From an uncultured Nitrososphaerota archaeon (lineage in GTDB: Archaea; Thermoproteota; Nitrososphaeria; Nitrososphaerales; Nitrosopumilaceae), in contig CAWGPD010000001.1 of the NCBI GenBank assembly GCA_963824385.1, positions 160,001 through 224,000 of the forward strand: a stretch of DNA of 64,000 nt, read 5' to 3'. Shown one piece after another: positions 1-64,000 of the stretch (positions are counted from its first letter, which is position 1; every line of letters begins with the position of its first letter). The notes under the pieces were generated by a model. It searched no databases. It was not told the origin of the DNA and was given only the letters and a program-made list of their open reading frames with translations. The position numbers and the translations under genes were made by a program.

Positions 1-743
1 CGATTGCAGTAATATTTGTACTAGCATCTTTGACTGCAATCACATCATATACAGTATTTGGTTTTGTCGGACCAGGAGCTCAATTTTCATTTCACACACC
101 TGGACAGAATTTAACACAAGCTGCAGCACCCAATGCCACCACTACCTCAACTGCTCCAGTTGTCACAGTCAACATTCCACTCAACTCATCACAGCAAGGA
201 AATCCAAACTTTACTCCGAATACTATTACGGTTCCCAAGGGCGATATTATACAGTGGACAAATAATGATAAAGTGCCACACACCGTAACTAGTGCACCAG
301 ATGGTTCAACATGGGATTCCGGAATAATATCAGCAGGCAAATCATACCAGTTGGATACATCAAAACTTAATGCTACAGAATATGATTATCTTTGTACAGT
401 ACATCCGTTTATGACAGGAAAAATAATCATAACAGGTCCTGTCAAACCAGTATTTGCAAATGTAACAATAGCAGCTGGAGCTGCAACACAAGCTACCAGT
501 CAGAAATATTTTGATCCTCCACAAATTCCAGTTAAGACTGGAACTACCGTATCTTGGACAAATAAAGACAGTGTGGCACATACGGTAACCAGTGGAGATC
601 CTAATGCCGGTCCATCAGGAATATTTGATTCTAACTTGATAAAACCTGGAAATACATTTACCCATGAATTTGATTCTGTTGGAACAACTCCATACTATTG
701 TACAATTCATCCATGGATGACTGGAAAAGTTACGGTAGGATGA
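1..743 (+). CDS. Tandem blue (type-1) copper / cupredoxin domain protein, probably 5'-truncated by the window edge
   Basis: Two plastocyanin-like domains, each with N-x-D-xxx-HTVTS and Y-x-C-T-x-H-P-x-M-T-G copper ligands; hydrophobic N-terminal stretch. Confidence 0.9.
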   Translation, partial: IAVIFVLASLTAITSYTVFGFVGPGAQFSFHTPGQNLTQAAAPNATTTSTAPVVTVNIPLNSSQQGNPNFTPNTITVPKGDIIQWTNNDKVPHTVTSAPDGSTWDSGIISAGKSYQLDTSKLNATEYDYLCTVHPFMTGKIIITGPVKPVFANVTIAAGAATQATSQKYFDPPQIPVKTGTTVSWTNKDSVAHTVTSGDPNAGPSGIFDSNLIKPGNTFTHEFDSVGTTPYYCTIHPWMTGKVTVG

Positions 744-1150
744 TAGTAAAGTCAATAGTTTTATCTAAAAATCAAATTGATACACTAAAACAGCATTCCC
801 AAAAAAATTCTCCAAACGAGGCATGTGCCATATTATTTGGCAAAACAGATAATGATAACATTACAGTCAAGGAAGTTTTTCTAACAAAAAACATAGAAAA
901 CTCACCAGTGAGTTTTACAATAGCACCTGAGGAATTAATACACGCATATGATGCTTCAGAGAAGAAAAATCTAGAGGTAAGTGCAATATTTCATTCCCAT
1001 CCAGGATCTGTAGCATATCCATCAGCAACTGACAAGAAATACATGCAAATCAATCCAGTACCATGGATTATTTTTTCAAATATACATGACGAGTTTAAAG
1101 CATATATCTACGATTTGGATTTAGTACCAGTTCCAGTAAAGATTTTGTAA
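740..1150 (+). CDS. JAMM/MPN+ (M67) metallo-isopeptidase
   Basis: EACAIL and FHSHP-x5-PS-x2-D motifs; ATG at 740 overlaps the upstream TGA (ATGA). Confidence 0.9.
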   Translation: MIVKSIVLSKNQIDTLKQHSQKNSPNEACAILFGKTDNDNITVKEVFLTKNIENSPVSFTIAPEELIHAYDASEKKNLEVSAIFHSHPGSVAYPSATDKKYMQINPVPWIIFSNIHDEFKAYIYDLDLVPVPVKIL

Positions 1151-1152
1151 TT

Positions 1153-1248
1153 TTACTTTTTGTGAACGTGTTTATGTCGTTCTAGGTGGTCCTTGTCTGT
1201 AAAAGTGGTATCACAGTCTTTACATTTGAATTCGTGCTTGCCCCACAT
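1153..1248 (-). CDS. 31-aa single C2H2 zinc-finger micro-protein (not in ORF track)
   Basis: MWGKHEFKCKDCDTTFTDKDHLERHKHVHKK: F-x-C-x2-C-x3-F-x5-L-x2-H-x3-H. Confidence 0.75.
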   Translation of the reverse strand: MWGKHEFKCKDCDTTFTDKDHLERHKHVHKK

Positions 1249-1281
1249 CGACAATTATTGGGCAAACTAATCTAAAAGGGT

Positions 1282-1671
1282 TTAGCAAGATGATCTTAGA
1301 GTTATTTTTTTACCATCAAGATTTATTGGAATTTTTACATTTTTTGATGTAATTCTTCCAATTACATTCACAGGAGAATAAGGCTTGATCTCACCTTTGT
1401 TTCCAATCGGAGTTGGTCCAAAGAATAAGCAGATAGCTTGTCCAGGAGGCCAATATGCAACATCAAGCAGATTTACCAAAGGTTTTGAGTTTTCTTCTTG
1501 TACTATAACAGGAATTAGATCAGTGTAGAGTTCTTGGCCCCAGACATGAGCAGTTACAGAAATTGGCAGGTTGCCAAGAATTGTTTTTACGGTATGAGGT
1601 GCAAGCGAATCATCAAGTTCAATCTCCAGAGATCTATCTTGTGGAAGATCAATTGTTATTTTATACAACAT
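1282..1671 (-). CDS. Cyclophilin-like fold protein (DUF369-like)
   Basis: WGQELY, DVAYWPPGQAICLFFGPTP and SPVNVIG motifs. Confidence 0.85.
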   Translation of the reverse strand: MLYKITIDLPQDRSLEIELDDSLAPHTVKTILGNLPISVTAHVWGQELYTDLIPVIVQEENSKPLVNLLDVAYWPPGQAICLFFGPTPIGNKGEIKPYSPVNVIGRITSKNVKIPINLDGKKITLRSSC

Positions 1672-1680
1672 GATAGAAAC

Positions 1681-2517
1681 TTAGGCAAGTGATGCTAGAG
1701 CACGCGTGACATCAGTTTTGCTTATAATTCCTGAGATCTTGCTATGCTCATCAAGTACTCCAAGTGCACTTACATTGTGATTAATCATTACCCTACATGC
1801 TTTTGCGAGGTCTTGATTATGATGTATTGAAAATATACCTCTTGTCATAATTTCACTTGCCAGTGTTATTGCTCCAAATCCTTCAGATGCGATAAAACCT
1901 TTCTGTATATGATCTGATAACGTATAATCATCTGAGAAATCCTCTACTCCAAGTTCAAGTGAGACCCTAAAGAAATCTCGAAAAGATATAACGCCAAGGT
2001 GATTATCATGTTGATCTTTAGTGATTATTCGCGATATTTTATGCTCTAGCATCTTTGCCATAACTCGCGTTAGTGAAGCAGTGTCATGCACTGTAAATAC
2101 GTGATCAGTCATATAATCTGAAACCGCATATTTTTTTGCATAATGAATGGAATAAAATTTTGCAAGATCAGTCTTTGTAAATATTCCCTCAAGATTATTT
2201 TCGGTTCCTACTGCAAGTGAGCTTATATTTTTTTCAAGCATCTTCTTTGCACATAATGCAACTGATGTTGTACTATCTGTGTATTCCAGTCTTTTCATAA
2301 TTTGTGCAAGCGGTATTCTGTCAAGACTTTGATGAGATTTTTCTGTAAACAGGAAAATGCCAACATCTTTTTCTGTTACAATACCAACGGATTTGTGTTC
2401 ATTAGTTACCACAAGACGACTTTTGTTAAGATCAAGTAGTTTTGATATTACCTGTGAAATGCTAGAATTCTCTTCAATAGACAGTGGTTTATGCATCAGG
2501 TCTTTGGCAGTAGTCAT
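1681..2517 (-). CDS. Four-CBS-domain protein
   Basis: Repeated GIVTEKD / GIFTKTD / GVISFRD / GIISKTD CBS motifs. Confidence 0.9.
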   Translation of the reverse strand: MTTAKDLMHKPLSIEENSSISQVISKLLDLNKSRLVVTNEHKSVGIVTEKDVGIFLFTEKSHQSLDRIPLAQIMKRLEYTDSTTSVALCAKKMLEKNISSLAVGTENNLEGIFTKTDLAKFYSIHYAKKYAVSDYMTDHVFTVHDTASLTRVMAKMLEHKISRIITKDQHDNHLGVISFRDFFRVSLELGVEDFSDDYTLSDHIQKGFIASEGFGAITLASEIMTRGIFSIHHNQDLAKACRVMINHNVSALGVLDEHSKISGIISKTDVTRALASLA

Positions 2518-2714
2518 AGAAATATCTTGTACAAATATGCATAAAAACTAGGGATTAATTATCATGTCTGAAAATTACAAGATTTTCTATTTGCCAAAAA
2601 TTTGAAAATAAATTGTGTAACAGGGACGTATTTTGTCGATTCTTATTTAGAGTGCGTAAAATATCATAAAATCAGATTCAGATCACACATTACAATATGG
2701 CTTCAACTCTCATG

Positions 2715-2769
2715 CCTATTGGTTTTAATTACCAACCATTACCGATAATTACCAATAGGTATATAAGAT
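2715..2769 (+). promoter_or_regulatory. Phased operator array plus TATA box upstream of ORF 2791
   Basis: ATTACC at 2728, 2738 and 2748; CCTATTGGT/ACCAATAGG inverted repeat; ATATATAAG at 2761. Confidence 0.55.
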
Positions 2770-2790
2770 AATACCTTTCATAGGGAATAC

Positions 2791-3231
2791 ATGAGTAAAT
2801 CAACACCGGAACCAAGAGAGTTCAATACTGAAACAAAAGAAATCCACTCAGTCTACAAGCATAGCGCAGACAGATTTTTTGATGAGGTAGAAAAATCAAT
2901 ACCACAATATCATCAATCAATAACAAATCTTCAGCGTTCATACATTGCAGCATGGAAAAAGGCAGTAGAATCTACCATATCCATGACTCAGGAATTTGCA
3001 AGCAAATGCGGCATGAGCACAGGCGTTACATCAGCAATGTCAAAGATAGTAAATGACACAACTGAAGAAATCGTCAAGGCACAAACAATACAAAATAAAG
3101 CAATACTGACTGCAATTGATGCTACTCAGCAATCAATCAACACATTCAACGAGAATACAAAATTGTTTACTGGGCTAGACCAAGGCATAATGCAATATTG
3201 GATTAAAGCATGCACACCTACACGAAACTAG
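2791..3231 (+). CDS. Hypothetical all-helical protein (phasin-like composition, unverified)
   Basis: 146-aa amphipathic helical ORF with TATA about 25 nt upstream. Confidence 0.6.
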   Translation: MSKSTPEPREFNTETKEIHSVYKHSADRFFDEVEKSIPQYHQSITNLQRSYIAAWKKAVESTISMTQEFASKCGMSTGVTSAMSKIVNDTTEEIVKAQTIQNKAILTAIDATQQSINTFNENTKLFTGLDQGIMQYWIKACTPTRN

Positions 3232-3337
3232 TGTAAAGGAGCTTTTATCTTTTTTATTTTGAATAATTATACATGAAAATTTTTGTTTTAAAACAGAGAA
3301 TAGATAAAAACGTAAAACAGTCGCAGGTTTATGCGAT

Positions 3338-4513
3338 TTATAATCTTTTGGCAAGCAATTTGGATAACGCGTTAGATATGTTCTTTCTAATATTCTTATC
3401 ATACATATCTGGAATTATGTTCTCATAATGTATTTCTTTTTCAGGAATAGTTTTAGCAATTGCCTGTGCTGTTGCAATCAACAAGTCAGTTGTTATCTTT
3501 TTTATTTTCTTATCAAGTATAACTCTCATGATATGAGGAAATACAAGAGCGTTATTGACCTTATTTGGGTATAGATAGCTCCCAGTTGCAATAATTTTTG
3601 CGCCAGATGCCTTTGCAATCTCTGGTTTTACCTCCGGATTAGGATTTGTCAGTGCAAAAATTATCGAATCTTTATTCATACTTTTTATCATTTGTCCATT
3701 TAGTAGATTCTTTTGTCCTGAAACTCCGATAAACACATCAGCATTTTTCATCACATCAAAAAGTTCACCTTTTTCTCTTTTTGGGTTTGTGATTTGTGCC
3801 AACTCTTGTTTGTACTTGTTCATGCCTTTTGTTCTTCCCTTGTAAATCGCACCTTCAGAATCTGTAACGACGATATTTTTGCAACCTGCTGCTACAAGCA
3901 ACTTTGTAATTCCATACCCTGCAGAACCTGCACCGGCAACAACTATTTTTATCAAATTGATTTGTTTTTTAACAAGTTTTAGCGAATTCAAGAGTGCCGC
4001 AAGGGCAACAACCGAGGTACCGTGTCTATCATCATGAAATACAGGTATTGATAGAGATTTTTCTAATTCTTCAGATATTTCTAAAACTTTAGGTGATTCT
4101 ATGTCTTCAAGATTTATTGCACCAAAGACAGGTTCAATTGCTTTAATTGCAGTAATTATTTTCTCCTTGTCAGTTTCATTCAAGCATATTGGAAATGCAC
4201 TTATGCCCCCAAACTCCCTATACAAGACTGCTTTTCCCTCCATAACTGGAAGAGCCGCATCAGGGCCAATATTTCCCAGTCCGAGAATTCTCGTACCATC
4301 TGTAATTATGGCTACATTATTTCCCTTGGAGGTAAATGCATATTTTTTTTCTGGATGATGATAAATTTCTTCACAGACTGCAGCGACACCAGGTGTGTAA
4401 ATTAGCTTTATCTGATTACGCTTTAGTTTTTTGATTTTTCCAGTAACAATGATTTTGCCTTTGAGTGATTTGTGAAGAGCGATTGCTTTTTTGGCATTAT
4501 CATCTAAAACCAT
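3338..4513 (-). CDS. NAD(P)-dependent malic enzyme
   Basis: YTPGVA, DGTRILGLGNIG, PVMEGKA, INLEDI, FHDDRHGT and GAGSAG motifs. Confidence 0.95.
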   Translation of the reverse strand: MVLDDNAKKAIALHKSLKGKIIVTGKIKKLKRNQIKLIYTPGVAAVCEEIYHHPEKKYAFTSKGNNVAIITDGTRILGLGNIGPDAALPVMEGKAVLYREFGGISAFPICLNETDKEKIITAIKAIEPVFGAINLEDIESPKVLEISEELEKSLSIPVFHDDRHGTSVVALAALLNSLKLVKKQINLIKIVVAGAGSAGYGITKLLVAAGCKNIVVTDSEGAIYKGRTKGMNKYKQELAQITNPKREKGELFDVMKNADVFIGVSGQKNLLNGQMIKSMNKDSIIFALTNPNPEVKPEIAKASGAKIIATGSYLYPNKVNNALVFPHIMRVILDKKIKKITTDLLIATAQAIAKTIPEKEIHYENIIPDMYDKNIRKNISNALSKLLAKRL

Positions 4514-4771
4514 GATATAGATCTAAACTTGACCTTTGTAAGCTTTCTAGTCACATAGTTAGCCCCTATCCAAGAGAAAATACTGACAATGAAGTTATTA
4601 GGAGAATGCAAAATTCTTCATCAAATACTGAGAGACAAGCAAAAAAATGGCATAGTTTGGCATAGTTTTAAAAAATAATGAATCAGGCTTGCAGGAGTGT
4701 AACTTTGATCCATATTACGTCTGTACTATCTAACTTTGAACCTCTAAATAGAACTATTTCTGAGTAACGAT

Positions 4772-5029
4772 ATGGAAATTCACGTATACGATACATACGT
4801 AGAGGCAAAGGACGGCCACACGATGCATTTTGACGTCATTACCAGTCAGAAGGATCACGTAAAAGCAATCCAATATGCAAAGGAATGGCTCAAGACAGTC
4901 GGAGAGGGCGATTCAAAGGTATCAACTGAGGAATGTCAGTTCTGCCACTCACAAGGTGCACCAGAACCCATTGCAAACGAGATCCAAAAGAAAGGTTATT
5001 TCATCCAAAAGATGGAAGGCTGCCCGTAA
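4772..5029 (+). CDS. DUF2024 family protein
   Basis: VYDTYV, MHFDV and ECQFCHS motifs. Confidence 0.8.
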   Translation: MEIHVYDTYVEAKDGHTMHFDVITSQKDHVKAIQYAKEWLKTVGEGDSKVSTEECQFCHSQGAPEPIANEIQKKGYFIQKMEGCP

Positions 5030-5104
5030 AGCTATCTACTTAATTTTTTAATCCAATCATTATTTTTAAAAACACTATTAGCGTCAGGCATATCATATCA
5101 TACC

Positions 5105-5290
5105 ATGACAAAAAAGATCAAGTATAGTAGACTTTCAATCGAAGGAGACATTCAGACAAGATGGATATGTGGCTGTTTTGAGACAGTGGACGGTTTTTTC
5201 AAATTCTGCTCTCAGCATAAAGAGACAATGAAGCAGACCATAGAATCTCAGATAGACAAACTTGACATGACTACGGTAGTAGAAGAATAA
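5105..5290 (+). CDS. Small hypothetical protein (CGC...C-x2-H, possible Zn binding)
   Basis: 61-aa ORF with ATG start. Confidence 0.55.
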   Translation: MTKKIKYSRLSIEGDIQTRWICGCFETVDGFFKFCSQHKETMKQTIESQIDKLDMTTVVEE

Positions 5291-5301
5291 TATTTCTCAA
5301 G

Positions 5302-5679
5302 TCATCTTCTTTTGGAATATGGCTTGAATGTTATTCCAGCAAGTCCACGGCGAACCATTTTGTTAAATCTCTTACCATGACTAAGATATGGAAATCTCAT
5401 GTGGATCAGTTCATGCACTATGGTATTTTCAAGTACTTTTTCATCTGGAATCTTTCTTATGTTGATAAAGACAACATTATCCAGGATATAGGACACACCA
5501 AGATACTTGTAAGCTGATGTCCTTCTACCTTCAGTTACACTCTTTGGCATTTCCAGTACCTCCTTTGTTGTCAACAATATCTTGGGTTCTGCAATACTAA
5601 ATCTTGCACAATAGATTCCGACTTTTTCTAGTATCTTAAAACGAAGATCAGAGTCTAACTTCACAGAACATGATATCAA
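5302..5679 (-). CDS. Small HExxH zinc metallopeptidase-like protein (YgjP/SprT-like)
   Basis: IVHELIH-x6-HGKRF motif. Confidence 0.75.
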   Translation of the reverse strand: MISCSVKLDSDLRFKILEKVGIYCARFSIAEPKILLTTKEVLEMPKSVTEGRRTSAYKYLGVSYILDNVVFINIRKIPDEKVLENTIVHELIHMRFPYLSHGKRFNKMVRRGLAGITFKPYSKRR

Positions 5680-5762
5680 GAGATCCCAAGTTTAATGCAT
5701 ATTGTCAAAATGTATGCCAGCAATTGTGTAATTTTTTATTTTTACCACTTTAGTGGTAAGTA

Positions 5763-5819
5763 GGGTCAGAAATCCGTTAGTTTAATCACAAATCATACAG
5801 CCACCGTCTCCTCATTCCC
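5763..5819 (-). ncRNA. Candidate C/D-box methylation-guide sRNA
   Basis: Minus strand: ggga-AUGAGGA(C)-GACGGUGGCUGU-AUGA(D')-uuu-GUGAUUA(C')-AACUAACGGAUUU-CUGA(D)-ccc; 12-13-nt guides and a terminal GGG/CCC stem. Confidence 0.7.
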
Positions 5820-5821
5820 CA

Positions 5822-6316
5822 CTAACTCATAGAGTTCATTATGGACCTAGCTCTATTTCTTACCTCCTCTGTTACAGGTACAATTACCAGGCCTTCATTT
5901 GGCTGACCATACAAAATTACAGAATTATCAGGGGCATATACTGCGACTGGAAGTACAAGCAAGTCTTCCTCCCCTGATACTATAATTCTCACTGGCGGGG
6001 TCATACCAAATGCTTTTTGAATTACAGATACACTTTCTTGTGTTATCTCTGCGGCAGGGTTTGTACAAGTAAGAATTGTCTCTGCATTTCCCTCTGGCAA
6101 ATCCCTCTTGCTTCTTTTTTCTACAGAATCTATAATCTGCAATGACGGATTAAAGTCAAACTTTATCATTTTTTCTGTAGTGGCATCACCCACCGTGATT
6201 ATAAAAGATCCCAATGGGATGTGTTTTGAGATATTGATTCTAGTAGTATCAGAGTCTGGCAGTAAAATGCCAAGTGGTTTTTTTAATTGGTCACGTAAAT
6301 TTTCAGGCAGACGCAC
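5822..6316 (-). CDS. GTP-dependent dephospho-CoA kinase (DUF359)
   Basis: LKKPLG, TVGD, GEEDLL and YGQPNEG motifs. Confidence 0.9.
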   Translation of the reverse strand: MRLPENLRDQLKKPLGILLPDSDTTRINISKHIPLGSFIITVGDATTEKMIKFDFNPSLQIIDSVEKRSKRDLPEGNAETILTCTNPAAEITQESVSVIQKAFGMTPPVRIIVSGEEDLLVLPVAVYAPDNSVILYGQPNEGLVIVPVTEEVRNRARSIMNSMS

Positions 6317-6341
6317 AATTTTCTTTTGTTTTCAACTATTT

Positions 6342-7439
6342 TTATGTAGCTACTTCGGCCTTTAGTTCTTCACTTAGTTGAGACGCAAGTACACTACACT
6401 TGGCAGCCACGTTCTTTGCTACAATCATAAAAGATTGAGACATGCTAGAATTAGGATCAGTAACAAGTACTGGCTTTCCACTGTCAGAGCCCTCCATTAT
6501 ACCAGGATTTAGTGGAATCTCTCCCAAGAATGCAAGGTTATGCATTTCACTCATTCTTTTTGCCCCCTCTTTCCCAAAGACGTAATGTTTTTCATTACAT
6601 TTTGTGCATATAAAATAACTCATGTTTTCTATCACACCCATGATTGGTATGTTTAATTTTTGGAACATGCCAAATGCCTTGACTGCAATATTGCTTGCAA
6701 CTTCTTGAGGAGTTGTAACAACAACTATTCCAGTGATGGGTATAGTCTGTGCAAGTGTCAGCGGAATATCCCCAGTTCCTGGTGGCAAGTCTACTATGAG
6801 ATAATCAAGATCAGTCCAGTTGGTGTCAACTAGAAATTGTTTTAAGATTCCAGAAATTATAGGACCACGGTAAATTGCGGCCTGATGTGCTTGCTCTGCA
6901 AAAAATCCAAATGATACAACTTTGATCCCATGTGATTCGGCTGGCTGTAATTTATTATTGTCAACTTCCATCGAAGCCTTGCCCATTCCAAGCATCAGTG
7001 GAACACTTGGTCCATAGATGTCAGCATCAAGTAATCCAACCTTTGCACCGGTCTGTGCCAATGCAAGTGCCAAGTTTACAGATACAGTTGTTTTTCCTAC
7101 GCCACCTTTGCCGCTTGCAACACCTATGATATTTTTTACAGTTGGTAGCATTTGATCCATACTAAGGGATCTTCCTTCCATGACTTTGGCAGTGACCTTT
7201 AGATCAAGTTTTGAGACTTCTTTTATCGTAGCAATTGCAGCTCGTACATCTTGTTCTATTTCGTCATTGAACGGACATGCTGGAGTAGTAAGTTCAAGTG
7301 TAAATTTTAAATCATTTCCGTTTATTTCAATGTCTTTTATCATACCCATAGAGACTATGCTCTTTTTGAGATCTGGGTCAATTACAGTACTAAGTGTGGT
7401 AAGGATTTGATCAACAGATACCATAAAGTAAAAAATCAC
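6342..7439 (-). CDS. mrp: Mrp/NBP35 (ApbC) Fe-S cluster carrier ATPase with N-terminal DUF59
   Basis: TPACP, SGKGGVGKTT, DADIYGPS, DLPPGTGD and ENMSYFICTKC motifs. Confidence 0.95.
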   Translation of the reverse strand: MIFYFMVSVDQILTTLSTVIDPDLKKSIVSMGMIKDIEINGNDLKFTLELTTPACPFNDEIEQDVRAAIATIKEVSKLDLKVTAKVMEGRSLSMDQMLPTVKNIIGVASGKGGVGKTTVSVNLALALAQTGAKVGLLDADIYGPSVPLMLGMGKASMEVDNNKLQPAESHGIKVVSFGFFAEQAHQAAIYRGPIISGILKQFLVDTNWTDLDYLIVDLPPGTGDIPLTLAQTIPITGIVVVTTPQEVASNIAVKAFGMFQKLNIPIMGVIENMSYFICTKCNEKHYVFGKEGAKRMSEMHNLAFLGEIPLNPGIMEGSDSGKPVLVTDPNSSMSQSFMIVAKNVAAKCSVLASQLSEELKAEVAT

Positions 7440-7512
7440 GAATACAATATTTAAACATAGGCAAAAATCATATCCAAAGATTCATAAATTCAAATTTTAT
7501 GTAATTTTTTGA

Positions 7513-8145
7513 TTGTTTTCTATATCAACACTTACTGATGTAGTTAGGATACCGCCTAAACTATTTGGGGAATCGCTAAAAAAAGCAGCTATTACAATTT
7601 TAAGAGAAAAATATGAGAGCATGATAAATCCAGAACTTGGTTATGTCATAATGATACTTGAGACCAAGGTAGAAAAAATGGGCAAAGTAATTGCCGGAGA
7701 TGGAGGAACTTATCATAGAGTAGAATTTACTGCATTAACATTTTCACCAAAACTCCAAGAAATTGTCCGCGGAGAAATTGTCGAAATTACAGACTTTGGA
7801 GCGTTTGTCAGAATTGGTGCAACAGATGCATTATTACACTTGTCACAAATTATGGACGATTATCTCAAAAGCGATGTCAAGTCTGGCATGATCCTTGCAA
7901 ACCAGAGTGGAAGAACAATGAAGATTGGAACTACACTTCGTGCAAGAATTACTGCAGTATCAATTGGCAAGACAGCAGCTATGAAAGTTGGAATTACATG
8001 CAGACAACCTTTCTTGGGAGCAGACGAATGGATTGAAGAAGAAATTAAGAAAGCAAAAGCACCAGCTGCAGCTCCAAAGACTCCAGCAGCCGCTGCAAAG
8101 ACTACTGCTCCAGACAAGGCCAAAAAGACAGCGGAGAAAAAGTGA
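7513..8145 (+). CDS. rpoE1: RNA polymerase subunit Rpo7 (E')
   Basis: GDGGTY and S1 domain FGAFVRIG..DALLHLSQI; adjacent to spt4. Confidence 0.95.
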   Translation: MFSISTLTDVVRIPPKLFGESLKKAAITILREKYESMINPELGYVIMILETKVEKMGKVIAGDGGTYHRVEFTALTFSPKLQEIVRGEIVEITDFGAFVRIGATDALLHLSQIMDDYLKSDVKSGMILANQSGRTMKIGTTLRARITAVSIGKTAAMKVGITCRQPFLGADEWIEEEIKKAKAPAAAPKTPAAAAKTTAPDKAKKTAEKK

Positions 8146-8151
8146 TAAGAA

Positions 8152-8340
8152 ATGGTTAGAGAGTTGGCATGTCGCAAGTGTAAATTTGTTACAGTGGGTA
8201 AAGTTTGTCCCATATGCAAATCATCTGATCTGAGTCCTGATTGGAGTAGTTCAGTCCTTGTTGTAGACCCAACAAATTCTCTTGTTGCCAAATCTTTAGG
8301 AATTAAAGAAAAAGGCAAGTATGCACTCAAGGTAACCTAG
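8152..8340 (+). CDS. spt4: Transcription elongation factor Spt4 (RpoE'')
   Basis: ACRKC..CPIC zinc ribbon, W-S-S-S-V and GKYAL motifs. Confidence 0.95.
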   Translation: MVRELACRKCKFVTVGKVCPICKSSDLSPDWSSSVLVVDPTNSLVAKSLGIKEKGKYALKVT

Positions 8341-8341
8341 G

Positions 8342-9169
8342 TTGCAACAAAGCGCAAAAAAATATCTAGAAAGTTTTCTTGCCGAAGATATTGGAAGTGG
8401 GGATATTACTAGTAGATTACTTTCAAGAAAAAAAATTGTTGCAAACATAATATCTCGTGAGAACGGCATTGTGGCAGGAGTACAATATGCAAAAGAGATT
8501 TTCCAATCAAGAAATTGTAAAGTTACAATACATAGAAAAGATGGACAAACAGTTTCCCCAAATCAAAAGATAGTCACAATATCTGGTGATGCATATCAAG
8601 TACTCTCATGTGAGAGAACTGCACTTAATCTAATGTCAAGGATGAGTGGAATTGCTACCCAGGTAAACACATATGCAAAAAAGATTCGTGCTGCAAACCC
8701 CAAAGTTGGACTCTACTCAACAAGAAAGACTGCACCTGGTCTTAGAATATTTGACAAAGACGCAGTAGAAATTGGAGGAGGTCACAGACACAGAATGGCC
8801 CTTGATCAAATGGTCATGATAAAGGATAATCACATTGCAGCGACAGATTCGCTTTTAGATTTGATAAGACATGCAAAACAAAAACACAAGAAGATCGAAG
8901 TGGAGGTGGAAAGTTTGCATCATGCAATAATGGTAGCAAGGGAGGGCGTGGATATAATCATGCTTGACAACATGTCTCCATTACAGATTAAAAAGATAAT
9001 AAAAAAATTAAAGCAACTAAACTTGCGAAATAAAGTAAAGATTGAAGCATCCGGTGGAATAAATCATTCAAACGTCACACAATATGCAAGATCAGGAGTC
9101 GATATGATATCTATTGGAAAACTAACAAGTTCAGTCTTAGGCCTTGATCTAAGTCTTGAAGTTAATTGA
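8342..9169 (+). CDS. nadC: Quinolinate phosphoribosyltransferase
   Basis: EDIGSGDITS, STRKTAPG, MIKDNH, IMLDN and EASGGI motifs. Confidence 0.95.
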   Translation: MQQSAKKYLESFLAEDIGSGDITSRLLSRKKIVANIISRENGIVAGVQYAKEIFQSRNCKVTIHRKDGQTVSPNQKIVTISGDAYQVLSCERTALNLMSRMSGIATQVNTYAKKIRAANPKVGLYSTRKTAPGLRIFDKDAVEIGGGHRHRMALDQMVMIKDNHIAATDSLLDLIRHAKQKHKKIEVEVESLHHAIMVAREGVDIIMLDNMSPLQIKKIIKKLKQLNLRNKVKIEASGGINHSNVTQYARSGVDMISIGKLTSSVLGLDLSLEVN

Positions 9170-10100
9170 TTGCAAGCATGCGCTCTATTGCAACCTGGGC
9201 CTTGGTTGCAATATTCTTTGGAACCTTTACCTGATACTTTTCTTCTTTTAACGAGGCATGCACCTTATCCAGAGTTATCATCTTCATGTATTTGCATACG
9301 GCAGTTTCAGACATTGCGATGAATTGTTTATCAGGATTGAGTTTTTTCATTCGGTATAATATGCCAGTCTCGGTTGCAACAACAAATTGTTTTGATGTAG
9401 AGTTTTTAGCATGATTCATCATTCCTTCAGTAGATAAAACTTGGACCTGTCTTGAACCATAATCCCCTGATGCAATATCATACATCACCGAAGATGTGCA
9501 ACTACATTCTGGATGAACTAAAAACTCTGCATTTGCATACTCGGTGAGTTTTTGTTGAACGTCTTGTGATCTTATTCCAGCATGAACGTGACATTCTCCT
9601 GCCCAGATGAACATGTTATGACGGTTTGTCATCTTTGCAACATAAGAGCCCAAGAACATATCTGGCAAGAACAAGATTTCCTTGTCTTCAGGAATTGATT
9701 TTACAACATTTACAGCATTAGATGAAGTGCAACAGTAATCAAGTTCGGCCTTTACTTCTGCAGATGTATTTACATAACCTACTGCAATTGCTCCAGGATG
9801 CTCTGACTTCCATTTTCTCAACTCGTCTGCATTTATTGTCTCAGCCAGAGAACATCCCGCTCCAAGGTCTGGAATCAAGACCTTTTTGTTAGGACATGTT
9901 ATTGCCGCAGTCTCTGCCATAAAATGAACTCCACAAAATAGAATTGTCTTGTAGTCAGTGTTTGCAGCTTGTCTTGAGAGACCTAGTGAGTCACCCACGT
10001 AATCTGCTATATCCTGAACTTCAGGTAGTTGATAATTATGAGCAAGAATGAGAACGTCCTTTTCTTTTTTCATTCGCAGTATCTCAGATGTGATATCCAT
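9162..10100 (-). CDS. nadA: Quinolinate synthase
   Basis: ILAHNYQ, GDSL, CGVHFMAE, YVNTSA, HPEC and CKYMK motifs. Confidence 0.97.
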   Translation of the reverse strand: MDITSEILRMKKEKDVLILAHNYQLPEVQDIADYVGDSLGLSRQAANTDYKTILFCGVHFMAETAAITCPNKKVLIPDLGAGCSLAETINADELRKWKSEHPGAIAVGYVNTSAEVKAELDYCCTSSNAVNVVKSIPEDKEILFLPDMFLGSYVAKMTNRHNMFIWAGECHVHAGIRSQDVQQKLTEYANAEFLVHPECSCTSSVMYDIASGDYGSRQVQVLSTEGMMNHAKNSTSKQFVVATETGILYRMKKLNPDKQFIAMSETAVCKYMKMITLDKVHASLKEEKYQVKVPKNIATKAQVAIERMLAIN

Positions 10101-10191
10101 CGCAGAATAGTGTAGTAATGATTCGTCTTTAAAGGGTCATGATATTGACAAATTTATTGCAACATGGAATAATTGTGGCAAAATTTACCAT

Positions 10192-11010
10192 TTATGCCCC
10201 TACATTTAGAGTAGTGCCACAAATCTTTCTGAGGCACTCTATTGCAGACAAAGTAGCAAGTCTACTTGTCTTTGGATTACTAGGACTAGGTACATTTTCC
10301 ACCTTTACTGAAAATTTACCAAACTTTCCTTGGGCTTGTATCTCATGAGTATTCTTGTCAGTAGTAGGATCTGCAACTATTCTTACTAGAGTCTTTTCAC
10401 TACCAACTCCTGCAAGGCTTAGAAGTGCGGCCACATTGATGTTTGCAGGAAATAGTCTTACTGCCTCTTGAGCATTTCCTTCGTATATTGTAGTGATTGT
10501 CTTTATTGTATCAAGATCAATTTTTGAGGTTTCAAAGAATTTTGCACCCTTCAATGCTTTCGGATTTTTTGTCGTTACAAGAACTACAGAATCTAATTCG
10601 TCTTGTACTGCTCTAATACCATCAAGTCCAATTATTGCACCAGATGGAAGATAGACTCGTTTGTTGAAATCCTTGCAGCCATCCATTACAATGTCAAATA
10701 TAGTTTCATCCAAAAGAGCACCTGCACTCATTATCATGATATCTTTTCTATTTTGAAGTATACTTAGCACATTATCGCGTACTGCATCTTGTGATGCCGC
10801 TTCAATTATCAGATCAACTGGAGAAGCTGCAAGTAATCCAACATTTTCTGTTATAACAGGCTTGTTTTCCAATTTGTCAACTAGTTTCTGTGAATGTTCT
10901 TTTGAGAAATCATAGACATGAGTAAGTTTTGCAGAGATTTTTCCAGAGTCTATTGCAAGTGCAATCTCTGATCCAATTGCGCCGCATCCAAGTAGTCCTA
11001 TTCTTTTCAA
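10192..11010 (-). CDS. nadX: L-aspartate dehydrogenase
   Basis: GCGAIG, PSGAIIGLD, FPANINVAA and NPKTS motifs; next to nadA. Confidence 0.95.
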   Translation of the reverse strand: MKRIGLLGCGAIGSEIALAIDSGKISAKLTHVYDFSKEHSQKLVDKLENKPVITENVGLLAASPVDLIIEAASQDAVRDNVLSILQNRKDIMIMSAGALLDETIFDIVMDGCKDFNKRVYLPSGAIIGLDGIRAVQDELDSVVLVTTKNPKALKGAKFFETSKIDLDTIKTITTIYEGNAQEAVRLFPANINVAALLSLAGVGSEKTLVRIVADPTTDKNTHEIQAQGKFGKFSVKVENVPSPSNPKTSRLATLSAIECLRKICGTTLNVGA

Positions 11011-11115
11011 TACAAATTTCTCAAGTACTTGTCCTTGTTAAATCTGTTATTAGACAAATTATTGTGTTTAACAGAATATTGAATTATCTTAATGTGCATA
11101 TAGCATCAGAGCAAT

Positions 11116-11991
11116 TTGGAAAAACAAGAATCTACACTAATTGAAAAAGTCCTATTCAAGATAGCAAAACAGTGGATTGCGGGTGATACCATGGAAGACG
11201 CCCTCAAGTCTGCACGTCTGGCAAATAGCAATGGAATGGGTGCAATTTTAAACAAATTAGGCGAGCATATGACATCAAAGGCTCAAGTATGTCAAACGGT
11301 TTCAGATTATCTCATACTTGTCTCAAACTTGCGCAGATCAAAGATTTCGGGAGGACTATCAATAAAACCAACCCAGGTAGGCCTATCCATTAATACAAAA
11401 GAGTGTCTTGAGAACCTTGATAAAATTATAGAAAAAGCATTGCAATCCCAGTCTTTTGTCTGGATAGACATGGAATCCTCAGATCATACTGACGCCACTT
11501 TCAAAATATACCTGAATCTATTTGAAAAATATGAGAGATTAGGAGTTGTCATTCAATCAAACCTCAAACGTACTCAAGATGACCTGAAAATGCTTTTAGA
11601 AAAAGGTGCCAAGATTCGCCTTGTAAAAGGTGCATATCATGAAACCCCAAAGAATGCATACAGAATAAGACATGAAGTTGATGAAAATTACAAGAAATTG
11701 ATGCGAACTTTATTTGAACAAGGAAATGAATTTGCAATAGCAACACATGACTCCAAGTTAATTGATCTTGCCATAGATTTGTCAAAAAAATATGAAAGAA
11801 AGTTTGAGTTTCAGATGCTGAAAGGAATACGAGATGAGATAAAACCTATTTTGGTAAAAAGTGGATTTTTGGTGTCAGAGTATATTCCATATGGTACCAA
11901 CTGGTTACCTTATTCCATTAGAAGACTACGAGAAAGAAAGAGAAACATATTGTTGCTTGGAAGTTCGTTTATTCACTCACATCGAGTCTGA
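11116..11991 (+). CDS. Proline dehydrogenase
   Basis: SIKPTQ, WIDME, RLVKGAY, IATHD, FQMLKG, YIPYG and YSIRRLRE motifs. Confidence 0.93.
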   Translation: MEKQESTLIEKVLFKIAKQWIAGDTMEDALKSARLANSNGMGAILNKLGEHMTSKAQVCQTVSDYLILVSNLRRSKISGGLSIKPTQVGLSINTKECLENLDKIIEKALQSQSFVWIDMESSDHTDATFKIYLNLFEKYERLGVVIQSNLKRTQDDLKMLLEKGAKIRLVKGAYHETPKNAYRIRHEVDENYKKLMRTLFEQGNEFAIATHDSKLIDLAIDLSKKYERKFEFQMLKGIRDEIKPILVKSGFLVSEYIPYGTNWLPYSIRRLRERKRNILLLGSSFIHSHRV

Positions 11992-13562
11992 GTCTGTTCT
12001 CGTAGAAATTGTAAGAGATAGTATGCACCTCCTGCTCCTTTCCCAGAGATCCCAGATTCTTTCCATCCAACAAATGGCTGTGCCCCAACCATAGCACCAG
12101 TGGTTGCACTAGCTGCCCTATTTGCATATGTAACTCCTGCCTCAATTTGTTCAAAGAACTTTTCAATCTCATTTTTATCTTGGCTAAAAACTCCAGCAGT
12201 TAATCCATAGTTACTTTTGTTTGCAAGTACAAGTGCTTCATCAAATGTATCAAATTCTTCAACACAGAGAAACGGTAAGAATAATTCTTCACGTACAAGT
12301 TCGTGATCTTTTGGAAGATTTGTAACAATTGTAGGTGCTACAAAATTACCATCCTGGTGTAATGTATCAGCGAGTATAGAACCTCCTGAAAGTATCTTAC
12401 CATCTTTTTTTGCAAGTTCAGATGATTTCTGATATTTTTTTACCGCTTCGTCGTTTATGACGGGTCCCATATAGACATCTTTTTCCCATGGTTTTCCAAT
12501 TTTTAGTGCACTAGTCTTTGCAACCAGTCTTTCCAGAAACTTGTTTGCAATTGATTTCTGCACATACACTCTGGAGCACGCACTGCATTTTTGTCCACCA
12601 TATCCAAACGCGGCTCTTAGAACACCATCTGATGCTTTTTCAATGTCTGCAGTGGAAGATACGATTGCGGGGTTTTTCCCTCCCATCTCGGAGATAAATG
12701 GGCGAGGCTCAGTCATGGCAAATGCAGAGTAGCCGCTCATGCCTACATCCTTTGAACCAGTAAATGCAATACCATCAACCAGAGGACTCTCAAGCATTGT
12801 TTTCCCAACTGTTCCTCCAGAACCTGTTACAAAGTTAATGGCAGATGGTGGAAGCTTGTGGTATATCGATTCAACAAACTTGAATGCAGATATCGGCGCA
12901 TCACTTGACGGTTTTAGAACAGCTGTATTTCCTGTAATTAGAGCCCCCGATGTCATTCCAATTGCAATTGCAGACGGAAAATTAAATGGTGATATGATTC
13001 CCCAAACCCCATATGGCTTGAGAACGCTGCTTGTCTTCTCGCCTGCTGTTACATTTTTTGTCTCCTTTGAGAATCCAGTATTAATTTCAAGTTGTTCTGC
13101 ATAAAATCTCATAAAGTCAATTGACTCATCCAAGTCACCCATTGATTCTAGTCTGTTCTTTCCGTTCTCAAAGCAAAGAATTGCGGCAAGACTGAATTTA
13201 TTTGCAGAAAATATATCAGCAACATCTCGGAATATCTGGACTCTTTTTTGATATGGTGTAAGCGACCATTTATGAAATGATTCCTTGGCAGATTCAATTG
13301 CATGAAGCGTATCTTCTTTTGTTCCCAAGGGAAAGTGTCCCAAGATTAAATTCTTGTCAGCAGGTGATCTCACTTGAAATTTATTATCAGAAAAGATCTC
13401 TTTGCCTCCTATAATCATAGGGTAACTTTTTCCAAAGTCTTTTCGTACTTCTTCTATAGCATTATCAAACTTTTTATGAAATTCGTCAGTTGAATTATTA
13501 TCTATGAATCGACCCCAAGTCCTTTCGTTTTCAAACATGATATCATTACCAGATACTGCCAT
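11973..13562 (-). CDS. Delta-1-pyrroline-5-carboxylate dehydrogenase (ALDH family)
   Basis: SPFNFP, FTGS, EMGGKN, GQKCSACSR and QPFVGWK motifs; convergent with ProDH. Confidence 0.9.
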   Translation of the reverse strand: MAVSGNDIMFENERTWGRFIDNNSTDEFHKKFDNAIEEVRKDFGKSYPMIIGGKEIFSDNKFQVRSPADKNLILGHFPLGTKEDTLHAIESAKESFHKWSLTPYQKRVQIFRDVADIFSANKFSLAAILCFENGKNRLESMGDLDESIDFMRFYAEQLEINTGFSKETKNVTAGEKTSSVLKPYGVWGIISPFNFPSAIAIGMTSGALITGNTAVLKPSSDAPISAFKFVESIYHKLPPSAINFVTGSGGTVGKTMLESPLVDGIAFTGSKDVGMSGYSAFAMTEPRPFISEMGGKNPAIVSSTADIEKASDGVLRAAFGYGGQKCSACSRVYVQKSIANKFLERLVAKTSALKIGKPWEKDVYMGPVINDEAVKKYQKSSELAKKDGKILSGGSILADTLHQDGNFVAPTIVTNLPKDHELVREELFLPFLCVEEFDTFDEALVLANKSNYGLTAGVFSQDKNEIEKFFEQIEAGVTYANRAASATTGAMVGAQPFVGWKESGISGKGAGGAYYLLQFLREQTQTRCE

Positions 13563-13654
13563 TAATTAGTTCGCTAAAAGTTGATTTTGTATTAACTGTA
13601 GGACAAACATACTTCAAACGAGAAACATTTTATCCGCGTAGGCAAAGGTGTCTT

Positions 13655-14494
13655 ATGCTCAATACAGTATATCGTGATGCAATTAAGAAGCGAGAAGAGG
13701 CACGATCTATATTCAAAGGTGAGAAATTTGATCAAATTATTAAAACAGCCAAGGAAAACTGGCTAGAATATACCCCTCAGAAAAAGGACTCGGACATAGC
13801 AGGAATAGATAGTAGTTATAACAGTACAAAATTTCAAGGGCTGGAATTGTGGGTAGTAACGGGAGTATCTATAAAATCAGATGGCCAGATAATTACTGAG
13901 ACTCATAATCAGGGACTAGGGCAGCCAACGCCTGAGCTTGAGACGCAGGCAAGCAGGATGGAGGTAGAAGCTTGCGTCAATTCTGTTGACAAGGCAGAAC
14001 TTGTAATACTAGATGGTTCACTATATTCACAGTTTCTTACAAGACAGGCCTCACTTGGAAGCTCAATCACCACAGCAATAAAAAAGAGAAATAATGTAAT
14101 TTTCATATCAAAGACATCATCTGCTAGAAAACAATTTGAAAAATTTGGCTCAGTTGCAGGAGATATTTTTTATTACAACCATGCAGTCAAGACACCTGGT
14201 TTTAGCAGAATATTTGTTGATAACAGTTTGGGACCGGGTAAAGTTGTGTCATATGTTTATGCAAGACTAAGAGATTCTACTCCTTTAATCAAGATTGAAC
14301 TTTTAGGTTCTGGCCATAATGAAAATGAAATAAAATTATTACTTGACATGATAACAAAAAATAGTGTAGGCGGGTATCCATATTCATTAAAGCTTGCACA
14401 TGAGAATTGTAAGATAACCAATTCAGATCTGGCAAGACTTGTTAGTCTATATGGACTTGGAAACGAAGTAGGTTCAAGAGAGGTATTGAATTGA
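13655..14494 (+). CDS. nurA: DNA double-strand break repair nuclease NurA
   Basis: AGIDSS, LDGSL, ISKTS and GYPYSLKLAH motifs; operon with herA/mre11/rad50. Confidence 0.93.
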   Translation: MLNTVYRDAIKKREEARSIFKGEKFDQIIKTAKENWLEYTPQKKDSDIAGIDSSYNSTKFQGLELWVVTGVSIKSDGQIITETHNQGLGQPTPELETQASRMEVEACVNSVDKAELVILDGSLYSQFLTRQASLGSSITTAIKKRNNVIFISKTSSARKQFEKFGSVAGDIFYYNHAVKTPGFSRIFVDNSLGPGKVVSYVYARLRDSTPLIKIELLGSGHNENEIKLLLDMITKNSVGGYPYSLKLAHENCKITNSDLARLVSLYGLGNEVGSREVLN

Positions 14495-16011
14495 CAATAG
14501 GTGTAGTAATTGGAGAATCAAGACCAACTGATGTTACTGCACAGTCATCAAAGCCACTTTCAGTTGGAGAATATGTAATAATTGATTCACAGGACGGCAA
14601 GATTTTAGGTCTTGTTGAAAAATCAATGATATCAAGTGAGGCATTAACCGATGTACGAAATTTTGACGAAGCTGTAGAAAGCAAGGAAGTTGCAGATATT
14701 AATTCAAGAGATAAAAATTACAAGGTAAAAATTGGCATACTTGGGTTTTTAGATAAATTACAAAAGGGACAGATGATTTTACCTGCAGTCCCCCCACTCC
14801 CTGGAACTTCGATTATCGAGGCAACTCAGAAGGATTTAGGCACAATATTTGGCCCTACAACAAGTGAATGGATTAGAATTGGTTCTCTTTTAAGAAATTC
14901 AACAATCGAGGCCAAGATCAATATCAACAAAATTGTATCAAGGCATTTCACTATACTTGCAATGACAGGCATGGGAAAGAGTAATCTTGTTTCCTTAATT
15001 GCAAGACACATCGGGTCATTAAACGGCACTCTGATTATTTTTGACTATCACAATGACTATGAAAGTCTTGATGTCTCCAAGATAAATTACATGATGGCGA
15101 AGATAAATCCCAGATTATTGCCTGCAGACAAGCTGGCTGAAGTAATAGAACTTAGAGAAAATGCAGACAAGCAACAAAGAGTATTGCGTGAATCACTTAC
15201 AGAATCAGTAAAACAGTCAAAAGATTTCTGGCAATCATTAGAAGACAGCGTATCATCTTATGGAAGAACAACAAAAGGTTACGCAGATAGTGCAAGTAGA
15301 GTATTAGATAAAATAGATGATGCAAAACATAGGTTCTCAGATATTCTTGATCCAGACTGTGGAGATCCAGTAGACTTGATCAAGGAAGGCAGAGTAAATG
15401 TTTTGAACATATCAGAGCTTAGCGAACGACAGGCAAATGCAGGACTATCGTATTATTTACAAGAATTATTACAACAAAGAAAAGATGCAGTATGGGAAAG
15501 AAAAGGCAAATCATCACATAAAAGAATCAACAAGTTTCTTGCTCCAATATTTGTAATAATAGAGGAAGCTCATGTCTTCATTCCAAAGGGTGAACATACT
15601 GATACAAAGTATTGGGCATCAAAAGTAGCAAGAGAGGGTCGTAAATTTGGAATTGGTCTTGGGGTTGTTTCTCAAAGACCAAGAAATATCGATCCCAATG
15701 TACTAAGTCAGATGGGGTCCCTTGCAATAATGAAGATAGTCCAAGACGATGATCAACAGCAGATTGCATCTGCAGCAGAATCACTAAGCAAGGACCTACT
15801 CTCACAGCTCTCATCGTTAAACATTGGAGATGCCGTTCTGATTGGCCAATGGGTAAATCTGCCTTCAATAGTACACGTAGACGAGGTAAAGAGTAAGAAA
15901 TCAGGCTCAGATTTGGATGCAGTATCAGAATGGAGTCAGACAGACAAGTTCAAAGAGATTGCAAAGGAATCAACAAAATCAATGGTTCAAAAAGATTTGC
16001 TGTTAGATTGA
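14491..16011 (+). CDS. herA: HerA helicase/translocase
   Basis: HAS barrel, Walker A AMTGMGKS, IEEAH, REGRKFG and SQRP motifs. Confidence 0.95.
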   Translation: MTIGVVIGESRPTDVTAQSSKPLSVGEYVIIDSQDGKILGLVEKSMISSEALTDVRNFDEAVESKEVADINSRDKNYKVKIGILGFLDKLQKGQMILPAVPPLPGTSIIEATQKDLGTIFGPTTSEWIRIGSLLRNSTIEAKININKIVSRHFTILAMTGMGKSNLVSLIARHIGSLNGTLIIFDYHNDYESLDVSKINYMMAKINPRLLPADKLAEVIELRENADKQQRVLRESLTESVKQSKDFWQSLEDSVSSYGRTTKGYADSASRVLDKIDDAKHRFSDILDPDCGDPVDLIKEGRVNVLNISELSERQANAGLSYYLQELLQQRKDAVWERKGKSSHKRINKFLAPIFVIIEEAHVFIPKGEHTDTKYWASKVAREGRKFGIGLGVVSQRPRNIDPNVLSQMGSLAIMKIVQDDDQQQIASAAESLSKDLLSQLSSLNIGDAVLIGQWVNLPSIVHVDEVKSKKSGSDLDAVSEWSQTDKFKEIAKESTKSMVQKDLLLD

Positions 16012-16012
16012 G

Positions 16013-17165
16013 ATGATCTTTTCACATATTTCTGACACACATTTGGGTTTTGTTCAGTACCACTCTGAAGAGCGTGAAAATGACATATACTTGGCATTCA
16101 ATGAGGCAATTGACACATCAATAAAAGACCATGTTGATTTTGTCATACTGGCAGGAGACATATTTCACGTTCCAAACCCAAGTGGAAAGGCAATTGTTGT
16201 TTTGGCAAATGCATTAAAGCGTTTGAGACAAAATAATATTGATTCTTTTTTTATCCTAGGAGATCATGACATCAGTAGAATTAGATCAACCCCTGTTCCT
16301 TTTGTATACCACAATTTGGATTTTTCAAAATATATCGGAAATGGAAAATCAATAATTTACAAAAACGTATTCATTGCAGGGTTTGACAAACGCAGAAAGA
16401 CAGAGATTGAAACATTTGAAGAAGATTTTGCAAGAGTTGATGCAGAAGCCAAAAAACATCAGGGACATAAGATATTGGTCTTGCACCAAGGAATTGCAGA
16501 GATAAACAAGTTTGCAGTCTGAGTTAAACTCTACAGATCTTCCAAAGAATTTCACATATTATGCAATGGGTCATCTTCATGATCAAGATCTGAAACGATT
16601 CTCACATTTAGGAGGTCCATTAGCTTATCCAGGGTCAATCGAGATTACATCAAGTGAGGGAATAAAGGAAACACAAAAAGGATTTTATCAAGTAGACATT
16701 TCAAAATCAGAAGCCATACCATCATGGATAAAACTTGACATCAGACCGCAGATGTCTGTAAAAACTTCAATGAAGGACATCTCAAACGATGTAAACATAC
16801 TTGCTGAAAAAATCAAATCATATGCAAGAAAACCAATTATAGAATTAAAGATCACAGGTGAGATAGACCCCGGACTGGTCCAATCTCAGCTCGCCAAGTT
16901 GACAGATCTTACACTTCGCTGCCTTTGGAAACATATCTCTTCTGAGCAGACAAATGGTTCTGTCTTTATGGACAAACCACTAAAAATAGAGGAAGAGATG
17001 CGTCGGATTGCAAAAGAGATTCTAGGTTCTGAAGAGATGGCAAATTTTGCAATAGACGAACTCTTACCGTTACTATCAAGAGATAATATTGACCAAGCTA
17101 GTCAGGCAGTCAACGAAAATTTTGAACGATTCAAGAGGAGGGTAAAAAATGCTACAGTCAGTTGA
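16013..17165 (+). CDS. mre11: Mre11 nuclease, split by a +1 frameshift at about 16518 (likely sequencing error)
   Basis: SDTHLG, AGDIF and GDHD in ORF1; YYAMGHLH and YPGS in ORF2; deleting the T in AGTCT (16516-20) fuses them. Confidence 0.92.
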
Positions 17166-19224
17166 GCTAGTAAATTTCCTCTCTCATGCAAATACCAAAC
17201 TAACATTTGATAGAGGAGTCACAGTATTTGTAGGACCAAATGGGGCTGGCAAATCAAGCATCATAGATGCAATAACATTTGCATTATTTGGTGAGCACAT
17301 AAGAAAATCAGTAAAGGGACTTTTGCGAAGAGGAAGTAACCAATCATACGCCAAAGTAGAATTTTCCATAGGAAATAGGCAGTTTGAGGCTGTTCGCAAA
17401 ATAGACACCAAGGGAACAGTTGCCGCACAACTATATGAAAAAATAAACATGGAACTTGTTCCACTTGCTGCAGGAGAGAGAAAACAATTTGGTGAATCAA
17501 TGACAAAGACAATCGAGTCTTTAATTGGATTAGACTTTGAAAAACTAAAAGTTGCGTCCATTGTTCAACAAGGCGAACTGCAAACAATAATTGAGGCAGA
17601 TCCTAAAAAATTCAAGGAACTTGTCAATGCAATAATTGGCATCGACAAACTTGACATCGCTTATGAATTTATGAAAAAAACAATAGAGGAGTTTAGAGGA
17701 TCAATCAAATTGAAATTAAATTATGATGATACAAGTATAGATACTCTTCAGGCAAAGATTGAATCTCTATCAAAAGATATAACATCTCTTGAACCACAAA
17801 AGAAGAAATTAGAATCAGAAAAGATATCACAGGAGCAGGAATTTATCACATTACAACAAAAAATAGAATCAGAGGCCCCAAAGGAGACCAAGATTAAAGA
17901 TATTGAAAACAAAAAGGAAGATCTTCTCAAGTACCTAAGAAATTCCATCGTATCAATAAAACAAGAACTTGTAGAAAAGGAGAAAAAACTTGCTGATTGC
18001 TCAAGCAGCTTGTCAATTTTATCATTTAGGTCACAAGTAGAATCTGAGATAAATCATACCCAGTCAGAGATGGACAGGATTCGTATAGAATCAAAAGAAG
18101 CAGGAGAAAAAATAGCAATGATACGAGGTCAGCAAGATATTGTAAACAAGATACATCTTGTGGATGGCAAGTGTCCTGTTTGTGACTCTAAGGTGGACAA
18201 GCTTAATCCATTGTTTGAAGAAGAACATCTTAGAGCAGAACTTGATGCGCTAAAAAAGAAAACCGAATCACATTCAAAAGATGAGGTTACATTTCAAAGT
18301 AAAAAGAGAGAACTTGATTTGAAATTACAACAAATTGTAAAGGCAGAAGGTATCCTATCTTCAAACAGCATAAAAAACCAGGATGATTTAGCCATACTCA
18401 AAGAACAAGTGTCAAAACTACAGAGCAATATCAAGGACATTCCACTTGAAGTAAGTACTGGAAGTCTCATGCAATATGCAATTGATGACTATTCAATAGA
18501 CACAATCAAAGCCATAACAACTCTAGTCCAAGAGACGCAAGATTTTGATATAAATAATTTTAGAAATCTTAAATTAAAACTAGAACACCAGCGTAGAGCC
18601 CTTAGCGCATTAGACCAAGACATTGGCGCAGTTAATACAAAGATAACATTATACAAAGAAGAGTTACAGAAAATTTCTAAAATATTAATTGAGTTACAAG
18701 ATGTAAAGCATTATGTGTCAAGCCTTGATACAATTCGAAGTCAGATATACAACAGAGACGGTCCTGTTGCCACAAGTCTTCGCTCGTGGGCATTGAGTAT
18801 GATATCGCAAAAGGCATCAGAATATCTCTCAACATTTAATGTCAAGATTCAAAGAATTTCACTAGAAGACAAGGCAAGAGACATTGGAATTACTTGTCAT
18901 GCTGGAAATTCTGAATTGGATTTAGAATCATTAAGCGGAGGAGAAAAAGTAAGTGTTGCGCTAGCACTGCGTCTTGGGATGGCGCATTTAATGGGCTCGT
19001 CTAATCTAAATTTTATAATTCTTGACGAACCAACAACTCATTTGGATCAAGAGCGAAGAAAATCGCTTGTAAGTGTACTCTCACAGGCGTTTGAGTCAAA
19101 CATAGATGCAATCTCTCAGTTTATCATAATTACACATGATTCCGATATATTTGAAAACTCTAACATTGATGCAATTTATGATTTCAAATCAACGCCAGAA
19201 GGAACTCTGGTTACACCAATTTAG
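17149..19224 (+). CDS. rad50: Rad50 ATPase
   Basis: GPNGAGKSS, CPVC zinc hook, LSGGE, LDEPT and ITH motifs. Confidence 0.96.
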   Translation: MLQSVELVNFLSHANTKLTFDRGVTVFVGPNGAGKSSIIDAITFALFGEHIRKSVKGLLRRGSNQSYAKVEFSIGNRQFEAVRKIDTKGTVAAQLYEKINMELVPLAAGERKQFGESMTKTIESLIGLDFEKLKVASIVQQGELQTIIEADPKKFKELVNAIIGIDKLDIAYEFMKKTIEEFRGSIKLKLNYDDTSIDTLQAKIESLSKDITSLEPQKKKLESEKISQEQEFITLQQKIESEAPKETKIKDIENKKEDLLKYLRNSIVSIKQELVEKEKKLADCSSSLSILSFRSQVESEINHTQSEMDRIRIESKEAGEKIAMIRGQQDIVNKIHLVDGKCPVCDSKVDKLNPLFEEEHLRAELDALKKKTESHSKDEVTFQSKKRELDLKLQQIVKAEGILSSNSIKNQDDLAILKEQVSKLQSNIKDIPLEVSTGSLMQYAIDDYSIDTIKAITTLVQETQDFDINNFRNLKLKLEHQRRALSALDQDIGAVNTKITLYKEELQKISKILIELQDVKHYVSSLDTIRSQIYNRDGPVATSLRSWALSMISQKASEYLSTFNVKIQRISLEDKARDIGITCHAGNSELDLESLSGGEKVSVALALRLGMAHLMGSSNLNFIILDEPTTHLDQERRKSLVSVLSQAFESNIDAISQFIIITHDSDIFENSNIDAIYDFKSTPEGTLVTPI

Positions 19225-19709
19225 CCGCCGGTAAGCTTGGCAAATTTTTCATTCTTGCAGAGATGTTCCATGAATTTTAGGTTCGATAATGCAACTACTG
19301 CAGAATCTCTAACTTGTTCACTTGAATCTTCAAGTGCTTTTTGTAGTGTCTCTTTTGCATCCTGAGAGCCAATTACTCCTAGTGCGACAGCTGCCTCGTG
19401 TCTTACAAATAGACTAGGATCGTTTCTAGTTGCGTCCTCTAATGGTTTTATTCCACTTCTTAGACACATCTGTCCTAAAGAGAATGCGGCTTCATGTCTT
19501 ACCAATTCATTAACATCATTTTTCAATATGTTTGCAACATGAGGAACAACATCTTCTCCTCCCATATCTACAAGAATACAAACGGTTCTGCATCTTATCA
19601 CAAAATCTTTGTGATCTAGCAAATGAACAAAGTATTCCTTGTCTTTTTTCTCATATTTCTCCTCCATTTCTGATAAGAGTTCAAGACGGTCTGCGGGAAT
19701 AACTTCCAT
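19221..19709 (-). CDS. HEAT-repeat protein, DOHH/PBS-lyase-like
   Basis: Two VRHEAA-x-x-LG repeats. Confidence 0.85.
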   Translation of the reverse strand: MEVIPADRLELLSEMEEKYEKKDKEYFVHLLDHKDFVIRCRTVCILVDMGGEDVVPHVANILKNDVNELVRHEAAFSLGQMCLRSGIKPLEDATRNDPSLFVRHEAAVALGVIGSQDAKETLQKALEDSSEQVRDSAVVALSNLKFMEHLCKNEKFAKLTGG

Positions 19710-20017
19710 GTAGACAATTTTATTGTCGAATATTTAGTCGTATTGACAAATATTATAGATGAAAGATATTCCAGTAAAACAAAATATTCTATATTCTAAA
19801 TTCATAATGAGATAGTACCGGACATTTACCATTTGAATCAATCAAATGATTCACTATTTCACAGAATTGATAAAATGTCTAATCCTGCCTTTTAAAAATA
19901 TAGTAAAAAAATTAAAACTGGATCATTTTAGACCATTTATTTTCATATCATACGTTACACCGTGTTTTGTGTCTAGTAAGGCTCATTAACTGTCAATATT
20001 CATTTATTGATCATATA

Positions 20018-20476
20018 ATGAGCCGCTTAAGATATTGGAAACTCACAGTAGAAGATGTAAGAAAAGCCAAGTTTGACCCAAAAAAAGTATTGATCTGGGA
20101 AATAAAATGCCCAAAAGATGACCAGGGAGCAGTCTTTGGAGTGTACTCGTATAGAAATGGAACTCCCTGGGATTACGATTCAATCAAGGGCATTGTGTTC
20201 TATCATAACATGATAGAGAAAGAAGAATTAGATAGATTGACAAAGTTCATCAAGGATAAATTTGGTGGAGAACCTGCAGAAAAGAGTTCAAGAATATTTT
20301 TCAAAGGATCACGTGAAATCTGGGCACCAAATGAGATTGCAGATTTAGCAGTCCAATTAGGAGATAATTTCGAAGTAAGTACTGAACTTACAATAGAACT
20401 AGAGAATTTTACAGAACCAGAACAACAAGAAAGTAACCTACCGTCAAGCAAGATACTACCAATTCCTGGAAAGTAG
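20018..20476 (+). CDS. Hypothetical protein
   Basis: 152-aa ORF from ATG 20018. Confidence 0.7.
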   Translation: MSRLRYWKLTVEDVRKAKFDPKKVLIWEIKCPKDDQGAVFGVYSYRNGTPWDYDSIKGIVFYHNMIEKEELDRLTKFIKDKFGGEPAEKSSRIFFKGSREIWAPNEIADLAVQLGDNFEVSTELTIELENFTEPEQQESNLPSSKILPIPGK

Positions 20477-20541
20477 TGCGCAACTGCCCTCCCTCATGAA
20501 AATATACTATTAATACAGTTCATACTATTTTATAATCTGCA

Positions 20542-21339
20542 ATGGATAAGCCAATGACCATTAGCCAGCATTTAGAGGATTTACGAAAAAGGGTGTTTAG
20601 ATCAGTTATCGCCGTAGGAGTATTTTCATTTTTTATCCTAAGTTTCCATCTTACACCGATTATGTATAATGGGACAAAACTGTACTATCCAACATTTAGT
20701 CCATTTAACAATATGGCGGCTCAATTTACCATATCAATGAAACATCATCTACTGCCACCTACAGTCCAATTAATCCAGACAGCACCTGGACAAGCATTTT
20801 TTTCTCAATTTTATATCGCAATACTACTTGGAATGGTCTTTGCAATGCCAATCATAGTAAAAGAGTTTGTAGGGTTTTTAGCTCCTGCATTACATAGAAA
20901 AGAGATTCGCATTATCAGAAATATTACAATTCCAGCAATTGGGCTTTTCACTGCAGGAGGAATCTTTTCATACTTTTTTGTCACGCCATATATCCTTCAA
21001 TTTCTTTACAAGTATGGCCAGTCAGCTGACTTGCTTACATTTTTGAATATAATAGATTTCATCACATTTGTACTCCAGTTCATTCTTGCATTTGGCCTGT
21101 CATTTCAGTTACCCTTGATAATGTATGCGTTAACTGCATCAGGATTAATCGAACCAAAATTCTGGAGGAACAACATAAGATATGCAATTATTGGAATGGT
21201 CATACTTGGCGCTGCAATTACTCCAGATGGAAGTGGAGTTACCATGTGGTTTGTCGCAGGCCCCATGATTGGGTTATATCTCATAGGAATGGCAATATCA
21301 GAAAAACAGGCAAAAAGTATTGCAACACTTAAATCTTGA
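20542..21339 (+). CDS. tatC: Twin-arginine translocase TatC
   Basis: HLEDLRKR, FLAPAL, FGLSFQLP and AAITPD motifs; multiple TM segments. Confidence 0.96.
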   Translation: MDKPMTISQHLEDLRKRVFRSVIAVGVFSFFILSFHLTPIMYNGTKLYYPTFSPFNNMAAQFTISMKHHLLPPTVQLIQTAPGQAFFSQFYIAILLGMVFAMPIIVKEFVGFLAPALHRKEIRIIRNITIPAIGLFTAGGIFSYFFVTPYILQFLYKYGQSADLLTFLNIIDFITFVLQFILAFGLSFQLPLIMYALTASGLIEPKFWRNNIRYAIIGMVILGAAITPDGSGVTMWFVAGPMIGLYLIGMAISEKQAKSIATLKS

Positions 21340-21360
21340 TCTGCTGCATTTAAGGCAATA

Positions 21361-21537
21361 ATGGCATACGAGAATGTAATAATTGCAGTTGTAATAATCG
21401 GGGTTTTGATTTTCGGTGCAAAAAAGATCCCAGAGCTAGCAAAAACATTCGGAAAGGCAAAAGGTGAATTCGAGAAAGGCAAGATGGAATCGGAAAAAGA
21501 GCTAAAAGAATTCAAAGATAAAGAAGACCTCAAGTAG
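21361..21537 (+). CDS. tatA: Twin-arginine translocase TatA (not in ORF track)
   Basis: MAYENVIIAVVIIGVLIFGAKKIPELAKTFGKAKGEFEKG...; directly after tatC. Confidence 0.95.
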   Translation: MAYENVIIAVVIIGVLIFGAKKIPELAKTFGKAKGEFEKGKMESEKELKEFKDKEDLK

Positions 21538-21686
21538 TTCTGCCGACTCACCACCCACATCAACCTTAGTTGTTTATTCCACGTAACTATCTCTGATTTT
21601 TAAAAGGCCATTTCAACTAGTGTTAAACTCAGATATGTTCAGGTAAATTAGATAACGCTTTTTTACCCAAGTAAAATAAATACCGC

Positions 21687-22778
21687 GTGATAAAAAAAGC
21701 AGAGATTCAAAAAATTGTCAGTGAGTATTCCGAGCCAATAATTGGAGTGCTTGGAAGTCATTCTGCACTTGAAGTGATGGATGGTGCAAAAGATGAGAAT
21801 TTCAAGACAATAGTAGTTTGCCAAAAGGGAAGAGATGTGCCTTATAGAAGATTTTCAAGATTAGCCGATGAGATTATCATGGTAAACAAGTTCCAAGAAA
21901 TGTTATCTCCAAAGATTCAGACAAGACTTAGAAATTCAAGTACAATTGTTGTTCCACATAGGGCACTTACTGCATATTTAGGATATGATAACGTTGAAAA
22001 CAAATTCAAGGTGCCATTATTTGGAAACCGCGCTTTATTTCAAGCAGAGGAGAGAGCAAACAAGAAAAACCAATACTATTTACTTCAAAAATCCAAGATA
22101 AGATTTCCAAAATTATTCAAAGATCCAAAGGATATTGATAGACCAGTCATAGTAAAAGTTCAAGAAAAAAAACGCAAACTGGAAAGAGCGTTCTTTAATG
22201 TTTCATCATATGCAGAATATAGAGACAAAACGGAGACTAAGATAAGACAAGGTTTGATTTCAAGAGAGGCACTCAAGACTGCAAGCATCGAAGAATTTGT
22301 CATTGGTACTTATTTTAATTTCAATTATTTCCATACCCCAATATCAAACGAAGTAGATTTTCTTGGGATAGAAAGAAGATTACAGACTAATCTTCATGAC
22401 TTTGTCTCATTACCTGCAAAACAGCAGCTTGAGATGAACATTGAATTACAAAATATAGAGGTAGGTCACACGCCGGCAAGTATCAGAGAGTCATTGCTTG
22501 AAAAAGTCATAGACATAGGTGACAAGTTTGTAAATACTGTAAGAAAAGAATATGCACCTGGAATAATTGGTCCATTCTCTTTACAGAGTGTGATAACACG
22601 CGACTTGGACATTGTTGTGTATGATGTATCATTAAGAGTGCCAGGAAATCCAATTCTTGCCACAACCAGTCCATATACCAAATACAAGTATGGAGAAACT
22701 TTTGGTGTAGGACGCAGAATTGCAATGGAGATAAGAAAGGCGCAGCAAGAAGGAAAGCTAGACCAAGTATTGACTTAG
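21687..22778 (+). CDS. purP: Formate-dependent AICAR formyltransferase PurP (ATP-grasp)
   Basis: GSHSAL, GHTPASIRESLL, PGIIGPFSLQ and GRRIAMEI motifs. Confidence 0.92.
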   Translation: MIKKAEIQKIVSEYSEPIIGVLGSHSALEVMDGAKDENFKTIVVCQKGRDVPYRRFSRLADEIIMVNKFQEMLSPKIQTRLRNSSTIVVPHRALTAYLGYDNVENKFKVPLFGNRALFQAEERANKKNQYYLLQKSKIRFPKLFKDPKDIDRPVIVKVQEKKRKLERAFFNVSSYAEYRDKTETKIRQGLISREALKTASIEEFVIGTYFNFNYFHTPISNEVDFLGIERRLQTNLHDFVSLPAKQQLEMNIELQNIEVGHTPASIRESLLEKVIDIGDKFVNTVRKEYAPGIIGPFSLQSVITRDLDIVVYDVSLRVPGNPILATTSPYTKYKYGETFGVGRRIAMEIRKAQQEGKLDQVLT

Positions 22779-23237
22779 GCTTCCATCTTTTCTTTTAAGA
22801 GATTTTTTCTAACCAATATCGGAATATTATAAAATGAAGACTAGTGCTATTGCGTCAGATGCACGATAGTTACGCATTACAAGATCATGTTTCCCTGTAA
22901 AATAGACATTTGCACGTAAGACATTACCGCTCTCGTAAACTTTGATCTTAACTAGAACAAGTTCGTTGAGCTCTGCTATCTCTTCTACCATGTTGTATAT
23001 GGTAGGTATTGCCCCACGCTGCCCTTCCATAAAATTAGTAATGTGTCTTGCCACCTCACCTGAGAAGGCACGCATGTGAAACTCCTTTCCATTAGTTGCA
23101 CTCAATATTAAAAGTCCTTCAACTCCGTATGGGTCTACAAAACCAACATGTGTTATCTTGGTTTCAGCATAATCAGAATCTGGAGGTTCGTCGATCTTCA
23201 CGACTGCTAGTATAACCCAATCACCCAAGATAAACAC
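22775..23237 (-). CDS. Bifunctional nuclease (DUF151) family protein, C-terminal +1 frameshift at about 22840
   Basis: RASDAIAL motif; removing one base at AGACT (22838-42) restores ...ALASFYNIPILVRKNLLKEKMEA*. Confidence 0.8.
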
Positions 23238-23289
23238 TTTGGAGAAATTCAGAGATAGAATTTAATGTCAGGACTCAGACTTTGGACAA

Positions 23290-24129
23290 GTGGAAAAACA
23301 AAAGTCACTAGTAAGATCAAATGTTGCCTTGATACTAATTGGGTTTGTAGCCATAGCCGTTTCTTTTTTGGCATATGCAAAAAACAGCAGTCTGATTGTC
23401 ACTCCTGCAGCTATGCCAGCATTACAAAGATTGGCAATTGCAACGTACGTGGTGTTGTTTGCATCATTTATTGCAATAGGATGGGGATTATACAAAACGT
23501 ACAAAACAAAGATCTCGTCTGGAGATACAACGATTCTTTCAGTTATTGCAAACTCTATAAACAACAAGAGAGCAAAACAGATTTTCATAATCAGTGCATT
23601 AGGATACGGATTATTCTTTGCATTTACATCTGGGATAATAATTTACAAGCCTGACATAAATGCCACAGATTATGGGTTTCCAAAACCTCCACATGTAGAA
23701 CTTTCGCCTTGCTGTGGCTTACCTGGCTACATGCCAATGATCTTTGCATTTTTCACTGAACATGTAGGACTTCAAATCATTCCCTTGAATGCGCTGCTGC
23801 TAGTTTCAGTCTCATTTTTGGTTGGCCTAAATTTTGCCATATCGTCAACAGTATTTTCAGTTGCAAAAAGCGGAGGAAAACTAGGAGCGTTTGGGGCAAT
23901 AACAGGACTTTTTGTCGGATGCCCAACATGTGCTGGAACAGCTTTTACAATGTTATTTGGTTTTGGAACTGGAGTTACAACTTTTACATTATTTCTGACA
24001 AGCTTTGAGGCGCAAGTTCAGACCATGTTTATTGCAATATCAATTCCAGTTCTTCTTATAACTCCAATTATGATGGCCAAAAGGATAAGAGCACAAAATG
24101 GAAGCTGTGCAGTAGAACCTAAACAATAG
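23290..24129 (+). CDS. Multi-pass membrane protein with CC and CxxC motifs
   Basis: About 6 hydrophobic segments; SPCCG and GCPTCAG. Confidence 0.75.
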   Translation: MEKQKSLVRSNVALILIGFVAIAVSFLAYAKNSSLIVTPAAMPALQRLAIATYVVLFASFIAIGWGLYKTYKTKISSGDTTILSVIANSINNKRAKQIFIISALGYGLFFAFTSGIIIYKPDINATDYGFPKPPHVELSPCCGLPGYMPMIFAFFTEHVGLQIIPLNALLLVSVSFLVGLNFAISSTVFSVAKSGGKLGAFGAITGLFVGCPTCAGTAFTMLFGFGTGVTTFTLFLTSFEAQVQTMFIAISIPVLLITPIMMAKRIRAQNGSCAVEPKQ

Positions 24130-24382
24130 TTTTTTGCACTAGAGGCCTCTTCCAGTCTCCAATGTCGTAACCAGATTCTCTGAGATATTTCAGAGTAAGT
24201 TTGTAGACTAGTTCATCATGTTGCGCAGACTCTAAAATTACATCCCATCCCACATGACCATTTTCCTTAATTTTTTCTTGCATTTCTAGAGACAGTGTCT
24301 TTGCAATATCTCTGCATTGATCAAAAGTCTTACCGTTCTTGTATGCCCTAGTTCTAGAATCACATGTATCCATCACATTCAA
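24119..24382 (-). CDS. Hypothetical protein
   Basis: 87-aa ORF. Confidence 0.65.
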   Translation of the reverse strand: MNVMDTCDSRTRAYKNGKTFDQCRDIAKTLSLEMQEKIKENGHVGWDVILESAQHDELVYKLTLKYLRESGYDIGDWKRPLVQKTIV

Positions 24383-24478
24383 TGGCTTACAGGTGAAATA
24401 AAAAGATCAACTAATTTAGTGCAATACTAGTTTGAAATTAATATCTTAATAGCCCCCAATCTAGACACATTTTTCATA

Positions 24479-25333
24479 ATGAATAATCCCAATCCCATGG
24501 ATGTCATACTGTGGACATTAAGGCGTAGTGAGGGCGATGTCGTAAATCTTTACAATTACCTGTCAGAATTGATGCAGATTTCAACAGGAGGAAATTTCCT
24601 CAATTTCGGATACTGGAATGAAACTACGAAAAATCCAGTTGATGCACAATCAAATCTTTGTGACATAGTTGGAAGCATGGCGCAGCTAACAGACGCAAAA
24701 AATATTCTAGATGTTGGAAGTGGTTTTTCCGAGCCTGCCTTACTGTGGAAGAAAAATTATCCAGATATAGACATAACGTGCTTGAACATAAACTCAAATC
24801 AACTAAAATCGGCAAGCAAGATATCACATGAAAACGGATGTAAAATCAATCTGCTAAATTCAACTGCAACAAAGATTCCACTGACAAATGAATCATGTGA
24901 CAGAGTGATAGCATTGGAATCAGCACAGCATTTCAAGCCAATTCATGAATTCATATCAGAGGCAAACCGAGTTCTCAAGAAAGGAGGATTCATCATACTT
25001 GCAATCCCCGTTCTTTTAAAACCAACAAAAATGGATATTTTAAAAATTGGCATACTAAAGTTTACTTGGTCTTCTGAGCATTATGATCTAGAGACTGTTA
25101 AAAAAACAATTAATGATGCCGGTCTAAATATCATGGAAACCCAGCTAATTGGATCAAAAGTATATTCGCCCTTGGCAGATTATTATATAAAAAATCATGA
25201 ATTTTTAAGAACCAAGATTCTAAAAATATATCCATTCTACGTAGAGAAGATATTATTCAAGTCAATGCTAAAGATGAAGGAAGCTGCAAGAGATCAAACT
25301 ATTGAATATGCTCTAGTAAAATGTACAAAGTAA
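24479..25333 (+). CDS. Class I SAM-dependent methyltransferase (sterol/tocopherol MT-like)
   Basis: LNFGYW, ILDVGSG, ALESAQHF and RVLKKGG motifs. Confidence 0.9.
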   Translation: MNNPNPMDVILWTLRRSEGDVVNLYNYLSELMQISTGGNFLNFGYWNETTKNPVDAQSNLCDIVGSMAQLTDAKNILDVGSGFSEPALLWKKNYPDIDITCLNINSNQLKSASKISHENGCKINLLNSTATKIPLTNESCDRVIALESAQHFKPIHEFISEANRVLKKGGFIILAIPVLLKPTKMDILKIGILKFTWSSEHYDLETVKKTINDAGLNIMETQLIGSKVYSPLADYYIKNHEFLRTKILKIYPFYVEKILFKSMLKMKEAARDQTIEYALVKCTK

Positions 25334-25347
25334 AACCTTATCAATCT

Positions 25348-25437
25348 CTAAAATCTATAATTTTTCATAGCATACCATTTCCGTCTGGATGCTTGTCTGC
25401 GTAGGTACTCTCTACGCAGCGCCTTCTTAATTTTCAA
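25348..25437 (-). CDS. 29-aa highly basic micro-protein (not in ORF track)
   Basis: TTG-start MKIKKALRREYLRRQASRRKWYAMKNYRF; TTAAAA TATA-like box about 27 nt upstream. Confidence 0.45.
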   Translation of the reverse strand: MKIKKALRREYLRRQASRRKWYAMKNYRF

Positions 25438-25501
25438 AAATAAATAGTCAATTACAAGTTTTAACCGTAAGAATTATTATCACAAATCAGTAACGAGAAA
25501 C

Positions 25502-25669
25502 ATGGGGCTTTTTAAGAAAAAGGAAGAACCTATTTCAACAAAGTGCAAGGAATGCGGTCTAGAGTTGCACGATCCAGTAAGACTAGACAGACATATGAAA
25601 AAAGCACATAAACACGTCTCACAGAAAAACTTTGACGAGCCTGGAACCAACTCTGGTGGAATGTGGTAA
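25502..25669 (+). CDS. 55-aa C2H2 zinc-finger micro-protein (not in ORF track)
   Basis: MGLFKKKEEPISTKCKECGLELHDPVRLDRHMKKAHKH...: C-x2-C-x12-H-x4-H. Confidence 0.75.
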   Translation: MGLFKKKEEPISTKCKECGLELHDPVRLDRHMKKAHKHVSQKNFDEPGTNSGGMW

Positions 25670-25705
25670 GGTAAGTCTTGTTTATAATCAAAAAGGTAAT
25701 GTAAA

Positions 25706-26329
25706 ATGGTTGCTTTGGATATAATAAACAATTTAGCAAACTTTGTAATTCAAACGATATCAAATGCCGGATATCTAGGAATTTTTGCTCTCATGACAGC
25801 AGAGAGTGCACTGATACCAATTCCAAGTGAAATCATAATGCCATTTTCAGGATATTTAGTATCAACAGGAAAATTCAATCCAGTTTTTGTAATAATTGCA
25901 GGGTCTTTTGGAAATCTTGTTGGTTCTCTTGTTGCATATGTCATTGGCATAAAACTTGGCAGAGAAATTATCTTAAAATATGGAAAGTATATCTTTTTAA
26001 AAAAATCTCATCTAGACTGGACGGAATCATTCTTTAAAAAATATGGTGACAGGTCCACATTTGTAAGTAGACTATTGCCAGCTATTCGAACATACATTTC
26101 ATTACCAGCAGGTATTGCAAAAATGAATTTGAAAAAATTTGCGTTATACACTTTTGTAGGTTCCATCATATGGAGCACAATGCTGACTTATGTTGGAATA
26201 TCCCTGGGGCAAGAATGGGTCAAAATTAGACATTATTCAGATTACGTCGACGGACTAGTCATAATAGGAATCATAATTATCATAATAATCATAATCAAGA
26301 AGAGAATCGGCAAGGCAGAAACTAGCTAG
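25706..26329 (+). CDS. DedA family membrane protein
   Basis: ESALIPIPSE, SRLLPAIRTYISLPAG motifs. Confidence 0.93.
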   Translation: MVALDIINNLANFVIQTISNAGYLGIFALMTAESALIPIPSEIIMPFSGYLVSTGKFNPVFVIIAGSFGNLVGSLVAYVIGIKLGREIILKYGKYIFLKKSHLDWTESFFKKYGDRSTFVSRLLPAIRTYISLPAGIAKMNLKKFALYTFVGSIIWSTMLTYVGISLGQEWVKIRHYSDYVDGLVIIGIIIIIIIIIKKRIGKAETS

Positions 26330-26607
26330 CGTTCTTTATACTTGCTTAGTTCTTCTAAAATTATCTTAAAAATTGTTTCATTATCAAGCAATACACATGG
26401 AATTTCGTTTTCCTTACATGCCTTGCCAACTTCTACGTCTTCAGTAACTACAACCATGCCATTATCTTCAGCGTATTTTATTACAGAATAGTCACTTGAT
26501 AGTTTGTTTCCTTCTGAGATTAGTTTTTTAACACTAAATGCCTGATAGCCAAATTCTTTGAGTTTTGTATCTATTCCGTCATACATTTCATCAACTAGTA
26601 CCTTCAT
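26326..26607 (-). CDS. PIN-like (DUF5615/Mut7-C N-terminal) protein
   Basis: MKVLVDEM, SD-x2-VI and VVVTED motifs. Confidence 0.75.
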   Translation of the reverse strand: MKVLVDEMYDGIDTKLKEFGYQAFSVKKLISEGNKLSSDYSVIKYAEDNGMVVVTEDVEVGKACKENEIPCVLLDNETIFKIILEELSKYKER

Positions 26608-26840
26608 TATCTGTATTCGATTGAGACTTCTATTATTATGTTAGTATGGAAAAATCATATTTTTTGAACTTCTTTTTCTGAGATAACAAACCCAAAATGA
26701 ACATGTTTGAATTTTGCTAAAACACATTTATGAAAAATTCTTCAATAAATCTTTTCAAATATAGGAATTACATAGAGACTGTAAAACAAGGTTTTGATCC
26801 TTGAATAAGACGTATATAAGTCCAAATTTTCCCTTAGGTT

Positions 26841-27884
26841 ATGATCAAGACAATCAGCGTTGCAGGACTACAAGAAGGCATGCCGTTTAAGAAACCATCA
26901 ATAGAACTTTCAGAACTTTCAGAGATTACATCTTCAGGACATCTTACATGGATTGAATGTGTTGTTGATAGCATCATGGATGACACTCCAATAATTCTAG
27001 AAAAATTAGGAATCACTATGGATCCATCAGCACTATTATCAGGATATGTATCAAATTACGAAGATAGAATCGATACATTAGGTCTCATGATACCCTTTGT
27101 AGTTCCTGGAAATAACAAAACTTTGACTGCACCCATTTTGATATTCATGAAAAAAGACTTGATAGTTACAGTTCACGATGATTATGGTGGAAAGATAACA
27201 CGTTTGTACAATTATGCTCCCACTGTTTTACGAAAACTTCCAAAAGAAGCAGATAGTTGGGCAGATAGACAAACAATACTGCTAGCAAGAATCATAGATG
27301 AAATTTGCGAAGCCAATTTTTCAATACTGCGACTCATAGTAGAAAGAGCTGAACAATTTGAGATCGATATAGCAGGTTCAAGGCAAGTTACAAGAGATGT
27401 TGCATTGGAGTTATCAAACATGAAGACATCACTTTTGACTTATCTGAATGCAATATGGGCATCTTATGACACAGTTCACAACCTGAAACATGGAGATGCA
27501 GACATGGTATCAGATGATGAAAAAATTCTTGCAAAATTTGAGGTAATCCTTGGTAGATTAGACAGACAGATACAAATGTCTGAAAACGTAATGCAGATGG
27601 TTGCTACTGGTGTCAATGTAGTCCAGACCGAAGTTACAAACAAGGTCACCATTCTCATCATTTGGTGGACTGTGGCTGGAACGGCTGAACTTGTACCAAA
27701 CACTATAGCTACAGTATTTGGATTATATCCCAACCATGAGGCAGTATTTTACCAAATAACTGCCATAGTAATAGCATCAGCAGCAGCAGCAACCGCAGTT
27801 GCTTATTTCTATGTAAGAAAGTTCTTTGGTCAGAAACTAGGCTTTGACAAATTTAAGAGATTTGGAAGAAAGTCTAATAAATAA
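26841..27884 (+). CDS. CorA-family divalent cation transporter (divergent signature)
   Basis: Large soluble domain followed by two C-terminal TM helices with PN-x-IATVFG; canonical GMN absent. Confidence 0.75.
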   Translation: MIKTISVAGLQEGMPFKKPSIELSELSEITSSGHLTWIECVVDSIMDDTPIILEKLGITMDPSALLSGYVSNYEDRIDTLGLMIPFVVPGNNKTLTAPILIFMKKDLIVTVHDDYGGKITRLYNYAPTVLRKLPKEADSWADRQTILLARIIDEICEANFSILRLIVERAEQFEIDIAGSRQVTRDVALELSNMKTSLLTYLNAIWASYDTVHNLKHGDADMVSDDEKILAKFEVILGRLDRQIQMSENVMQMVATGVNVVQTEVTNKVTILIIWWTVAGTAELVPNTIATVFGLYPNHEAVFYQITAIVIASAAAATAVAYFYVRKFFGQKLGFDKFKRFGRKSNK

Positions 27885-27975
27885 TTTTTAAAACGTATCG
27901 ACTTTTTAGAGATTCATATAATTTAACCATAATTCAGTGCAAAAACAGCATATTTTCTTTTAAAATTATTTAAAA

Positions 27976-29781
27976 ATGTCAGAAATCAACAAAACTGCGA
28001 TCTTTGGTTCAGAGTTAAAGATTCATAAATCGAGTTCACCAAATGTCGAAGAATTACGATCTATGAAAGACTTTGGCACCCTTGAATATGTTTTAGACAT
28101 ATACTCAAAAAATTGGACTTGGAAATTAACTGGTTCTAGAGCAGTCAGCATGGTAGCCCGCGTCATACCACATGCATGGTATGGTGACGGTCCAGAAGAG
28201 GCAATCGTTCCAGATACCATCCAAAATGTAGAGAAGATAAAATGGATCATGGATAGATATCCACTTGAGATTAGGTCAAAATCAATATGGCATAGAAAAG
28301 TTCGCAAAGTAATAGTACCACAAAAAAAGTGGACAAGAATTGAAAAGCTTCGAAAAGCAAATCCAGGGCAACAGTTTCGAGGAAAACTTCTTGACTTTCA
28401 AAGAGAAGGGCTTGATTTTCTACTCAAGTCATATGGAAATGCACTCTTGGCTGACGAGATGGGCCTTGGAAAAACTGTGCAGACCTTGGCATATCTTGCT
28501 ACAGAAAAACAAACGTTTCCAGTGTTGATTGTTGCTCCACTGGTAACATTAAACAACTGGCAAAGAGAGACTCAAAAATTCCTTAAAAAACGGAGTCGTA
28601 ATGGAAAAATAACTGAAGATGGATATCCATCATCTGTTTTAATTCGAACCGGTAAATCTCAAGAGATTCCAAAACATGATGTGTATATCATAAACTATGA
28701 TCTGCTTCATAAAAGAATAGACGACCTTTCAAAATTAAATATCAAAACAATTGTATGTGATGAAGTGCAACATCTACGTTCAAAGACAACTAAAAAATAT
28801 ATGGCTGTAAAAAAACTTGCAGCTCTTGATTCAGTAAAATACAGAGTTGGTTTATCTGGAACACCAATTTACAATAGAGGTTCAGAGATATGGCCAATTG
28901 TTGACATATTAAGACCCGGACTTTTAGGCACATTTGATGAATTTTGTGAGTACTTTTGCTATGTTAATGAAAAAGGAAAGGCCATCGTGCTTGAAAACAA
29001 GCGGGCAAGTTTGGGAGAAGAGTTACGCAAGCATGTCATGCTGAGACGAAAAAAATCTGATGTTCTAAAAGAGCTCAAAGAGAAGGTAAGATACAAGGAA
29101 CTGATTGATTCAGATATTAATTATTATCAGGCCGAGCTTGGTAAGATTTGGGAAAGATTAGAAAAAGAACAAAAGACTGCAACAAGTGCATTTGACAAGT
29201 TTTCATCATACAAGAGAGCAATACAGAGTGAGAGACAAGCTGCAGGAGTTGCCAAGGTTCCACATGTCATCGAATTTGTCAAAAATATAATGGAGATTGA
29301 AGAGAGCGTTGTGGTATTTTGTCATCACAAGGCAATACATGAATTACTTCATAGAAATTTGGCAGAGTATGCACCCGCTTCCATAATTGGAGGACAGAGT
29401 GACAAGGAAAGACAAGAAGGTATAGACAGATTCCAAAATGGTGAAACTAAACTCATCATAGCAGGTCTGCGCGCAGGAAATGTCGGCATTAATTTAAGCA
29501 GAGCAAGATACGTAATATTTGCAGAACTTGACTGGAGTCCTGCCATTCACAGACAAGCAGAAGATAGACTACATAGAATAGGTCAAAAAAACACAGTCTT
29601 TGCATATTATTTAATGGGCAATGGAACATTGGATGATCACGTGGCAGACGTATTGGTTGACAAGAGTTATGAAATTGATGCCATCATGGATGAAAAGGTA
29701 GAGACATTTGAAAACAAGGAAAAAGCAGAACTGATTTTAGCGCAGATTCACGACAAATTAGCTGCCAGTATTGGTAGATAG
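27976..29781 (+). CDS. SNF2-family ATPase/helicase
   Basis: LADEMGLGKT, DEVQ, LSGTP, RRKK and QAEDRLHRIGQ motifs. Confidence 0.95.
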   Translation: MSEINKTAIFGSELKIHKSSSPNVEELRSMKDFGTLEYVLDIYSKNWTWKLTGSRAVSMVARVIPHAWYGDGPEEAIVPDTIQNVEKIKWIMDRYPLEIRSKSIWHRKVRKVIVPQKKWTRIEKLRKANPGQQFRGKLLDFQREGLDFLLKSYGNALLADEMGLGKTVQTLAYLATEKQTFPVLIVAPLVTLNNWQRETQKFLKKRSRNGKITEDGYPSSVLIRTGKSQEIPKHDVYIINYDLLHKRIDDLSKLNIKTIVCDEVQHLRSKTTKKYMAVKKLAALDSVKYRVGLSGTPIYNRGSEIWPIVDILRPGLLGTFDEFCEYFCYVNEKGKAIVLENKRASLGEELRKHVMLRRKKSDVLKELKEKVRYKELIDSDINYYQAELGKIWERLEKEQKTATSAFDKFSSYKRAIQSERQAAGVAKVPHVIEFVKNIMEIEESVVVFCHHKAIHELLHRNLAEYAPASIIGGQSDKERQEGIDRFQNGETKLIIAGLRAGNVGINLSRARYVIFAELDWSPAIHRQAEDRLHRIGQKNTVFAYYLMGNGTLDDHVADVLVDKSYEIDAIMDEKVETFENKEKAELILAQIHDKLAASIGR

Positions 29782-29782
29782 A

Positions 29783-29977
29783 TTATCCTTCTCTTACTTT
29801 ATACTGGTCAAAAAAATCCTGACCTTCACCTAATTTCTCTTTTAGAAACGATTCCAACTTCTTTATGACTTCGGCTCTTGGCATTTTTCCTTCTACAGTA
29901 TCATAGTATTGGGATTCTGACTCTCTGAATTTCTTGTAACTCATTGCCTTCATGATACAAATACGAGACACTAACAC
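29783..29977 (-). CDS. Small hypothetical protein
   Basis: ORF of 53-64 aa depending on start. Confidence 0.55.
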   Translation of the reverse strand: MLVSRICIMKAMSYKKFRESESQYYDTVEGKMPRAEVIKKLESFLKEKLGEGQDFFDQYKVREG

Positions 29978-30173
29978 AAGTAGTTTCTGTATTTTGATGC
30001 ATTCAAGGTGTCAAGCATGAATTTGAAAGGTGTTTAGACATGGCATATGCCATCAATATTAGAGGATTTGTCATAATACTAGATTAGTAGAGAAATATTA
30101 GAACCCAGAATGATTAGGAATAGCTTTATTTTTTTGAACATTATGTGTAAAAAATTCAGTCCCAAGAATCAAA

Positions 30174-30362
30174 TTGAAAAATAAAATCAATAAAAAAATG
30201 TCGAATCAAACACTAATGGAACTTGTAAAAATAGCCGACAAGATAACTGTTGACGAAATTAAGGGTAAAAAAGTTACATTGAAGATAAGCTGGTTTGATG
30301 TAAAAGGAGCAAGAAAAACAAAAAAGTTTTTGCTCAATGAAAAAGACAATATTGAATTTTAG
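30174..30362 (+). CDS. Small hypothetical protein
   Basis: 62-aa ORF. Confidence 0.55.
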   Translation: MKNKINKKMSNQTLMELVKIADKITVDEIKGKKVTLKISWFDVKGARKTKKFLLNEKDNIEF

Positions 30363-30656
30363 ATAAGATTCAGTATTTTACATTTCATTACATCCCAACT
30401 CTATTTTTATACAATTTCAGACACAGTATATCCATTAATGAAAATCAAGGTATAGATTTAACAGATCTGGAGCATAATTTACAGTGTCAAAAAATATGAT
30501 TGTGTACGAATAATTATGACTTTAGTATTGTATGCAAAAAAGCCGCATATGTTTAGCAAGTTATTTGTACTATACACTAGAGATTACGAATTCATGGACG
30601 ATGATGACGATGAGGAGTAACAATATCGAGTCAGATTTTTGAATCAATGTCAGTTA

Positions 30657-31088
30657 TTATCCACAGTGTGTCTGGATTATTTCTAAAATATTAAATGGGA
30701 TTTTCCCAAGATCAAGTTGCCTCTCAGAAGATACGAAAAGTACATTCTCGTTTATTGGAAAACTCATCAGTATTACTTTTCCTCTGTATGAAAGTGAGAA
30801 CTCAACTCTACCAAATTCTTCGTCAAACTCATGACGCATTCTCACCCTAAGTGAGAGTTCCATGAACAGCATTTCGTCTTTTTTGGCATCTTCGAGAGAT
30901 TTGAGACCTTGTCTCATTCCACCCGCAACAAGTTTGCCCTTACCGTTGATTATCCTAGCAGACCGAATCATTTCATCCAATTCAAAAACTTTCTTGCATA
31001 TTACATCAAAATTAGACTTGGATTCATCATCAGACATCACCGTAATGAATCCATTCTGGCAAATTAACTTTGGTTTCACCTCAAACAT
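30657..31088 (-). CDS. Roadblock/profilin-like fold protein (thaumarchaeal DUF6659-like)
   Basis: IRSARIINGKGKLVAGG...EFDEEFG-x-V pattern. Confidence 0.75.
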   Translation of the reverse strand: MFEVKPKLICQNGFITVMSDDESKSNFDVICKKVFELDEMIRSARIINGKGKLVAGGMRQGLKSLEDAKKDEMLFMELSLRVRMRHEFDEEFGRVEFSLSYRGKVILMSFPINENVLFVSSERQLDLGKIPFNILEIIQTHCG

Positions 31089-31187
31089 AATTCAGATACT
31101 TTTTTGCAATCCATAGACTGAAAGAGCAAAGTTTATGCATTACAACCAAGTATATCATACACGAATTACAAGGCATTATTTGACAAG

Positions 31188-31541
31188 GTGATGGGAATTG
31201 ATCCCAAAATTCGATTTGCCACAATATTTGACATGAGTGGGAAGGTTTTGTTCAGTGCTCACCGAGAAGGAGTGGAGAACCTGCTTTCATCAGAAGAGAG
31301 TCAGAAATCATTACAGCTTGCAATCAACGCATGGAAGTCTAGAAATGAAGTTTCAGATAAGATAGGAAAGGGAAAATATGCTCTGGTAGAATATGAAAAA
31401 TTAAAACGAATTACAATGCCTTTGGATTCAGAGCACATACTCTACATTACAACGGATGTTGAAGCAGATCATGCTCCAATAATTTACAGAGCATTGAGAT
31501 TGAAAAATGACGCACTACATTCCCCTGAAGGAATGCCCTAG
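31188..31541 (+). CDS. Roadblock-like (DUF6659-like) protein
   Basis: IDPKIRFATIFDMSG...KIGKGKYALVEYEKLKRITMPL. Confidence 0.75.
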   Translation: MMGIDPKIRFATIFDMSGKVLFSAHREGVENLLSSEESQKSLQLAINAWKSRNEVSDKIGKGKYALVEYEKLKRITMPLDSEHILYITTDVEADHAPIIYRALRLKNDALHSPEGMP

Positions 31542-31787
31542 AATAATCAAATTAAAATACTTCTCATACCAATACTAATTAGAAATGCCAATCGATCTAG
31601 TGACAGTGTTGAGTCATATCATAGCATTATGCACTGGTGGAACTATTCACCCATAATCAAAAATTAGACTATATTTATTAAAAAAATTCAGTGTGCGCGG
31701 ACGAGTAGATTTTTCACATTATTGTAACAAATTACACGCTATTGTAGTAGATGATCTAAATAGTGTCATGTACACAATTCTATTGAA

Positions 31788-31982
31788 TTGGATACAATAC
31801 CGTCAAGAGAAAAAATAAAGATCGGAATCAGTGTAGCCATAGTTCAAAAACAGGACCAAAGGTCTGGCAAATTAACTGAGGGAGTAGTGAAACGAATTCT
31901 TACCTCAAGCAGCTTTCATCCTCATGGAATCAAAGTAGAACTAGAAAGTGGGAAGATAGGCAGAGTACAGAAAATATCTTGA
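31788..31982 (+). CDS. YwbE (DUF2196) family protein
   Basis: KQDQRSGKLTEG..ILT..FHPHGIKV motif. Confidence 0.85.
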   Translation: MDTIPSREKIKIGISVAIVQKQDQRSGKLTEGVVKRILTSSSFHPHGIKVELESGKIGRVQKIS

Positions 31983-31998
31983 ATTTCAGTAGGATGAA

Positions 31999-32220
31999 TT
32001 ATTGCTTTTTCCTTTTAGGTAGAAACAGAATCATCGTTCCTAGAATAATCAAGATACCAACTAGCACGGTATACATCAATGCCAGCGGCAATGACCTGAC
32101 ATAATCAGTCTCCTGGTTAGGAATTAGAAAATTAGAGCCTGTAGAAAGTTGCCATATAAGAAAAAAAGAGCCAATTAATGCAATCATATCAATAATCAGA
32201 ATTTTTCTAAATGGCTTCAT
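31999..32220 (-). CDS. Small two-TM membrane protein
   Basis: Two hydrophobic helices and a basic tail. Confidence 0.55.
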   Translation of the reverse strand: MKPFRKILIIDMIALIGSFFLIWQLSTGSNFLIPNQETDYVRSLPLALMYTVLVGILIILGTMILFLPKRKKQ

Positions 32221-32277
32221 GAAATCACTACCAAAGTACTAACGTTAAACAATTTCTAGAAATTCACGATGATTTCT

Positions 32278-32580
32278 TTATGTTTTTCTTTTCTTTGGCT
32301 GGTTGCCTTGCTGTTTTCTTTTAGGTCGTTTAGAGTTATCATACTCTTTTGCCCTATTTTCAGTATAGTTAATCTGAAGCATAACATGTCGAATTTTTTT
32401 TCTTTTTTGTACATCTGGAAAATGAAGTAACATGAATTCATCTAGTTCTTCAACGCCCCGTTCTTCTAGTATCTCTAATCCAATTCTTCCCGCTTCACGC
32501 GAGTTGTCCAATCCACACTTGGGACATGTTGCACCTCGTAGAATTTTTGATCTGCATCTAGAATCAATACAGCGCATCAT
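32278..32580 (-). CDS. Hypothetical protein with N-terminal zinc ribbon
   Basis: C-x4-C...CPKCG and a Lys-rich tail. Confidence 0.55.
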   Translation of the reverse strand: MMRCIDSRCRSKILRGATCPKCGLDNSREAGRIGLEILEERGVEELDEFMLLHFPDVQKRKKIRHVMLQINYTENRAKEYDNSKRPKRKQQGNQPKKRKT

Positions 32581-32695
32581 GGAGTAAATTCTGTAAACGT
32601 TCTATAAAAACAACTGGAATTTTTCAAAAGATATGAATTGTTGAAATTTACAAAACAGAAAACATCAAAAGTGCCAATTCATCACAAGAATTCAA

Positions 32696-32833
32696 TTGAA
32701 TAAAGAAGAATGTCTAGAATGCATGTCCAAAAATACCGGTGAGTATATGGACCCAATTGAAAAAAGCGACGGCATGCACTATTATTTTCTGTGCGAAGAT
32801 TGTAAGCACGAGTGGGAAATAATAAGAAAATAA
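32696..32833 (+). CDS. 45-aa zinc-ribbon micro-protein, TFS/RpoM C-ribbon-like (not in ORF track)
   Basis: TTG-start MNKEECLECMSKNTGEYMDPIEKSDGMHYYFLCEDCKHEWEIIRK. Confidence 0.6.
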   Translation: MNKEECLECMSKNTGEYMDPIEKSDGMHYYFLCEDCKHEWEIIRK

Positions 32834-32838
32834 TTCTA

Positions 32839-32855
32839 AATAGAAATTGCTAAAT
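32839..32855 (+). promoter_or_regulatory. Repeated 17-nt promoter module, copy 1
   Basis: AATAGAAATTGCTAAAT ends 25 nt before ATG 32880. Confidence 0.6.
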
Positions 32856-32879
32856 CACCTATTCTAACTTTGAACAATA

Positions 32880-33077
32880 ATGGGTTTTGAAGGAATAGAC
32901 AATCAGATTGAGCGTTATACAAAGCAGATTAACGAAATCACTGAAAAACTCAAAGATCCTAATCTTAGATATACTGCAAAAAAGAAACTAGAATCGGAAT
33001 TGGCAATTGCCACCCAAGAAAGAACAAAATGGAAGATACGAAAAAATAACCAATTTACTACAAGGCACAAGCAATAG
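32880..33077 (+). CDS. Small coiled-coil protein
   Basis: 65-aa helical ORF preceded by the repeated promoter module. Confidence 0.6.
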   Translation: MGFEGIDNQIERYTKQINEITEKLKDPNLRYTAKKKLESELAIATQERTKWKIRKNNQFTTRHKQ

Positions 33078-33088
33078 GTAAAATCAGA

Positions 33089-33238
33089 TTATATTTTTGC
33101 AGATTTTGCAACAGGCCTCATTCCGCCATGAATGTCATTTTTACATCCATCGCATACATATTGGTTAACAGAGCCTTTTCCATAATGACCGCATCTACAA
33201 CTAGTACATGCGCACAATACTCTGTCAAAGACTTTCAT
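33089..33238 (-). CDS. 49-aa Cys-rich micro-protein (not in ORF track)
   Basis: MKVFDRVLCACTSCRCGHYGKGSVNQYVCDGCKNDIHGGMRPVAKSAKI. Confidence 0.6.
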   Translation of the reverse strand: MKVFDRVLCACTSCRCGHYGKGSVNQYVCDGCKNDIHGGMRPVAKSAKI

Positions 33239-33544
33239 ACCAATTTGGTGCCATGCACGAATATTAAAACTGTTTTTAGTCCTAATTTGTCGATCATTAA
33301 CGGTACCTTACAATCTCGAATAGATTTAGTTCAATCATGACTAGTTTCCTGTAATTTGAGATCAGTCGATCAACAATCTTGCAAGTCGACATAAATCAGA
33401 AAAGTCATACAAATCAAAAAATAAAATTAGATCATTTTGATGTGCCAAAATGTATTCAACAAATCATCATTATCTCCATCATGGTATCAGATATTACAAA
33501 AAAATTCCATCGCACTTATGTTGGAATAAAAAATATCATACATA

Positions 33545-34096
33545 ATGCACAATTCCATAACAATAAGATTACCAGATGCAATGATTCAGGGCATTGATGA
33601 AATTTGTAAAAAGCAAGAAAGTACAAGACAAGAAATAATCAGAAGAGCACTATCAATGATGTTACTTGATGAACATCGCATGTCAGAGTCTGAGATGCAA
33701 ACATCAAGACAATTTTCTCCAGACAAAGTACATTCCAAGATCCATGCCATAGTAATAGAAGATGATCATGACATGAGAGATATTTTTGCTGAAGTTCTTC
33801 AAATGCACAACATTACAGTCATTGGAACAGGCTCAAACGGCAAAGAGGCAGCAGACTTGTATGAGAAACTCCATCCAGACATTATCTTCATGGATATAAT
33901 GATGCCTGCATACGATGGATTTTACGGAATACAAGCAATTCAAAAGATTAACCCAGATGCAAAGATAATCATAGTGACAGGCGGTGTGATTGATTCAAAA
34001 AAGAATCCGCTTTCCAAAACAACACAGATTGTGGAAAAACCAGTAGATATGAAAGGCATAATGAATGCCGTAAATAAAATTATGATATCAAACTAA
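33545..34096 (+). CDS. Ribbon-helix-helix plus response-regulator receiver fusion
   Basis: ITIRLP..IDE..RQEIIRRAL (RHH); IEDD, FMDIMMP, VTG and EKP (REC). Confidence 0.88.
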   Translation: MHNSITIRLPDAMIQGIDEICKKQESTRQEIIRRALSMMLLDEHRMSESEMQTSRQFSPDKVHSKIHAIVIEDDHDMRDIFAEVLQMHNITVIGTGSNGKEAADLYEKLHPDIIFMDIMMPAYDGFYGIQAIQKINPDAKIIIVTGGVIDSKKNPLSKTTQIVEKPVDMKGIMNAVNKIMISN

Positions 34097-34141
34097 CCAT
34101 TTTAGCACATACAATATATGGTATAAAAAAACACAAAAATC

Positions 34142-34426
34142 ATGGGCGACGGAATAGGAGGTCCTGTAATTAGTTGCTTGTCTGGAGACACTTTTGAGAT
34201 GTCAGTCACCCATTTTCGTAAAGACAATAAAGATGAATATGGAAATGTTGAAAGAATTGTGATTGCCAAGGTTGACAATCCCGAAGAACCGCAATATGAA
34301 GAAAAGACTGTTTATGATTTAGAACGTGCACTAAAGGGAAAGTTTGTCACATGCAATGTACAGTATAGGGACCCAAAAACAGATAGGCTGATTTGTAATG
34401 TATTTGTTCAAAATCCTCCAGAGTAG
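34142..34426 (+). CDS. Truncated thermonuclease (SNase)-like OB-fold protein
   Basis: SGDTF, IAKVDNPE, L-KGK-V and RD-x3-RL pattern. Confidence 0.6.
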   Translation: MGDGIGGPVISCLSGDTFEMSVTHFRKDNKDEYGNVERIVIAKVDNPEEPQYEEKTVYDLERALKGKFVTCNVQYRDPKTDRLICNVFVQNPPE

Positions 34427-34563
34427 AACATAACAGATCGTGACCAGTATCTCCAATCGGTCAAAGGATTGCCATACTAACATCATTCCGTTTGGAGGTC
34501 TACGGTCTGTAACATGGCATACTTGATAGAATAAATTGTTTGCCCGACCGCTCCTTTATTGCC

Positions 34564-34580
34564 AATAGAAATTGCTAAAT
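34564..34580 (+). promoter_or_regulatory. Repeated 17-nt promoter module, copy 2
   Basis: AATAGAAATTGCTAAAT ends 25 nt before TTG 34605. Confidence 0.6.
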
Positions 34581-34604
34581 CATTAAACTGACTTTATTGA
34601 TACG

Positions 34605-34775
34605 TTGCAGAAAAAATGTGCCAAATGTGGAGATCCGTTTGAATGTGAAGAGCGTGAGACATGCTGGTGCTCCCAAGAGCCATCATTAAAAGAAAAAGAG
34701 ATCAAATATGATTCCTGTGTATGCAAGAGATGTCTTATTTTACAATATGGCAATCGTTTGATAGGAAATGATTAA
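34605..34775 (+). CDS. Cys-rich CWC family micro-protein (not in ORF track)
   Basis: MQKKCAKCGDPFECEERETCWC...SCVCKRCL: CxxCG-x2-F-x-C...CWC...CxCxxCL. Confidence 0.8.
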   Translation: MQKKCAKCGDPFECEERETCWCSQEPSLKEKEIKYDSCVCKRCLILQYGNRLIGND

Positions 34776-34835
34776 AAGTAATATAACAAAAATCAATTTT
34801 TTAAAACCTATATAGTTTGATGACGTATAGGAACC

Positions 34836-34925
34836 GAACCGTTGCTGAAAAGTAAGGTTACGAAACGTTGCTGAAAGAATGTATTTGCGAGGTCCGACAT
34901 GAGAAGTTTGAGGCAGCAACGGTTC
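34836..34925. other. Intergenic element closed by a perfect 12-bp inverted repeat (possible small RNA)
   Basis: GAACCGTTGCTG (34836-47) / CAGCAACGGTTC (34914-25); internal direct repeat CGTTGCTGAAA x2. Confidence 0.45.
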
Positions 34926-34957
34926 AGATGTTATAAAATATCCACTAGCTAAACATC

Positions 34958-34974
34958 AATAGAAATTGCTAAAT
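34958..34974 (+). promoter_or_regulatory. Repeated 17-nt promoter module, copy 3
   Basis: AATAGAAATTGCTAAAT ends 26 nt before TTG 35000. Confidence 0.6.
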
Positions 34975-34999
34975 TATTGTATCAATCCACAATTGTAAA

Positions 35000-35197
35000 T
35001 TGAAAATTAATAGGATGTCAATTTTGTCTTTTATCACGTTTGGCCTTTCAGCACTATCATTTCTAGTCATGCGTATATACGAATCAAAGATTGCAGGATG
35101 GGCAGCAGTAGTTTTTGGTTTTATTGCCATTGGAAGCATGACAATTGTAGGATTACAAAGATTAAGAGATGGCAAAATTGCCAAATCTCAGAATTAA
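35000..35197 (+). CDS. Small two-TM membrane protein
   Basis: Two hydrophobic helices; preceded by the repeated promoter module. Confidence 0.6.
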   Translation: MKINRMSILSFITFGLSALSFLVMRIYESKIAGWAAVVFGFIAIGSMTIVGLQRLRDGKIAKSQN

Positions 35198-35248
35198 ACA
35201 AGCAATACTAGCTTATGAAGAGTTCAAATAAGATATTGAGAAAATACA

Positions 35249-35674
35249 ATGTGGGTAATAATGGGATTATTTGGCAGTAAAAATCAAGTTTGTACAGTTT
35301 GTAAAAAAGAGGTTCCCAGTACAAGCAAGCCCAAAAAAGAGTGGAATCTCAAAGGGGCAGTATGCGCCAAGTGTTATGTAGAATTGATGAAAAAACCTCA
35401 CGAGAAAAAAAAGAATCCTGATGACATGTGTGTACTATGCGGCTCAGAACCTGGCGGGTTATACCTGTGGAAGCCAAAAAAACAATGGTCTCTAAAAGGA
35501 TGGCTATGTGAGCCTTGTTACAATGAAAAAGAAAAAACTGACAATGAGTTGAAAAAAAATTGTGTTTTATGTAATGCAAAACTTGGCTTTATTGCACGTC
35601 ATGCAAAAAAAGAATGGAATGTTGAAGGATATCTATGCAAAAACTGCTGGAATTTACAAGAATCAAAAACTTGA
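35249..35674 (+). CDS. Protein with three tandem C4 zinc-finger repeats
   Basis: 3x CxxC...(P/A)KK(E/Q)W-x3-G-x2-CxxC. Confidence 0.8.
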   Translation: MWVIMGLFGSKNQVCTVCKKEVPSTSKPKKEWNLKGAVCAKCYVELMKKPHEKKKNPDDMCVLCGSEPGGLYLWKPKKQWSLKGWLCEPCYNEKEKTDNELKKNCVLCNAKLGFIARHAKKEWNVEGYLCKNCWNLQESKT

Positions 35675-35765
35675 ATTTTTCTCATCTAAGAACTAACTTT
35701 AAGATCTTTGTTTGGATGATGAGGATTAGTTAAATCACAGTAAAACAGAGAAATATCAGAATACA

Positions 35766-36257
35766 ATGAATATTGTAAAAATAGCGATGTTAATCGTAGC
35801 AGCTGCTGCCATTGTTGCAATTGTTGTATCTATAGATCCTTTCAAGCCTGCCAGTACCAGCGGTATAATCAGATTGAGTGTAACGGCTCAAACAACTCCA
35901 GATAACATAAAGGTGCACACTGAATCAGATATTACCAATATTGATATTGATACAACAATTTTGGATAATTCAACATTAGATAATATTCCTGTATTGAAAA
36001 ATGCAATTGATCAAGCAAATAGCAGATTTGTCCCCCCTCCATTCCATGGTAGACATACTTTTGAAACGCGAATAACCCAAGATGATGCAAATTCCATTAT
36101 CCAGTTAGCTGGAAGTAAAGTAAATCAACTACCCCCAACTCAATTCGATGATTCCAATTTTGGAGTAAGTTTTAATGATAACACGTCTATCATGGAATTC
36201 AAGCTGGATAATTTCTATTATTATGTTACAGTAGAGCAGCTCACGCCCGCATCATAA
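35766..36257 (+). CDS. Membrane-anchored hypothetical protein
   Basis: N-terminal hydrophobic helix. Confidence 0.7.
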   Translation: MNIVKIAMLIVAAAAIVAIVVSIDPFKPASTSGIIRLSVTAQTTPDNIKVHTESDITNIDIDTTILDNSTLDNIPVLKNAIDQANSRFVPPPFHGRHTFETRITQDDANSIIQLAGSKVNQLPPTQFDDSNFGVSFNDNTSIMEFKLDNFYYYVTVEQLTPAS

Positions 36258-36314
36258 TTGTGTGATTAAATAATACAGACATGTCCCTATTAGGGATAAT
36301 TCCTATTTTCATCC

Positions 36315-36692
36315 GTGTTAGAAGTTCTTGCAAAAAATGAATCTGGTCATTTTTATGACAAATCAATATTAAATGAAGGAGTAGAGTTTATCGGATTAAT
36401 TAACAAGCATGGAAAGATGGAAGATATTTTATCCAAAAATGAGATAAATCTATCACAGGAAAGAATAGCAATGTTTTCAATGGAACTTAGGTTACAAAGC
36501 TCCATGTTAAGTGATTTTGATCCAGAGTTTGGACCAGTAAGTTACACCCTGACAGAGAGAGAAGAATTAAAGTTTGTTTCAATACAGGTCTTTCCATATA
36601 TCATACTGGCAATTATGAAAAACGATATTGACCATACTCCAATGATTGATAAAATTAAAATCAATGTACAAAATTTTAAAAATAAAGCCTAA
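36315..36692 (+). CDS. Roadblock-like (DUF6659-like) protein
   Basis: VEFIGLINKHG...DFDPEFGPVSY; resembles ORF 30657. Confidence 0.7.
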   Translation: MLEVLAKNESGHFYDKSILNEGVEFIGLINKHGKMEDILSKNEINLSQERIAMFSMELRLQSSMLSDFDPEFGPVSYTLTEREELKFVSIQVFPYIILAIMKNDIDHTPMIDKIKINVQNFKNKA

Positions 36693-36738
36693 GCTGTAAG
36701 ACTAGTCTCCTTTTTTGCCACGAAATATTTGCGCCATG

Positions 36739-36927
36739 TCAGACTAAGAGATACATTGCACCAATTGCAAACATTGCACTAAAAAGCAACAAAGATGGAA
36801 AACCATACAGACTAGTTTGAGAATAATTTTCGAAATTAGCTGCATTAAGATAATTCCAGGATTGGGACAGTCCTATTATACCGACTATAACCAGAGCAAC
36901 TTGAAACAGTATTGATTTTATAGACAT
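36739..36927 (-). CDS. Small two-TM membrane protein
   Basis: Two hydrophobic helices. Confidence 0.5.
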   Translation of the reverse strand: MSIKSILFQVALVIVGIIGLSQSWNYLNAANFENYSQTSLYGFPSLLLFSAMFAIGAMYLLV

Positions 36928-37216
36928 GCTAGAAGTATTCCTCTTTTATTCAAGTGTATAATCTGTTCTCCTTCGGACCTATATTGACATTCTCGATTTG
37001 ATTATCTGTATGATTTGGTCTAAATTTTAGCAGTCATTTTCAAAGCATCATGATGATAATTATGATTTATAGAATTTCCAGCAAATTACATTTTCCATAT
37101 AATATGAATCACTAACTATTCAGGCATGAAATCAAAGATTCAAAAAACAAAGTGATAACCAGTCAACTAAATATTGGTAAAATCTTTTTAGACAGAAATA
37201 ACAATACCAATGCATC

Positions 37217-37519
37217 TTGTTGTTAGACATCAATACCATAATTAGAGAAATAGAAGAGTACGTAGCAAATTTTGGTGGAAATTATCCAGATTGGTATGTA
37301 GGAATAGCGTCAAATCCTAAAAACATGTTATTCCAAGACCATAATGTTCATGTAGAAAACGATGTATGGATACACAAACTTGCAAGATCATTAAATGACG
37401 TAAGGGTAATAGAAGATCATTTTCACAATGTAAGACATGCAGATGGTGCAAGCAGGATAGGAGACAATACTACTGTATACATTTACGCATATAGAAAAAC
37501 AAAACATACTAGAGAATAA
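37217..37519 (+). CDS. Hypothetical protein with a GIY-YIG-like YVG motif
   Basis: WYVGIASNP-x3-L-x3-H...IE-x2-F. Confidence 0.55.
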   Translation: MLLDINTIIREIEEYVANFGGNYPDWYVGIASNPKNMLFQDHNVHVENDVWIHKLARSLNDVRVIEDHFHNVRHADGASRIGDNTTVYIYAYRKTKHTRE

Positions 37520-37602
37520 CACTAGTTTTTTCAAGTTAAATTTCCTACGATAAAGTAATTTGGTGGAGACCTTAATAATTACAAAATATATGCTTATGTG
37601 AT

Positions 37603-37842
37603 TTGTCCATCTTTTCTGGAAACAATAAAACTCGAAAAAGATTGGTACGTCCTACAAAAATACAAGTTGCACGAAGTCAGAATTTCATGTGTGATGGTTG
37701 TAAAGGACAGATAACAAGTGACGATGCGTATGACATTTTTCATAAAGATGGAGACTCGTCAAACAACAACATTACAAATTTAAAGGTCGTACACACTAAA
37801 TGTCACAGAATAATCAATAGTAAAAAGAAAAAGGGAAAATAA
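37603..37842 (+). CDS. Minimal HNH endonuclease-like protein
   Basis: CDGC...DIFHKDGDSSNN-x3-NL-x3-HTKCH. Confidence 0.7.
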   Translation: MSIFSGNNKTRKRLVRPTKIQVARSQNFMCDGCKGQITSDDAYDIFHKDGDSSNNNITNLKVVHTKCHRIINSKKKKGK

Positions 37843-37909
37843 TGATTCTTAGAAATTTCCTAGAGTTGATGATGATTAGAAATGATGTTGCTGTTTTATC
37901 GTAAAATAC

Positions 37910-38905
37910 TCAAATAAGTAATAATCTAGCTCTGATAGATAATACAATTACTGATAGAATTGAAATTCCAAGCATTATTGATGCAACAGAACCAAATTCA
38001 GGAACAGTTTGTGCTGTCTTGGATAAGAATGAAAATCCATGTGCACTTACAGCATTATTGAAATATCCCCCAACTATCTGACCTACACTATTAATTTCAT
38101 TTGCAGCTGTATTGATAGAATTTGGGTAATCAATTGAGGTATAGACACCAGATGAAAGTAGAAAACCATGGTAGTTTCCTAAACTATCATCATATTGTCC
38201 AACTATCTGGCCAGCATCATTAATTCCGTTAATATGAGTACCAGTGGCATTAGGATAATCAATTTGGGTAAAAGTGCCAGATGAGAGTAGAAAACCATGA
38301 AAGTGTCCCGAACCATCAACATATTCTCCAACTATTTGTCCTGCATTGTTAATTCCATTGGCACGTGTACCAGTGGCATTTGGATAATCTATTGAGGTGT
38401 ATGTACCAGATGAAAGTAGAAAACCATGGTAGTATGCAGAACTATCATCATAATATCCAACTATCTTGCCATCAGCGTTAATTCCACTAGCACCTGTACG
38501 AGTGGCATTAGGGTAATCAATTGAGGTGTATGTACCAGATGAATAAAGAAAACCGCGATAGTGTGGTGAGCCGTCACTATATTGCCCAACTATCTGACCA
38601 TCATTGTTAATCCCAATAGCATCCGTAGCAACAGCATTGGGATAATCTATTGAGGTGTATGTACCAGATGAAAGTAGAAAACCATGTGGAGGATACTTTG
38701 AGCCATAATCAAATTCTCCAACTATCTGCCCAGCATTGTTAATTCCATTAGCTGCTGAACGAGTGGCATTTGGATAATCTATCATGTTAAAACTATTTTG
38801 TGTTGATTGTGATAGTGTTGTACCTGTTGTATCTTCTTGGGCAAATGCGTTGATAGTGCCAAATGAACACAAGATGATAATAATTCCAGAAATTAAATAT
38901 CTCAT
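37910..38905 (-). CDS. Secreted HAF-type repeat protein with PEFG-CTERM sorting signal
   Basis: Signal peptide; six ~42-aa repeats IDYPNA...GIN-x2-GQIVG...HGFL; C-terminal VPEFG + TM + basic residues. Confidence 0.88.
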   Translation of the reverse strand: MRYLISGIIIILCSFGTINAFAQEDTTGTTLSQSTQNSFNMIDYPNATRSAANGINNAGQIVGEFDYGSKYPPHGFLLSSGTYTSIDYPNAVATDAIGINNDGQIVGQYSDGSPHYRGFLYSSGTYTSIDYPNATRTGASGINADGKIVGYYDDSSAYYHGFLLSSGTYTSIDYPNATGTRANGINNAGQIVGEYVDGSGHFHGFLLSSGTFTQIDYPNATGTHINGINDAGQIVGQYDDSLGNYHGFLLSSGVYTSIDYPNSINTAANEINSVGQIVGGYFNNAVSAHGFSFLSKTAQTVPEFGSVASIMLGISILSVIVLSIRARLLLI

Positions 38906-39038
38906 TGCTACTAATTTTTTATGGGATTAAATAAAGTCACTCATATTAGATGAAAGACTAAAGTTAAACAAACTGTTTTTAGATCATTACATCGACCAGA
39001 AATATTGTTCTCAAATCCAGCTAAGTGGAATTCTATTT

Positions 39039-41233
39039 TTACTCGCTATCCACGTATTCGTCAGGTGTTGGCACTTCGGGTGCAAGTCCCTTTCTCTTTC
39101 TAATATCACCAATTACTTTGGTCAGAATAGAGTTTGGAATTGGAGTCCAAGCTTTAAAGTGAGTGTTCCACATTGCACGTCCTGCAGTTTGACCACGCAT
39201 TATCTCAGACAAGTCAAATGTTTCTGATGCTGGAAGTTCTCCTGATATGATATGTATGACACCTTTTTGTTCCATGTTCAAGACCTTGCCACGCTTTCCA
39301 GATATTACACCTGCAACGTTTCCAATCATCTCTTGTGGCACACGTACTTCAATTCCAAGCATTGGCTCTAGCAATACAGGTTGAGCCAAAAGCATTGCTC
39401 CTGTACAGGCTCGCCTAGATGCAGGTCCTAGTTGTGATAGGCCACGATGGGCTGGATCCTCGTGTGGAACAAAGTGTGTAAATGTAAACTTGGCCCCTCT
39501 TACCTGTTCTCTTGCAAGAGGACCTTCTTTAACAGAATCTTCAAATCCAGATAATATAGAATCAGTTGATTCCCCTACAAACTGGACACCCTTGGTTCCA
39601 TCCACCATGACATTACCTCGTATATCAAATCTCATGACACGTTTTGCCTCGTCGCCATCCCATCCTGCTTCTTTGAGAATCTTGGCAACTTCCTTCTTGT
39701 CCTTGTATTCGTTTAGTGTACCGTTTCTTATCATTTCAGCAATCTTTTCATCCAATGGTTCAACCTTCATGAAGATCTTGTTGTGTCTGTTTGGCGACTT
39801 GGACATGATAGGTCCTGCACCACCACGAATTGTCTCTCTATAATTAATCAACGGCTGAGATGTAACAATATCCACCTTGGCATCTGCAATCAATGCAGTT
39901 GCAATCTCCAAGTGTAGCACACCCATTCCAGCGATAATAGTCTCACCAGATTCTTCGTTAATTTTTACAACTAGATTAGGATCTTCTATAGTGATACGAT
40001 TTAACGCTTCAACAAGTTTTGGCAAATCTTTAGGATGTTTTGGTTCTACTGCAATTGATACAACAGGCTCTGATACATACTGGATTCCCTCAAATGCATT
40101 AATCCCTGGAATAGAAGATAAAGTCTGGCCTGCTCTTGCATGTTCCAATCCAAGCAAAGCTGGAATGTTTCCTGCTGCTAATTGTCCTACCATCTCTCTT
40201 TGGTTACCCATGAAAAAGTTTACAGATTGAACTCTGCCTTCTCGTTTTGTATCAATCAAATGTATCCTATCACCATCTTTTATCCTGCCAGAAAATAATC
40301 TTCCAATTGCAACAGGACCTGCTGCAGGGTCTACTGTCATGTTTACAATCATCATTACAGTTGGACCATTGTCATCACAATTCAAAAGAGCTTTACCAAT
40401 ATCAGATTCCAAATCTCCTTTCCAGATTTTTGGAATTCTATATTTTTGTGCAACATCAGGAGATGGGTGATGTTTTACAACCATTCCAAGTACTGCGTCA
40501 TATAATGGAGCTTTTTTCTGCAAGCTTCTTTACGTCGCCACCATCAGAATATGCTTCGTATATATCCTTGAACGAAATTCCCTTTTTCTTCATCACATCT
40601 GCATTAAATCCCCACTTGTCCTTTGCAGAACCAAATGAGACACTGCCGTCCTGAATGCTTACCTTCCACTTTTCCTTGTATTCAGGTTCTGCGTAAATGT
40701 CAATTAGTCTGTTAAAGTTTGTAATAATATCTAGCAGCCAAGCTTGCATCTTCTCTGGTGGCAATCTTAGTTCCTTTATGAGACGGTCAATCTTGTTGAT
40801 ATACAAAACAGGTCTCACTCTTTCCTCTAACGCCTGACGAGTTACAGTCTCAGTCTGTGTCATGATACCTTCAACTGAATCTGAAACCACTACTGCGCCA
40901 TCAATAGTCTCTCAAACTTCTTGTAACTCTGCCGGTAAAGTCAATGTGTCCTGGAGTATCTATCATGTTAATTACATATTCTTCGCCGTTTTGTTCATAA
41001 AGCAAAGTAACGTTTGCTTGGACAATTGTCATCTGTCTGTCTTGTTCAAGCTTCATCGAATCAAGTGCCAAAGCTTGGCCTGCAACAGATGGACTGATAA
41101 TTCCACTTGATGCAAGAAGACTATCACTCATGGTTGTCTTGCCGTGGTCTACGTGAGTCATGACTCCAAAGTTACGAATATTTTTTTTATTACCAATAAT
41201 ACTTAGAATTTGATCTGTTGCCTTGAACTTCAT
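39039..41233 (-). CDS. fusA: Translation elongation factor EF-2, split by two +1 frameshifts (about 40908 and 40514; likely sequencing errors)
   Basis: HVDHGKTT, DTPGHIDF, INKID and diphthamide loop HEDPAHRG; three consecutive ORFs rejoin by single-base deletions. Confidence 0.96.
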
Positions 41234-41292
41234 GGTTTAAATAAAATCCTTTTCCAGTCGGTATTAAACGTTTAGAAGAATTATTAAAAAAA

Positions 41293-42198
41293 TTAGTAGA
41301 TCATGGAAGAACTAGCATTTCTTAATTTCTTTTCCTCTACAAAAAAGCATTCTTTTCTATTTTTTATTTTTGCCAAGTGCAGTGATAAAAATTCTGAAAC
41401 AAGGATGAAAAAGATAACTTGTCCAATTGGATTATTTGTTGGAGGATCTATAATTATAGGATGCAGCCCACATTTTTTTATTTGTTTAACAAGTTTTTTG
41501 TTATGCTTGTTTTGTTTTTCAAATATTATTACAGTATCTCCTTTTCTTGATGAAAACAGTCCCATGTGCGAGAACTGTTCTATTCTCTCATAGCGTACAT
41601 CAGAGCCTAAAACTTCTTGTAATTTTGCCGCACAGAACATTGCAATAGGATAACTGTACAGATTCCCTAAAACATAGACTCTGCCATGGATAGGCATTTT
41701 GGACACACCGTAAGATATATTGAAAAGTCTAAGGGAATTTGGCATCCTGAATTTAGTCACAAGAGAGATGCAGGTGAGAGCACTTGCAAGGAAGCATATA
41801 CTTCCTGCAGTCTGTATTCCCGTATTGTCAAATTTTAAATGAATTATACCATTACATGCATTTGCAAGTTTGCTTTTTGGATTTGCAGTTATTGCAGTAG
41901 ATATTTTTGATTGCCTTGCAAGTTTGATGTTTGATATCGTATTTCCTGAAATTGATATCAGATACAAATGGTGATTTCTCAAAAGTTTAGAATATTTTGA
42001 CAGGTCAAGTGGATCTAGTGCCTTTACTCTAAAATCAGAAAAGACTTCGGCAAGTTGTGCAGATGCAAACGAGTCTCCAGTTCCACAAAATATGGCCTTT
42101 TGTTGATTTGGTACAGACAGTTGGGTTTGAGGTTTAAAGCGTTTCAAAAATTCAAGTTGCAGCATTATCTCGCTTTCAAAGGCAGCGATGGTATACAC
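41293..42198 (-). CDS. SIS-domain sugar-phosphate isomerase-like protein
   Basis: GTGDS, ISISGNT, ITANPKS and EQFSHM motifs; probable GTG start at 42198. Confidence 0.8.
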   Translation of the reverse strand: MYTIAAFESEIMLQLEFLKRFKPQTQLSVPNQQKAIFCGTGDSFASAQLAEVFSDFRVKALDPLDLSKYSKLLRNHHLYLISISGNTISNIKLARQSKISTAITANPKSKLANACNGIIHLKFDNTGIQTAGSICFLASALTCISLVTKFRMPNSLRLFNISYGVSKMPIHGRVYVLGNLYSYPIAMFCAAKLQEVLGSDVRYERIEQFSHMGLFSSRKGDTVIIFEKQNKHNKKLVKQIKKCGLHPIIIDPPTNNPIGQVIFFILVSEFLSLHLAKIKNRKECFFVEEKKLRNASSSMIY

Positions 42199-42235
42199 GA
42201 ACTTGATTTTTATAATAGACATAAAAATCATCTTC

Positions 42236-43057
42236 ATGGATATCACAATAGGCCATACTCCTGATGCAGATGATGCGTTCATGTTTTATGGAATGCTAAG
42301 TGGTAAGGTTACATCGCCGCTCTTTAATGTAAAACATGTTGTAGAAGATATCGAGACTTTGAACAAACGCGCATTAACACATGAACTTGATGTCACTGCA
42401 GTCTCTGCACATGCTTGCGCATATCTCAAAGAGTATACAATTTTAAGAAGTGGTGGAAGTTTTGGAAAAGGTTACGGACCAATTGTTGTAGCAAAACAAG
42501 AACTTACTTTGGAAAAATTGCGAGGCTCCAAGATTGCAATTCCTGGAAAACTTACTTCAGCTTTTCTTCTTTTAGAGTTAATGATTGGCAAGTTTGATTA
42601 TATCGAGATGAAATTTAGTGACATTCCAGATGCAGTTGCTAGTGGACAAGTAGATGCAGGACTGGTTATTCATGAGGGACAAATAACATATGAACAAAAA
42701 GGCCTGACCAAGCTTCTTGATGTAGGCGAGTGGTGGAGAGACAGTACTGGAGGACTACCAGTTCCACTAGGGGTAAATGTTATGAGCAATCATTTTGGAA
42801 GTGAAACTATCAAAAAGTTTGACGAGTTTTTCCGTGAATCAATCATTTACGGCATGGCAAGACAAAATGAAGCGCTAGATTATGCAATGCAGTATGGCAG
42901 AGGCCAGTCAAAGGATTTGATTGATAGATTTGTTCGAATGTATGTAAACGATGTAACAATCGAGATGGGAGTTTTAGGAGAGCAGGCAATTAGAAATCTA
43001 TTTCAATTTGGAATCGAAAAAGGCCTAGTGCCAGAGTTTGAACTTCATATAGCTTGA
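42236..43057 (+). CDS. mqnD: 1,4-dihydroxy-6-naphthoate synthase (futalosine menaquinone pathway)
   Basis: GHTPDADDAFMF, DIETLN, GYGP, IPGKLTSA, IHEG and PVPLG motifs. Confidence 0.9.
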   Translation: MDITIGHTPDADDAFMFYGMLSGKVTSPLFNVKHVVEDIETLNKRALTHELDVTAVSAHACAYLKEYTILRSGGSFGKGYGPIVVAKQELTLEKLRGSKIAIPGKLTSAFLLLELMIGKFDYIEMKFSDIPDAVASGQVDAGLVIHEGQITYEQKGLTKLLDVGEWWRDSTGGLPVPLGVNVMSNHFGSETIKKFDEFFRESIIYGMARQNEALDYAMQYGRGQSKDLIDRFVRMYVNDVTIEMGVLGEQAIRNLFQFGIEKGLVPEFELHIA

Positions 43058-43174
43058 GAAATTAATTAAAAACTATTTTTTGCATTCTCTGGTGTATCTT
43101 TCGTCTAATTTTAAAAAGTAGAACAGGTTTTGCCCAAGACTAACCATTAAGTTAGGCTTGAAAAAAATAACATC

Positions 43175-43591
43175 GTGGTAGGTGCAGAAATAAGTCAAAG
43201 CAAGTTTCATGATATTTCTCATTTTGGATTAAGATTGGCAATAGGCTCAATCTTTATTGCAGTTGGCTTTGTCAAATTTGATCCTAGTTTTGCTACATAT
43301 CTACCACATATGGGCCTTCCAACAAATTTGCAGTACCTTTTTGCATTACAGGAATTTGTTCCCGGGATTTTGATAATCGTTGGCATATTGACAAGAATTT
43401 CTGCAACAGTTCTCTCACTTGTGATGCTTGGTGTGATATTTTACATAGACAAGGCATCAAAATTCATAGGCCCTGATGGTGTTGAGCTTCCAGTAGTACT
43501 TTTAGCAATTTCAATAGTCATAATAACAATCGGTCCAGGCAGAATTTCAATATCACATTTAATTAAAAAAATCCCTCGTTTTCTGCAGTGA
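43175..43591 (+). CDS. DoxX family membrane protein
   Basis: LRLAIG, E...GILTR and GPGRIS motifs. Confidence 0.9.
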   Translation: MVGAEISQSKFHDISHFGLRLAIGSIFIAVGFVKFDPSFATYLPHMGLPTNLQYLFALQEFVPGILIIVGILTRISATVLSLVMLGVIFYIDKASKFIGPDGVELPVVLLAISIVIITIGPGRISISHLIKKIPRFLQ

Positions 43592-43641
43592 TCTACGGAA
43601 AATTCTAGAATATTATAAAAAATCCTACTCGCTCATACTAT

Positions 43642-44584
43642 CTAATCAATACCTATTTTCTTTCTCAATATCTTTACGTTATTCCGAATTGTCACAGTAC
43701 TGACTCCTGATGTATTTGCAATTTTCTCCTGAGTTATTTTTTCTTCATTCAATACTCCTGATAAAAATATGGCAGCGGCTGCAAGAGATACAGGATTTTT
43801 TCCATCAGATATTCCTAATTTTTTTATATCATGTAGAATACCAAGTGCATCCCTTTTTGCCTTCTCGCTTAGACCTACGGTAGTACCAATCTTTGATACA
43901 AACTCGGACGGATCAAATGAGATTACTTGCAAGTCAAGTGCCTTTACAAATACCCTGTAATGTCTTGAAAGATTCTTAAACGAAATGTTACCAGTATCTG
44001 CAATTTCCTGTAAGGTTCTTGGCATGTTTGCTTCTCTGCAAGAAACATAGAGTGCAGAAAGTATCATTCCTGTTATGGTTCTTCCACGTGTGATGTTTTT
44101 GTTTATTGCTTTTCTATACAGATATGCATGCTCGTTCAATTATACTATCAGATAAATCCAGTTTAGACTTTGCCGTTCCCAAGACAGTAAAGGCTGTACG
44201 TAAGTTTCTTTCATGTGAATTTGATCTACTTCTACTGTCCCACGTTCTTAGTCTGTTAAAGGTACTTTTCATTTGAGATGAAATGAAATTTCCTGAAGCG
44301 TCTCTGTCAGTATTTCCAATTATTGTTGAAAGCCCCTTATCATGTATTGACAGTGCTGAAGCCATTCCGTTTCTTGTATTACTGTTAAAATCTTCTACAG
44401 TGTATGATCTTTGTTCTGGGGTAGTATCTTCAATTTTATCCATAACAACCATGCCACATCTTGAGCAAAGCACTTCCCCACGTGAACTATCAGTCACCAG
44501 CGGTCCATGTTTACCTTGAGTTGATACACATGTTTCTGGGAATATTCCTTGCAGTAACAGTTTAGTTTTATTATTAACTATCAT
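43642..44584 (-). CDS. tfb: Transcription initiation factor TFB paralogue, +1 frameshift at about 44129
   Basis: GEVLCSRCG ribbon, ERNL, RGR, PRTL-EIA, GKNP-SLAAA, TQ-x-IA-x3-VS-VTIRN; removing one base gives IERAAYLYRKA. Confidence 0.93.
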
Positions 44585-44699
44585 TTATATAGTTACTATA
44601 CATTAGAAAGTATATAAATTGTCAAGTAACAGTTTGGATACCAACTTAATTCATGGTAAGTAGTTTTTTGTTTCGTTATGTAGCGATTATAAGCTGTAC

Positions 44700-45107
44700 T
44701 CATTTTACGGTCTTTACTTTTCCAAATACTTGTTCTATAGTCCTTGGCTTGCCGTCTTTGAATACATCAGAAGGACAATATTTCATAGAAAAAGCAGCCA
44801 TCTGCATTAGGATTGTCTTTAGCTCTTTTCCCTTTTCTGTAACTGTATACTCAATTTTGATAGGAGTTTCCGGATAGACTTTTCTCTTTATCAAACCACT
44901 TTTTTCCATCTCCCTTAATCTTATAGAAAGTGTCTTTGGGTTAATCCCTTCTACGGATTCTAGAAATTGATTGAATCGTGTATGATTCAAAATAATCATG
45001 TTACGAAGTATGTGTATGGTAAATTTTTTTCCAACAAGTCGTAGCGTGTTATCAACAGGACAACATTTTATCTGATCAGAAAGATTTTTGAGTTCTTGTG
45101 GCATCAA
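44700..45107 (-). CDS. HxlR/DUF24 winged-helix regulator
   Basis: CCPV-x3-L-x2-VGKK, RFNQ, L-x2-RLREME and P-x2-IEY motifs. Confidence 0.92.
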   Translation of the reverse strand: MMPQELKNLSDQIKCCPVDNTLRLVGKKFTIHILRNMIILNHTRFNQFLESVEGINPKTLSIRLREMEKSGLIKRKVYPETPIKIEYTVTEKGKELKTILMQMAAFSMKYCPSDVFKDGKPRTIEQVFGKVKTVK

Positions 45108-45190
45108 CTTACTAAAATCACACCTACTTTCAGTAAAGTTACTTTCCTATTTATATACTTACCTTTCTATAGTGACTATAAGAACGTAAT

Positions 45191-45529
45191 ATGGAATGCA
45201 AAACAGGAACATGTAACATGGAAGAAGATGCAACGTGCTCATGCACCTCAGAGACGGAATGCAATGACTGCGGTTGTGGAACGGTTGATCCTGTAAGACA
45301 ATCAATGGAATTGCTGCACAAGGCATTCCACGATGCGCTATATCAGGCACATGTGGAACGACTCAAAAAGAGAATTGATGCCTCCTTTGGACCTACATTG
45401 GACAAGGGAGCAGATGCAATGATTGAAACAGCAGCCAGAGTCTGGCAATCAACTCTAGTACAATCAGAGGCAAAAAAAGAGCTTGAAGTAAAGTTGCAAA
45501 AGATATTTTCTGAATCAAGTAAGAGATAA
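45191..45529 (+). CDS. Hypothetical protein with Cys-rich N-terminus and helical C-terminus
   Basis: 7 Cys in the first 30 aa; divergent from hxlR. Confidence 0.7.
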   Translation: MECKTGTCNMEEDATCSCTSETECNDCGCGTVDPVRQSMELLHKAFHDALYQAHVERLKKRIDASFGPTLDKGADAMIETAARVWQSTLVQSEAKKELEVKLQKIFSESSKR

Positions 45530-45684
45530 ACTACTCCCCAGAAGAATCTCTTACTTTTCTTTTTTATTTTAGAATCCTGTAAGACCCAAATACTAACTTG
45601 GAAATAGTTTCAGACCCATTTTTAGTTTAAATTAAGCAAAGGTTGCGGGCATCTATTTATTACAGATTATACAATATACATCCA

Positions 45685-45963
45685 ATGGACAAGCGAGTCT
45701 TTGCACTTGGCATAACAATGCTTGCAATAGGTTTTTCCATTTACGGATATCTTAGTGAAAACGAACCTGCCGGAAGAGCAGACATGACAGACGAAGAAAA
45801 AGCTGCGTTTAACCAAGATCTAGTGTTAAATATTGGTTTTAGAAACATGGCAGCACTAGTTGGAGGCCTGGGATTTTTCATTACATTGATCAGTGTAGGA
45901 ATCCGAGGAAAAAAGAAAGGCGGAGCAGGAAAGACAGTGAACCAAAAACCAGCCCAGTCCTAG
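45685..45963 (+). CDS. Small two-TM membrane protein
   Basis: Two hydrophobic helices from ATG 45685. Confidence 0.65.
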   Translation: MDKRVFALGITMLAIGFSIYGYLSENEPAGRADMTDEEKAAFNQDLVLNIGFRNMAALVGGLGFFITLISVGIRGKKKGGAGKTVNQKPAQS

Positions 45964-47058
45964 AATGTTTTTAAAATATTGAAAAACGTATCTCTCTGAG
46001 CTGGCTCTCTACCAATCTCCTTAATCATATTTGCAGACTCAATGATAGAAGAGTTGGTTCCCTTGCCAGCTGCTTTGTAAATCTCCTCAGAGAATGCAGT
46101 CCCTACCAAGTCATTTCCTCCATATGTCAAGGCAACCTGTGCAAGTTTCTTGCCAAGTGCAACCCAGTATACAGAGATATTGTCAGAGCTCACCTGCAAG
46201 CATCAATCTAGAGATTGCAGTAATTCTAAGATCATACGTAGATGGGCTCTCTGATGTTACCAGTCCTTGCTTTTCAAGTTCGGTGTTATCAAGGCTGAAC
46301 TTTAGTGGAATCAGTGTAAGAAATCCCTTGGTTCTTTTTTGAACTTCTCTTAATTTTATCAAATGATCAATTATATGTTCAGGCTTTTCAATATGCCCAA
46401 AAAGCATTGTAGCATTACTTTTTATTCCAAGATTATGAGCCTGCTCTATAGTATCAAGCCATTCTTGTCCAGAGCACTTGCCTCTAACTATTTTATTTCT
46501 AATATCGGGATGGAAAAGTTCTGCTCCTCCTCCTGGCATTGTATCAAGTCCAGCTGCTTTGAATCTGGTCAATACTTCTTTTACAGAATTTTTTGTCAGT
46601 CGTGCAATAAAGAAAATTTCAGCCGCTGTAAGTGCTTTGATGTGCATTTGAGGAGAATTTTGTTTTATTGTTCGAAACATTTCTTCATAGTATTCCATTG
46701 GAAGTTCGGGATGAAATCCACCCACAATATGCACCTCAGTTGCGCCCATCTCTTTTGCAATTGCGACTCGGCTTGCAATATCTTTGGAAGATAGAGTGTA
46801 TGCATCTTTTTCATCTCCTTTTCTATAAAATGCACACATCTGACAACTAGCAGCGCAAACATTTGTGTAATTCATGTAGTATGATGCGGCAAACGTAACT
46901 TGTGATCCTACTCTTTGCTCTCTAACCATATCTGCTGCAGCACCCAGCATGTACAAATTATCATAAGACATTAGTTCCATGCCATCGTCGTAGGAAAGTT
47001 CTTCTCCTGCAATAGCTTTTTCAAGGGCCTTTGATTCCTTGACTAGTTTTTCTAGCAT
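45960..47058 (-). CDS. mqnE: CofH/MqnE-like radical SAM enzyme (aminofutalosine synthase), +1 frameshift at about 46186
   Basis: NYTNVCAASCQMCAF, HIVGG, IKALTAAEI, MPGGGAE and NATMLFGH motifs; fused C-terminus LAGELDNISVYW. Confidence 0.85.
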
Positions 47059-47147
47059 GATATTACTGGAAGGCAGTATCAATATAAAATTACCAAAGCA
47101 TGTTGTCATTAGTTAGATTATTGTACACGTGTGGTGCCACACCTTTC

Positions 47148-47546
47148 ATGAAACTGCACCACATTGGCATTGTAGTAAATAACATCCAAGAGTCCATGGG
47201 TGAGCTCAAAAGATACCTAAACTTTGAGACAACAAGTGCCACATTTCCAGTTGGCAGCCAAAAAGTCAATATCTGCTTTTTAAAAATGGGAGAGCCATTC
47301 CTAGAGTTGATAGAACCAACGTCTCCTGACTCGGCAATAAGCGAATTTGCAAAATCCGGCGGAGGAATGCATCACCTGTGCTTTGAGGTAAAAGATATTC
47401 AGTCAGAACTTGATTCTCTTGTAGGAAAGGGGGCAACCATACTTGTAAATCCCGTAAAAGGTTTTGACGAACGCCGTATTGCATTTGTTGATTTGAATAC
47501 AAAAAATACCAAGTGTGGTCTTGTCGAACTGTTAGAGACAGGATAA
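47148..47546 (+). CDS. VOC family protein, methylmalonyl-CoA epimerase-like
   Basis: HHIGIVV, Q-x-V, LELIEP, GGMHHLCFEV and LVELLE motifs. Confidence 0.8.
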   Translation: MKLHHIGIVVNNIQESMGELKRYLNFETTSATFPVGSQKVNICFLKMGEPFLELIEPTSPDSAISEFAKSGGGMHHLCFEVKDIQSELDSLVGKGATILVNPVKGFDERRIAFVDLNTKNTKCGLVELLETG

Positions 47547-47551
47547 AAAAT

Positions 47552-48959
47552 TTAGAGATTATTTCTCAGATTAGATCTTGACGATATGCCAATTATAGCA
47601 ACAATGGATATCAAAAGTGCAATGGAGGCAAGCGGACCAAATTCTGGAACAAATGTTGTACTTTTTGAGAATGTTATAGTATGATTACCCTGTTGGCCTT
47701 GCTGCCATATTAAATAGACAACATTATTCAATGTGGACATATTGCTTATGTACGAATCAGTTACACTATTGCTTACATTTGTAGAATTTTGAAACGTATC
47801 TCCGCCATCTGAACTCTTTGTTATAAACACATTATATTTTCCAAGTGTGTTGTCAACCCAGCTAATGTAGATAGCGCTACCATCAGATGCAATTTTTGGC
47901 CAACCCGATGCGCCGACATTATTACTTAGATTTATCGGAGTACCAAAAGTGTTGCCATCATCTGTACTTTTTGCAAAATAGACATCATAATTTGGATGTG
48001 ATATAGTCTGGGTCCATGTCACATAGATATTATTTCCAGTGACTGCAAATTGTGGATATCCAGAAGCAGCACTAAGATTACTTACGTTAACGGGAGTTCC
48101 AAAAGAATTTCCCCCATCAGTACTTTTTGAAAATAAAATGTCATAATTTCCCGAAGTATTATCCATCCAAACGATATAGACATGTATTTTGCAATACCAC
48201 AATTTCAGGGGTTCCAGATTGCCCAGCATTGTTACTCACATCGACTGGAAGAGTAAATGACGCTCCGTAATCATCACTCTTAGACAAAAATACATCAAAA
48301 TTTCCTTTACTGTTATCCTCCCAAGTCAGATACACATTATTTCCAGTTGCAAGTAGTTTTGGAATTCCGGAATTTCCCAAATTATGAGTCAGATATAAGG
48401 GCATACCAATTGTGGTTCCATTATCATCACTTTTTTCAAAGACTATATTTGTAGAATCATTACCAGATTTTTCAAGCCATGTAAAATACACGTGGTTATC
48501 AGAGACAGATATTTGCGGAAATGCCGCAAGTTTTGTTGCATTACTGATCATCATTGGAGTATCAAAACTTGAACCACCATCGGAACTTTTTGCTAGAAAT
48601 ACTGAGGCAGTGCCAGTAAGAGACGTCTGCCATATCACGTATACATTGTTACCTTTTTGTGCAAATGCCGCATAATCTGATTGGCCCACATTTGAACTTG
48701 ACAGATTTATTGGATTGCCAAATGTATTTCCACCATCAGCACTTTTAGAAAAAAATACGTCGCTTCTTCCAGAATTGTTTTCTACCCACAGAGTAAAGAC
48801 TCCATCGTCTGAAGTTATGATGTTAGGATTTTGAGAATCAGATGTCATATTGCTGATATTAACAGGACTTGTAAAACCCGGCGATGTAGTTTGGGCAAAA
48901 CTTGGAACAATTCCAGACAGGGCAAAAATAATCAGAATTGCAAATACAAATATTTTCAC
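47552..48959 (-). CDS. Secreted BNR/Asp-box (sialidase-like) propeller protein with PEFG-CTERM, +1 frameshift at about 48184
   Basis: Repeated KS-x-DGG-x-(S/T)F Asp boxes; signal peptide; C-terminal FVPEFG + TM. Confidence 0.88.
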
Positions 48960-49010
48960 ATAACTTGTTCTAGAGTACCAATATAATATGGTATCATCAA
49001 AAAAATGAAA

Positions 49011-49403
49011 TTACTTTAAATCCAATTTATCAACTATAAGATTTAGTTCTACTGTTTCTTTTGTGTTAACAGCATTGGTAAGATGCGTGGTCATGGTTAT
49101 CAAATATTCTCTGCCATCAATTTTCAAATTTGTTTTGATCAAAATTGGTTTAAAGTCAGTATTTGGTCCAAGCATTAGTTTAGGGATCTCATTTGTTATT
49201 GAAAGATCAGTTATTACTTTTGCCTTATAGGCCTCAACATCTGTAAAATACACACCTCCTCTTGTAGTAGGCTCACGTACTGGAATTTTTGATTTTATAA
49301 TTGAGATCTTTTTGACAGGATATGATTTTTCCTCAATATTTATCACATATGAGAGATTTTGAGCCCCAGATACCTTGATAATTACATCTTCATTTTCTAG
49401 CAT
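49011..49403 (-). CDS. Hypothetical protein
   Basis: Probable ATG at 49403; PTTRGGVYF motif. Confidence 0.65.
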   Translation of the reverse strand: MLENEDVIIKVSGAQNLSYVINIEEKSYPVKKISIIKSKIPVREPTTRGGVYFTDVEAYKAKVITDLSITNEIPKLMLGPNTDFKPILIKTNLKIDGREYLITMTTHLTNAVNTKETVELNLIVDKLDLK

Positions 49404-49490
49404 TTGAAATTTAATTTCAAACAAACCTCTAATAATCTTCTGTTTGGTGTGCACGATACTTTTACAACCTCTAGCATCTAGTCGGTATTT

Positions 49491-50998
49491 GTGAGAAATT
49501 ATGAGATCGAGGCTGCATGGCATTATCACAATGGTACAAAACATCCAAACGGAATGCTGCTTAGCAGATTTCATATGTATCACCCTTCACAAAGACCAAC
49601 CCCTTACAAGATTTACAAAAATGCACCGCAGGTCATTTTACCAATAGAAAAAAACTCGCTAGGAGTATCTACACTTGATGCCATTTCCACTAACCTTGAC
49701 ATCAGGGATACAAAAATTCCAGATTTACAAATATTGTCCAGAATTTTATATTTTTCAGCAGGGATTACAAAAAAGATAAAATTTCAAGGTCTAGGAGAGA
49801 TGGATTTTCGTGCAGCATCATGTACCGGTGCACTATATCACATAGAAATTTACGTCGTATGCTCAGATATCTCAGGTCTTGATGCAGGAGTTTATCACTT
49901 TGATCCAAAAAACATGAAGACTAAACGTAATACGACGTGGAGATTATAGAAAAAAAATTCTTGATTCAACTGCAAACGAGTCATTTACAAAACATTCACC
50001 AGTCATACTTGTTTTCACAGATGTCTTTGCAAGAAATTCTGTTAAATACCAATCAAGAGAATATCGCCATGCATTTTGGGATTGTGGAACAATATTAGCA
50101 AATACATTGGCAATCACAACTGCCCACAAAATACCTTCAAAGATAATAACAGGTTTTGTAGATTTGCAGATAGACTCAATTACTAGGATTAGACATGGTC
50201 CAAGAGGCACCTCTTGTAATTGTACCACTTGGAATAACAAACCAAGAAATGCCTCCCTGTCCTGACTTGTTAGAACTCAATTTAGAGGCAATTTCATCAG
50301 AGTATGAGATAGAATATCCAGAAATTAATGCCATGCACGATTCATCCTGCCTTCTAAATCAAAACGAGGTGGAATCATGGAGATATGAAATGACAAGAGA
50401 GCAAAAAAGTCATCCTCAATTGATTCAACTTGAGAAAAACATCAAAAATTTAGAATCAATAGAGCAGACAATAATCAAGCGCGGCTCTACAAGAAAATTT
50501 TCTCTAGAAACCATAACTTTTGAGCAGCTATCCACAATTCTTAGTTGTGCTACACCCGGAATTAATGCGGATTTTGTAAACCACGAGATACTATCAGATC
50601 TACATATCATAGTAAATGCAGTTGAAGGATTAGACTCTGGCTCTTACTATTATGTAAAAGAGAAAAATTCACTTGAATTATTACGTAAAGGAAATTTTAG
50701 ACCCACATCAGGAAATCTAGGATTAAATCAAGACTTGCCATATGATGCAAGTGTTACAATTTTCTTTATGGTAGATCTCAAAAAGATTTTAGAACAATTT
50801 GGAAATCGAGGATATAGAATAGCTCAGTTAGATTCTGCAATTGCGGGAGGCAAGGCATATCTTGCATCATATGCATTAGGTCTTGGTGCAACAGGACTTA
50901 CATTTTATGATGATGCAGTTACCAGTTTCTTTTCACCTCATGCAATAGATAAAGAGACGATGTTTTTGATTGCAATAGGAAAAAAAGAAAAATCCTAG
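49491..50998 (+). CDS. SagB/ThcOx-like dual-domain nitroreductase-family oxidoreductase, two +1 frameshifts (about 49920 and 50174)
   Basis: RAASCTGALY; hidden middle frame KYQSREYRHAFWDCG; RGSTR and GNRGYR motifs. Confidence 0.87.
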
Positions 50999-51123
50999 TC
51001 AGAATCAATATTTGTCTTCAAAAACAACCAGTTTTTTTCCATATTAAAGTGGAATATTTACAAATGATATTTTCTTTATTTTGATAAAATAAAAAATGTG
51101 AAAAATCACATTCTATTGGTATT

Positions 51124-52008
51124 TTATGTCCTATTGTTCACAAACTTTTGGTTTGGATGATATGCTACACCTGCAAACTGTTGGTTTGGATGATATGCTA
51201 CACCTGCAAACTGTTGGTTTGGATGATATGCTACACCTGCAAACTGTTGGTTTGGATGATATGCTACACCTGCAAACTGTTGGTTTGGATGATATGCTAC
51301 ACCTGCAAACTGTTGGTTTGGATGATATGCTACACCTGCAAACTGTTGGTTTGGATGATATGCTACACCTGCAAACTGTTGGTTTGGATGATATGCTACA
51401 CCTGCAAACTGTCGGTGCATGTAGGATGTCATGTCTACAAATCTATGGTCTGTACGCAATGTCATGTCTACAAACTTTTGGTGCATATATGATGTCATGT
51501 CGACAAATCTATGAGGTCCAGAAGTTCCAGAGTATGGAGTAGGTGTTACAGAGTTATTCGGTGTCGAATATACTGGTGCTGAATTAACTGGTGTTGTGTA
51601 AGTATTGTCTGGTGTTGAGTTAACTGGTGTTGTGTTAGTATTGTCTGGTGCCGAATTAACTGGTGTTGTGTTAGTATTGTCTGGTGTTGAGTTAACTGGT
51701 GTTGTGTTAGTATTGTCTGGTGCCGAATTAACTGGTGTTGTGTTAGTATTGTCTGGTGTTGAACTTACAGATGTTGTGTTAGTATTGCTTGGTGCTGAGG
51801 ACGTAAAATTGTTTAATGTACCATTTGCTAACAATGATGTTGAATTGTTTAGCGTTGCATTTATTGGCAATGTGATTACAGATGTCCCATTGCTTTGAAC
51901 ATTGCTTACCTGGGCAAACGCACTGGTTGTTGCAAATGATGCAGTCATTACAACTCCAAGAATTGCCACTAGTGACAAGATTTGGAGTTTGTTTACGTTT
52001 GGGTTCAT
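51124..52008 (-). CDS. Secreted low-complexity repeat protein
   Basis: Signal peptide ending SAFA; N/T/S/P repeats; FVDMT x3; FAGVAYHPNQ x8. Confidence 0.85.
   Translation of the reverse strand: MNPNVNKLQILSLVAILGVVMTASFATTSAFAQVSNVQSNGTSVITLPINATLNNSTSLLANGTLNNFTSSAPSNTNTTSVSSTPDNTNTTPVNSAPDNTNTTPVNSTPDNTNTTPVNSAPDNTNTTPVNSTPDNTYTTPVNSAPVYSTPNNSVTPTPYSGTSGPHRFVDMTSYMHQKFVDMTLRTDHRFVDMTSYMHRQFAGVAYHPNQQFAGVAYHPNQQFAGVAYHPNQQFAGVAYHPNQQFAGVAYHPNQQFAGVAYHPNQQFAGVAYHPNQQFAGVAYHPNQKFVNNRT
51149..51412. repeat. Perfect 33-bp tandem repeat x8 (coding)
   Basis: TGGTTTGGATGATATGCTACACCTGCAAACTGT repeated with no spacers. Confidence 0.97.
51575..51796. repeat. 36-bp imperfect tandem repeat x~6 (coding, (A/T)PDNTNTTPVNS)
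   Basis: TTAACTGGTGTTGTGTTAGTATTGTCTGGTG core with alternating variants. Confidence 0.9.
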
Positions 52009-52236
52009 TTTCGACTTTCTTACGGCAATTAATTAATAAAGAATTACTTCACATTGTACACTAACAAAGTTCTCTAATAGTTAAAATATGACTTGACTGT
52101 TTTTTGGCAAATATTTCTATTCAAAGTAATGATCTAGTCACGTAAGATTGTCTAAATCAGAATCACACTTGCACACATAGTTTTTTCAAAGCATATTCTC
52201 AATGCTTATATCATTACCACCGAGATCAAAATAAAG

Positions 52237-52437
52237 ATGCATTTTAAGAAAATTCATCTTGTCTTGGCATTATTAATTCTAATACCCTCATTTGTAAACT
52301 TGGGAGTTCCTATTTACAATAGAGATTCTCCAGAATTATTTGGACTGTCATTTTTCTACTGGTTTCAGACATTTTGGTTATTTGCCTGCACCGGTTTCTA
52401 TTTTGCGTATGCTAAACTGATGGAGAAAAAAGTATGA
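52237..52437 (+). CDS. DUF3311 small membrane partner of the SSS transporter
   Basis: YNR-x2[13 protein letters not shown]; overlaps the symporter start (ATGA). Confidence 0.85.
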
Positions 52438-53930
52438 TAAATTCTGACGTAATCCTAGTATTTGTTTCATTATTTATTGTCTTTATCGGATTAGGATTTT
52501 ACGGCAAGTACTGGAGAAAAGGGGATCTCAATCATGTACATGAGTGGTCTTTGGGTGGAAGAAGACTTGGAACAACGCTTGTCTTTTTCCTCATTGGAGC
52601 AGATTTGTATACAGCATATAGTTTTGTGGCAATCCCATCAGGAGTATTTGCAAAAGGTTCACTATACTTTTTTGCAATTCCTTATGTGATGTTAACTTTT
52701 GCAGTTGCACTAGTCACAATGCCAAAACTTTGGACACTCTCCAGAGAAAAGGGATACATCACAGCTTCAGATTTTGTAAAAGACAGGTTCAGTAGCAAAA
52801 CACTAGCCATAATGATTGCAATTACAGGAATTGTTGCAGAGCTTCCGTATATTGCATTACAGATAGTGGGAATGCAAGCAGTACTAACTGTAATGCTTGC
52901 AGGATATGCAAATTCTCAGATGGTTACAGAGATCTCACTTCTTATTGCTTTTGTAATTCTAGCAGCTTTTACATATTCAAGTGGATTGCGTGGTGCAACT
53001 CTGACTGCAATTTTCAAGGATATTTTAGTGTGGATAACAGTGATTGCAGTAATAATTGCAGTTCCAATAAGTATAGGAGGATTTGGAAATGCATTCAAGG
53101 CCTCCAAGGACAATTATGTTACACTACCAGATAATCTAGTTCCTGCATATGCAACCTTGATTTTAGGTAGTGCATTGGCGCTATACCTGTACCCCCATGC
53201 AATAACAGGAGTATTGAGTGCTCAAAGTGTCCAAAAGCTTCGCTCAAGTACAGCACTTTTACCTCTGTATGGAGTTGGATTGGCAATACTAGCATTGATG
53301 GGAATACTTGTGTATGCAGTTCCAGGAGCTATGCACTTTTTGTCAGGATTTCCTGAAAGTTCGCGTGGTATACTAGTTGTTCCTTCATTGATATTGTATT
53401 CATTACCAGGTTGGTTTTCAGGAATTGCACTGCTTGGAATTTTTGTTGCAGGTCTTGTACCTGCCGCAATCATGGCTATGGCACAAGCAAATCTCTTGAC
53501 TCGAAATATAATCAAAGAGATAAAACCAAATCTTTCAAGCAAATCTGAGATTAGAATAACAAAGATGTCATCAACTGTCTTCAAGTTCATAGCTCTTGCA
53601 TTTGTGTTTTCAGTTCCTGCAACATATGCAATATCATTGCAGTTACTTGGAGGCATACTAATTATTCAGATACTACCTGCAGTATTTTTTGGATTATATG
53701 TTAAATCACTTGGAAAGATTCCGGTGATTTTAGGTCTGATTGCCGGAATATTTTCTGGCATATACATGCTAGAGGCTGTAAATAGTTTCGGTCAATTGAC
53801 ATCATCGCTTTTTAAAACTACTTTTGGTCCAATATACATCGCAGTAATCGCACTTGCAATCAATCTGACAATATCATTTGTTGGCAGTGCAGTATTACGC
53901 AGACGTGCAATTAAAAATCAAACAGATTAA
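52434..53930 (+). CDS. Sodium:solute symporter (MctP-like)
   Basis: [28 protein letters not shown] and YLYPH motifs; many TM segments. Confidence 0.92.
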
Positions 53931-53965
53931 TCAAAATATAATAAAAGATAGTAAGTGGTTTACGA

Positions 53966-54526
53966 CTACTCGTATTCCATCAGTTTCTTTTCTTCTAAGA
54001 GTGTGTGAAGATTGTGCACTGCACGATAAACTTCTGCTTCTTTTTTAGTTCCAGTACAGACTAGTTTTCCAGAAGCAAAGATAAGAACTACGGAGCGCGG
54101 ATCAAGCATTCTGTGTATAAGACCAGGAAATTGTTCTGGTTCATACATACTTCTTGGAAGACTTCTTGCTGCCTTTTCCAAGTGAACTTTACCGCCAAGA
54201 CTAACAGACGCCACAATATTTTGAATTGTAATTTCTGGATTCTTTTTTATTTTTATCTTGCCTTTTCTTAGTCTTTGTACTACAGTGTTTACTGCATTTA
54301 CCGCAGCTTCCTCAGATTTGGAACCAGTACAGACCATTTTGCCTGAGCTGAAGATCAATGTTGCAGTTTTTGGAGATTTTAATCTAAAAACTAGACCTGG
54401 GAATTGTTCAGGATGATATTCTACGTCTGGGAATTCTTTTGTGATTGCTACAAGATCAATTTTTTGGTCAACTGATGCAGAGGCTACTACGTTTACAATG
54501 TCAACAATCGGTTTTGTTTGAGGCAT
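53966..54526 (-). CDS. tbp: TATA-binding protein
   Basis: Two NVVAS/NIVAS...Y-x-PEQFPGL...LIF-x-SGK-x-VCTG repeats. Confidence 0.98.
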   Translation of the reverse strand: MPQTKPIVDIVNVVASASVDQKIDLVAITKEFPDVEYHPEQFPGLVFRLKSPKTATLIFSSGKMVCTGSKSEEAAVNAVNTVVQRLRKGKIKIKKNPEITIQNIVASVSLGGKVHLEKAARSLPRSMYEPEQFPGLIHRMLDPRSVVLIFASGKLVCTGTKKEAEVYRAVHNLHTLLEEKKLMEYE

Positions 54527-54742
54527 TTAAATAGAATATAAACTGGTACCATATATAACCAATTACATAGAAACCGTGACTGCAAAGGTAAAAGATCTTA
54601 CAGTATTATTTAAAATTAGAAAATTTACGATCTAAAATTTGATCGCAATTTTACAAATTAGAAAAAGATAACATACATTCAGAAAGTCAGCACAAAAATA
54701 TTTTCATGATATATATTTTGGTAAAAAATCAGCATCATTCAA

Positions 54743-55108
54743 ATGCATTCTGATGGAGATCATAGAAGATCTGAAGAGGACATACATTCAAAGACTGCAG
54801 AGATGTCTAAAATAAAAAAAGAGATTGAAACTGCAGATAGAATATTTTATGATGAACTTGCTAGCAAATATTTTCTGCTTGATAAATTTAGCCTAGAGCA
54901 GTTAAAGAATATGTGCAATACTCTGCTTGGCAAGGGTCCCGAGGTAGAATATTATGAAGATAGGCATACAAGTAAAATTACAGAACTTCCACAGTACAAA
55001 GAAGATTTCATTCATTTTATTATCGACGAATTCCAATATTTAGAAATCAAAGATTATGCTCTAAGAAAAAATATCCTTTCAAGTCATTTTTTTGATAACA
55101 GAAATTAA
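54743..55108 (+). CDS. Hypothetical protein
   Basis: 121-aa ORF. Confidence 0.6.
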   Translation: MHSDGDHRRSEEDIHSKTAEMSKIKKEIETADRIFYDELASKYFLLDKFSLEQLKNMCNTLLGKGPEVEYYEDRHTSKITELPQYKEDFIHFIIDEFQYLEIKDYALRKNILSSHFFDNRN

Positions 55109-55109
55109 G

Positions 55110-56543
55110 TTATTTTTTCAATATAGTCAAGTTGAGAAATACAGTCTTTGTCACATATCCATCAGATGCACTAATTCCAACAGTATAGTTTCCAGGAGAG
55201 ACACCTCCATCATGAATAGTCGCCAAGACTTGTTGATCATGTGAAAGATCTATCACATTAGATGCAAATCCTACTGTGAGATTGCCAAGTTCAGCAGTAG
55301 GAGTAATTGTGCTTGACGCGTTTAAAAAGACAGAATTTGGAGAATGTAAGCCGCCCTGAATTTCCAGGGTAATCATATCGTCAGTTTCATTGGAACTAAG
55401 AATAATCTGTTTTTTACTAGAAGAGATTTCAAATGGAATTGGGATATGCCCGTCTATCACTGCAACTTTATCAGTATTCCATTCAGAGAACCATAAAATT
55501 TTTTCATCTCGAGGGTCTTCTGATATGTTAAGTGGATAAGTGATATAACCTCCCGTAGGAATTGAAGGAATAGAGTATTCGGTTAATGTGTTATTTTCCA
55601 AGTCAAAACAGCCAATCTTATTTCCCTGATGTTCATTAAACCATAAAATTTTAGGATTTTCCGTACCACGAATCCAAAAAGGCAAGGTAGTAGTATGAAA
55701 AGTATTTTGAGATGTAGGATATCGAGTCATTTTTCCAGTATCAAGATCATATCTAGTAAGAAAACTTGTTCCATGTTCTGTAAGCCAGACAGAATTATTT
55801 TTTATTATTATATCAGTTGGTGTTGAAAACATAGAATAGTTATCCTTGGGAATATTTTGAAGTGCAGTTATATTTCCAACAAAATTATTTTCGCGAGTAA
55901 TATGATATTGTGAAATTTTCTGTGAATCAATGTTAGCTGTCCATATGAAATCATTTTGTAAAAATATACCAGCAGGAGTTGTGTTATTGCCAGTTTCAAA
56001 AGATGTGACTTTATAATCACCATCTGTAGATTTTTCTATTACACCAATTGTATCACCACGCAAAGTGGTAAACCAGATCTCCCCATTATTGCCAACTTTC
56101 ATCTGAAAAGGAGATCCTGATTCAGAATGAAATGAGTGAAATGTGTCATTTTCTGGATCTAACTGCCAGATTGTTCTAGTACCAAGTCCTGCAAACCATA
56201 TCTTCCCATCATGGTCTTGTACCATTGCCCACACCATTGTTAAATTTCCATGCTGTGTGTTAGGCAATGAGTTATCTTTAATCTCAAAATTGGAAATAGT
56301 TCCATTTTGTGGGTCTAGTGAGAGTAATTTTTCTGAATCAGAAGTTGTTACCCATACAATACCATTATTATCCACCAGTAAGGCATTTGGCTTTGTTCCT
56401 TCTGGTAGAGAATACTCTTTAACATATGGCCCATGCGTGTTTGTTATATTTTTTGAAAAATTACCATACTCCCAAACACCAAGTATAACAGACGTGATTG
56501 CAATTATTACCACAGTTGATACCAAGATTAGTTTGAGGTTCAA
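55110..56543 (-). CDS. Membrane-anchored Vgb-lyase-like beta-propeller protein
   Basis: N-terminal TM; repeated G-x-IWF/VW blades. Confidence 0.85.
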   Translation of the reverse strand: MNLKLILVSTVVIIAITSVILGVWEYGNFSKNITNTHGPYVKEYSLPEGTKPNALLVDNNGIVWVTTSDSEKLLSLDPQNGTISNFEIKDNSLPNTQHGNLTMVWAMVQDHDGKIWFAGLGTRTIWQLDPENDTFHSFHSESGSPFQMKVGNNGEIWFTTLRGDTIGVIEKSTDGDYKVTSFETGNNTTPAGIFLQNDFIWTANIDSQKISQYHITRENNFVGNITALQNIPKDNYSMFSTPTDIIIKNNSVWLTEHGTSFLTRYDLDTGKMTRYPTSQNTFHTTTLPFWIRGTENPKILWFNEHQGNKIGCFDLENNTLTEYSIPSIPTGGYITYPLNISEDPRDEKILWFSEWNTDKVAVIDGHIPIPFEISSSKKQIILSSNETDDMITLEIQGGLHSPNSVFLNASSTITPTAELGNLTVGFASNVIDLSHDQQVLATIHDGGVSPGNYTVGISASDGYVTKTVFLNLTILKK

Positions 56544-56634
56544 ATTACTCTGAATCTCTTGTGATAGTGTCTTTGCATATTAGTCTCTCGAAAATAGAGG
56601 CAATATAATATAGGAAATCAAAGTATGAGACTTT

Positions 56635-57150
56635 GTGAAGAAGCGATTCTATCTTTTTCTCCCAATCTATTTTAGCTTCTTTGTAGTTCTTGGAGTCTAC
56701 GAAGTAATCCATCCTCCGTTTAGTACAGATTCAACAAGGATTGGAAATTATGAGATAAAAATAGAAACTACACCGCCAGTTCCAGAGACAGGAAAAGATA
56801 CTCTAATTCACTTTCTAGTTCTTGATGAGAACGGAAGACCCGTTGATAATTTTAGGATGGGAATTCAGATTTTTTATAATGACAATTTAGAAAGTTCATT
56901 TCCACCTGCTGACCATAATGCAGGAAGATATGACTTGAATTACATATTTGGCGAATCTGGAAATCATGTAATCAGAGTTGATCTTTTTGATCTTAACAGT
57001 GACCAGGTGTTATCACATGCATTCAATGTTGGCGTGTTAAACTTTTACATGAACGTGTTCATCTATCTAGTAATAGCAGGAGTAGCAGGAGCTGCAGGCA
57101 TCGTTATTGCAATAATAATTTATCAGAGAAAAATTAGTAAGACAAGGTAA
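56635..57150 (+). CDS. Membrane protein with extracellular Ig-like domain
   Basis: N- and C-terminal TM helices; PP-x-P..G and F-x2-SG-x-H pattern. Confidence 0.65.
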   Translation: MKKRFYLFLPIYFSFFVVLGVYEVIHPPFSTDSTRIGNYEIKIETTPPVPETGKDTLIHFLVLDENGRPVDNFRMGIQIFYNDNLESSFPPADHNAGRYDLNYIFGESGNHVIRVDLFDLNSDQVLSHAFNVGVLNFYMNVFIYLVIAGVAGAAGIVIAIIIYQRKISKTR

Positions 57151-57291
57151 AAGATGTGTGGCATGGCCCTATTGACAGAATGCTTGGAGATTACCTCCGT
57201 TGAATCAGACGCCATTGCGTGGATTCGTGTAAGATTTCTGCCGGACCATGCATCGTCAAGCCATTGATGACTTTACGATCACAGCCATCTT
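57151..57291 (-). ncRNA. Candidate structured ncRNA of unknown family
   Basis: Six nested helices, G-U wobbles only on the minus strand, TATA-like TTAAATAA at 57310-03. Confidence 0.65.
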
Positions 57292-57382
57292 ATCATTACA
57301 AGTTATTTAAGAACGTGTATCAACAAACACACAAACCTACAATATAAATAAAAATCAGATCACAGAGTTTTTTTAAGAATAA

Positions 57383-57577
57383 TTATTCAAGCAGGTTCCA
57401 GAATCTAGAATAACGAAATAGTCCTACCCAGCCAGATATGAAACACGCAAGAGACAAACAAAATAACAGGTAAAAGCCCCTCTTGCTTTTTGCAATATCA
57501 AGGTCTAAGAAGATAAATGTGCCCATTCCTATTAAACCAAAAAAAAGTATCAGTCGGCCTAATCTTTTTAGATTCAA
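57383..57577 (-). CDS. Small two-TM membrane protein
   Basis: Two hydrophobic helices. Confidence 0.5.
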   Translation of the reverse strand: MNLKRLGRLILFFGLIGMGTFIFLDLDIAKSKRGFYLLFCLSLACFISGWVGLFRYSRFWNLLE

Positions 57578-57669
57578 TTATTGACACAACCAAGACGGCC
57601 AGATATAAAACAGATCTAGTGGTATAATTTCCCAGTCAAGATGAATTTTTCAAATCACTGGTGAGAAGA

Positions 57670-58137
57670 TCATACCAGTCCGCATTTTTCATAATACTGT
57701 TGGTGATAATCTTCTGCCTTGTAAAATTCTGTTGCTGGAACTATCTCAGTTACAATTTTTTTGCCATATTTTCCAGATTTTTCAAGTTCATCTCTTGACT
57801 GTCGTGCCTCTCTTTCCTGTTCAGGAGTGTGGAAAAAGATTGCAGACCTGTATTGCTTTCCAACATCTGGTCCTTGTCTGTTCAGTGTAGTAGGATCATG
57901 GTTATTCCAAAATATATCTAAAAGTTTACCATATGATATAATCGAGGAGTCATATTCTACTTGGATAACTTCTGCATGCCCTGTTGTATCAGTACAGACA
58001 TCCTCATAAGTGGGATTTTTAAGATGGCCTCCCATGTAACCTACACTTGTAGATATTACGCCATTTTTTCTAAAGTCATTTTCAATACACCAAAAACATC
58101 CTGCGCCAAATGTAGCTTTCAACATATATGATATCAT
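57670..58137 (-). CDS. msrA: Peptide methionine sulfoxide reductase A
   Basis: GAGCFWC, GHAEV, RQGPDVG-x-QYRS and AEDYHQQY motifs. Confidence 0.97.
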
Positions 58138-58154
58138 CTGACTTGAATTAAATT

Positions 58155-59396
58155 CTATCGCGAAAACAGATAAAGTGATTGGGCAACATCTTGATCAGAT
58201 ACAGTACCATTAGCCCACGAACACATCAATGTCTTGTCAGGGACTTGGCCTGAAATTTCAGATTCACCCTGAACAATCATCATATTATTAGAAACTAGAT
58301 AATTCACAAGTGAACTTAATTGGCTATCATCGACATACCCGTTACACCAAAATCCTACCGTTTTCTTAATCCATGATGGTATCTTATCCTGACCTACTAC
58401 TACATCAATTACAAATGATTTGATTATAGAATTTCCATTTTGATCCTTAGCAGCACATGTTACTGTTGTTGTACCTGTAGGGAAAAAAGAGCCAGACGGA
58501 GGAGAACAGATTGGAGACTGCAAGCCAGACAATATAGTAGAATTTAGATAATTTACACTAGTTCCAGCAGAATTTGGCGCATAAAAAACCAGTGACGGAG
58601 CAGATGAATATGGGGCAGCATTTGTGTTTGAGTTCATGTTGGTACTGCCATAAGAGCCAGTTACAGATTGCCCAGAAGAACCTCCCACTGTAACAAAAAC
58701 ACTTGAGGGGTTAGACGGGTCATCGAATCTAAATTCCAATGTCGAGCCTTCATACACGGGAGCTCCGGCAATTTCTGTTGGTATCTTGACAGTTACTGCA
58801 AATGTATCAGTATTTGGACCAGTCTCTCTTAATGTATATGGATTTGCCTGAAATATTGGATCTGCCAATGTAGTCTGGGCTCCACCCATGTGAACTTCAA
58901 CCATATTTAGCGGAATGTCATCAGGTGTTTGAGAATCAAGATTATAATTTGGAGCATAGATACTTAGTGTGAAATAGTGACCAATCATAACATTTGAAGA
59001 TGAGCCTGATACAGGACTAGAAACAATATTTGTAAGAACTACAGATTGAGTAAGTGTAGTTGGATTTCCAGAATAGTCTGCTTTCTCGTGATATGTCATA
59101 ACTACAACGTCTCCACCTTGCAAAGGTTCTCCGTTAACAGAGTCTGGCAATGTCAGTTGAATTTGAAAAGTACCAGTATCTATTCCAGTTTCCACCATGG
59201 CAGCAGGTCCAGGGACAGAGACTCCGTTTATTGTAAAATCAACCAGGCCTGCTGTTGGTATAGTCATTACTGCACGATGTTCAGTTGAGAGATTCAAATC
59301 TGTGATATAAAAAGTCAGAATTGTACCAGGTGTTGCAGACTGTGCATAGCACAGAGATAACGGCAACAAAAGTAAAATAAGAAAAAGCCTTTTCAC
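58155..59396 (-). CDS. Secreted protein with HYR-like domain and IPSWIK C-terminal module
   Basis: Signal peptide; ETG-x-NT repeats; [18 protein letters not shown]; IPSWIKK. Confidence 0.8.
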
Positions 59397-59866
59397 GTCG
59401 TATCTTGCCCAGATGATTTTAGTTCGTTTATCATAGCATCAGAGTTTTGAATCATGGTTGCTAGAATTTTTTTAGTTGAATCAAGTTGGTCTGCAGATAT
59501 TCCTCTGAAGAGCATTTTTCGCAATTGGAGAACAATCAATATTATGGAATCCACAGTTGACTCGGATTTTTTAGTAAGAAAAACTCTGTTCATTCTTCGA
59601 TCTTTTGGATCTGCCCTTCTTTCCACCAATCCATTTTTTTCCATCTTATCTATCACTGGAACAAGTGTACTTCCATCTACATAGATTTTGTCTGCAAGTT
59701 CCTTTTGGGTAAGGCCGTCTGTGATATTTAACGCAAGTATAACCTTCCAGTGAGCAGGTGTCAGTCCAAGTTGTTTTTTGATCTCAAGCTCTGCCAACCT
59801 TTCTTGTGATTTTGAGGCAAGCACGATTAGCATGCCTATACTATCGTTGAGGTCCAATTTACGCAT
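59393..59866 (-). CDS. MarR family regulator
   Basis: LTQKELA, IDKMEKNGLVER and DRR motifs; probable ATG at 59866. Confidence 0.93.
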   Translation of the reverse strand: MRKLDLNDSIGMLIVLASKSQERLAELEIKKQLGLTPAHWKVILALNITDGLTQKELADKIYVDGSTLVPVIDKMEKNGLVERRADPKDRRMNRVFLTKKSESTVDSIILIVLQLRKMLFRGISADQLDSTKKILATMIQNSDAMINELKSSGQDTT

Positions 59867-59867
59867 A

Positions 59868-59911
59868 ATGTATAATACATTCACTGGTATACAAATGATT
59901 GGTATACCAAT
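59868..59911. promoter_or_regulatory. Palindromic operator(s) upstream of marR
   Basis: Perfect ATTGGTATACCAAT (59898-911), a degenerate copy at about 59885, and ATGTAT-A-ATACAT (59868-80). Confidence 0.6.
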
Positions 59912-60113
59912 AGTTATATACAATCAAGTCAATATTATGTTATGTCTCCACAAGGTAAGACATCATCATCAAGTATACCCACACTTGTAGTCATATCTTC
60001 AGGTACTGCATTAGTCACCCACAACGCACCATTTTCGATAGCGCCAACACCATTTGTTCAAAATGCTCATGCTGCTTACGATTACATCCAAATTTCAACT
60101 GGAGTGTCAAGTC

Positions 60114-60656
60114 ATGCCTAAATCTAATTTAAAATCTTCAATTGGTTTTTTCTTTATCGCCATTCTAGTTATCGGAGTATTTTCATTCATACCGCCATCT
60201 TATGCTGACCGAGAAATTACATTGCAAAAGGTTTCTAATGTAAACGAGTCATCACTGCTTAATGCATTATCTAACGTGTCAGAATATCCACAAATATTTC
60301 CTGACAATGTAAAATCTGTAAAGATATTAGACAATAACACAAAACTTGTTGAGATGAATGCAGGCATAAATGGCATATTTTTTGACACAGAAGCAATATG
60401 CACAGTTGACGCAAATGGAAATTACGTCGTCCAAGTAGTTTCAGGTGACCTCAATGGAACTGTAATGACTACCAGCCTAGAGCCGACATGGGGATTTCAA
60501 GGTCAAAAAGATGGGGCAACAATTTCAAACATAAATTTGGATATAAAGACAACAGGAATTCTCTCATGGATGCTTAATTTTATTCCAGACAGTACAGTGT
60601 CAAATGCCCTTGGATATAGCTTTGACAAGTTCATTGAATATATCCAGACAACATAA
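60114..60656 (+). CDS. Secreted START/SRPBCC-fold protein
   Basis: Signal peptide; NVSEYPQIFP-x2-VKSV pattern. Confidence 0.65.
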   Translation: MPKSNLKSSIGFFFIAILVIGVFSFIPPSYADREITLQKVSNVNESSLLNALSNVSEYPQIFPDNVKSVKILDNNTKLVEMNAGINGIFFDTEAICTVDANGNYVVQVVSGDLNGTVMTTSLEPTWGFQGQKDGATISNINLDIKTTGILSWMLNFIPDSTVSNALGYSFDKFIEYIQTT

Positions 60657-60693
60657 TTTTTATTTTATAAAATAAAATTTAAAATTGTTTATA

Positions 60694-61188
60694 TTATTTT
60701 AAAAATTTTGGTTTTAGTTTTAGGTTGTTTTTTAAGAGTTCAAGTGCAATTGTTTTATTGTTTAACGCCAAATCAAACTTTTTATCTATCTTTAATGCAG
60801 CGTTAAAACATTTTATTGCATCCTTTAGAAGACCAAGTTCTCCAAGAGACAGGCCCTTGTATGCTATTGCTAATGCATATTTTGGCTGGATCTTTAATGC
60901 TTTATCATAGCAATCAATTGCATCATGATATTTTCCAAGCGTATGTAATGCAGAACCCTTGTTTACCAAAGCATCCATGTTTTTCTTTTCAATTTCAAGT
61001 GCCTGGTCATAACACTTGACTGCCTTAGCATGCTTGTTAAGAATCTGGAGTGTAACGCCCTTGTTTATCAGAGCGGTAATATTTTTTGGATCCTTGAATA
61101 GTATAAGATCATAATACTCTAGTGCAAGAGTGTATTTGCCCTCTTCGCATAATTCGTATGCCTCATCAAGAAGGGACGAATTTTTCAT
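60694..61188 (-). CDS. TPR repeat protein
   Basis: Four AL-x-NKG...A-x2-CYD-x-AL-x-I repeats. Confidence 0.92.
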   Translation of the reverse strand: MKNSSLLDEAYELCEEGKYTLALEYYDLILFKDPKNITALINKGVTLQILNKHAKAVKCYDQALEIEKKNMDALVNKGSALHTLGKYHDAIDCYDKALKIQPKYALAIAYKGLSLGELGLLKDAIKCFNAALKIDKKFDLALNNKTIALELLKNNLKLKPKFLK

Positions 61189-61316
61189 CGTTTAAAGTTA
61201 AAGATCTACAGATATTATTCTTTTAGAAGATGTCATACTAGAGCATATCAAATCAGATTATCAGAACTGATAACCAATATAGTGCATATATTTATCGAGA
61301 TCGGCGAATATATAAT

Positions 61317-61481
61317 TTGGAGACCCCAAAATGTGAAAATTGTGGCAAGACATTGGAAGATTCTCAGTGCACACATTGCTCTGACAAGTGCCTGTTTGAT
61401 TCAATCAAGAATAGCCAACCTTTTACAGAAGAAGATACGCATGGTAATTCAAGTACAACTAACAATACAAAATATTTGTAG
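61317..61481 (+). CDS. 54-aa zinc-binding micro-protein (not in ORF track)
   Basis: TTG-start METPKCENCGKTLEDSQCTHCSDKCLF...; TATA-like box about 25 nt upstream. Confidence 0.55.
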   Translation: METPKCENCGKTLEDSQCTHCSDKCLFDSIKNSQPFTEEDTHGNSSTTNNTKYL

Positions 61482-61584
61482 ATCACATGTGTGCATTACA
61501 TGAAATACGTTAAATCTCTCGACTAGAAAATTAAGAAGGTCTAATTCACAACAGTCTTTAACAGCATTTTCTTGCGAGATTCTA

Positions 61585-62209
61585 ATGCCTACCATAGTAT
61601 TTGATTTTGATGGAACAATTGCAGATACGCTATCAGTAGTCATAAGAATTGCAAACAAATTTGCCGACCATTACGGATACAAAAAAATTCCCCTCAGTGA
61701 CTTGCCAAAGATTAGAGAGAAAAAGCCAAGTGCTGTATTAAAACACCTAGGGATATCAATATTCAAGACTTCCAATAGTTGTAAGAAAGATAAGATTTGA
61801 AATGAACAAGGAAATAGTTCATTTGAAAACTGCTGTAGACCTCAGAGACACACTTGTCCACCTCAAAGAAAATGGCTGTGTCCTAGGAATCTTGACTACA
61901 AACTCTAGAGAGAATGTTACCGAGTTTTTAAAGAATAACGATTTGCAATTGTTTGATTTCATATATTCTGGCAGAGCAGTGTTTGGAAAAGGCAGACTGC
62001 TAAAAAAATTGATGCACGATAAGACGATACCTCATGCTGATCCAATTTACATTGGAGACGAGATAAGAGATGTCGAAGCTGCAAAAAAGGCAGGAATCAA
62101 AGTCATAGGAGTGACATGGGGGTATAATACCAAGACTGCCTTGCTGACAGCTCATCCGGATCATGTCGTAGAAAAACCTGAAGAACTCAAAAGTATAATC
62201 CTAGAGTAG
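61585..62209 (+). CDS. HAD-family phosphatase, +1 frameshift at about 61768
   Basis: FDFDGTIADT, LTTN, YIGDEIRD and VTWGY motifs; AGACT->AGCT restores FKLPIVVRKIRFEM. Confidence 0.9.
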
Positions 62210-62276
62210 TGCCATATAAAAAATCAAGTCACATACAAGTTAATTTGAAATAACACATCAAGAGGCATCAGTAATT

Positions 62277-62480
62277 ATGAGTTCAGATGTAACAGAGGAA
62301 GAAAAAAAAGCACTTACACCAGAGTCAGGTTTTGATCTATGCGGAATTGATTATTTTGAATCACTTGGAAGAAGGCTCTATTTCATAGAACATTATGATA
62401 AATATCAAGACGCCCTCAAGGCAAAAAAAGACAGGGACCGTCCTGACGAATATCTTATACTATACAAGGGATCCTCCTAA
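62277..62480 (+). CDS. Small hypothetical protein
   Basis: 67-aa ORF. Confidence 0.6.
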   Translation: MSSDVTEEEKKALTPESGFDLCGIDYFESLGRRLYFIEHYDKYQDALKAKKDRDRPDEYLILYKGSS

Positions 62481-62515
62481 GAAAATTTCATAGCAATTAG
62501 TTCATAGATTTGATT

Positions 62516-62776
62516 TTACTTTTTACTTGCAGTTTTATTGTTTGATATTTTTTTAAATATCCTCACAGCTTCAAGATGCGAGCAGTTTGCTTTTAGTCCC
62601 TTGCCATGGTGAAATTTATAAAAATTTTTGAATCCCTCGCAGTCACAACTATCTGATGTCACCATGTATGACTTGGATGGGTCACTAGATGATTTTACCT
62701 GAAATAGATCGTCTTCAATCATAACAACACCATTTTTTGCCAAGGCGGTGGCCTTTTTGATGGTATTTGCGCTCAT
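62516..62776 (-). CDS. Stand-alone SWIM zinc-finger protein
   Basis: FQVKS...Y-x-V...CDC-x2-F...CSH-x2-AV. Confidence 0.8.
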   Translation of the reverse strand: MSANTIKKATALAKNGVVMIEDDLFQVKSSSDPSKSYMVTSDSCDCEGFKNFYKFHHGKGLKANCSHLEAVRIFKKISNNKTASKK

Positions 62777-62825
62777 AACTTTCAGTACATGTTCAATTAA
62801 ATAATCCTTAAGGTTTCAAACAATT

Positions 62826-63080
62826 TTATTTTTCTTTGTCAATAGAACCGCCCTGGCCTCTAATTGCAGCAAAGGTTGCAGTACTTGTAACATCTTGGAC
62901 ATCCCTTACAGATGTTATTGCGGCATGTAGATCTTCTTCCTTTTTTGCGGATACCTTGACAAATATATCATATCTGCCCATGATCCCGTTTACTTCAACA
63001 ACATTTGGCAATTTCTTAATTTTATCTACCGCGTCATCTTCCTGACCTGGGATACATGTTGCAAAGATGTATGCAATCAT
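62826..63080 (-). CDS. Lrp/AsnC ligand-binding (RAM) domain protein
   Basis: V-x-EV-x-GIMGRYDIFVKV...V-x-ST-x-T. Confidence 0.9.
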   Translation of the reverse strand: MIAYIFATCIPGQEDDAVDKIKKLPNVVEVNGIMGRYDIFVKVSAKKEEDLHAAITSVRDVQDVTSTATFAAIRGQGGSIDKEK

Positions 63081-63135
63081 GGGTATACATAGGAAATAAT
63101 AAGATAAAAGCTTAGAGCCAAGATTTAACTTTATT

Positions 63136-63366
63136 ATGATTAAATGTCAACTATACGTCATGCCCATAAAACCAGAAGATGTAGAATCCGAGTTAATCAA
63201 GCAAATGTTTGACGAGATAATGAAAATGATTCGTGAAAAACACATCAAACTAGAATCCATTGTTCAGAGAATGGTAGAGCAGGGCAACATACCACAGGAA
63301 TCATTTGATAGAATATATGCACTCCTCACAGAATATGGCAAAAAGAAACAATGGGTTAAAGAATAA
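63136..63366 (+). CDS. Small hypothetical protein
   Basis: Helical ORF of 68-76 aa. Confidence 0.55.
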   Translation: MIKCQLYVMPIKPEDVESELIKQMFDEIMKMIREKHIKLESIVQRMVEQGNIPQESFDRIYALLTEYGKKKQWVKE

Positions 63367-63477
63367 TTCTAGTCAGTAAAGTTTGAGATCATATAAAAAT
63401 CCCTCAAGGCAAGACCCAGTTTTATAATATTTGCAAGTCATAGCATTAGATTAGTTTTTGGATAATTTTGGATATAA

Positions 63478-63840
63478 TCAGAGTGGAATGTTTAGATTTT
63501 TAATTTTAGCAATTATTTCATCATGGTTAGAATCTGGGTTTGTTGAAAGTATCAAAAGGCCATCATCAAGAAACAATGTAATTAGTTTTACTTTTTCTTT
63601 GGATGTTATCATCCAGTTTGTCCTGCCCAGTTTTTCGTTAAACATTTCATCCCATGAAGCCTTGACAGACGCTTGATAATGAGCCATGTTACTTCACTCC
63701 TCATCAAGCAATGGTGATGCAGATGCCTTTCTGACAAACGTAATCAATTTTCTGTCTTTTATCCTACCAACAAAACGAACGCTAGCATCAAGATTTAGGA
63801 TCTGGTTATATGGATCTGCCTGTTTTATACGCTGAGCCAA
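63478..63840 (-). CDS. Roadblock-like (DUF6659-like) protein with an in-frame TGA at 63696-63694
   Basis: TTG 63840 MAQRIKQADPYNQILNLDASVRFVG...PLLDEE*SNMAHYQ... continues in frame into ORF 63687..63478. Confidence 0.7.
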
Positions 63841-64000
63841 TTGTTGAGGTATAGTTCATAAAGGAAATTTAACTCTATGGAATGATCTGATATCAAATCA
63901 TGACTGATAGAAAACAGGACTGGATGAAGGGCAATAGTACAATACAAGAAGGATCATATTTTTCAATGAGAGAGTGATATCATATTGCAGAACATGGAGT

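Follow-up and report, generated by a model that had tools for sequence, protein, structure and literature searches.

The broken genes of this assembly (G000), from a soil archaeon related to Nitrosotalea, are confirmed to be sequencing errors, not mutations, and the errors cluster at the palindrome AGCT and, less often, at GATC. We consider it highly probable (about 0.88) that they arose because single-molecule reads of native DNA were assembled without correction in an organism whose orphan methyltransferases mark AGCT with m4C and GATC with m6A, leaving consensus errors at both motifs. Consensus errors at methylation motifs are a known class of long-read artefact (PMC6591954). The assembly comprises five contigs of 25–700 kb without N, which suggests long reads. 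Because the broken genes are not real, claims of gene loss or of pseudogenes based on it would be wrong. By markers it is 86% complete, a figure that the frameshift errors may depress, as its size is that of relatives that are 97–99% complete.

Errors in the window

The window is a stretch of 64,000 nucleotides, which we aligned with same-genus genomes (up to four per site) and, between 40201 and 60200, with contigs from four short-read runs (X1, X2, X4 and X7). For the sites at 16516, 22838, 61766 and 63694, beyond this interval, the comparison is with same-genus relatives only. Runs whose word shares were small did not enter the comparison. The short-read contigs are more than 99% alike to the window and represent a slightly different strain, since 15 of the 23 substitutions not involving AGCT are synonymous. 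Their loose ends in this interval carry what we take to be tagmentation adapter sequence, pointing to amplified short-read libraries. Before counting, five X7-only substitution rows, three in one X1 contig and two X1-only indel rows near 52124 were excluded, as were window indels seen against a single relative and absent from the others (such as those at 49446, 57601 and 60993).

Ten single-base insertions distinguish the window from the same-genus genomes (at 16518, 22840, 40512, 40908, 44128, 46186, 48184, 49918, 50176 and 61768), each supported by two to four of four relatives. Seven of the listed frameshifts fall within 40201–60200 and at all seven, placed by the contig comparison at 40512, 40908, 44129, 46186, 48184, 49920 and 50174, the extra base is missing from the X1, X2 and X4 contigs; X7 contigs span three of the seven and lack it also. 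Removing the extra base or bases lengthens the open frame in all eight frameshifted genes, from 219 to 385 codons in the mre11-like gene (which has a Metallophos match), from 155 to 504 in the nitroreductase gene (both bases removed) and from 496 to 731, the length found in relatives, in EF-2. TFIIB domains are detected on both fragments of tfb and the mqnE-like gene matches Radical_SAM and CofH_C, but the gene fragment at 22838, for which the name DUF151 had been proposed, has no Pfam match.

Errors and related differences in the window (new, absent from the first-pass annotation)
Feature	Position	Strand	Observation
mre11-like phosphoesterase gene	16516..16520	+	AGTCT, i.e. AGCT plus extra base; gene split; +1 vs 4/4 relatives
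~161-codon gene	22838..22842	-	AGACT, extra base; last 21 codons shifted; +1 vs 4/4 relatives
EF-2	40509..40517	-	extra T beside AGCT, within T run; absent X1, X2, X4; +1 vs 4/4 relatives
EF-2	40906..40910	-	AGTCT for AGCT; extra base absent X1, X2, X4; insertion vs relatives
EF-2 G1 motif	41156..41159	-	AGCT changed to AGTC by two substitutions; X1, X2, X4 have 41158 T>C, 41159 C>T
Substitution	41793..41796		AGCA for AGCT; 4/4 runs; new
Substitution	42053..42056		AGTT for AGCT; 4/4 runs; new
tfb	44128..44132	-	ATGCT for AGCT; extra base absent X1, X2, X4
Two substitutions	46036..46039		GACT for AGCT; both in 4/4 runs; new
Radical-SAM (mqnE-like) gene	46186..46190	-	extra base immediately before AGCT; absent in 4/4 runs
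A run	47545..47546		two extra A, no motif; absent X1, X2, X4
BNR-repeat gene, substitution	47798..47801		ATCT for AGCT; X1, X2, X4
BNR-repeat gene	48184	-	extra base, neither AGCT nor GATC; absent X1, X2, X4; +1 vs 3 relatives
BNR-repeat gene, substitution	48507..48510		AGAT for AGCT; 4/4 runs
Nitroreductase gene	49918..49922	+	AGACT for AGCT; extra base absent in 4/4 runs
Nitroreductase gene	50172..50176	+	AGACT for AGCT; extra base absent in 4/4 runs
Substitution	55108..55111		AGTT for AGCT; X1, X2, X4
HAD hydrolase gene	61766..61770	+	AGACT; AGCT in 3/3 aligned relatives
Roadblock-like gene (name from first-pass annotation)	63695..63698	-	CACT for AGCT, giving in-frame TGA; AGCT, Leu in G009 and G005 (2/2 aligned)

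Among differences shared by the short-read runs in 40201–60200, six of eight indels touch AGCT (p about 2e-10) and seven of 30 substitution events create it (p about 1e-8), a share that is not due to chance; GATC is created by just two of the other 23 substitutions. The assembly is correct at 35 of the 48 AGCT sites in this interval. There is no GATC indel in it, so for GATC the support comes from relatives only. An X7 contig carries an additional change at 46038. The two extra A residues in the A run at 47545 are either an error or a strain difference. A candidate error upstream of EF-2 (41243–46, AGCT in all four relatives) we regard as a genuine difference between species, as short-read contigs across the site are unchanged among the substitution rows listed (all but nine) and have no indel there.

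These results bear directly on the first-pass annotation, all 12 of whose quoted sequence contexts are present where it placed them. Its proposal that the genes are intact in vivo holds for the seven frameshifts and for the AGCT-to-AGTC swap in EF-2, where the short-read contigs have the expected sequence, and is likely for the remainder, judging from the relatives and the restored frames. The roadblock stop, which it had called its weakest case, gains support from the relatives. The BNR frameshift, singled out as lacking the motif, is indeed not at AGCT, and it too is absent from the short-read contigs; lying amid strain-level differences, it may be a true strain lesion. AGCT also suffers substitution errors more often than the annotation's tally of lesions had allowed.

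The error spectrum of the whole genome

Across 510,156 compared coding bases of the assembly we counted 151 frameshifts (0.30 per kb), against four in 305,884 aligned bases (0.013 per kb) in a control comparison between relatives. Lesions are present on all five contigs, at 0.21–0.40 frameshifts per kb on the four large ones, and extrapolation assuming 88% coding gives around 440 per genome. One-base insertions (128) far outnumber one-base deletions (21). The enrichment of frameshifts at AGCT, which the annotation had suggested looking for genome-wide, is pronounced: deleting the extra base restores AGCT in 88 of the 128 insertions, where 13.4 are expected. A second motif, missed by the annotation, is GATC, restored by 22 of the 35 insertions left after AGCT (5.0 expected); 13 of the 128 match neither. 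Runs of at least four account for only one of the 128 (background 9%). Deletions are found at AGCT in 18 of 21 cases (9.4 expected), a weak enrichment by the test used. Two other candidate motifs, GTAC and CTAG, were set aside, neither being among the top motifs after AGCT events were removed, even though one homologue carries the automatic name 'MjaI'.

Whole-genome k-mer counts reveal no trace of the artefact, with observed/expected ratios of 1.01 for AGCT, which is not avoided, and 1.02 for AGACT/AGTCT. The density of AGCT is 1.75–2.83 per kb across contigs, and a relative is similarly low in regions matching contig C1. A test for asymmetry of substitutions showed no effect against G009, where AGCT ranked 104 of 136; against G003, with 121 AGCT lost and 84 gained, the result was no more than suggestive (AGCT second of 136).

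Methyltransferases and the origin of the errors

The genome encodes two methyltransferases that could mark the two palindromes, both outside the window, where the annotation had placed the enzyme responsible. One is a PF01555 (N4/N6) DNA methyltransferase (C4:401980-402825; E 2.8e-42) with a TSPPY (SPPY) motif, the only one in the assembly; a second match, on contig C2, was rejected as a DNA enzyme since it spans only profile positions 160–221. Its neighbours are a 3-dehydroquinate synthase II gene and a 99-amino acid gene, presumably Alba, with no restriction gene adjoining, and the synthase gene accompanies this type of methyltransferase in 11 of 12 loci. Of 41 genomes in the family to which the Nitrososphaeraceae record G090 belongs, 40 carry homologues (48–54%). 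Tables 3 and S3 of Anton and Roberts 2023 (PMC10609329) suggest that this near-universal Nitrososphaerales gene is HG19, and the C4 enzyme is accordingly predicted from its sequence to be an HG19-type AGCT m4C methyltransferase. The error enrichment, and the failure to find any other candidate enzyme, point indirectly to AGCT as its target. The other enzyme is a single PF02086 (Dam) gene (C3:101675-102422) that is itself in two pieces: G009 and G039 have a 288-codon open frame, and the break in our assembly adjoins an AGCT.

In the mechanism that we propose, the assembly would have been built from single-molecule reads of native DNA, the platform being probably nanopore, with no correction using amplified DNA. 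Two orphan methyltransferases of a kind that is persistent in ammonia-oxidising archaea, HG19-type for AGCT and Dam-type for GATC, would place m4C and m6A, respectively. Palindromes being marked on both strands, basecalling would go wrong at one and the same position whichever strand was read, and the consensus would retain the error. The commonest lesion is one A or T between G and C (AGACT and AGTCT being one lesion seen on two strands) and, for GATC, GAATC or GATTC; less often there is an extra base next to the motif, a missing base or a substitution. We infer the methyl marks, the match of enzyme to motif and the both-strand mechanism, as well as the platform.

Might the errors be independent of any base modification, stemming instead from a weakness of basecaller or polisher in the sequence contexts AGCT and GATC? 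The strong excess of insertions over deletions could be a platform bias. We nevertheless think this improbable: enrichment is confined to the two palindromes with established methylation in this clade (PMC10609329, PMC6329791), and two matching enzyme genes are present. There is a smaller chance still that AGCT is modified otherwise, with m5C (as for AluI) or phosphorothioate in place of m4C. The chemistry cannot be read from the error pattern, phosphorothioation is mentioned for a thaumarchaeote (PMC8919816) and the assembly is 86% complete, but no PF00145 (m5C enzyme) match was found in it or in G009 and G039, both 99% complete, related methylomes type AGCT as m4C (PMC6329791, Table 3) and the C4 enzyme has the SPPY motif.

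Least probable of all is that the lesions are real, in a strain that is decaying, hypermutable at AGCT or using programmed frameshifting. The short-read runs come from another strain and do not singly exclude strain-specific lesions, of which 48184 may be one, but the genome is of normal size and yet has two breaks in EF-2, the extrapolated number of frameshifts is very large, none of those in 40201–60200 is present in the closely similar short-read contigs and a slippery-sequence context is absent.

Possible conservation of AGCT methylation and comparison with known systems

A second type of PF01555 enzyme (L094 type) is a core protein of Nitrosopumilaceae. Searches with the L094 query found no orthologue in our assembly or in three of three same-genus genomes, and the genes that flank the L094-type enzyme elsewhere lie on contig C3 with no enzyme between them. 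Carried by most other genomes of the family, it probably corresponds to HG11, the Nitrosopumilales AGCT enzyme, and is 24–27% identical to the C4 enzyme. In 60 family genomes the two unrelated types are nearly mutually exclusive (one only in 22, the other only in 34, both in two, neither in two). Four genera show alternation between the two, and several Nitrosopumilus-like genomes have the HG19-like type in the slot flanked by a tatA-like gene and a DEAD-box helicase, which elsewhere holds the other type. It is perhaps an even bet that AGCT methylation in Nitrosopumilaceae is so strongly selected that its enzyme is swapped rather than lost; if both types mark AGCT, this would amount to repeated in-place displacement preserving an epigenetic mark, with a role that is probably essential. 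Were that so, the error spectra of uncorrected long-read assemblies would offer a free assay of the AGCT mark across uncultured lineages. That two candidate AGCT enzymes so rarely occur together strengthens the earlier suggestion of a conserved epigenetic role (PMC10609329).

In the literature searched, outside of which lie most subscription journals, we found no paper describing assembly errors linked to AGCT, or a methylome of Nitrosotalea. The closest precedent is the concentration of nanopore errors in the Dcm motif CCWGG (Wick et al. 2019; PMC6591954), likewise a methylated palindrome, which held ~70% of errors there compared with 93 of 128 insertions here; our case differs in the motifs (AGCT and GATC, with m4C and m6A inferred), in the host (an archaeon), in the gene-breaking one-base insertions and in a platform that is not on record. 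Hammerhead (PMC11610603) applies the same principle, recovering motifs from basecalling errors without raw signal, but uses strand-specific read mismatches, whereas we used frameshifts in a finished consensus; that paper has no occurrence of AGCT or of archaea.

AGCT m4C in thaumarchaeal methylomes, mentioned in the first-pass annotation, is indeed published (PMC6329791, PMC8919816); for Nitrosarchaeum BD3 the measurement was made with SMRT sequencing (PMC6329791, PMC11033074). M.NspBD3I and M.Nca01I (PMC6329791, PMC11033074) share the motif with our case and, by extension, probably the chemistry. Anton and Roberts describe HG19 (AGCT, m4C) and HG3 (GATC, m6A) as persistent orphan methyltransferases of Nitrososphaerota, and their Table S3 credits 'Nitrosotalea species CS' with HG3 and HG19 and no HG10 (GTAC). 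As that row has no PacBio methylome, its AGCT assignment is by homology, and the error pattern reported here indirectly supports the prediction of the 2023 survey that both AGCT and GATC are marked in Nitrosotalea. The two cases agree in their pair of enzymes and of motifs, in the enzymes being orphans and in the presence of HG19 rather than HG11 (PMC10609329).

Reading-frame lesions in the window

The first-pass annotation counted 11 lesions in reading frames, mostly at AGCT, and read them as a probable footprint of DNA methylation left in the assembly; our analysis confirms the observation and supports that reading. All of the sequence contexts it quoted are present in the window. When the window was aligned to four genomes of the same genus, one or more of which aligned at 52,741 of the 64,000 bases, single-base insertions were found at ten listed sites, each relative to two to four relatives. 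The relatives encode full-length proteins, and taking out the extra bases gives matching frame lengths in all eight genes. Pfam matches support the naming of the phosphoesterase, TFIIB, radical-SAM, BNR, nitroreductase and HAD genes. A search of the fragment labelled DUF151 returned no match, and that name was not borne out.

Contigs from four public short-read runs (X1, X2, X4 and X7), taken from three studies, were placed on positions 40201-60200, that is, 20,000 of the 64,000 bases (see table). X7 spans three of the seven frameshift sites, with the same result as the other runs. There were 49 substitution rows in total, 40 of them listed, and the substitution figures given here are among the rows listed. 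At least 32 rows, representing 30 events, are common to X1, X2 and X4; at least seven of these 30 events create AGCT (~0.3 expected). By hand count, 13 of the 48 AGCT sites in the corrected stretch are disturbed in the assembly, substitutions again being among the rows listed. Of the remaining 23 listed shared substitutions, most (15) are synonymous, and the short-read runs therefore represent a slightly different strain. These contigs show that the population in the short-read runs has intact genes, and say nothing of the source DNA's own reading. Among the rows listed they match the assembly just 5' of the EF-2 start, so the difference from the relatives there is taken as real. Strain-level substitutions cluster in two genes, and the long loose contig ends suggest a repeat or insertion polymorphism near 52,100.

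Features discussed in the text (positions without a prefix are those of the window; C3 and C4 are contigs of the assembly, L031 and L113 its loci, L206 a locus of another genome)
Coordinates	Feature	Observation
40512, 40908, 44129, 46186, 48184, 49920, 50174	Frameshift sites	Extra base absent from X1, X2 and X4
47545	Two bases	Missing from X1, X2 and X4 contigs
41243-41246	Just 5' of EF-2 start	No AGCT; TTTAGCT kept in 4/4 relatives
near 63696	In-frame stop, roadblock gene	AGCT (Leu) in 2/2 aligned relatives
41293-42282	SIS-domain gene	Clustered substitutions
47552-48959	BNR gene	Clustered substitutions
50000-60200		Almost invariant between assembly and short-read populations
50800	Loose contig end	X1
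52089	Loose contig end	X1, X2, X7
C4:401980-402825	PF01555 gene	Full length, TSPPY motif
C4:401201 (L031, ~650)	3-dehydroquinate synthase II gene	Two-base insertion beside AGCT, relative to G009 and G003
L031:2350-2378	Inverted repeat AAAACATG-n-CATGTTTT	Between Alba-like gene and methyltransferase start
C3:101675-102422 (L113:1305-2214)	Dam-family gene	Split by frameshift beside an AGCT
L113:85-1215	Two membrane-protein genes	Directly upstream of Dam, also in G009
L206:2424-3095	223-aa frame	No Pfam match

Frameshifts across the assembly

The assembly comprises 1,677,330 bases in 5 contigs, with the window at C1:160001-224000, and is 86% complete by markers. For one of its proteins the nearest homologues with a name are in Nitrosotalea species (85-95% identity), and we therefore term the organism a Nitrosotalea relative; runs containing similar DNA are soil metagenomes or metagenomes without a label. 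We aligned to the assembly ~920 kb of G009, together with shorter samples of three others, G003, G002 and G005, all four being of the same genus, and counted isolated indels within the relatives' long reading frames. Across the 510,156 coding bases compared, equal to 30% of the assembly, the count was 151 distinct frameshifts; a control run of that pipeline among the relatives (overlapping pairs) found 4, in 305,884 aligned bases. The association with AGCT holds genome-wide: of 128 one-base insertions, 88 give back AGCT when one base no more than 5 away is deleted, against 13.4 predicted by a sample of 20,000 random coding positions (p 2e-55); with the form AGTGT/ACACT included the figure is 93. 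GATC, a motif chosen post hoc from 136 classes, is restored by 22 of the other 35 (5.0 expected, p 5e-11); 13 fit neither motif, one being the 50174 lesion, misplaced by alignment. The window has no GATC frameshift, and the first-pass annotation could not, therefore, have detected this motif. The commonest forms, AGACT and AGTCT, are one lesion seen from either strand, and just one of the 128 insertions falls within a run of at least four bases. Intact sites in the compared DNA number 1,286 for AGCT and 1,753 for GATC, AGCT being disturbed several times more often.

Modified bases alter single-molecule signals, such that basecallers without training on them miscall the motifs concerned; one benchmark places ~70% of consensus errors in Dcm motifs (PMC6591954). 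The platform used here was probably nanopore. AGCT and GATC are palindromes and would be marked on both strands, leaving no clean read from either, which is why an error could win the consensus, as it would at a minority of sites.

In the whole genome CTTA/TAAG (0.67), GATC (0.73), GTAC (0.76), GGCC (0.76) and GAATTC (0.70) are under-represented; AGCT (1.01) is not.

Methyltransferase genes

As the first-pass annotation had proposed, a candidate enzyme is encoded outside the window, by the only full-length PF01555 gene in the assembly. There is also one Dam-family gene, intact in G009 and G039 of the same genus, whose frameshift would lead an annotation pipeline to label it a pseudogene; a PF00145 profile search of the assembly gave 0 matches. 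The membrane-protein genes upstream of Dam presumably resemble ammonia monooxygenase subunits. Of 18 same-genus genomes, 17 carry the PF01555 enzyme (76-96%; two unpublished), which in the assembly shares 89% identity with the enzyme recorded under Ca. Nitrosotalea okcheonensis, taken here to be strain CS. In the family of G090, a Nitrososphaeraceae record, 40 of the 41 genomes (one unpublished) carry a homologue (48-54%), and in 11 of 12 loci its neighbour is likewise the 3-dehydroquinate synthase II gene. The inverted repeat, conserved at many same-genus loci, is a candidate terminator hairpin or operator.

A single draw of 60 Nitrosopumilaceae genomes, each at least 90% complete (one unpublished), gave by hand count 22 with the PF01555 type of the assembly only (E < 1e-40), 34 with the type of locus L094 only (E < 1e-100), two with both and two with neither; kin among these genomes are not independent, and some of the genomes are incomplete. 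The L094 type carries a DPPF motif and we infer it to be methyltransferase group HG11. Genera g14, g19, g25 and g29 each contain both states. At five loci (L206, L209, L212, L213, L215) the first type is flanked by a tatA-like gene and a DEAD-box helicase gene; in four further genomes this slot is occupied by the L094 type. In four of the five genomes with these loci an L094-type query found no gene; in G131 it found a partial copy (71%) outside this slot. The tree left out eight of 58 rows, namely one fragment and seven scattered homologues with longer frames (436-639 codons). In L206 a 223-aa frame, absent in L212, follows the HG19-like methyltransferase; at a guess it is a putative restriction endonuclease, possibly lost subsequently.

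Comparison with known methylomes

AGCT methylation in thaumarchaeal methylomes, which the first-pass annotation mentioned, is documented: Nitrosarchaeum BD3 has AGCT m4C at 96% and GATC m6A at 98% of sites (PMC6329791), and in two marine thaumarchaeal genomes 82-91% of AGCT sites are methylated (PMC8919816). A 2023 survey by Anton and Roberts (PMC10609329) describes the Nitrososphaerota enzymes for GATC (HG3) and AGCT (HG11, HG16 or HG19) as persistent orphans. Its Table S3 assigns 'Nitrosotalea species CS', a row with no PacBio data, to HG3 and HG19 and to neither HG11 nor HG10. This HG19 entry could denote either of two proteins, since G022, of the same genus, has a second copy (53%) nearer in the tree to the G090-family clade. 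Both the class of artefact and the methylome are already known; the present analysis contributes the short-read check, the second motif (GATC) and indirect backing for the methylome predicted for Nitrosotalea.

Follow-up and report, generated by a model that had tools for sequence, protein, structure and literature searches.

The intergenic DNA at positions 57151–57291 of the window (the whole 64,000-nt stretch of an archaeon of the Nitrosopumilaceae that was analysed) raises the question of whether it encodes an RNA and, if so, of what kind. An earlier note on this DNA had proposed a stable, multi-branched, purely noncoding RNA of about 140 nt on the minus strand, transcribed from its own promoter, closed by a terminal stem P1 and lacking a credible open reading frame (ORF). 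The stand-alone structured minus-strand RNA has held up, together with its own conserved TATA promoter, covarying homologues and a family absent from Rfam; its extent and its coding content had to be revised.

The element and its parts

Folding of the minus strand of 57151–57291 yields a minimum free energy (MFE) of −53.6 kcal/mol (z −5.17), a stability equalled by none of 200 shuffled sequences; the plus strand folds more weakly (z −2.5). All helices named earlier are present in the minus-strand MFE fold, and the proposed orientation is favoured both by folding (z −5.17 versus −2.5) and by the tail of an RNA contig (see below). The TATA-like box is found as well (TTAAATA at 57310–57304), as is the U-run after the 3′ end (U4 at 57152–57149). 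The closing stem P1 (AAGAUG/CAUCUU), however, is not conserved but peculiar to this genome: among 26 subfamily members, the window copy and one other reach a flank helix of 6 bp and the other 24 have 2–5 bp; further, the 5′ strand of P1 (57291–57286) lies upstream of the expected start site. The short CUU/AAG helix forms in the MFE fold here, but in the alignments, read by eye, it is not family-wide. Because P1 is not conserved, an ORF sits at the 5′ hairpin and CUU/AAG is not general, the probable RNA comprises about 57282–57160 (123 nt) plus a U-rich tail, rather than 141 nt closed by P1; we infer that transcription starts at or within about 2 nt of 57282. The parts, and the neighbouring genes, are as follows.

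57304–57310, minus strand: TATA box TTAAATA, directly preceded by an A-rich, BRE-like stretch (position and conservation in homologues)
57256–57282, minus strand: leaderless micro-ORF, GUG start, 8 codons (MIVKSSMA), UGA stop (family-wide position)
57252–57279, minus strand: hairpin H1, comprising the ORF, its stop codon and a 4-nt spacer (fold; covariation within the genus)
57243–57251, minus strand: 5′ strand of core stem P2, 4 nt after the stop codon (97% of cells paired)
57160–57169, minus strand: 3′ strand of core stem P2, with a terminal unpaired C (the same in all 81 sequences of alignment A4)
57174–57242, minus strand: stem P3 (57242–57236 with 57180–57174), separated from P2 by an asymmetric internal loop; it closes a three-way junction (96% paired)
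57202–57226, minus strand: junction hairpin PA, structure kept, sequence and length variable (covariation, mutual information)
57186–57198, minus strand: junction hairpin PB, RGAG-G(N3)U-CUCY, stem nearly invariant, 5-nt loop (alignments)
57141–57159, minus strand: 3′ tail with the U4 run (57152–57149), overlapping the last 10 nt of the convergent gene including its stop codon
56635–57150, plus strand: convergent neighbour outside the element, 171-aa protein with hydrophobic ends (ORF)
57670–58137, minus strand: upstream neighbour outside the element, about 390 nt away, peptide methionine sulfoxide reductase (ORF and match)

The 171-aa protein has a weak YtkA-like match below the Pfam cut-off, and its gene is the same convergent neighbour throughout the subfamily of the window copy. 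Elsewhere in the window, 51124–52008 (minus strand) encodes a low-complexity protein of 294 aa with a likely signal peptide, about five N/T/P/S-rich repeats of 11 residues and about nine 11-residue repeats of the type QQFAGVAYHPN; these repeats also open long frames on the other strand. At 52237–54526, what we take to be genes for a small membrane protein and a 498-aa sodium:solute symporter-like protein (plus strand) converge on a presumed TATA-binding-protein-like gene (minus strand).

Range and copies of the family

By blastn the element is single-copy in this genome and occurs in 20 of the 24 genomes searched within its genus and in 0 of 16 from other families. A first covariance model found it in 20 of 23 genomes of the Nitrosopumilaceae-level family and in 0 of 127 genomes from other families of the order. 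With an improved model (R2, built on 81 sequences), one to four copies were detected in 12 of 12 family genomes and in this genome; 17 other-family genomes gave two weak matches only (G025 and G029; E 0.14 and 0.22), due to chance on inspection, and a further weak match outside the family was seen in G031 (E 0.86). In a phylum-wide draw with stricter filters, all 20 Nitrosopumilaceae-level genomes were positive, again with one to four copies each, as opposed to 0 of 130 other genomes of the phylum, where absence means absence within the reach of the model.

A pattern describing the core only, applied to named genomes, retrieved at least 119 loci; titles among the matches listed include Nitrosopumilus, Nitrosarchaeum, Nitrosotenuis, Nitrosotalea, Cenarchaeum and unclassified relatives, plus one chance match in Actinoplanes. 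Two records titled Nitrososphaeraceae and Bathyarchaeota (L078 and L084) carry a Nitrosopumilus-type copy with identical 5′ modules; probably the titles or bins of these records are off. Viruses gave no match to the core pattern, and 12 viral matches to a promoter-ORF pattern were dismissed: none was scored by R2, and most lie inside or across unrelated coding regions.

In a tree, the window copy groups with records named Nitrosotalea. This genome (G000) has three copies: that of the window, L052 (G000:C2:198795–198927, plus strand) and L177 (G000:C2:189546–189676, minus strand), the latter two in divergent orientation with about 9 kb between them. L177 represents a second subtype, found in other genera too, in which the asymmetric loop sits on the 5′ side and the PB hairpin differs; by blastn, 39 of 40 genus genomes match it, a few only via a short shared part. 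In one draft genome (G322) all three matches (L267, L270 and L272) are at contig ends; assemblies may break at these elements, in which case copies are undercounted. In L260 (1527–1662) and L097 (977–1112) the 5′ module of one paralogue type stands on a core that groups with another, suggesting from sequence comparison that 5′ modules may be exchanged between paralogues.

Sequences from unpublished genomes are included in alignments A1–A5 (L010 from G012, L023 from G019), in the list of subtype B (L190, L200) and in the tallies (G011, G012, G019, G178, G184); no conclusion depends on them. As related members are not independent, all family counts overstate the number of independent events.

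A conserved three-way-junction core

Downstream of the 5′ hairpin lies a core of 85–101 nt, in which a 9-bp P2 joins the ends and is followed by the asymmetric loop, a P3 of 5–7 bp and a three-way junction with PA and PB. Its mean energy is −38 kcal/mol and, folded alone, it is self-contained (z −5.6). Covariation was assessed in alignment A5, 100 sequences picked for diversity and aligned to R2, that is, an alignment fitted to the structure. There, 92.7% of cells pair and 24 of 30 pairs have two-sided changes, to which neither 500 shuffles nor six slid controls came near; alignments made from sequence only agree with the structure-fitted one on covariation. P2 is paired in 97% of cells, with two-sided changes in 7 of 9 pairs, and the opening base pairs of this stem show the highest conservation in the RNA; P3 is 96% paired (6 of 7 pairs with two-sided changes) and contains an A-U pair invariant in 100 of 100 sequences. 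PA is among the pairs of highest mutual information, 13 of the top 14 of which are nested pairs of the core; a pseudoknot or other pairing off this structure does not stand out in that ranking. In one member (L235:1527–1667) the sequence of the PB stem is wholly different, yet a 4-bp stem and a 5-nt loop starting with G are kept.

A leaderless micro-ORF in front of the core

The 5′ third of the RNA was the part for which a coding function had been denied. This turned out to be wrong: a GUG-initiated frame of eight codons ending in UGA (57282–57256) occupies the 5′ hairpin, at a position that is conserved throughout the family. Likewise, a purely noncoding RNA closed by P1 is unsupported: within the 5′ third nothing is better conserved than the leaderless frame of 8–10 codons, which stops right in front of the core. 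The 5′ hairpin of the first alignment consisted of a start codon plus nine codons plus a stop; compared to the usual nine codons, the window copy has an in-frame deletion of 3 nt.

The frame was tested blindly in loci found by the core alone; of the at least 119 loci, three with a short upstream region and one duplicate were left out, giving 115. Among the matches listed, 108 of 115 have a frame starting with AUG or GUG whose stop lies 3–5 nt before P2 (nine codons in 102 of these listed loci and eight in 6); 1,000 shuffles gave 1.7 such loci on average and 7 at most. The seven exceptions among the matches listed are four loci with an eight-codon frame starting at UUG (codon 2), two with ten codons, the stop of both being directly against P2, and the chance match in Actinoplanes.

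The distance from the first T of the box to the start codon is 28–29 nt in 82 of 88 cases among the matches listed. For long ORFs of this genome, the spacing between this box and the first ATG peaks at 28–31 (32 cases), and because the two spacings are equal the micro-ORF is taken to be leaderless. A pattern of box, AUG, 24 free bases, T-purine-purine and GCG occurs in 85 of 89 family genomes and in 5 of 211 others; its reversed control gave four matches. None of the five non-family matches has a core: this applies to G031, G084 and G332, and those in G275 and G292 resemble, by eye, the 5′ end of a tRNA.

An in-frame stop codon 0–5 nt before P2 is present in 100 of 100 sequences of alignment A5, and in 98 it is 3–5 nt away; L058 and L105, two related copies, have it at 0 nt. 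UAA (58), UGA (26) and UAG (16) are all used, and stop identity has switched at least 23 times on a tree of the core only, which is poorly resolved and makes the number approximate. The first base of the stop codon is unchanged among all nine-codon rows, and length changes of the micro-ORF preserve the reading frame. The +1 frame contains stops in 55 of 76 distinct ORFs and the reading frame none, but the latter was chosen for being open; the weight of the ORF evidence therefore rests on the blind test, since an open frame was a criterion of selection.

Some copies deviate. The frame is missing from L008, which has a 1-nt deletion and an intact core, and from the degenerate L015. L269 (G307:C1:696132–696260) is A+T-eroded, has lost the reading frame and most of the fold, and is apparently a decaying paralogue. 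L214 (G082:C1:1325006–1325135), the only copy found in its genome, is G+C-rich and divergent, with a longer and stronger 5′ hairpin, no AUG and no stop before the core; it is the clearest exception to the rule. In a clade of five (L048, L090, L115, L116 and L124) AUG is replaced by ACA, ACU or GCU, and all five have UUG at codon 2. L117 has GUG at codon 2, at the cost of one hairpin pair, which looks like a replacement start.

Compared with base shuffles, the ORF region folds as a hairpin (z below −1.5) in 134 of 142 distinct members, the latter being what is left of 164 loci examined after removal of 9 unparsed and 13 duplicate ones. The sequence of H1 is lineage-specific, and its energy is −7.2 ± 1.5 kcal/mol. 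In 114 of 142 members it begins at nt 3–5, which should hinder leaderless initiation.

The peptide, by contrast with its frame, appears to be under no purifying selection, judging from the substitutions: of 108 single-base changes separating close neighbours, 22 are synonymous (20% versus 22.4% expected), and changes fall on all three codon positions (49/62/43). Amino acid changes follow the pairing of the hairpin, and paralogues of one genome encode unrelated peptides. Positions 8 and 9 take few residues, mostly I/M/N/T and D/A/K/E, respectively.

Genomic context and a candidate transcript

Downstream DNA was sufficient for 106 members. A convergent gene faces 82 of these, 64 of which end within 40 nt of its stop codon; 22 stand before unrelated co-directional genes and 2 have no gene downstream. 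Neighbouring genes differ between subfamilies, and no partner gene travels with the RNA. The mostly convergent context and the varied neighbours argue that it is not the leader of a given gene but a stand-alone unit. A frame that would result from read-through is not conserved: the combined length of spacer and core falls in all three frames (39/65/38 members), and the next in-frame stop past that of the micro-ORF is scattered (2 to >37 codons). A scan for bacterial promoters and terminators performed at chance level, the method being unsuited to archaea.

One public RNA run, a peat metatranscriptome, contains the stretch, in a single contig of 151 nt (depth 2.7) that covers only this RNA. The contig is identical over 57141–57269 and continues at 57141 with 22 letters, which on the minus strand read as 16 A, 3 G, 2 U and 1 C and have no match of more than 15 letters in the genome (86% complete); the tail is apparently non-templated. 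Tails added by archaeal exosomes are heteropolymeric, with about 73% A, according to the accessible part of the source (PMC7667871), and this genome has two adjacent RNase PH genes. We infer a tailed transcript of the minus strand from this single contig, in which, as in contigs generally, strand and ends are invisible and which may also be a library artefact or a chimera. No RNA contigs cover the flanking genes in the peat run, which is not evidence of relative expression.

Comparison with known RNAs

The Rfam comparison proposed earlier matched no known family: Rfam 15 at gathering score gave 0 matches in the window, with only matches of E 3–9.5 within 56900–57700, and the element in eight homologous loci had no match either. 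That the RNA is not a tRNA agrees with ARAGORN, which reported 0 tRNA or tmRNA genes in the window. A miniature inverted-repeat element (MITE) does not fit, the copies being few and diverged (one per genome by blastn, one to four by model), the flank helix unconserved and target-site repeats absent (no junction repeat in 141 of 142).

Some likeness exists to tmRNA, a stable RNA that is both structural and coding, with a frame of about ten codons in a hairpin. tmRNA has a tRNA-like domain and a resume codon without a start codon; here, in contrast, the frame has its own AUG (or GUG) at the 5′ end, the peptide is unconserved, there is neither a tRNA-like domain nor a pseudoknot, no T arm is found by the terminal stem, and ARAGORN and Rfam are negative, so on these features tmRNA was rejected. 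A tRNA-like 3′ CCA end was discarded, too, as the base after the terminal CC is U in 71, A in 43, C in 26 and G in 2 of 142 members, and a T arm is missing.

Leader-peptide attenuators and upstream ORFs also have a short hairpin ORF whose translation matters rather than its product, and some attenuator RNAs act in trans. The corresponding feature, a short predicted translated frame upstream of a structure, is present here; but most loci have no regulated downstream gene (82 of 106 being convergent), sensing codons or an arrest peptide were not found, and a conserved, tertiary-looking core distinguishes the RNA from attenuators. A read-through or frameshift signal is not supported, there being no conserved open frame beyond the stop. 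Dual-function small RNAs share the own promoter, the small ORF and the RNA part; here, however, the peptide lacks purifying selection (22 of 108 changes synonymous, 22.4% expected), and neither a conserved single-stranded seed nor a long antisense target was found. Conserved bases of the RNA are nearly all paired, and the best non-self match of the three copies in this genome had E 0.15, no better than chance, in a search whose reach ends above short imperfect seeds; as two rRNA motifs had no match in the assembly, the antisense search covered sequence other than rRNA.

Y RNAs and stem-bulge RNAs likewise have ends paired in a long terminal stem, an asymmetric internal loop and a U-rich tail. 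Here, however, the stem has no bulged C, Rfam gave no match and an ORF stands in front; Ro60/TROVE proteins gave 0 matches in this genome (86% complete), with 2 of 14 control genomes positive. C/D and H/ACA guide RNAs were set aside because no C/D or ACA boxes, K-turn or K-loop, or two-sided pocket could be seen by eye among the conserved columns, and Rfam gave no match at its gathering score. The architecture fits no family that was tested.

A ribosome-engaging mini-mRNA?

Taken together, the kept start, frame and stop and the free peptide argue strongly that the frame is translated, and that it is very probably the act of translation rather than the peptide that is selected. What this act might achieve is less certain. 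The reading we prefer, with a probability of roughly 0.4, is that the RNA is a leaderless mini-mRNA that would bring a ribosome to the stop codon just as the core comes to lie at the mRNA entry; there the ribosome may be paused or held. Comparison of the members shows the order of parts: a TATA promoter, a leaderless start, 8–10 codons in a moderately stable hairpin, a stop and, 3–5 nt on, the stable core. A ribosome would load on the 5′ AUG, then melt H1 and reach the core just when the stop codon enters the A site; the core might dock at the entry channel or swing into the A site and delay release or recycling, leaving the ribosome paused or parked. The role might be storage, buffering or a checkpoint, exerted by an RNA instead of a hibernation protein.

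The geometry is compatible with this: when the P site holds the last sense codon and the A site the stop, the start of P2 lies at +10 to +12 in 98 of 100 sequences, also in eight-codon forms such as that of the window. Since this is the position of the mRNA entry, the core would be met as the stop enters the A site. Pausing stem-loops, such as the frameshift-stimulating hairpins of E. coli dnaX and HIV, similarly place a stable helix about the mRNA entry relative to the P-site codon; the accessible part of a study of them gives an optimal helix position 11–12 nt downstream, for E. coli ribosomes and for binding of tRNA rather than of a release factor (PMC7282821). This optimum is 1–2 nt further out than most spacers here allow, and the archaeal channel may differ. 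In contrast to the stem-loops covered there, a stop would occupy the A site, the structure is a 90-nt three-way junction, a slippery site and a downstream frame are missing, and the gene stands alone. The no-spacer members L058 and L105 indicate that the distance between stop and P2 is not absolute; the spacing could also arise simply from a compact 5′ module having to stop short of the core.

A more specific form of the proposal, possible but tentative, is that the Nitrosopumilaceae carry dedicated RNA factors for ribosome parking, in which a nine-codon frame and a three-way-junction domain would hold the ribosome prior to release or recycling. With the archaeal hibernation proteins Dri, Sri and HibA, as far as the accessible part of their description goes, such factors would share only the proposed role of idling ribosomes; those are proteins, and an RNA of that putative role would be a different type of factor (PMC13454478). 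The same source attributes mostly divergent SriC-short forms to the Nitrosopumilaceae's order, the Nitrososphaerales. An anti-correlation with HPF/HibA-type proteins was uninformative, as PF02482 is sporadic (3 of 27 inside versus 8 of 93 outside the family).

All evidence of translation without peptide selection would also suit a somewhat unlikely alternative, a translation-gated switch: passing or terminating ribosomes would melt H1 and the top of P2, thereby setting the stability of the RNA or the exposure of the core to a protein partner, and the RNA would report translational capacity (energy status), serving as a sponge or scaffold in trans. In its favour, the ORF occupies a hairpin whose stability varies little (−7.2 ± 1.5 kcal/mol), the least variable pairs lie where a ribosome at termination would make contact, the unchanging stem bases of P3 and PB hint at contacts with a protein or within the tertiary structure, and an A-rich tail fits turnover by the exosome. 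Folding lends no support to an alternative state, however: pairing of the start codon with the 5′ strand of P2 exceeds a probability of 0.5 in 12% of nascent sequences and falls to about 0 at full length; the mutual-information ranking contains no alternative pairing, and no partner gene co-travels. The self-contained and very stable core (z −5.6 alone), the seemingly exchangeable 5′ modules of L260 and L097 and the fact that the ORF always ends before the core would also be compatible with the core as an independent RNP or catalytic domain, for which the micro-ORF merely recruits ribosomes for 5′ shielding or RNA localisation. This is unlikely, as it does not by itself explain the 3–5 nt spacer and the near-constant nine codons, and stable archaeal RNAs normally need no ORF.

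That the RNA is simply a tiny mRNA, its nine-residue peptide being the product and the core a stabilising or translation-enhancing 3′ UTR, is quite improbable: start, frame and stop are kept and positions 8 and 9 are restricted, but the synonymous fraction (20% versus 22% expected), changes at all codon positions, residue changes that follow H1 pairing and the unrelated peptides of same-genome paralogues speak against a selected product. Still less probable is a purely noncoding RNA in which AUG and stop would be preserved as motifs of the promoter or of the structure. A start site should in any case carry a purine, the ORF region is a hairpin, and the clade of five did swap AUG for ACA, ACU or GCU, but each of its members has UUG at codon 2; moreover, the stop switches solely among the three stop codons, and stops interrupt the +1 frame in 55 of 76 ORFs and the reading frame in none. 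Just as improbable as a noncoding RNA is a cis element or mobile repeat, be it a leader or attenuator, a 3′ element of the convergent gene or an RNA antisense to it, or a MITE: in 64 of 106 members the 3′ end is no more than 40 nt from a convergent stop codon, 22 of 106 are followed by a co-directional gene and copy number varies from one to four, but neighbours vary by subfamily, the RNA has its own promoter, the copies are few, diverged and syntenic, 141 of 142 lack a direct repeat of ≥3 nt at their ends, and folding and tail favour the minus strand.

Prior descriptions and significance

In the literature covered, which includes few subscription papers, no description of the RNA family, its structure or its micro-ORF was found; the loci may have been noticed. 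The 2010 genome paper on N. maritimus by Walker and colleagues reportedly lists conserved intergenic RNA candidates with promoters, which may include these loci. Table S6 of PMC5069720, in the part accessible, contains a 114-nt “hypothetical ncRNA” with a mapped start site on a marine thaumarchaeal fosmid (KF901103); compared by size only, it is close to the family. The “conserved noncoding RNA” of PMC3043068, as given in the accessible part of that paper, is RNase P RNA and was dismissed.

As judged from genome sequences, there is a real, family-wide, multi-copy structured RNA with a conserved, predicted leaderless micro-ORF and a neutral peptide, and its features suggest an undescribed kind of RNA that may work by ribosome engagement. 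We rate it as new in architecture, namely a stand-alone transcript whose sole frame is kept for its position, not its product, before a folded domain; the mechanism is the conjectural part.

The ammonia-oxidising Nitrosopumilaceae (Nitrosopumilus, Nitrosarchaeum, Nitrosotenuis, Nitrosotalea and Cenarchaeum) account for much of marine, freshwater and acid-soil nitrification, and their streamlined genomes retain up to four copies of this RNA. Standard annotation misses it, as it belongs to no Rfam family and cannot be called as a gene; the covariance model now provides a family-specific marker. If the RNA acts as a switch, it would be a new sensor of translational capacity. If it is true that it holds ribosomes, it would represent a new way to manage translation under energy limitation, and, should parking be its role, an RNA equivalent of hibernation proteins in microbes that are short of energy and among the most abundant on Earth.
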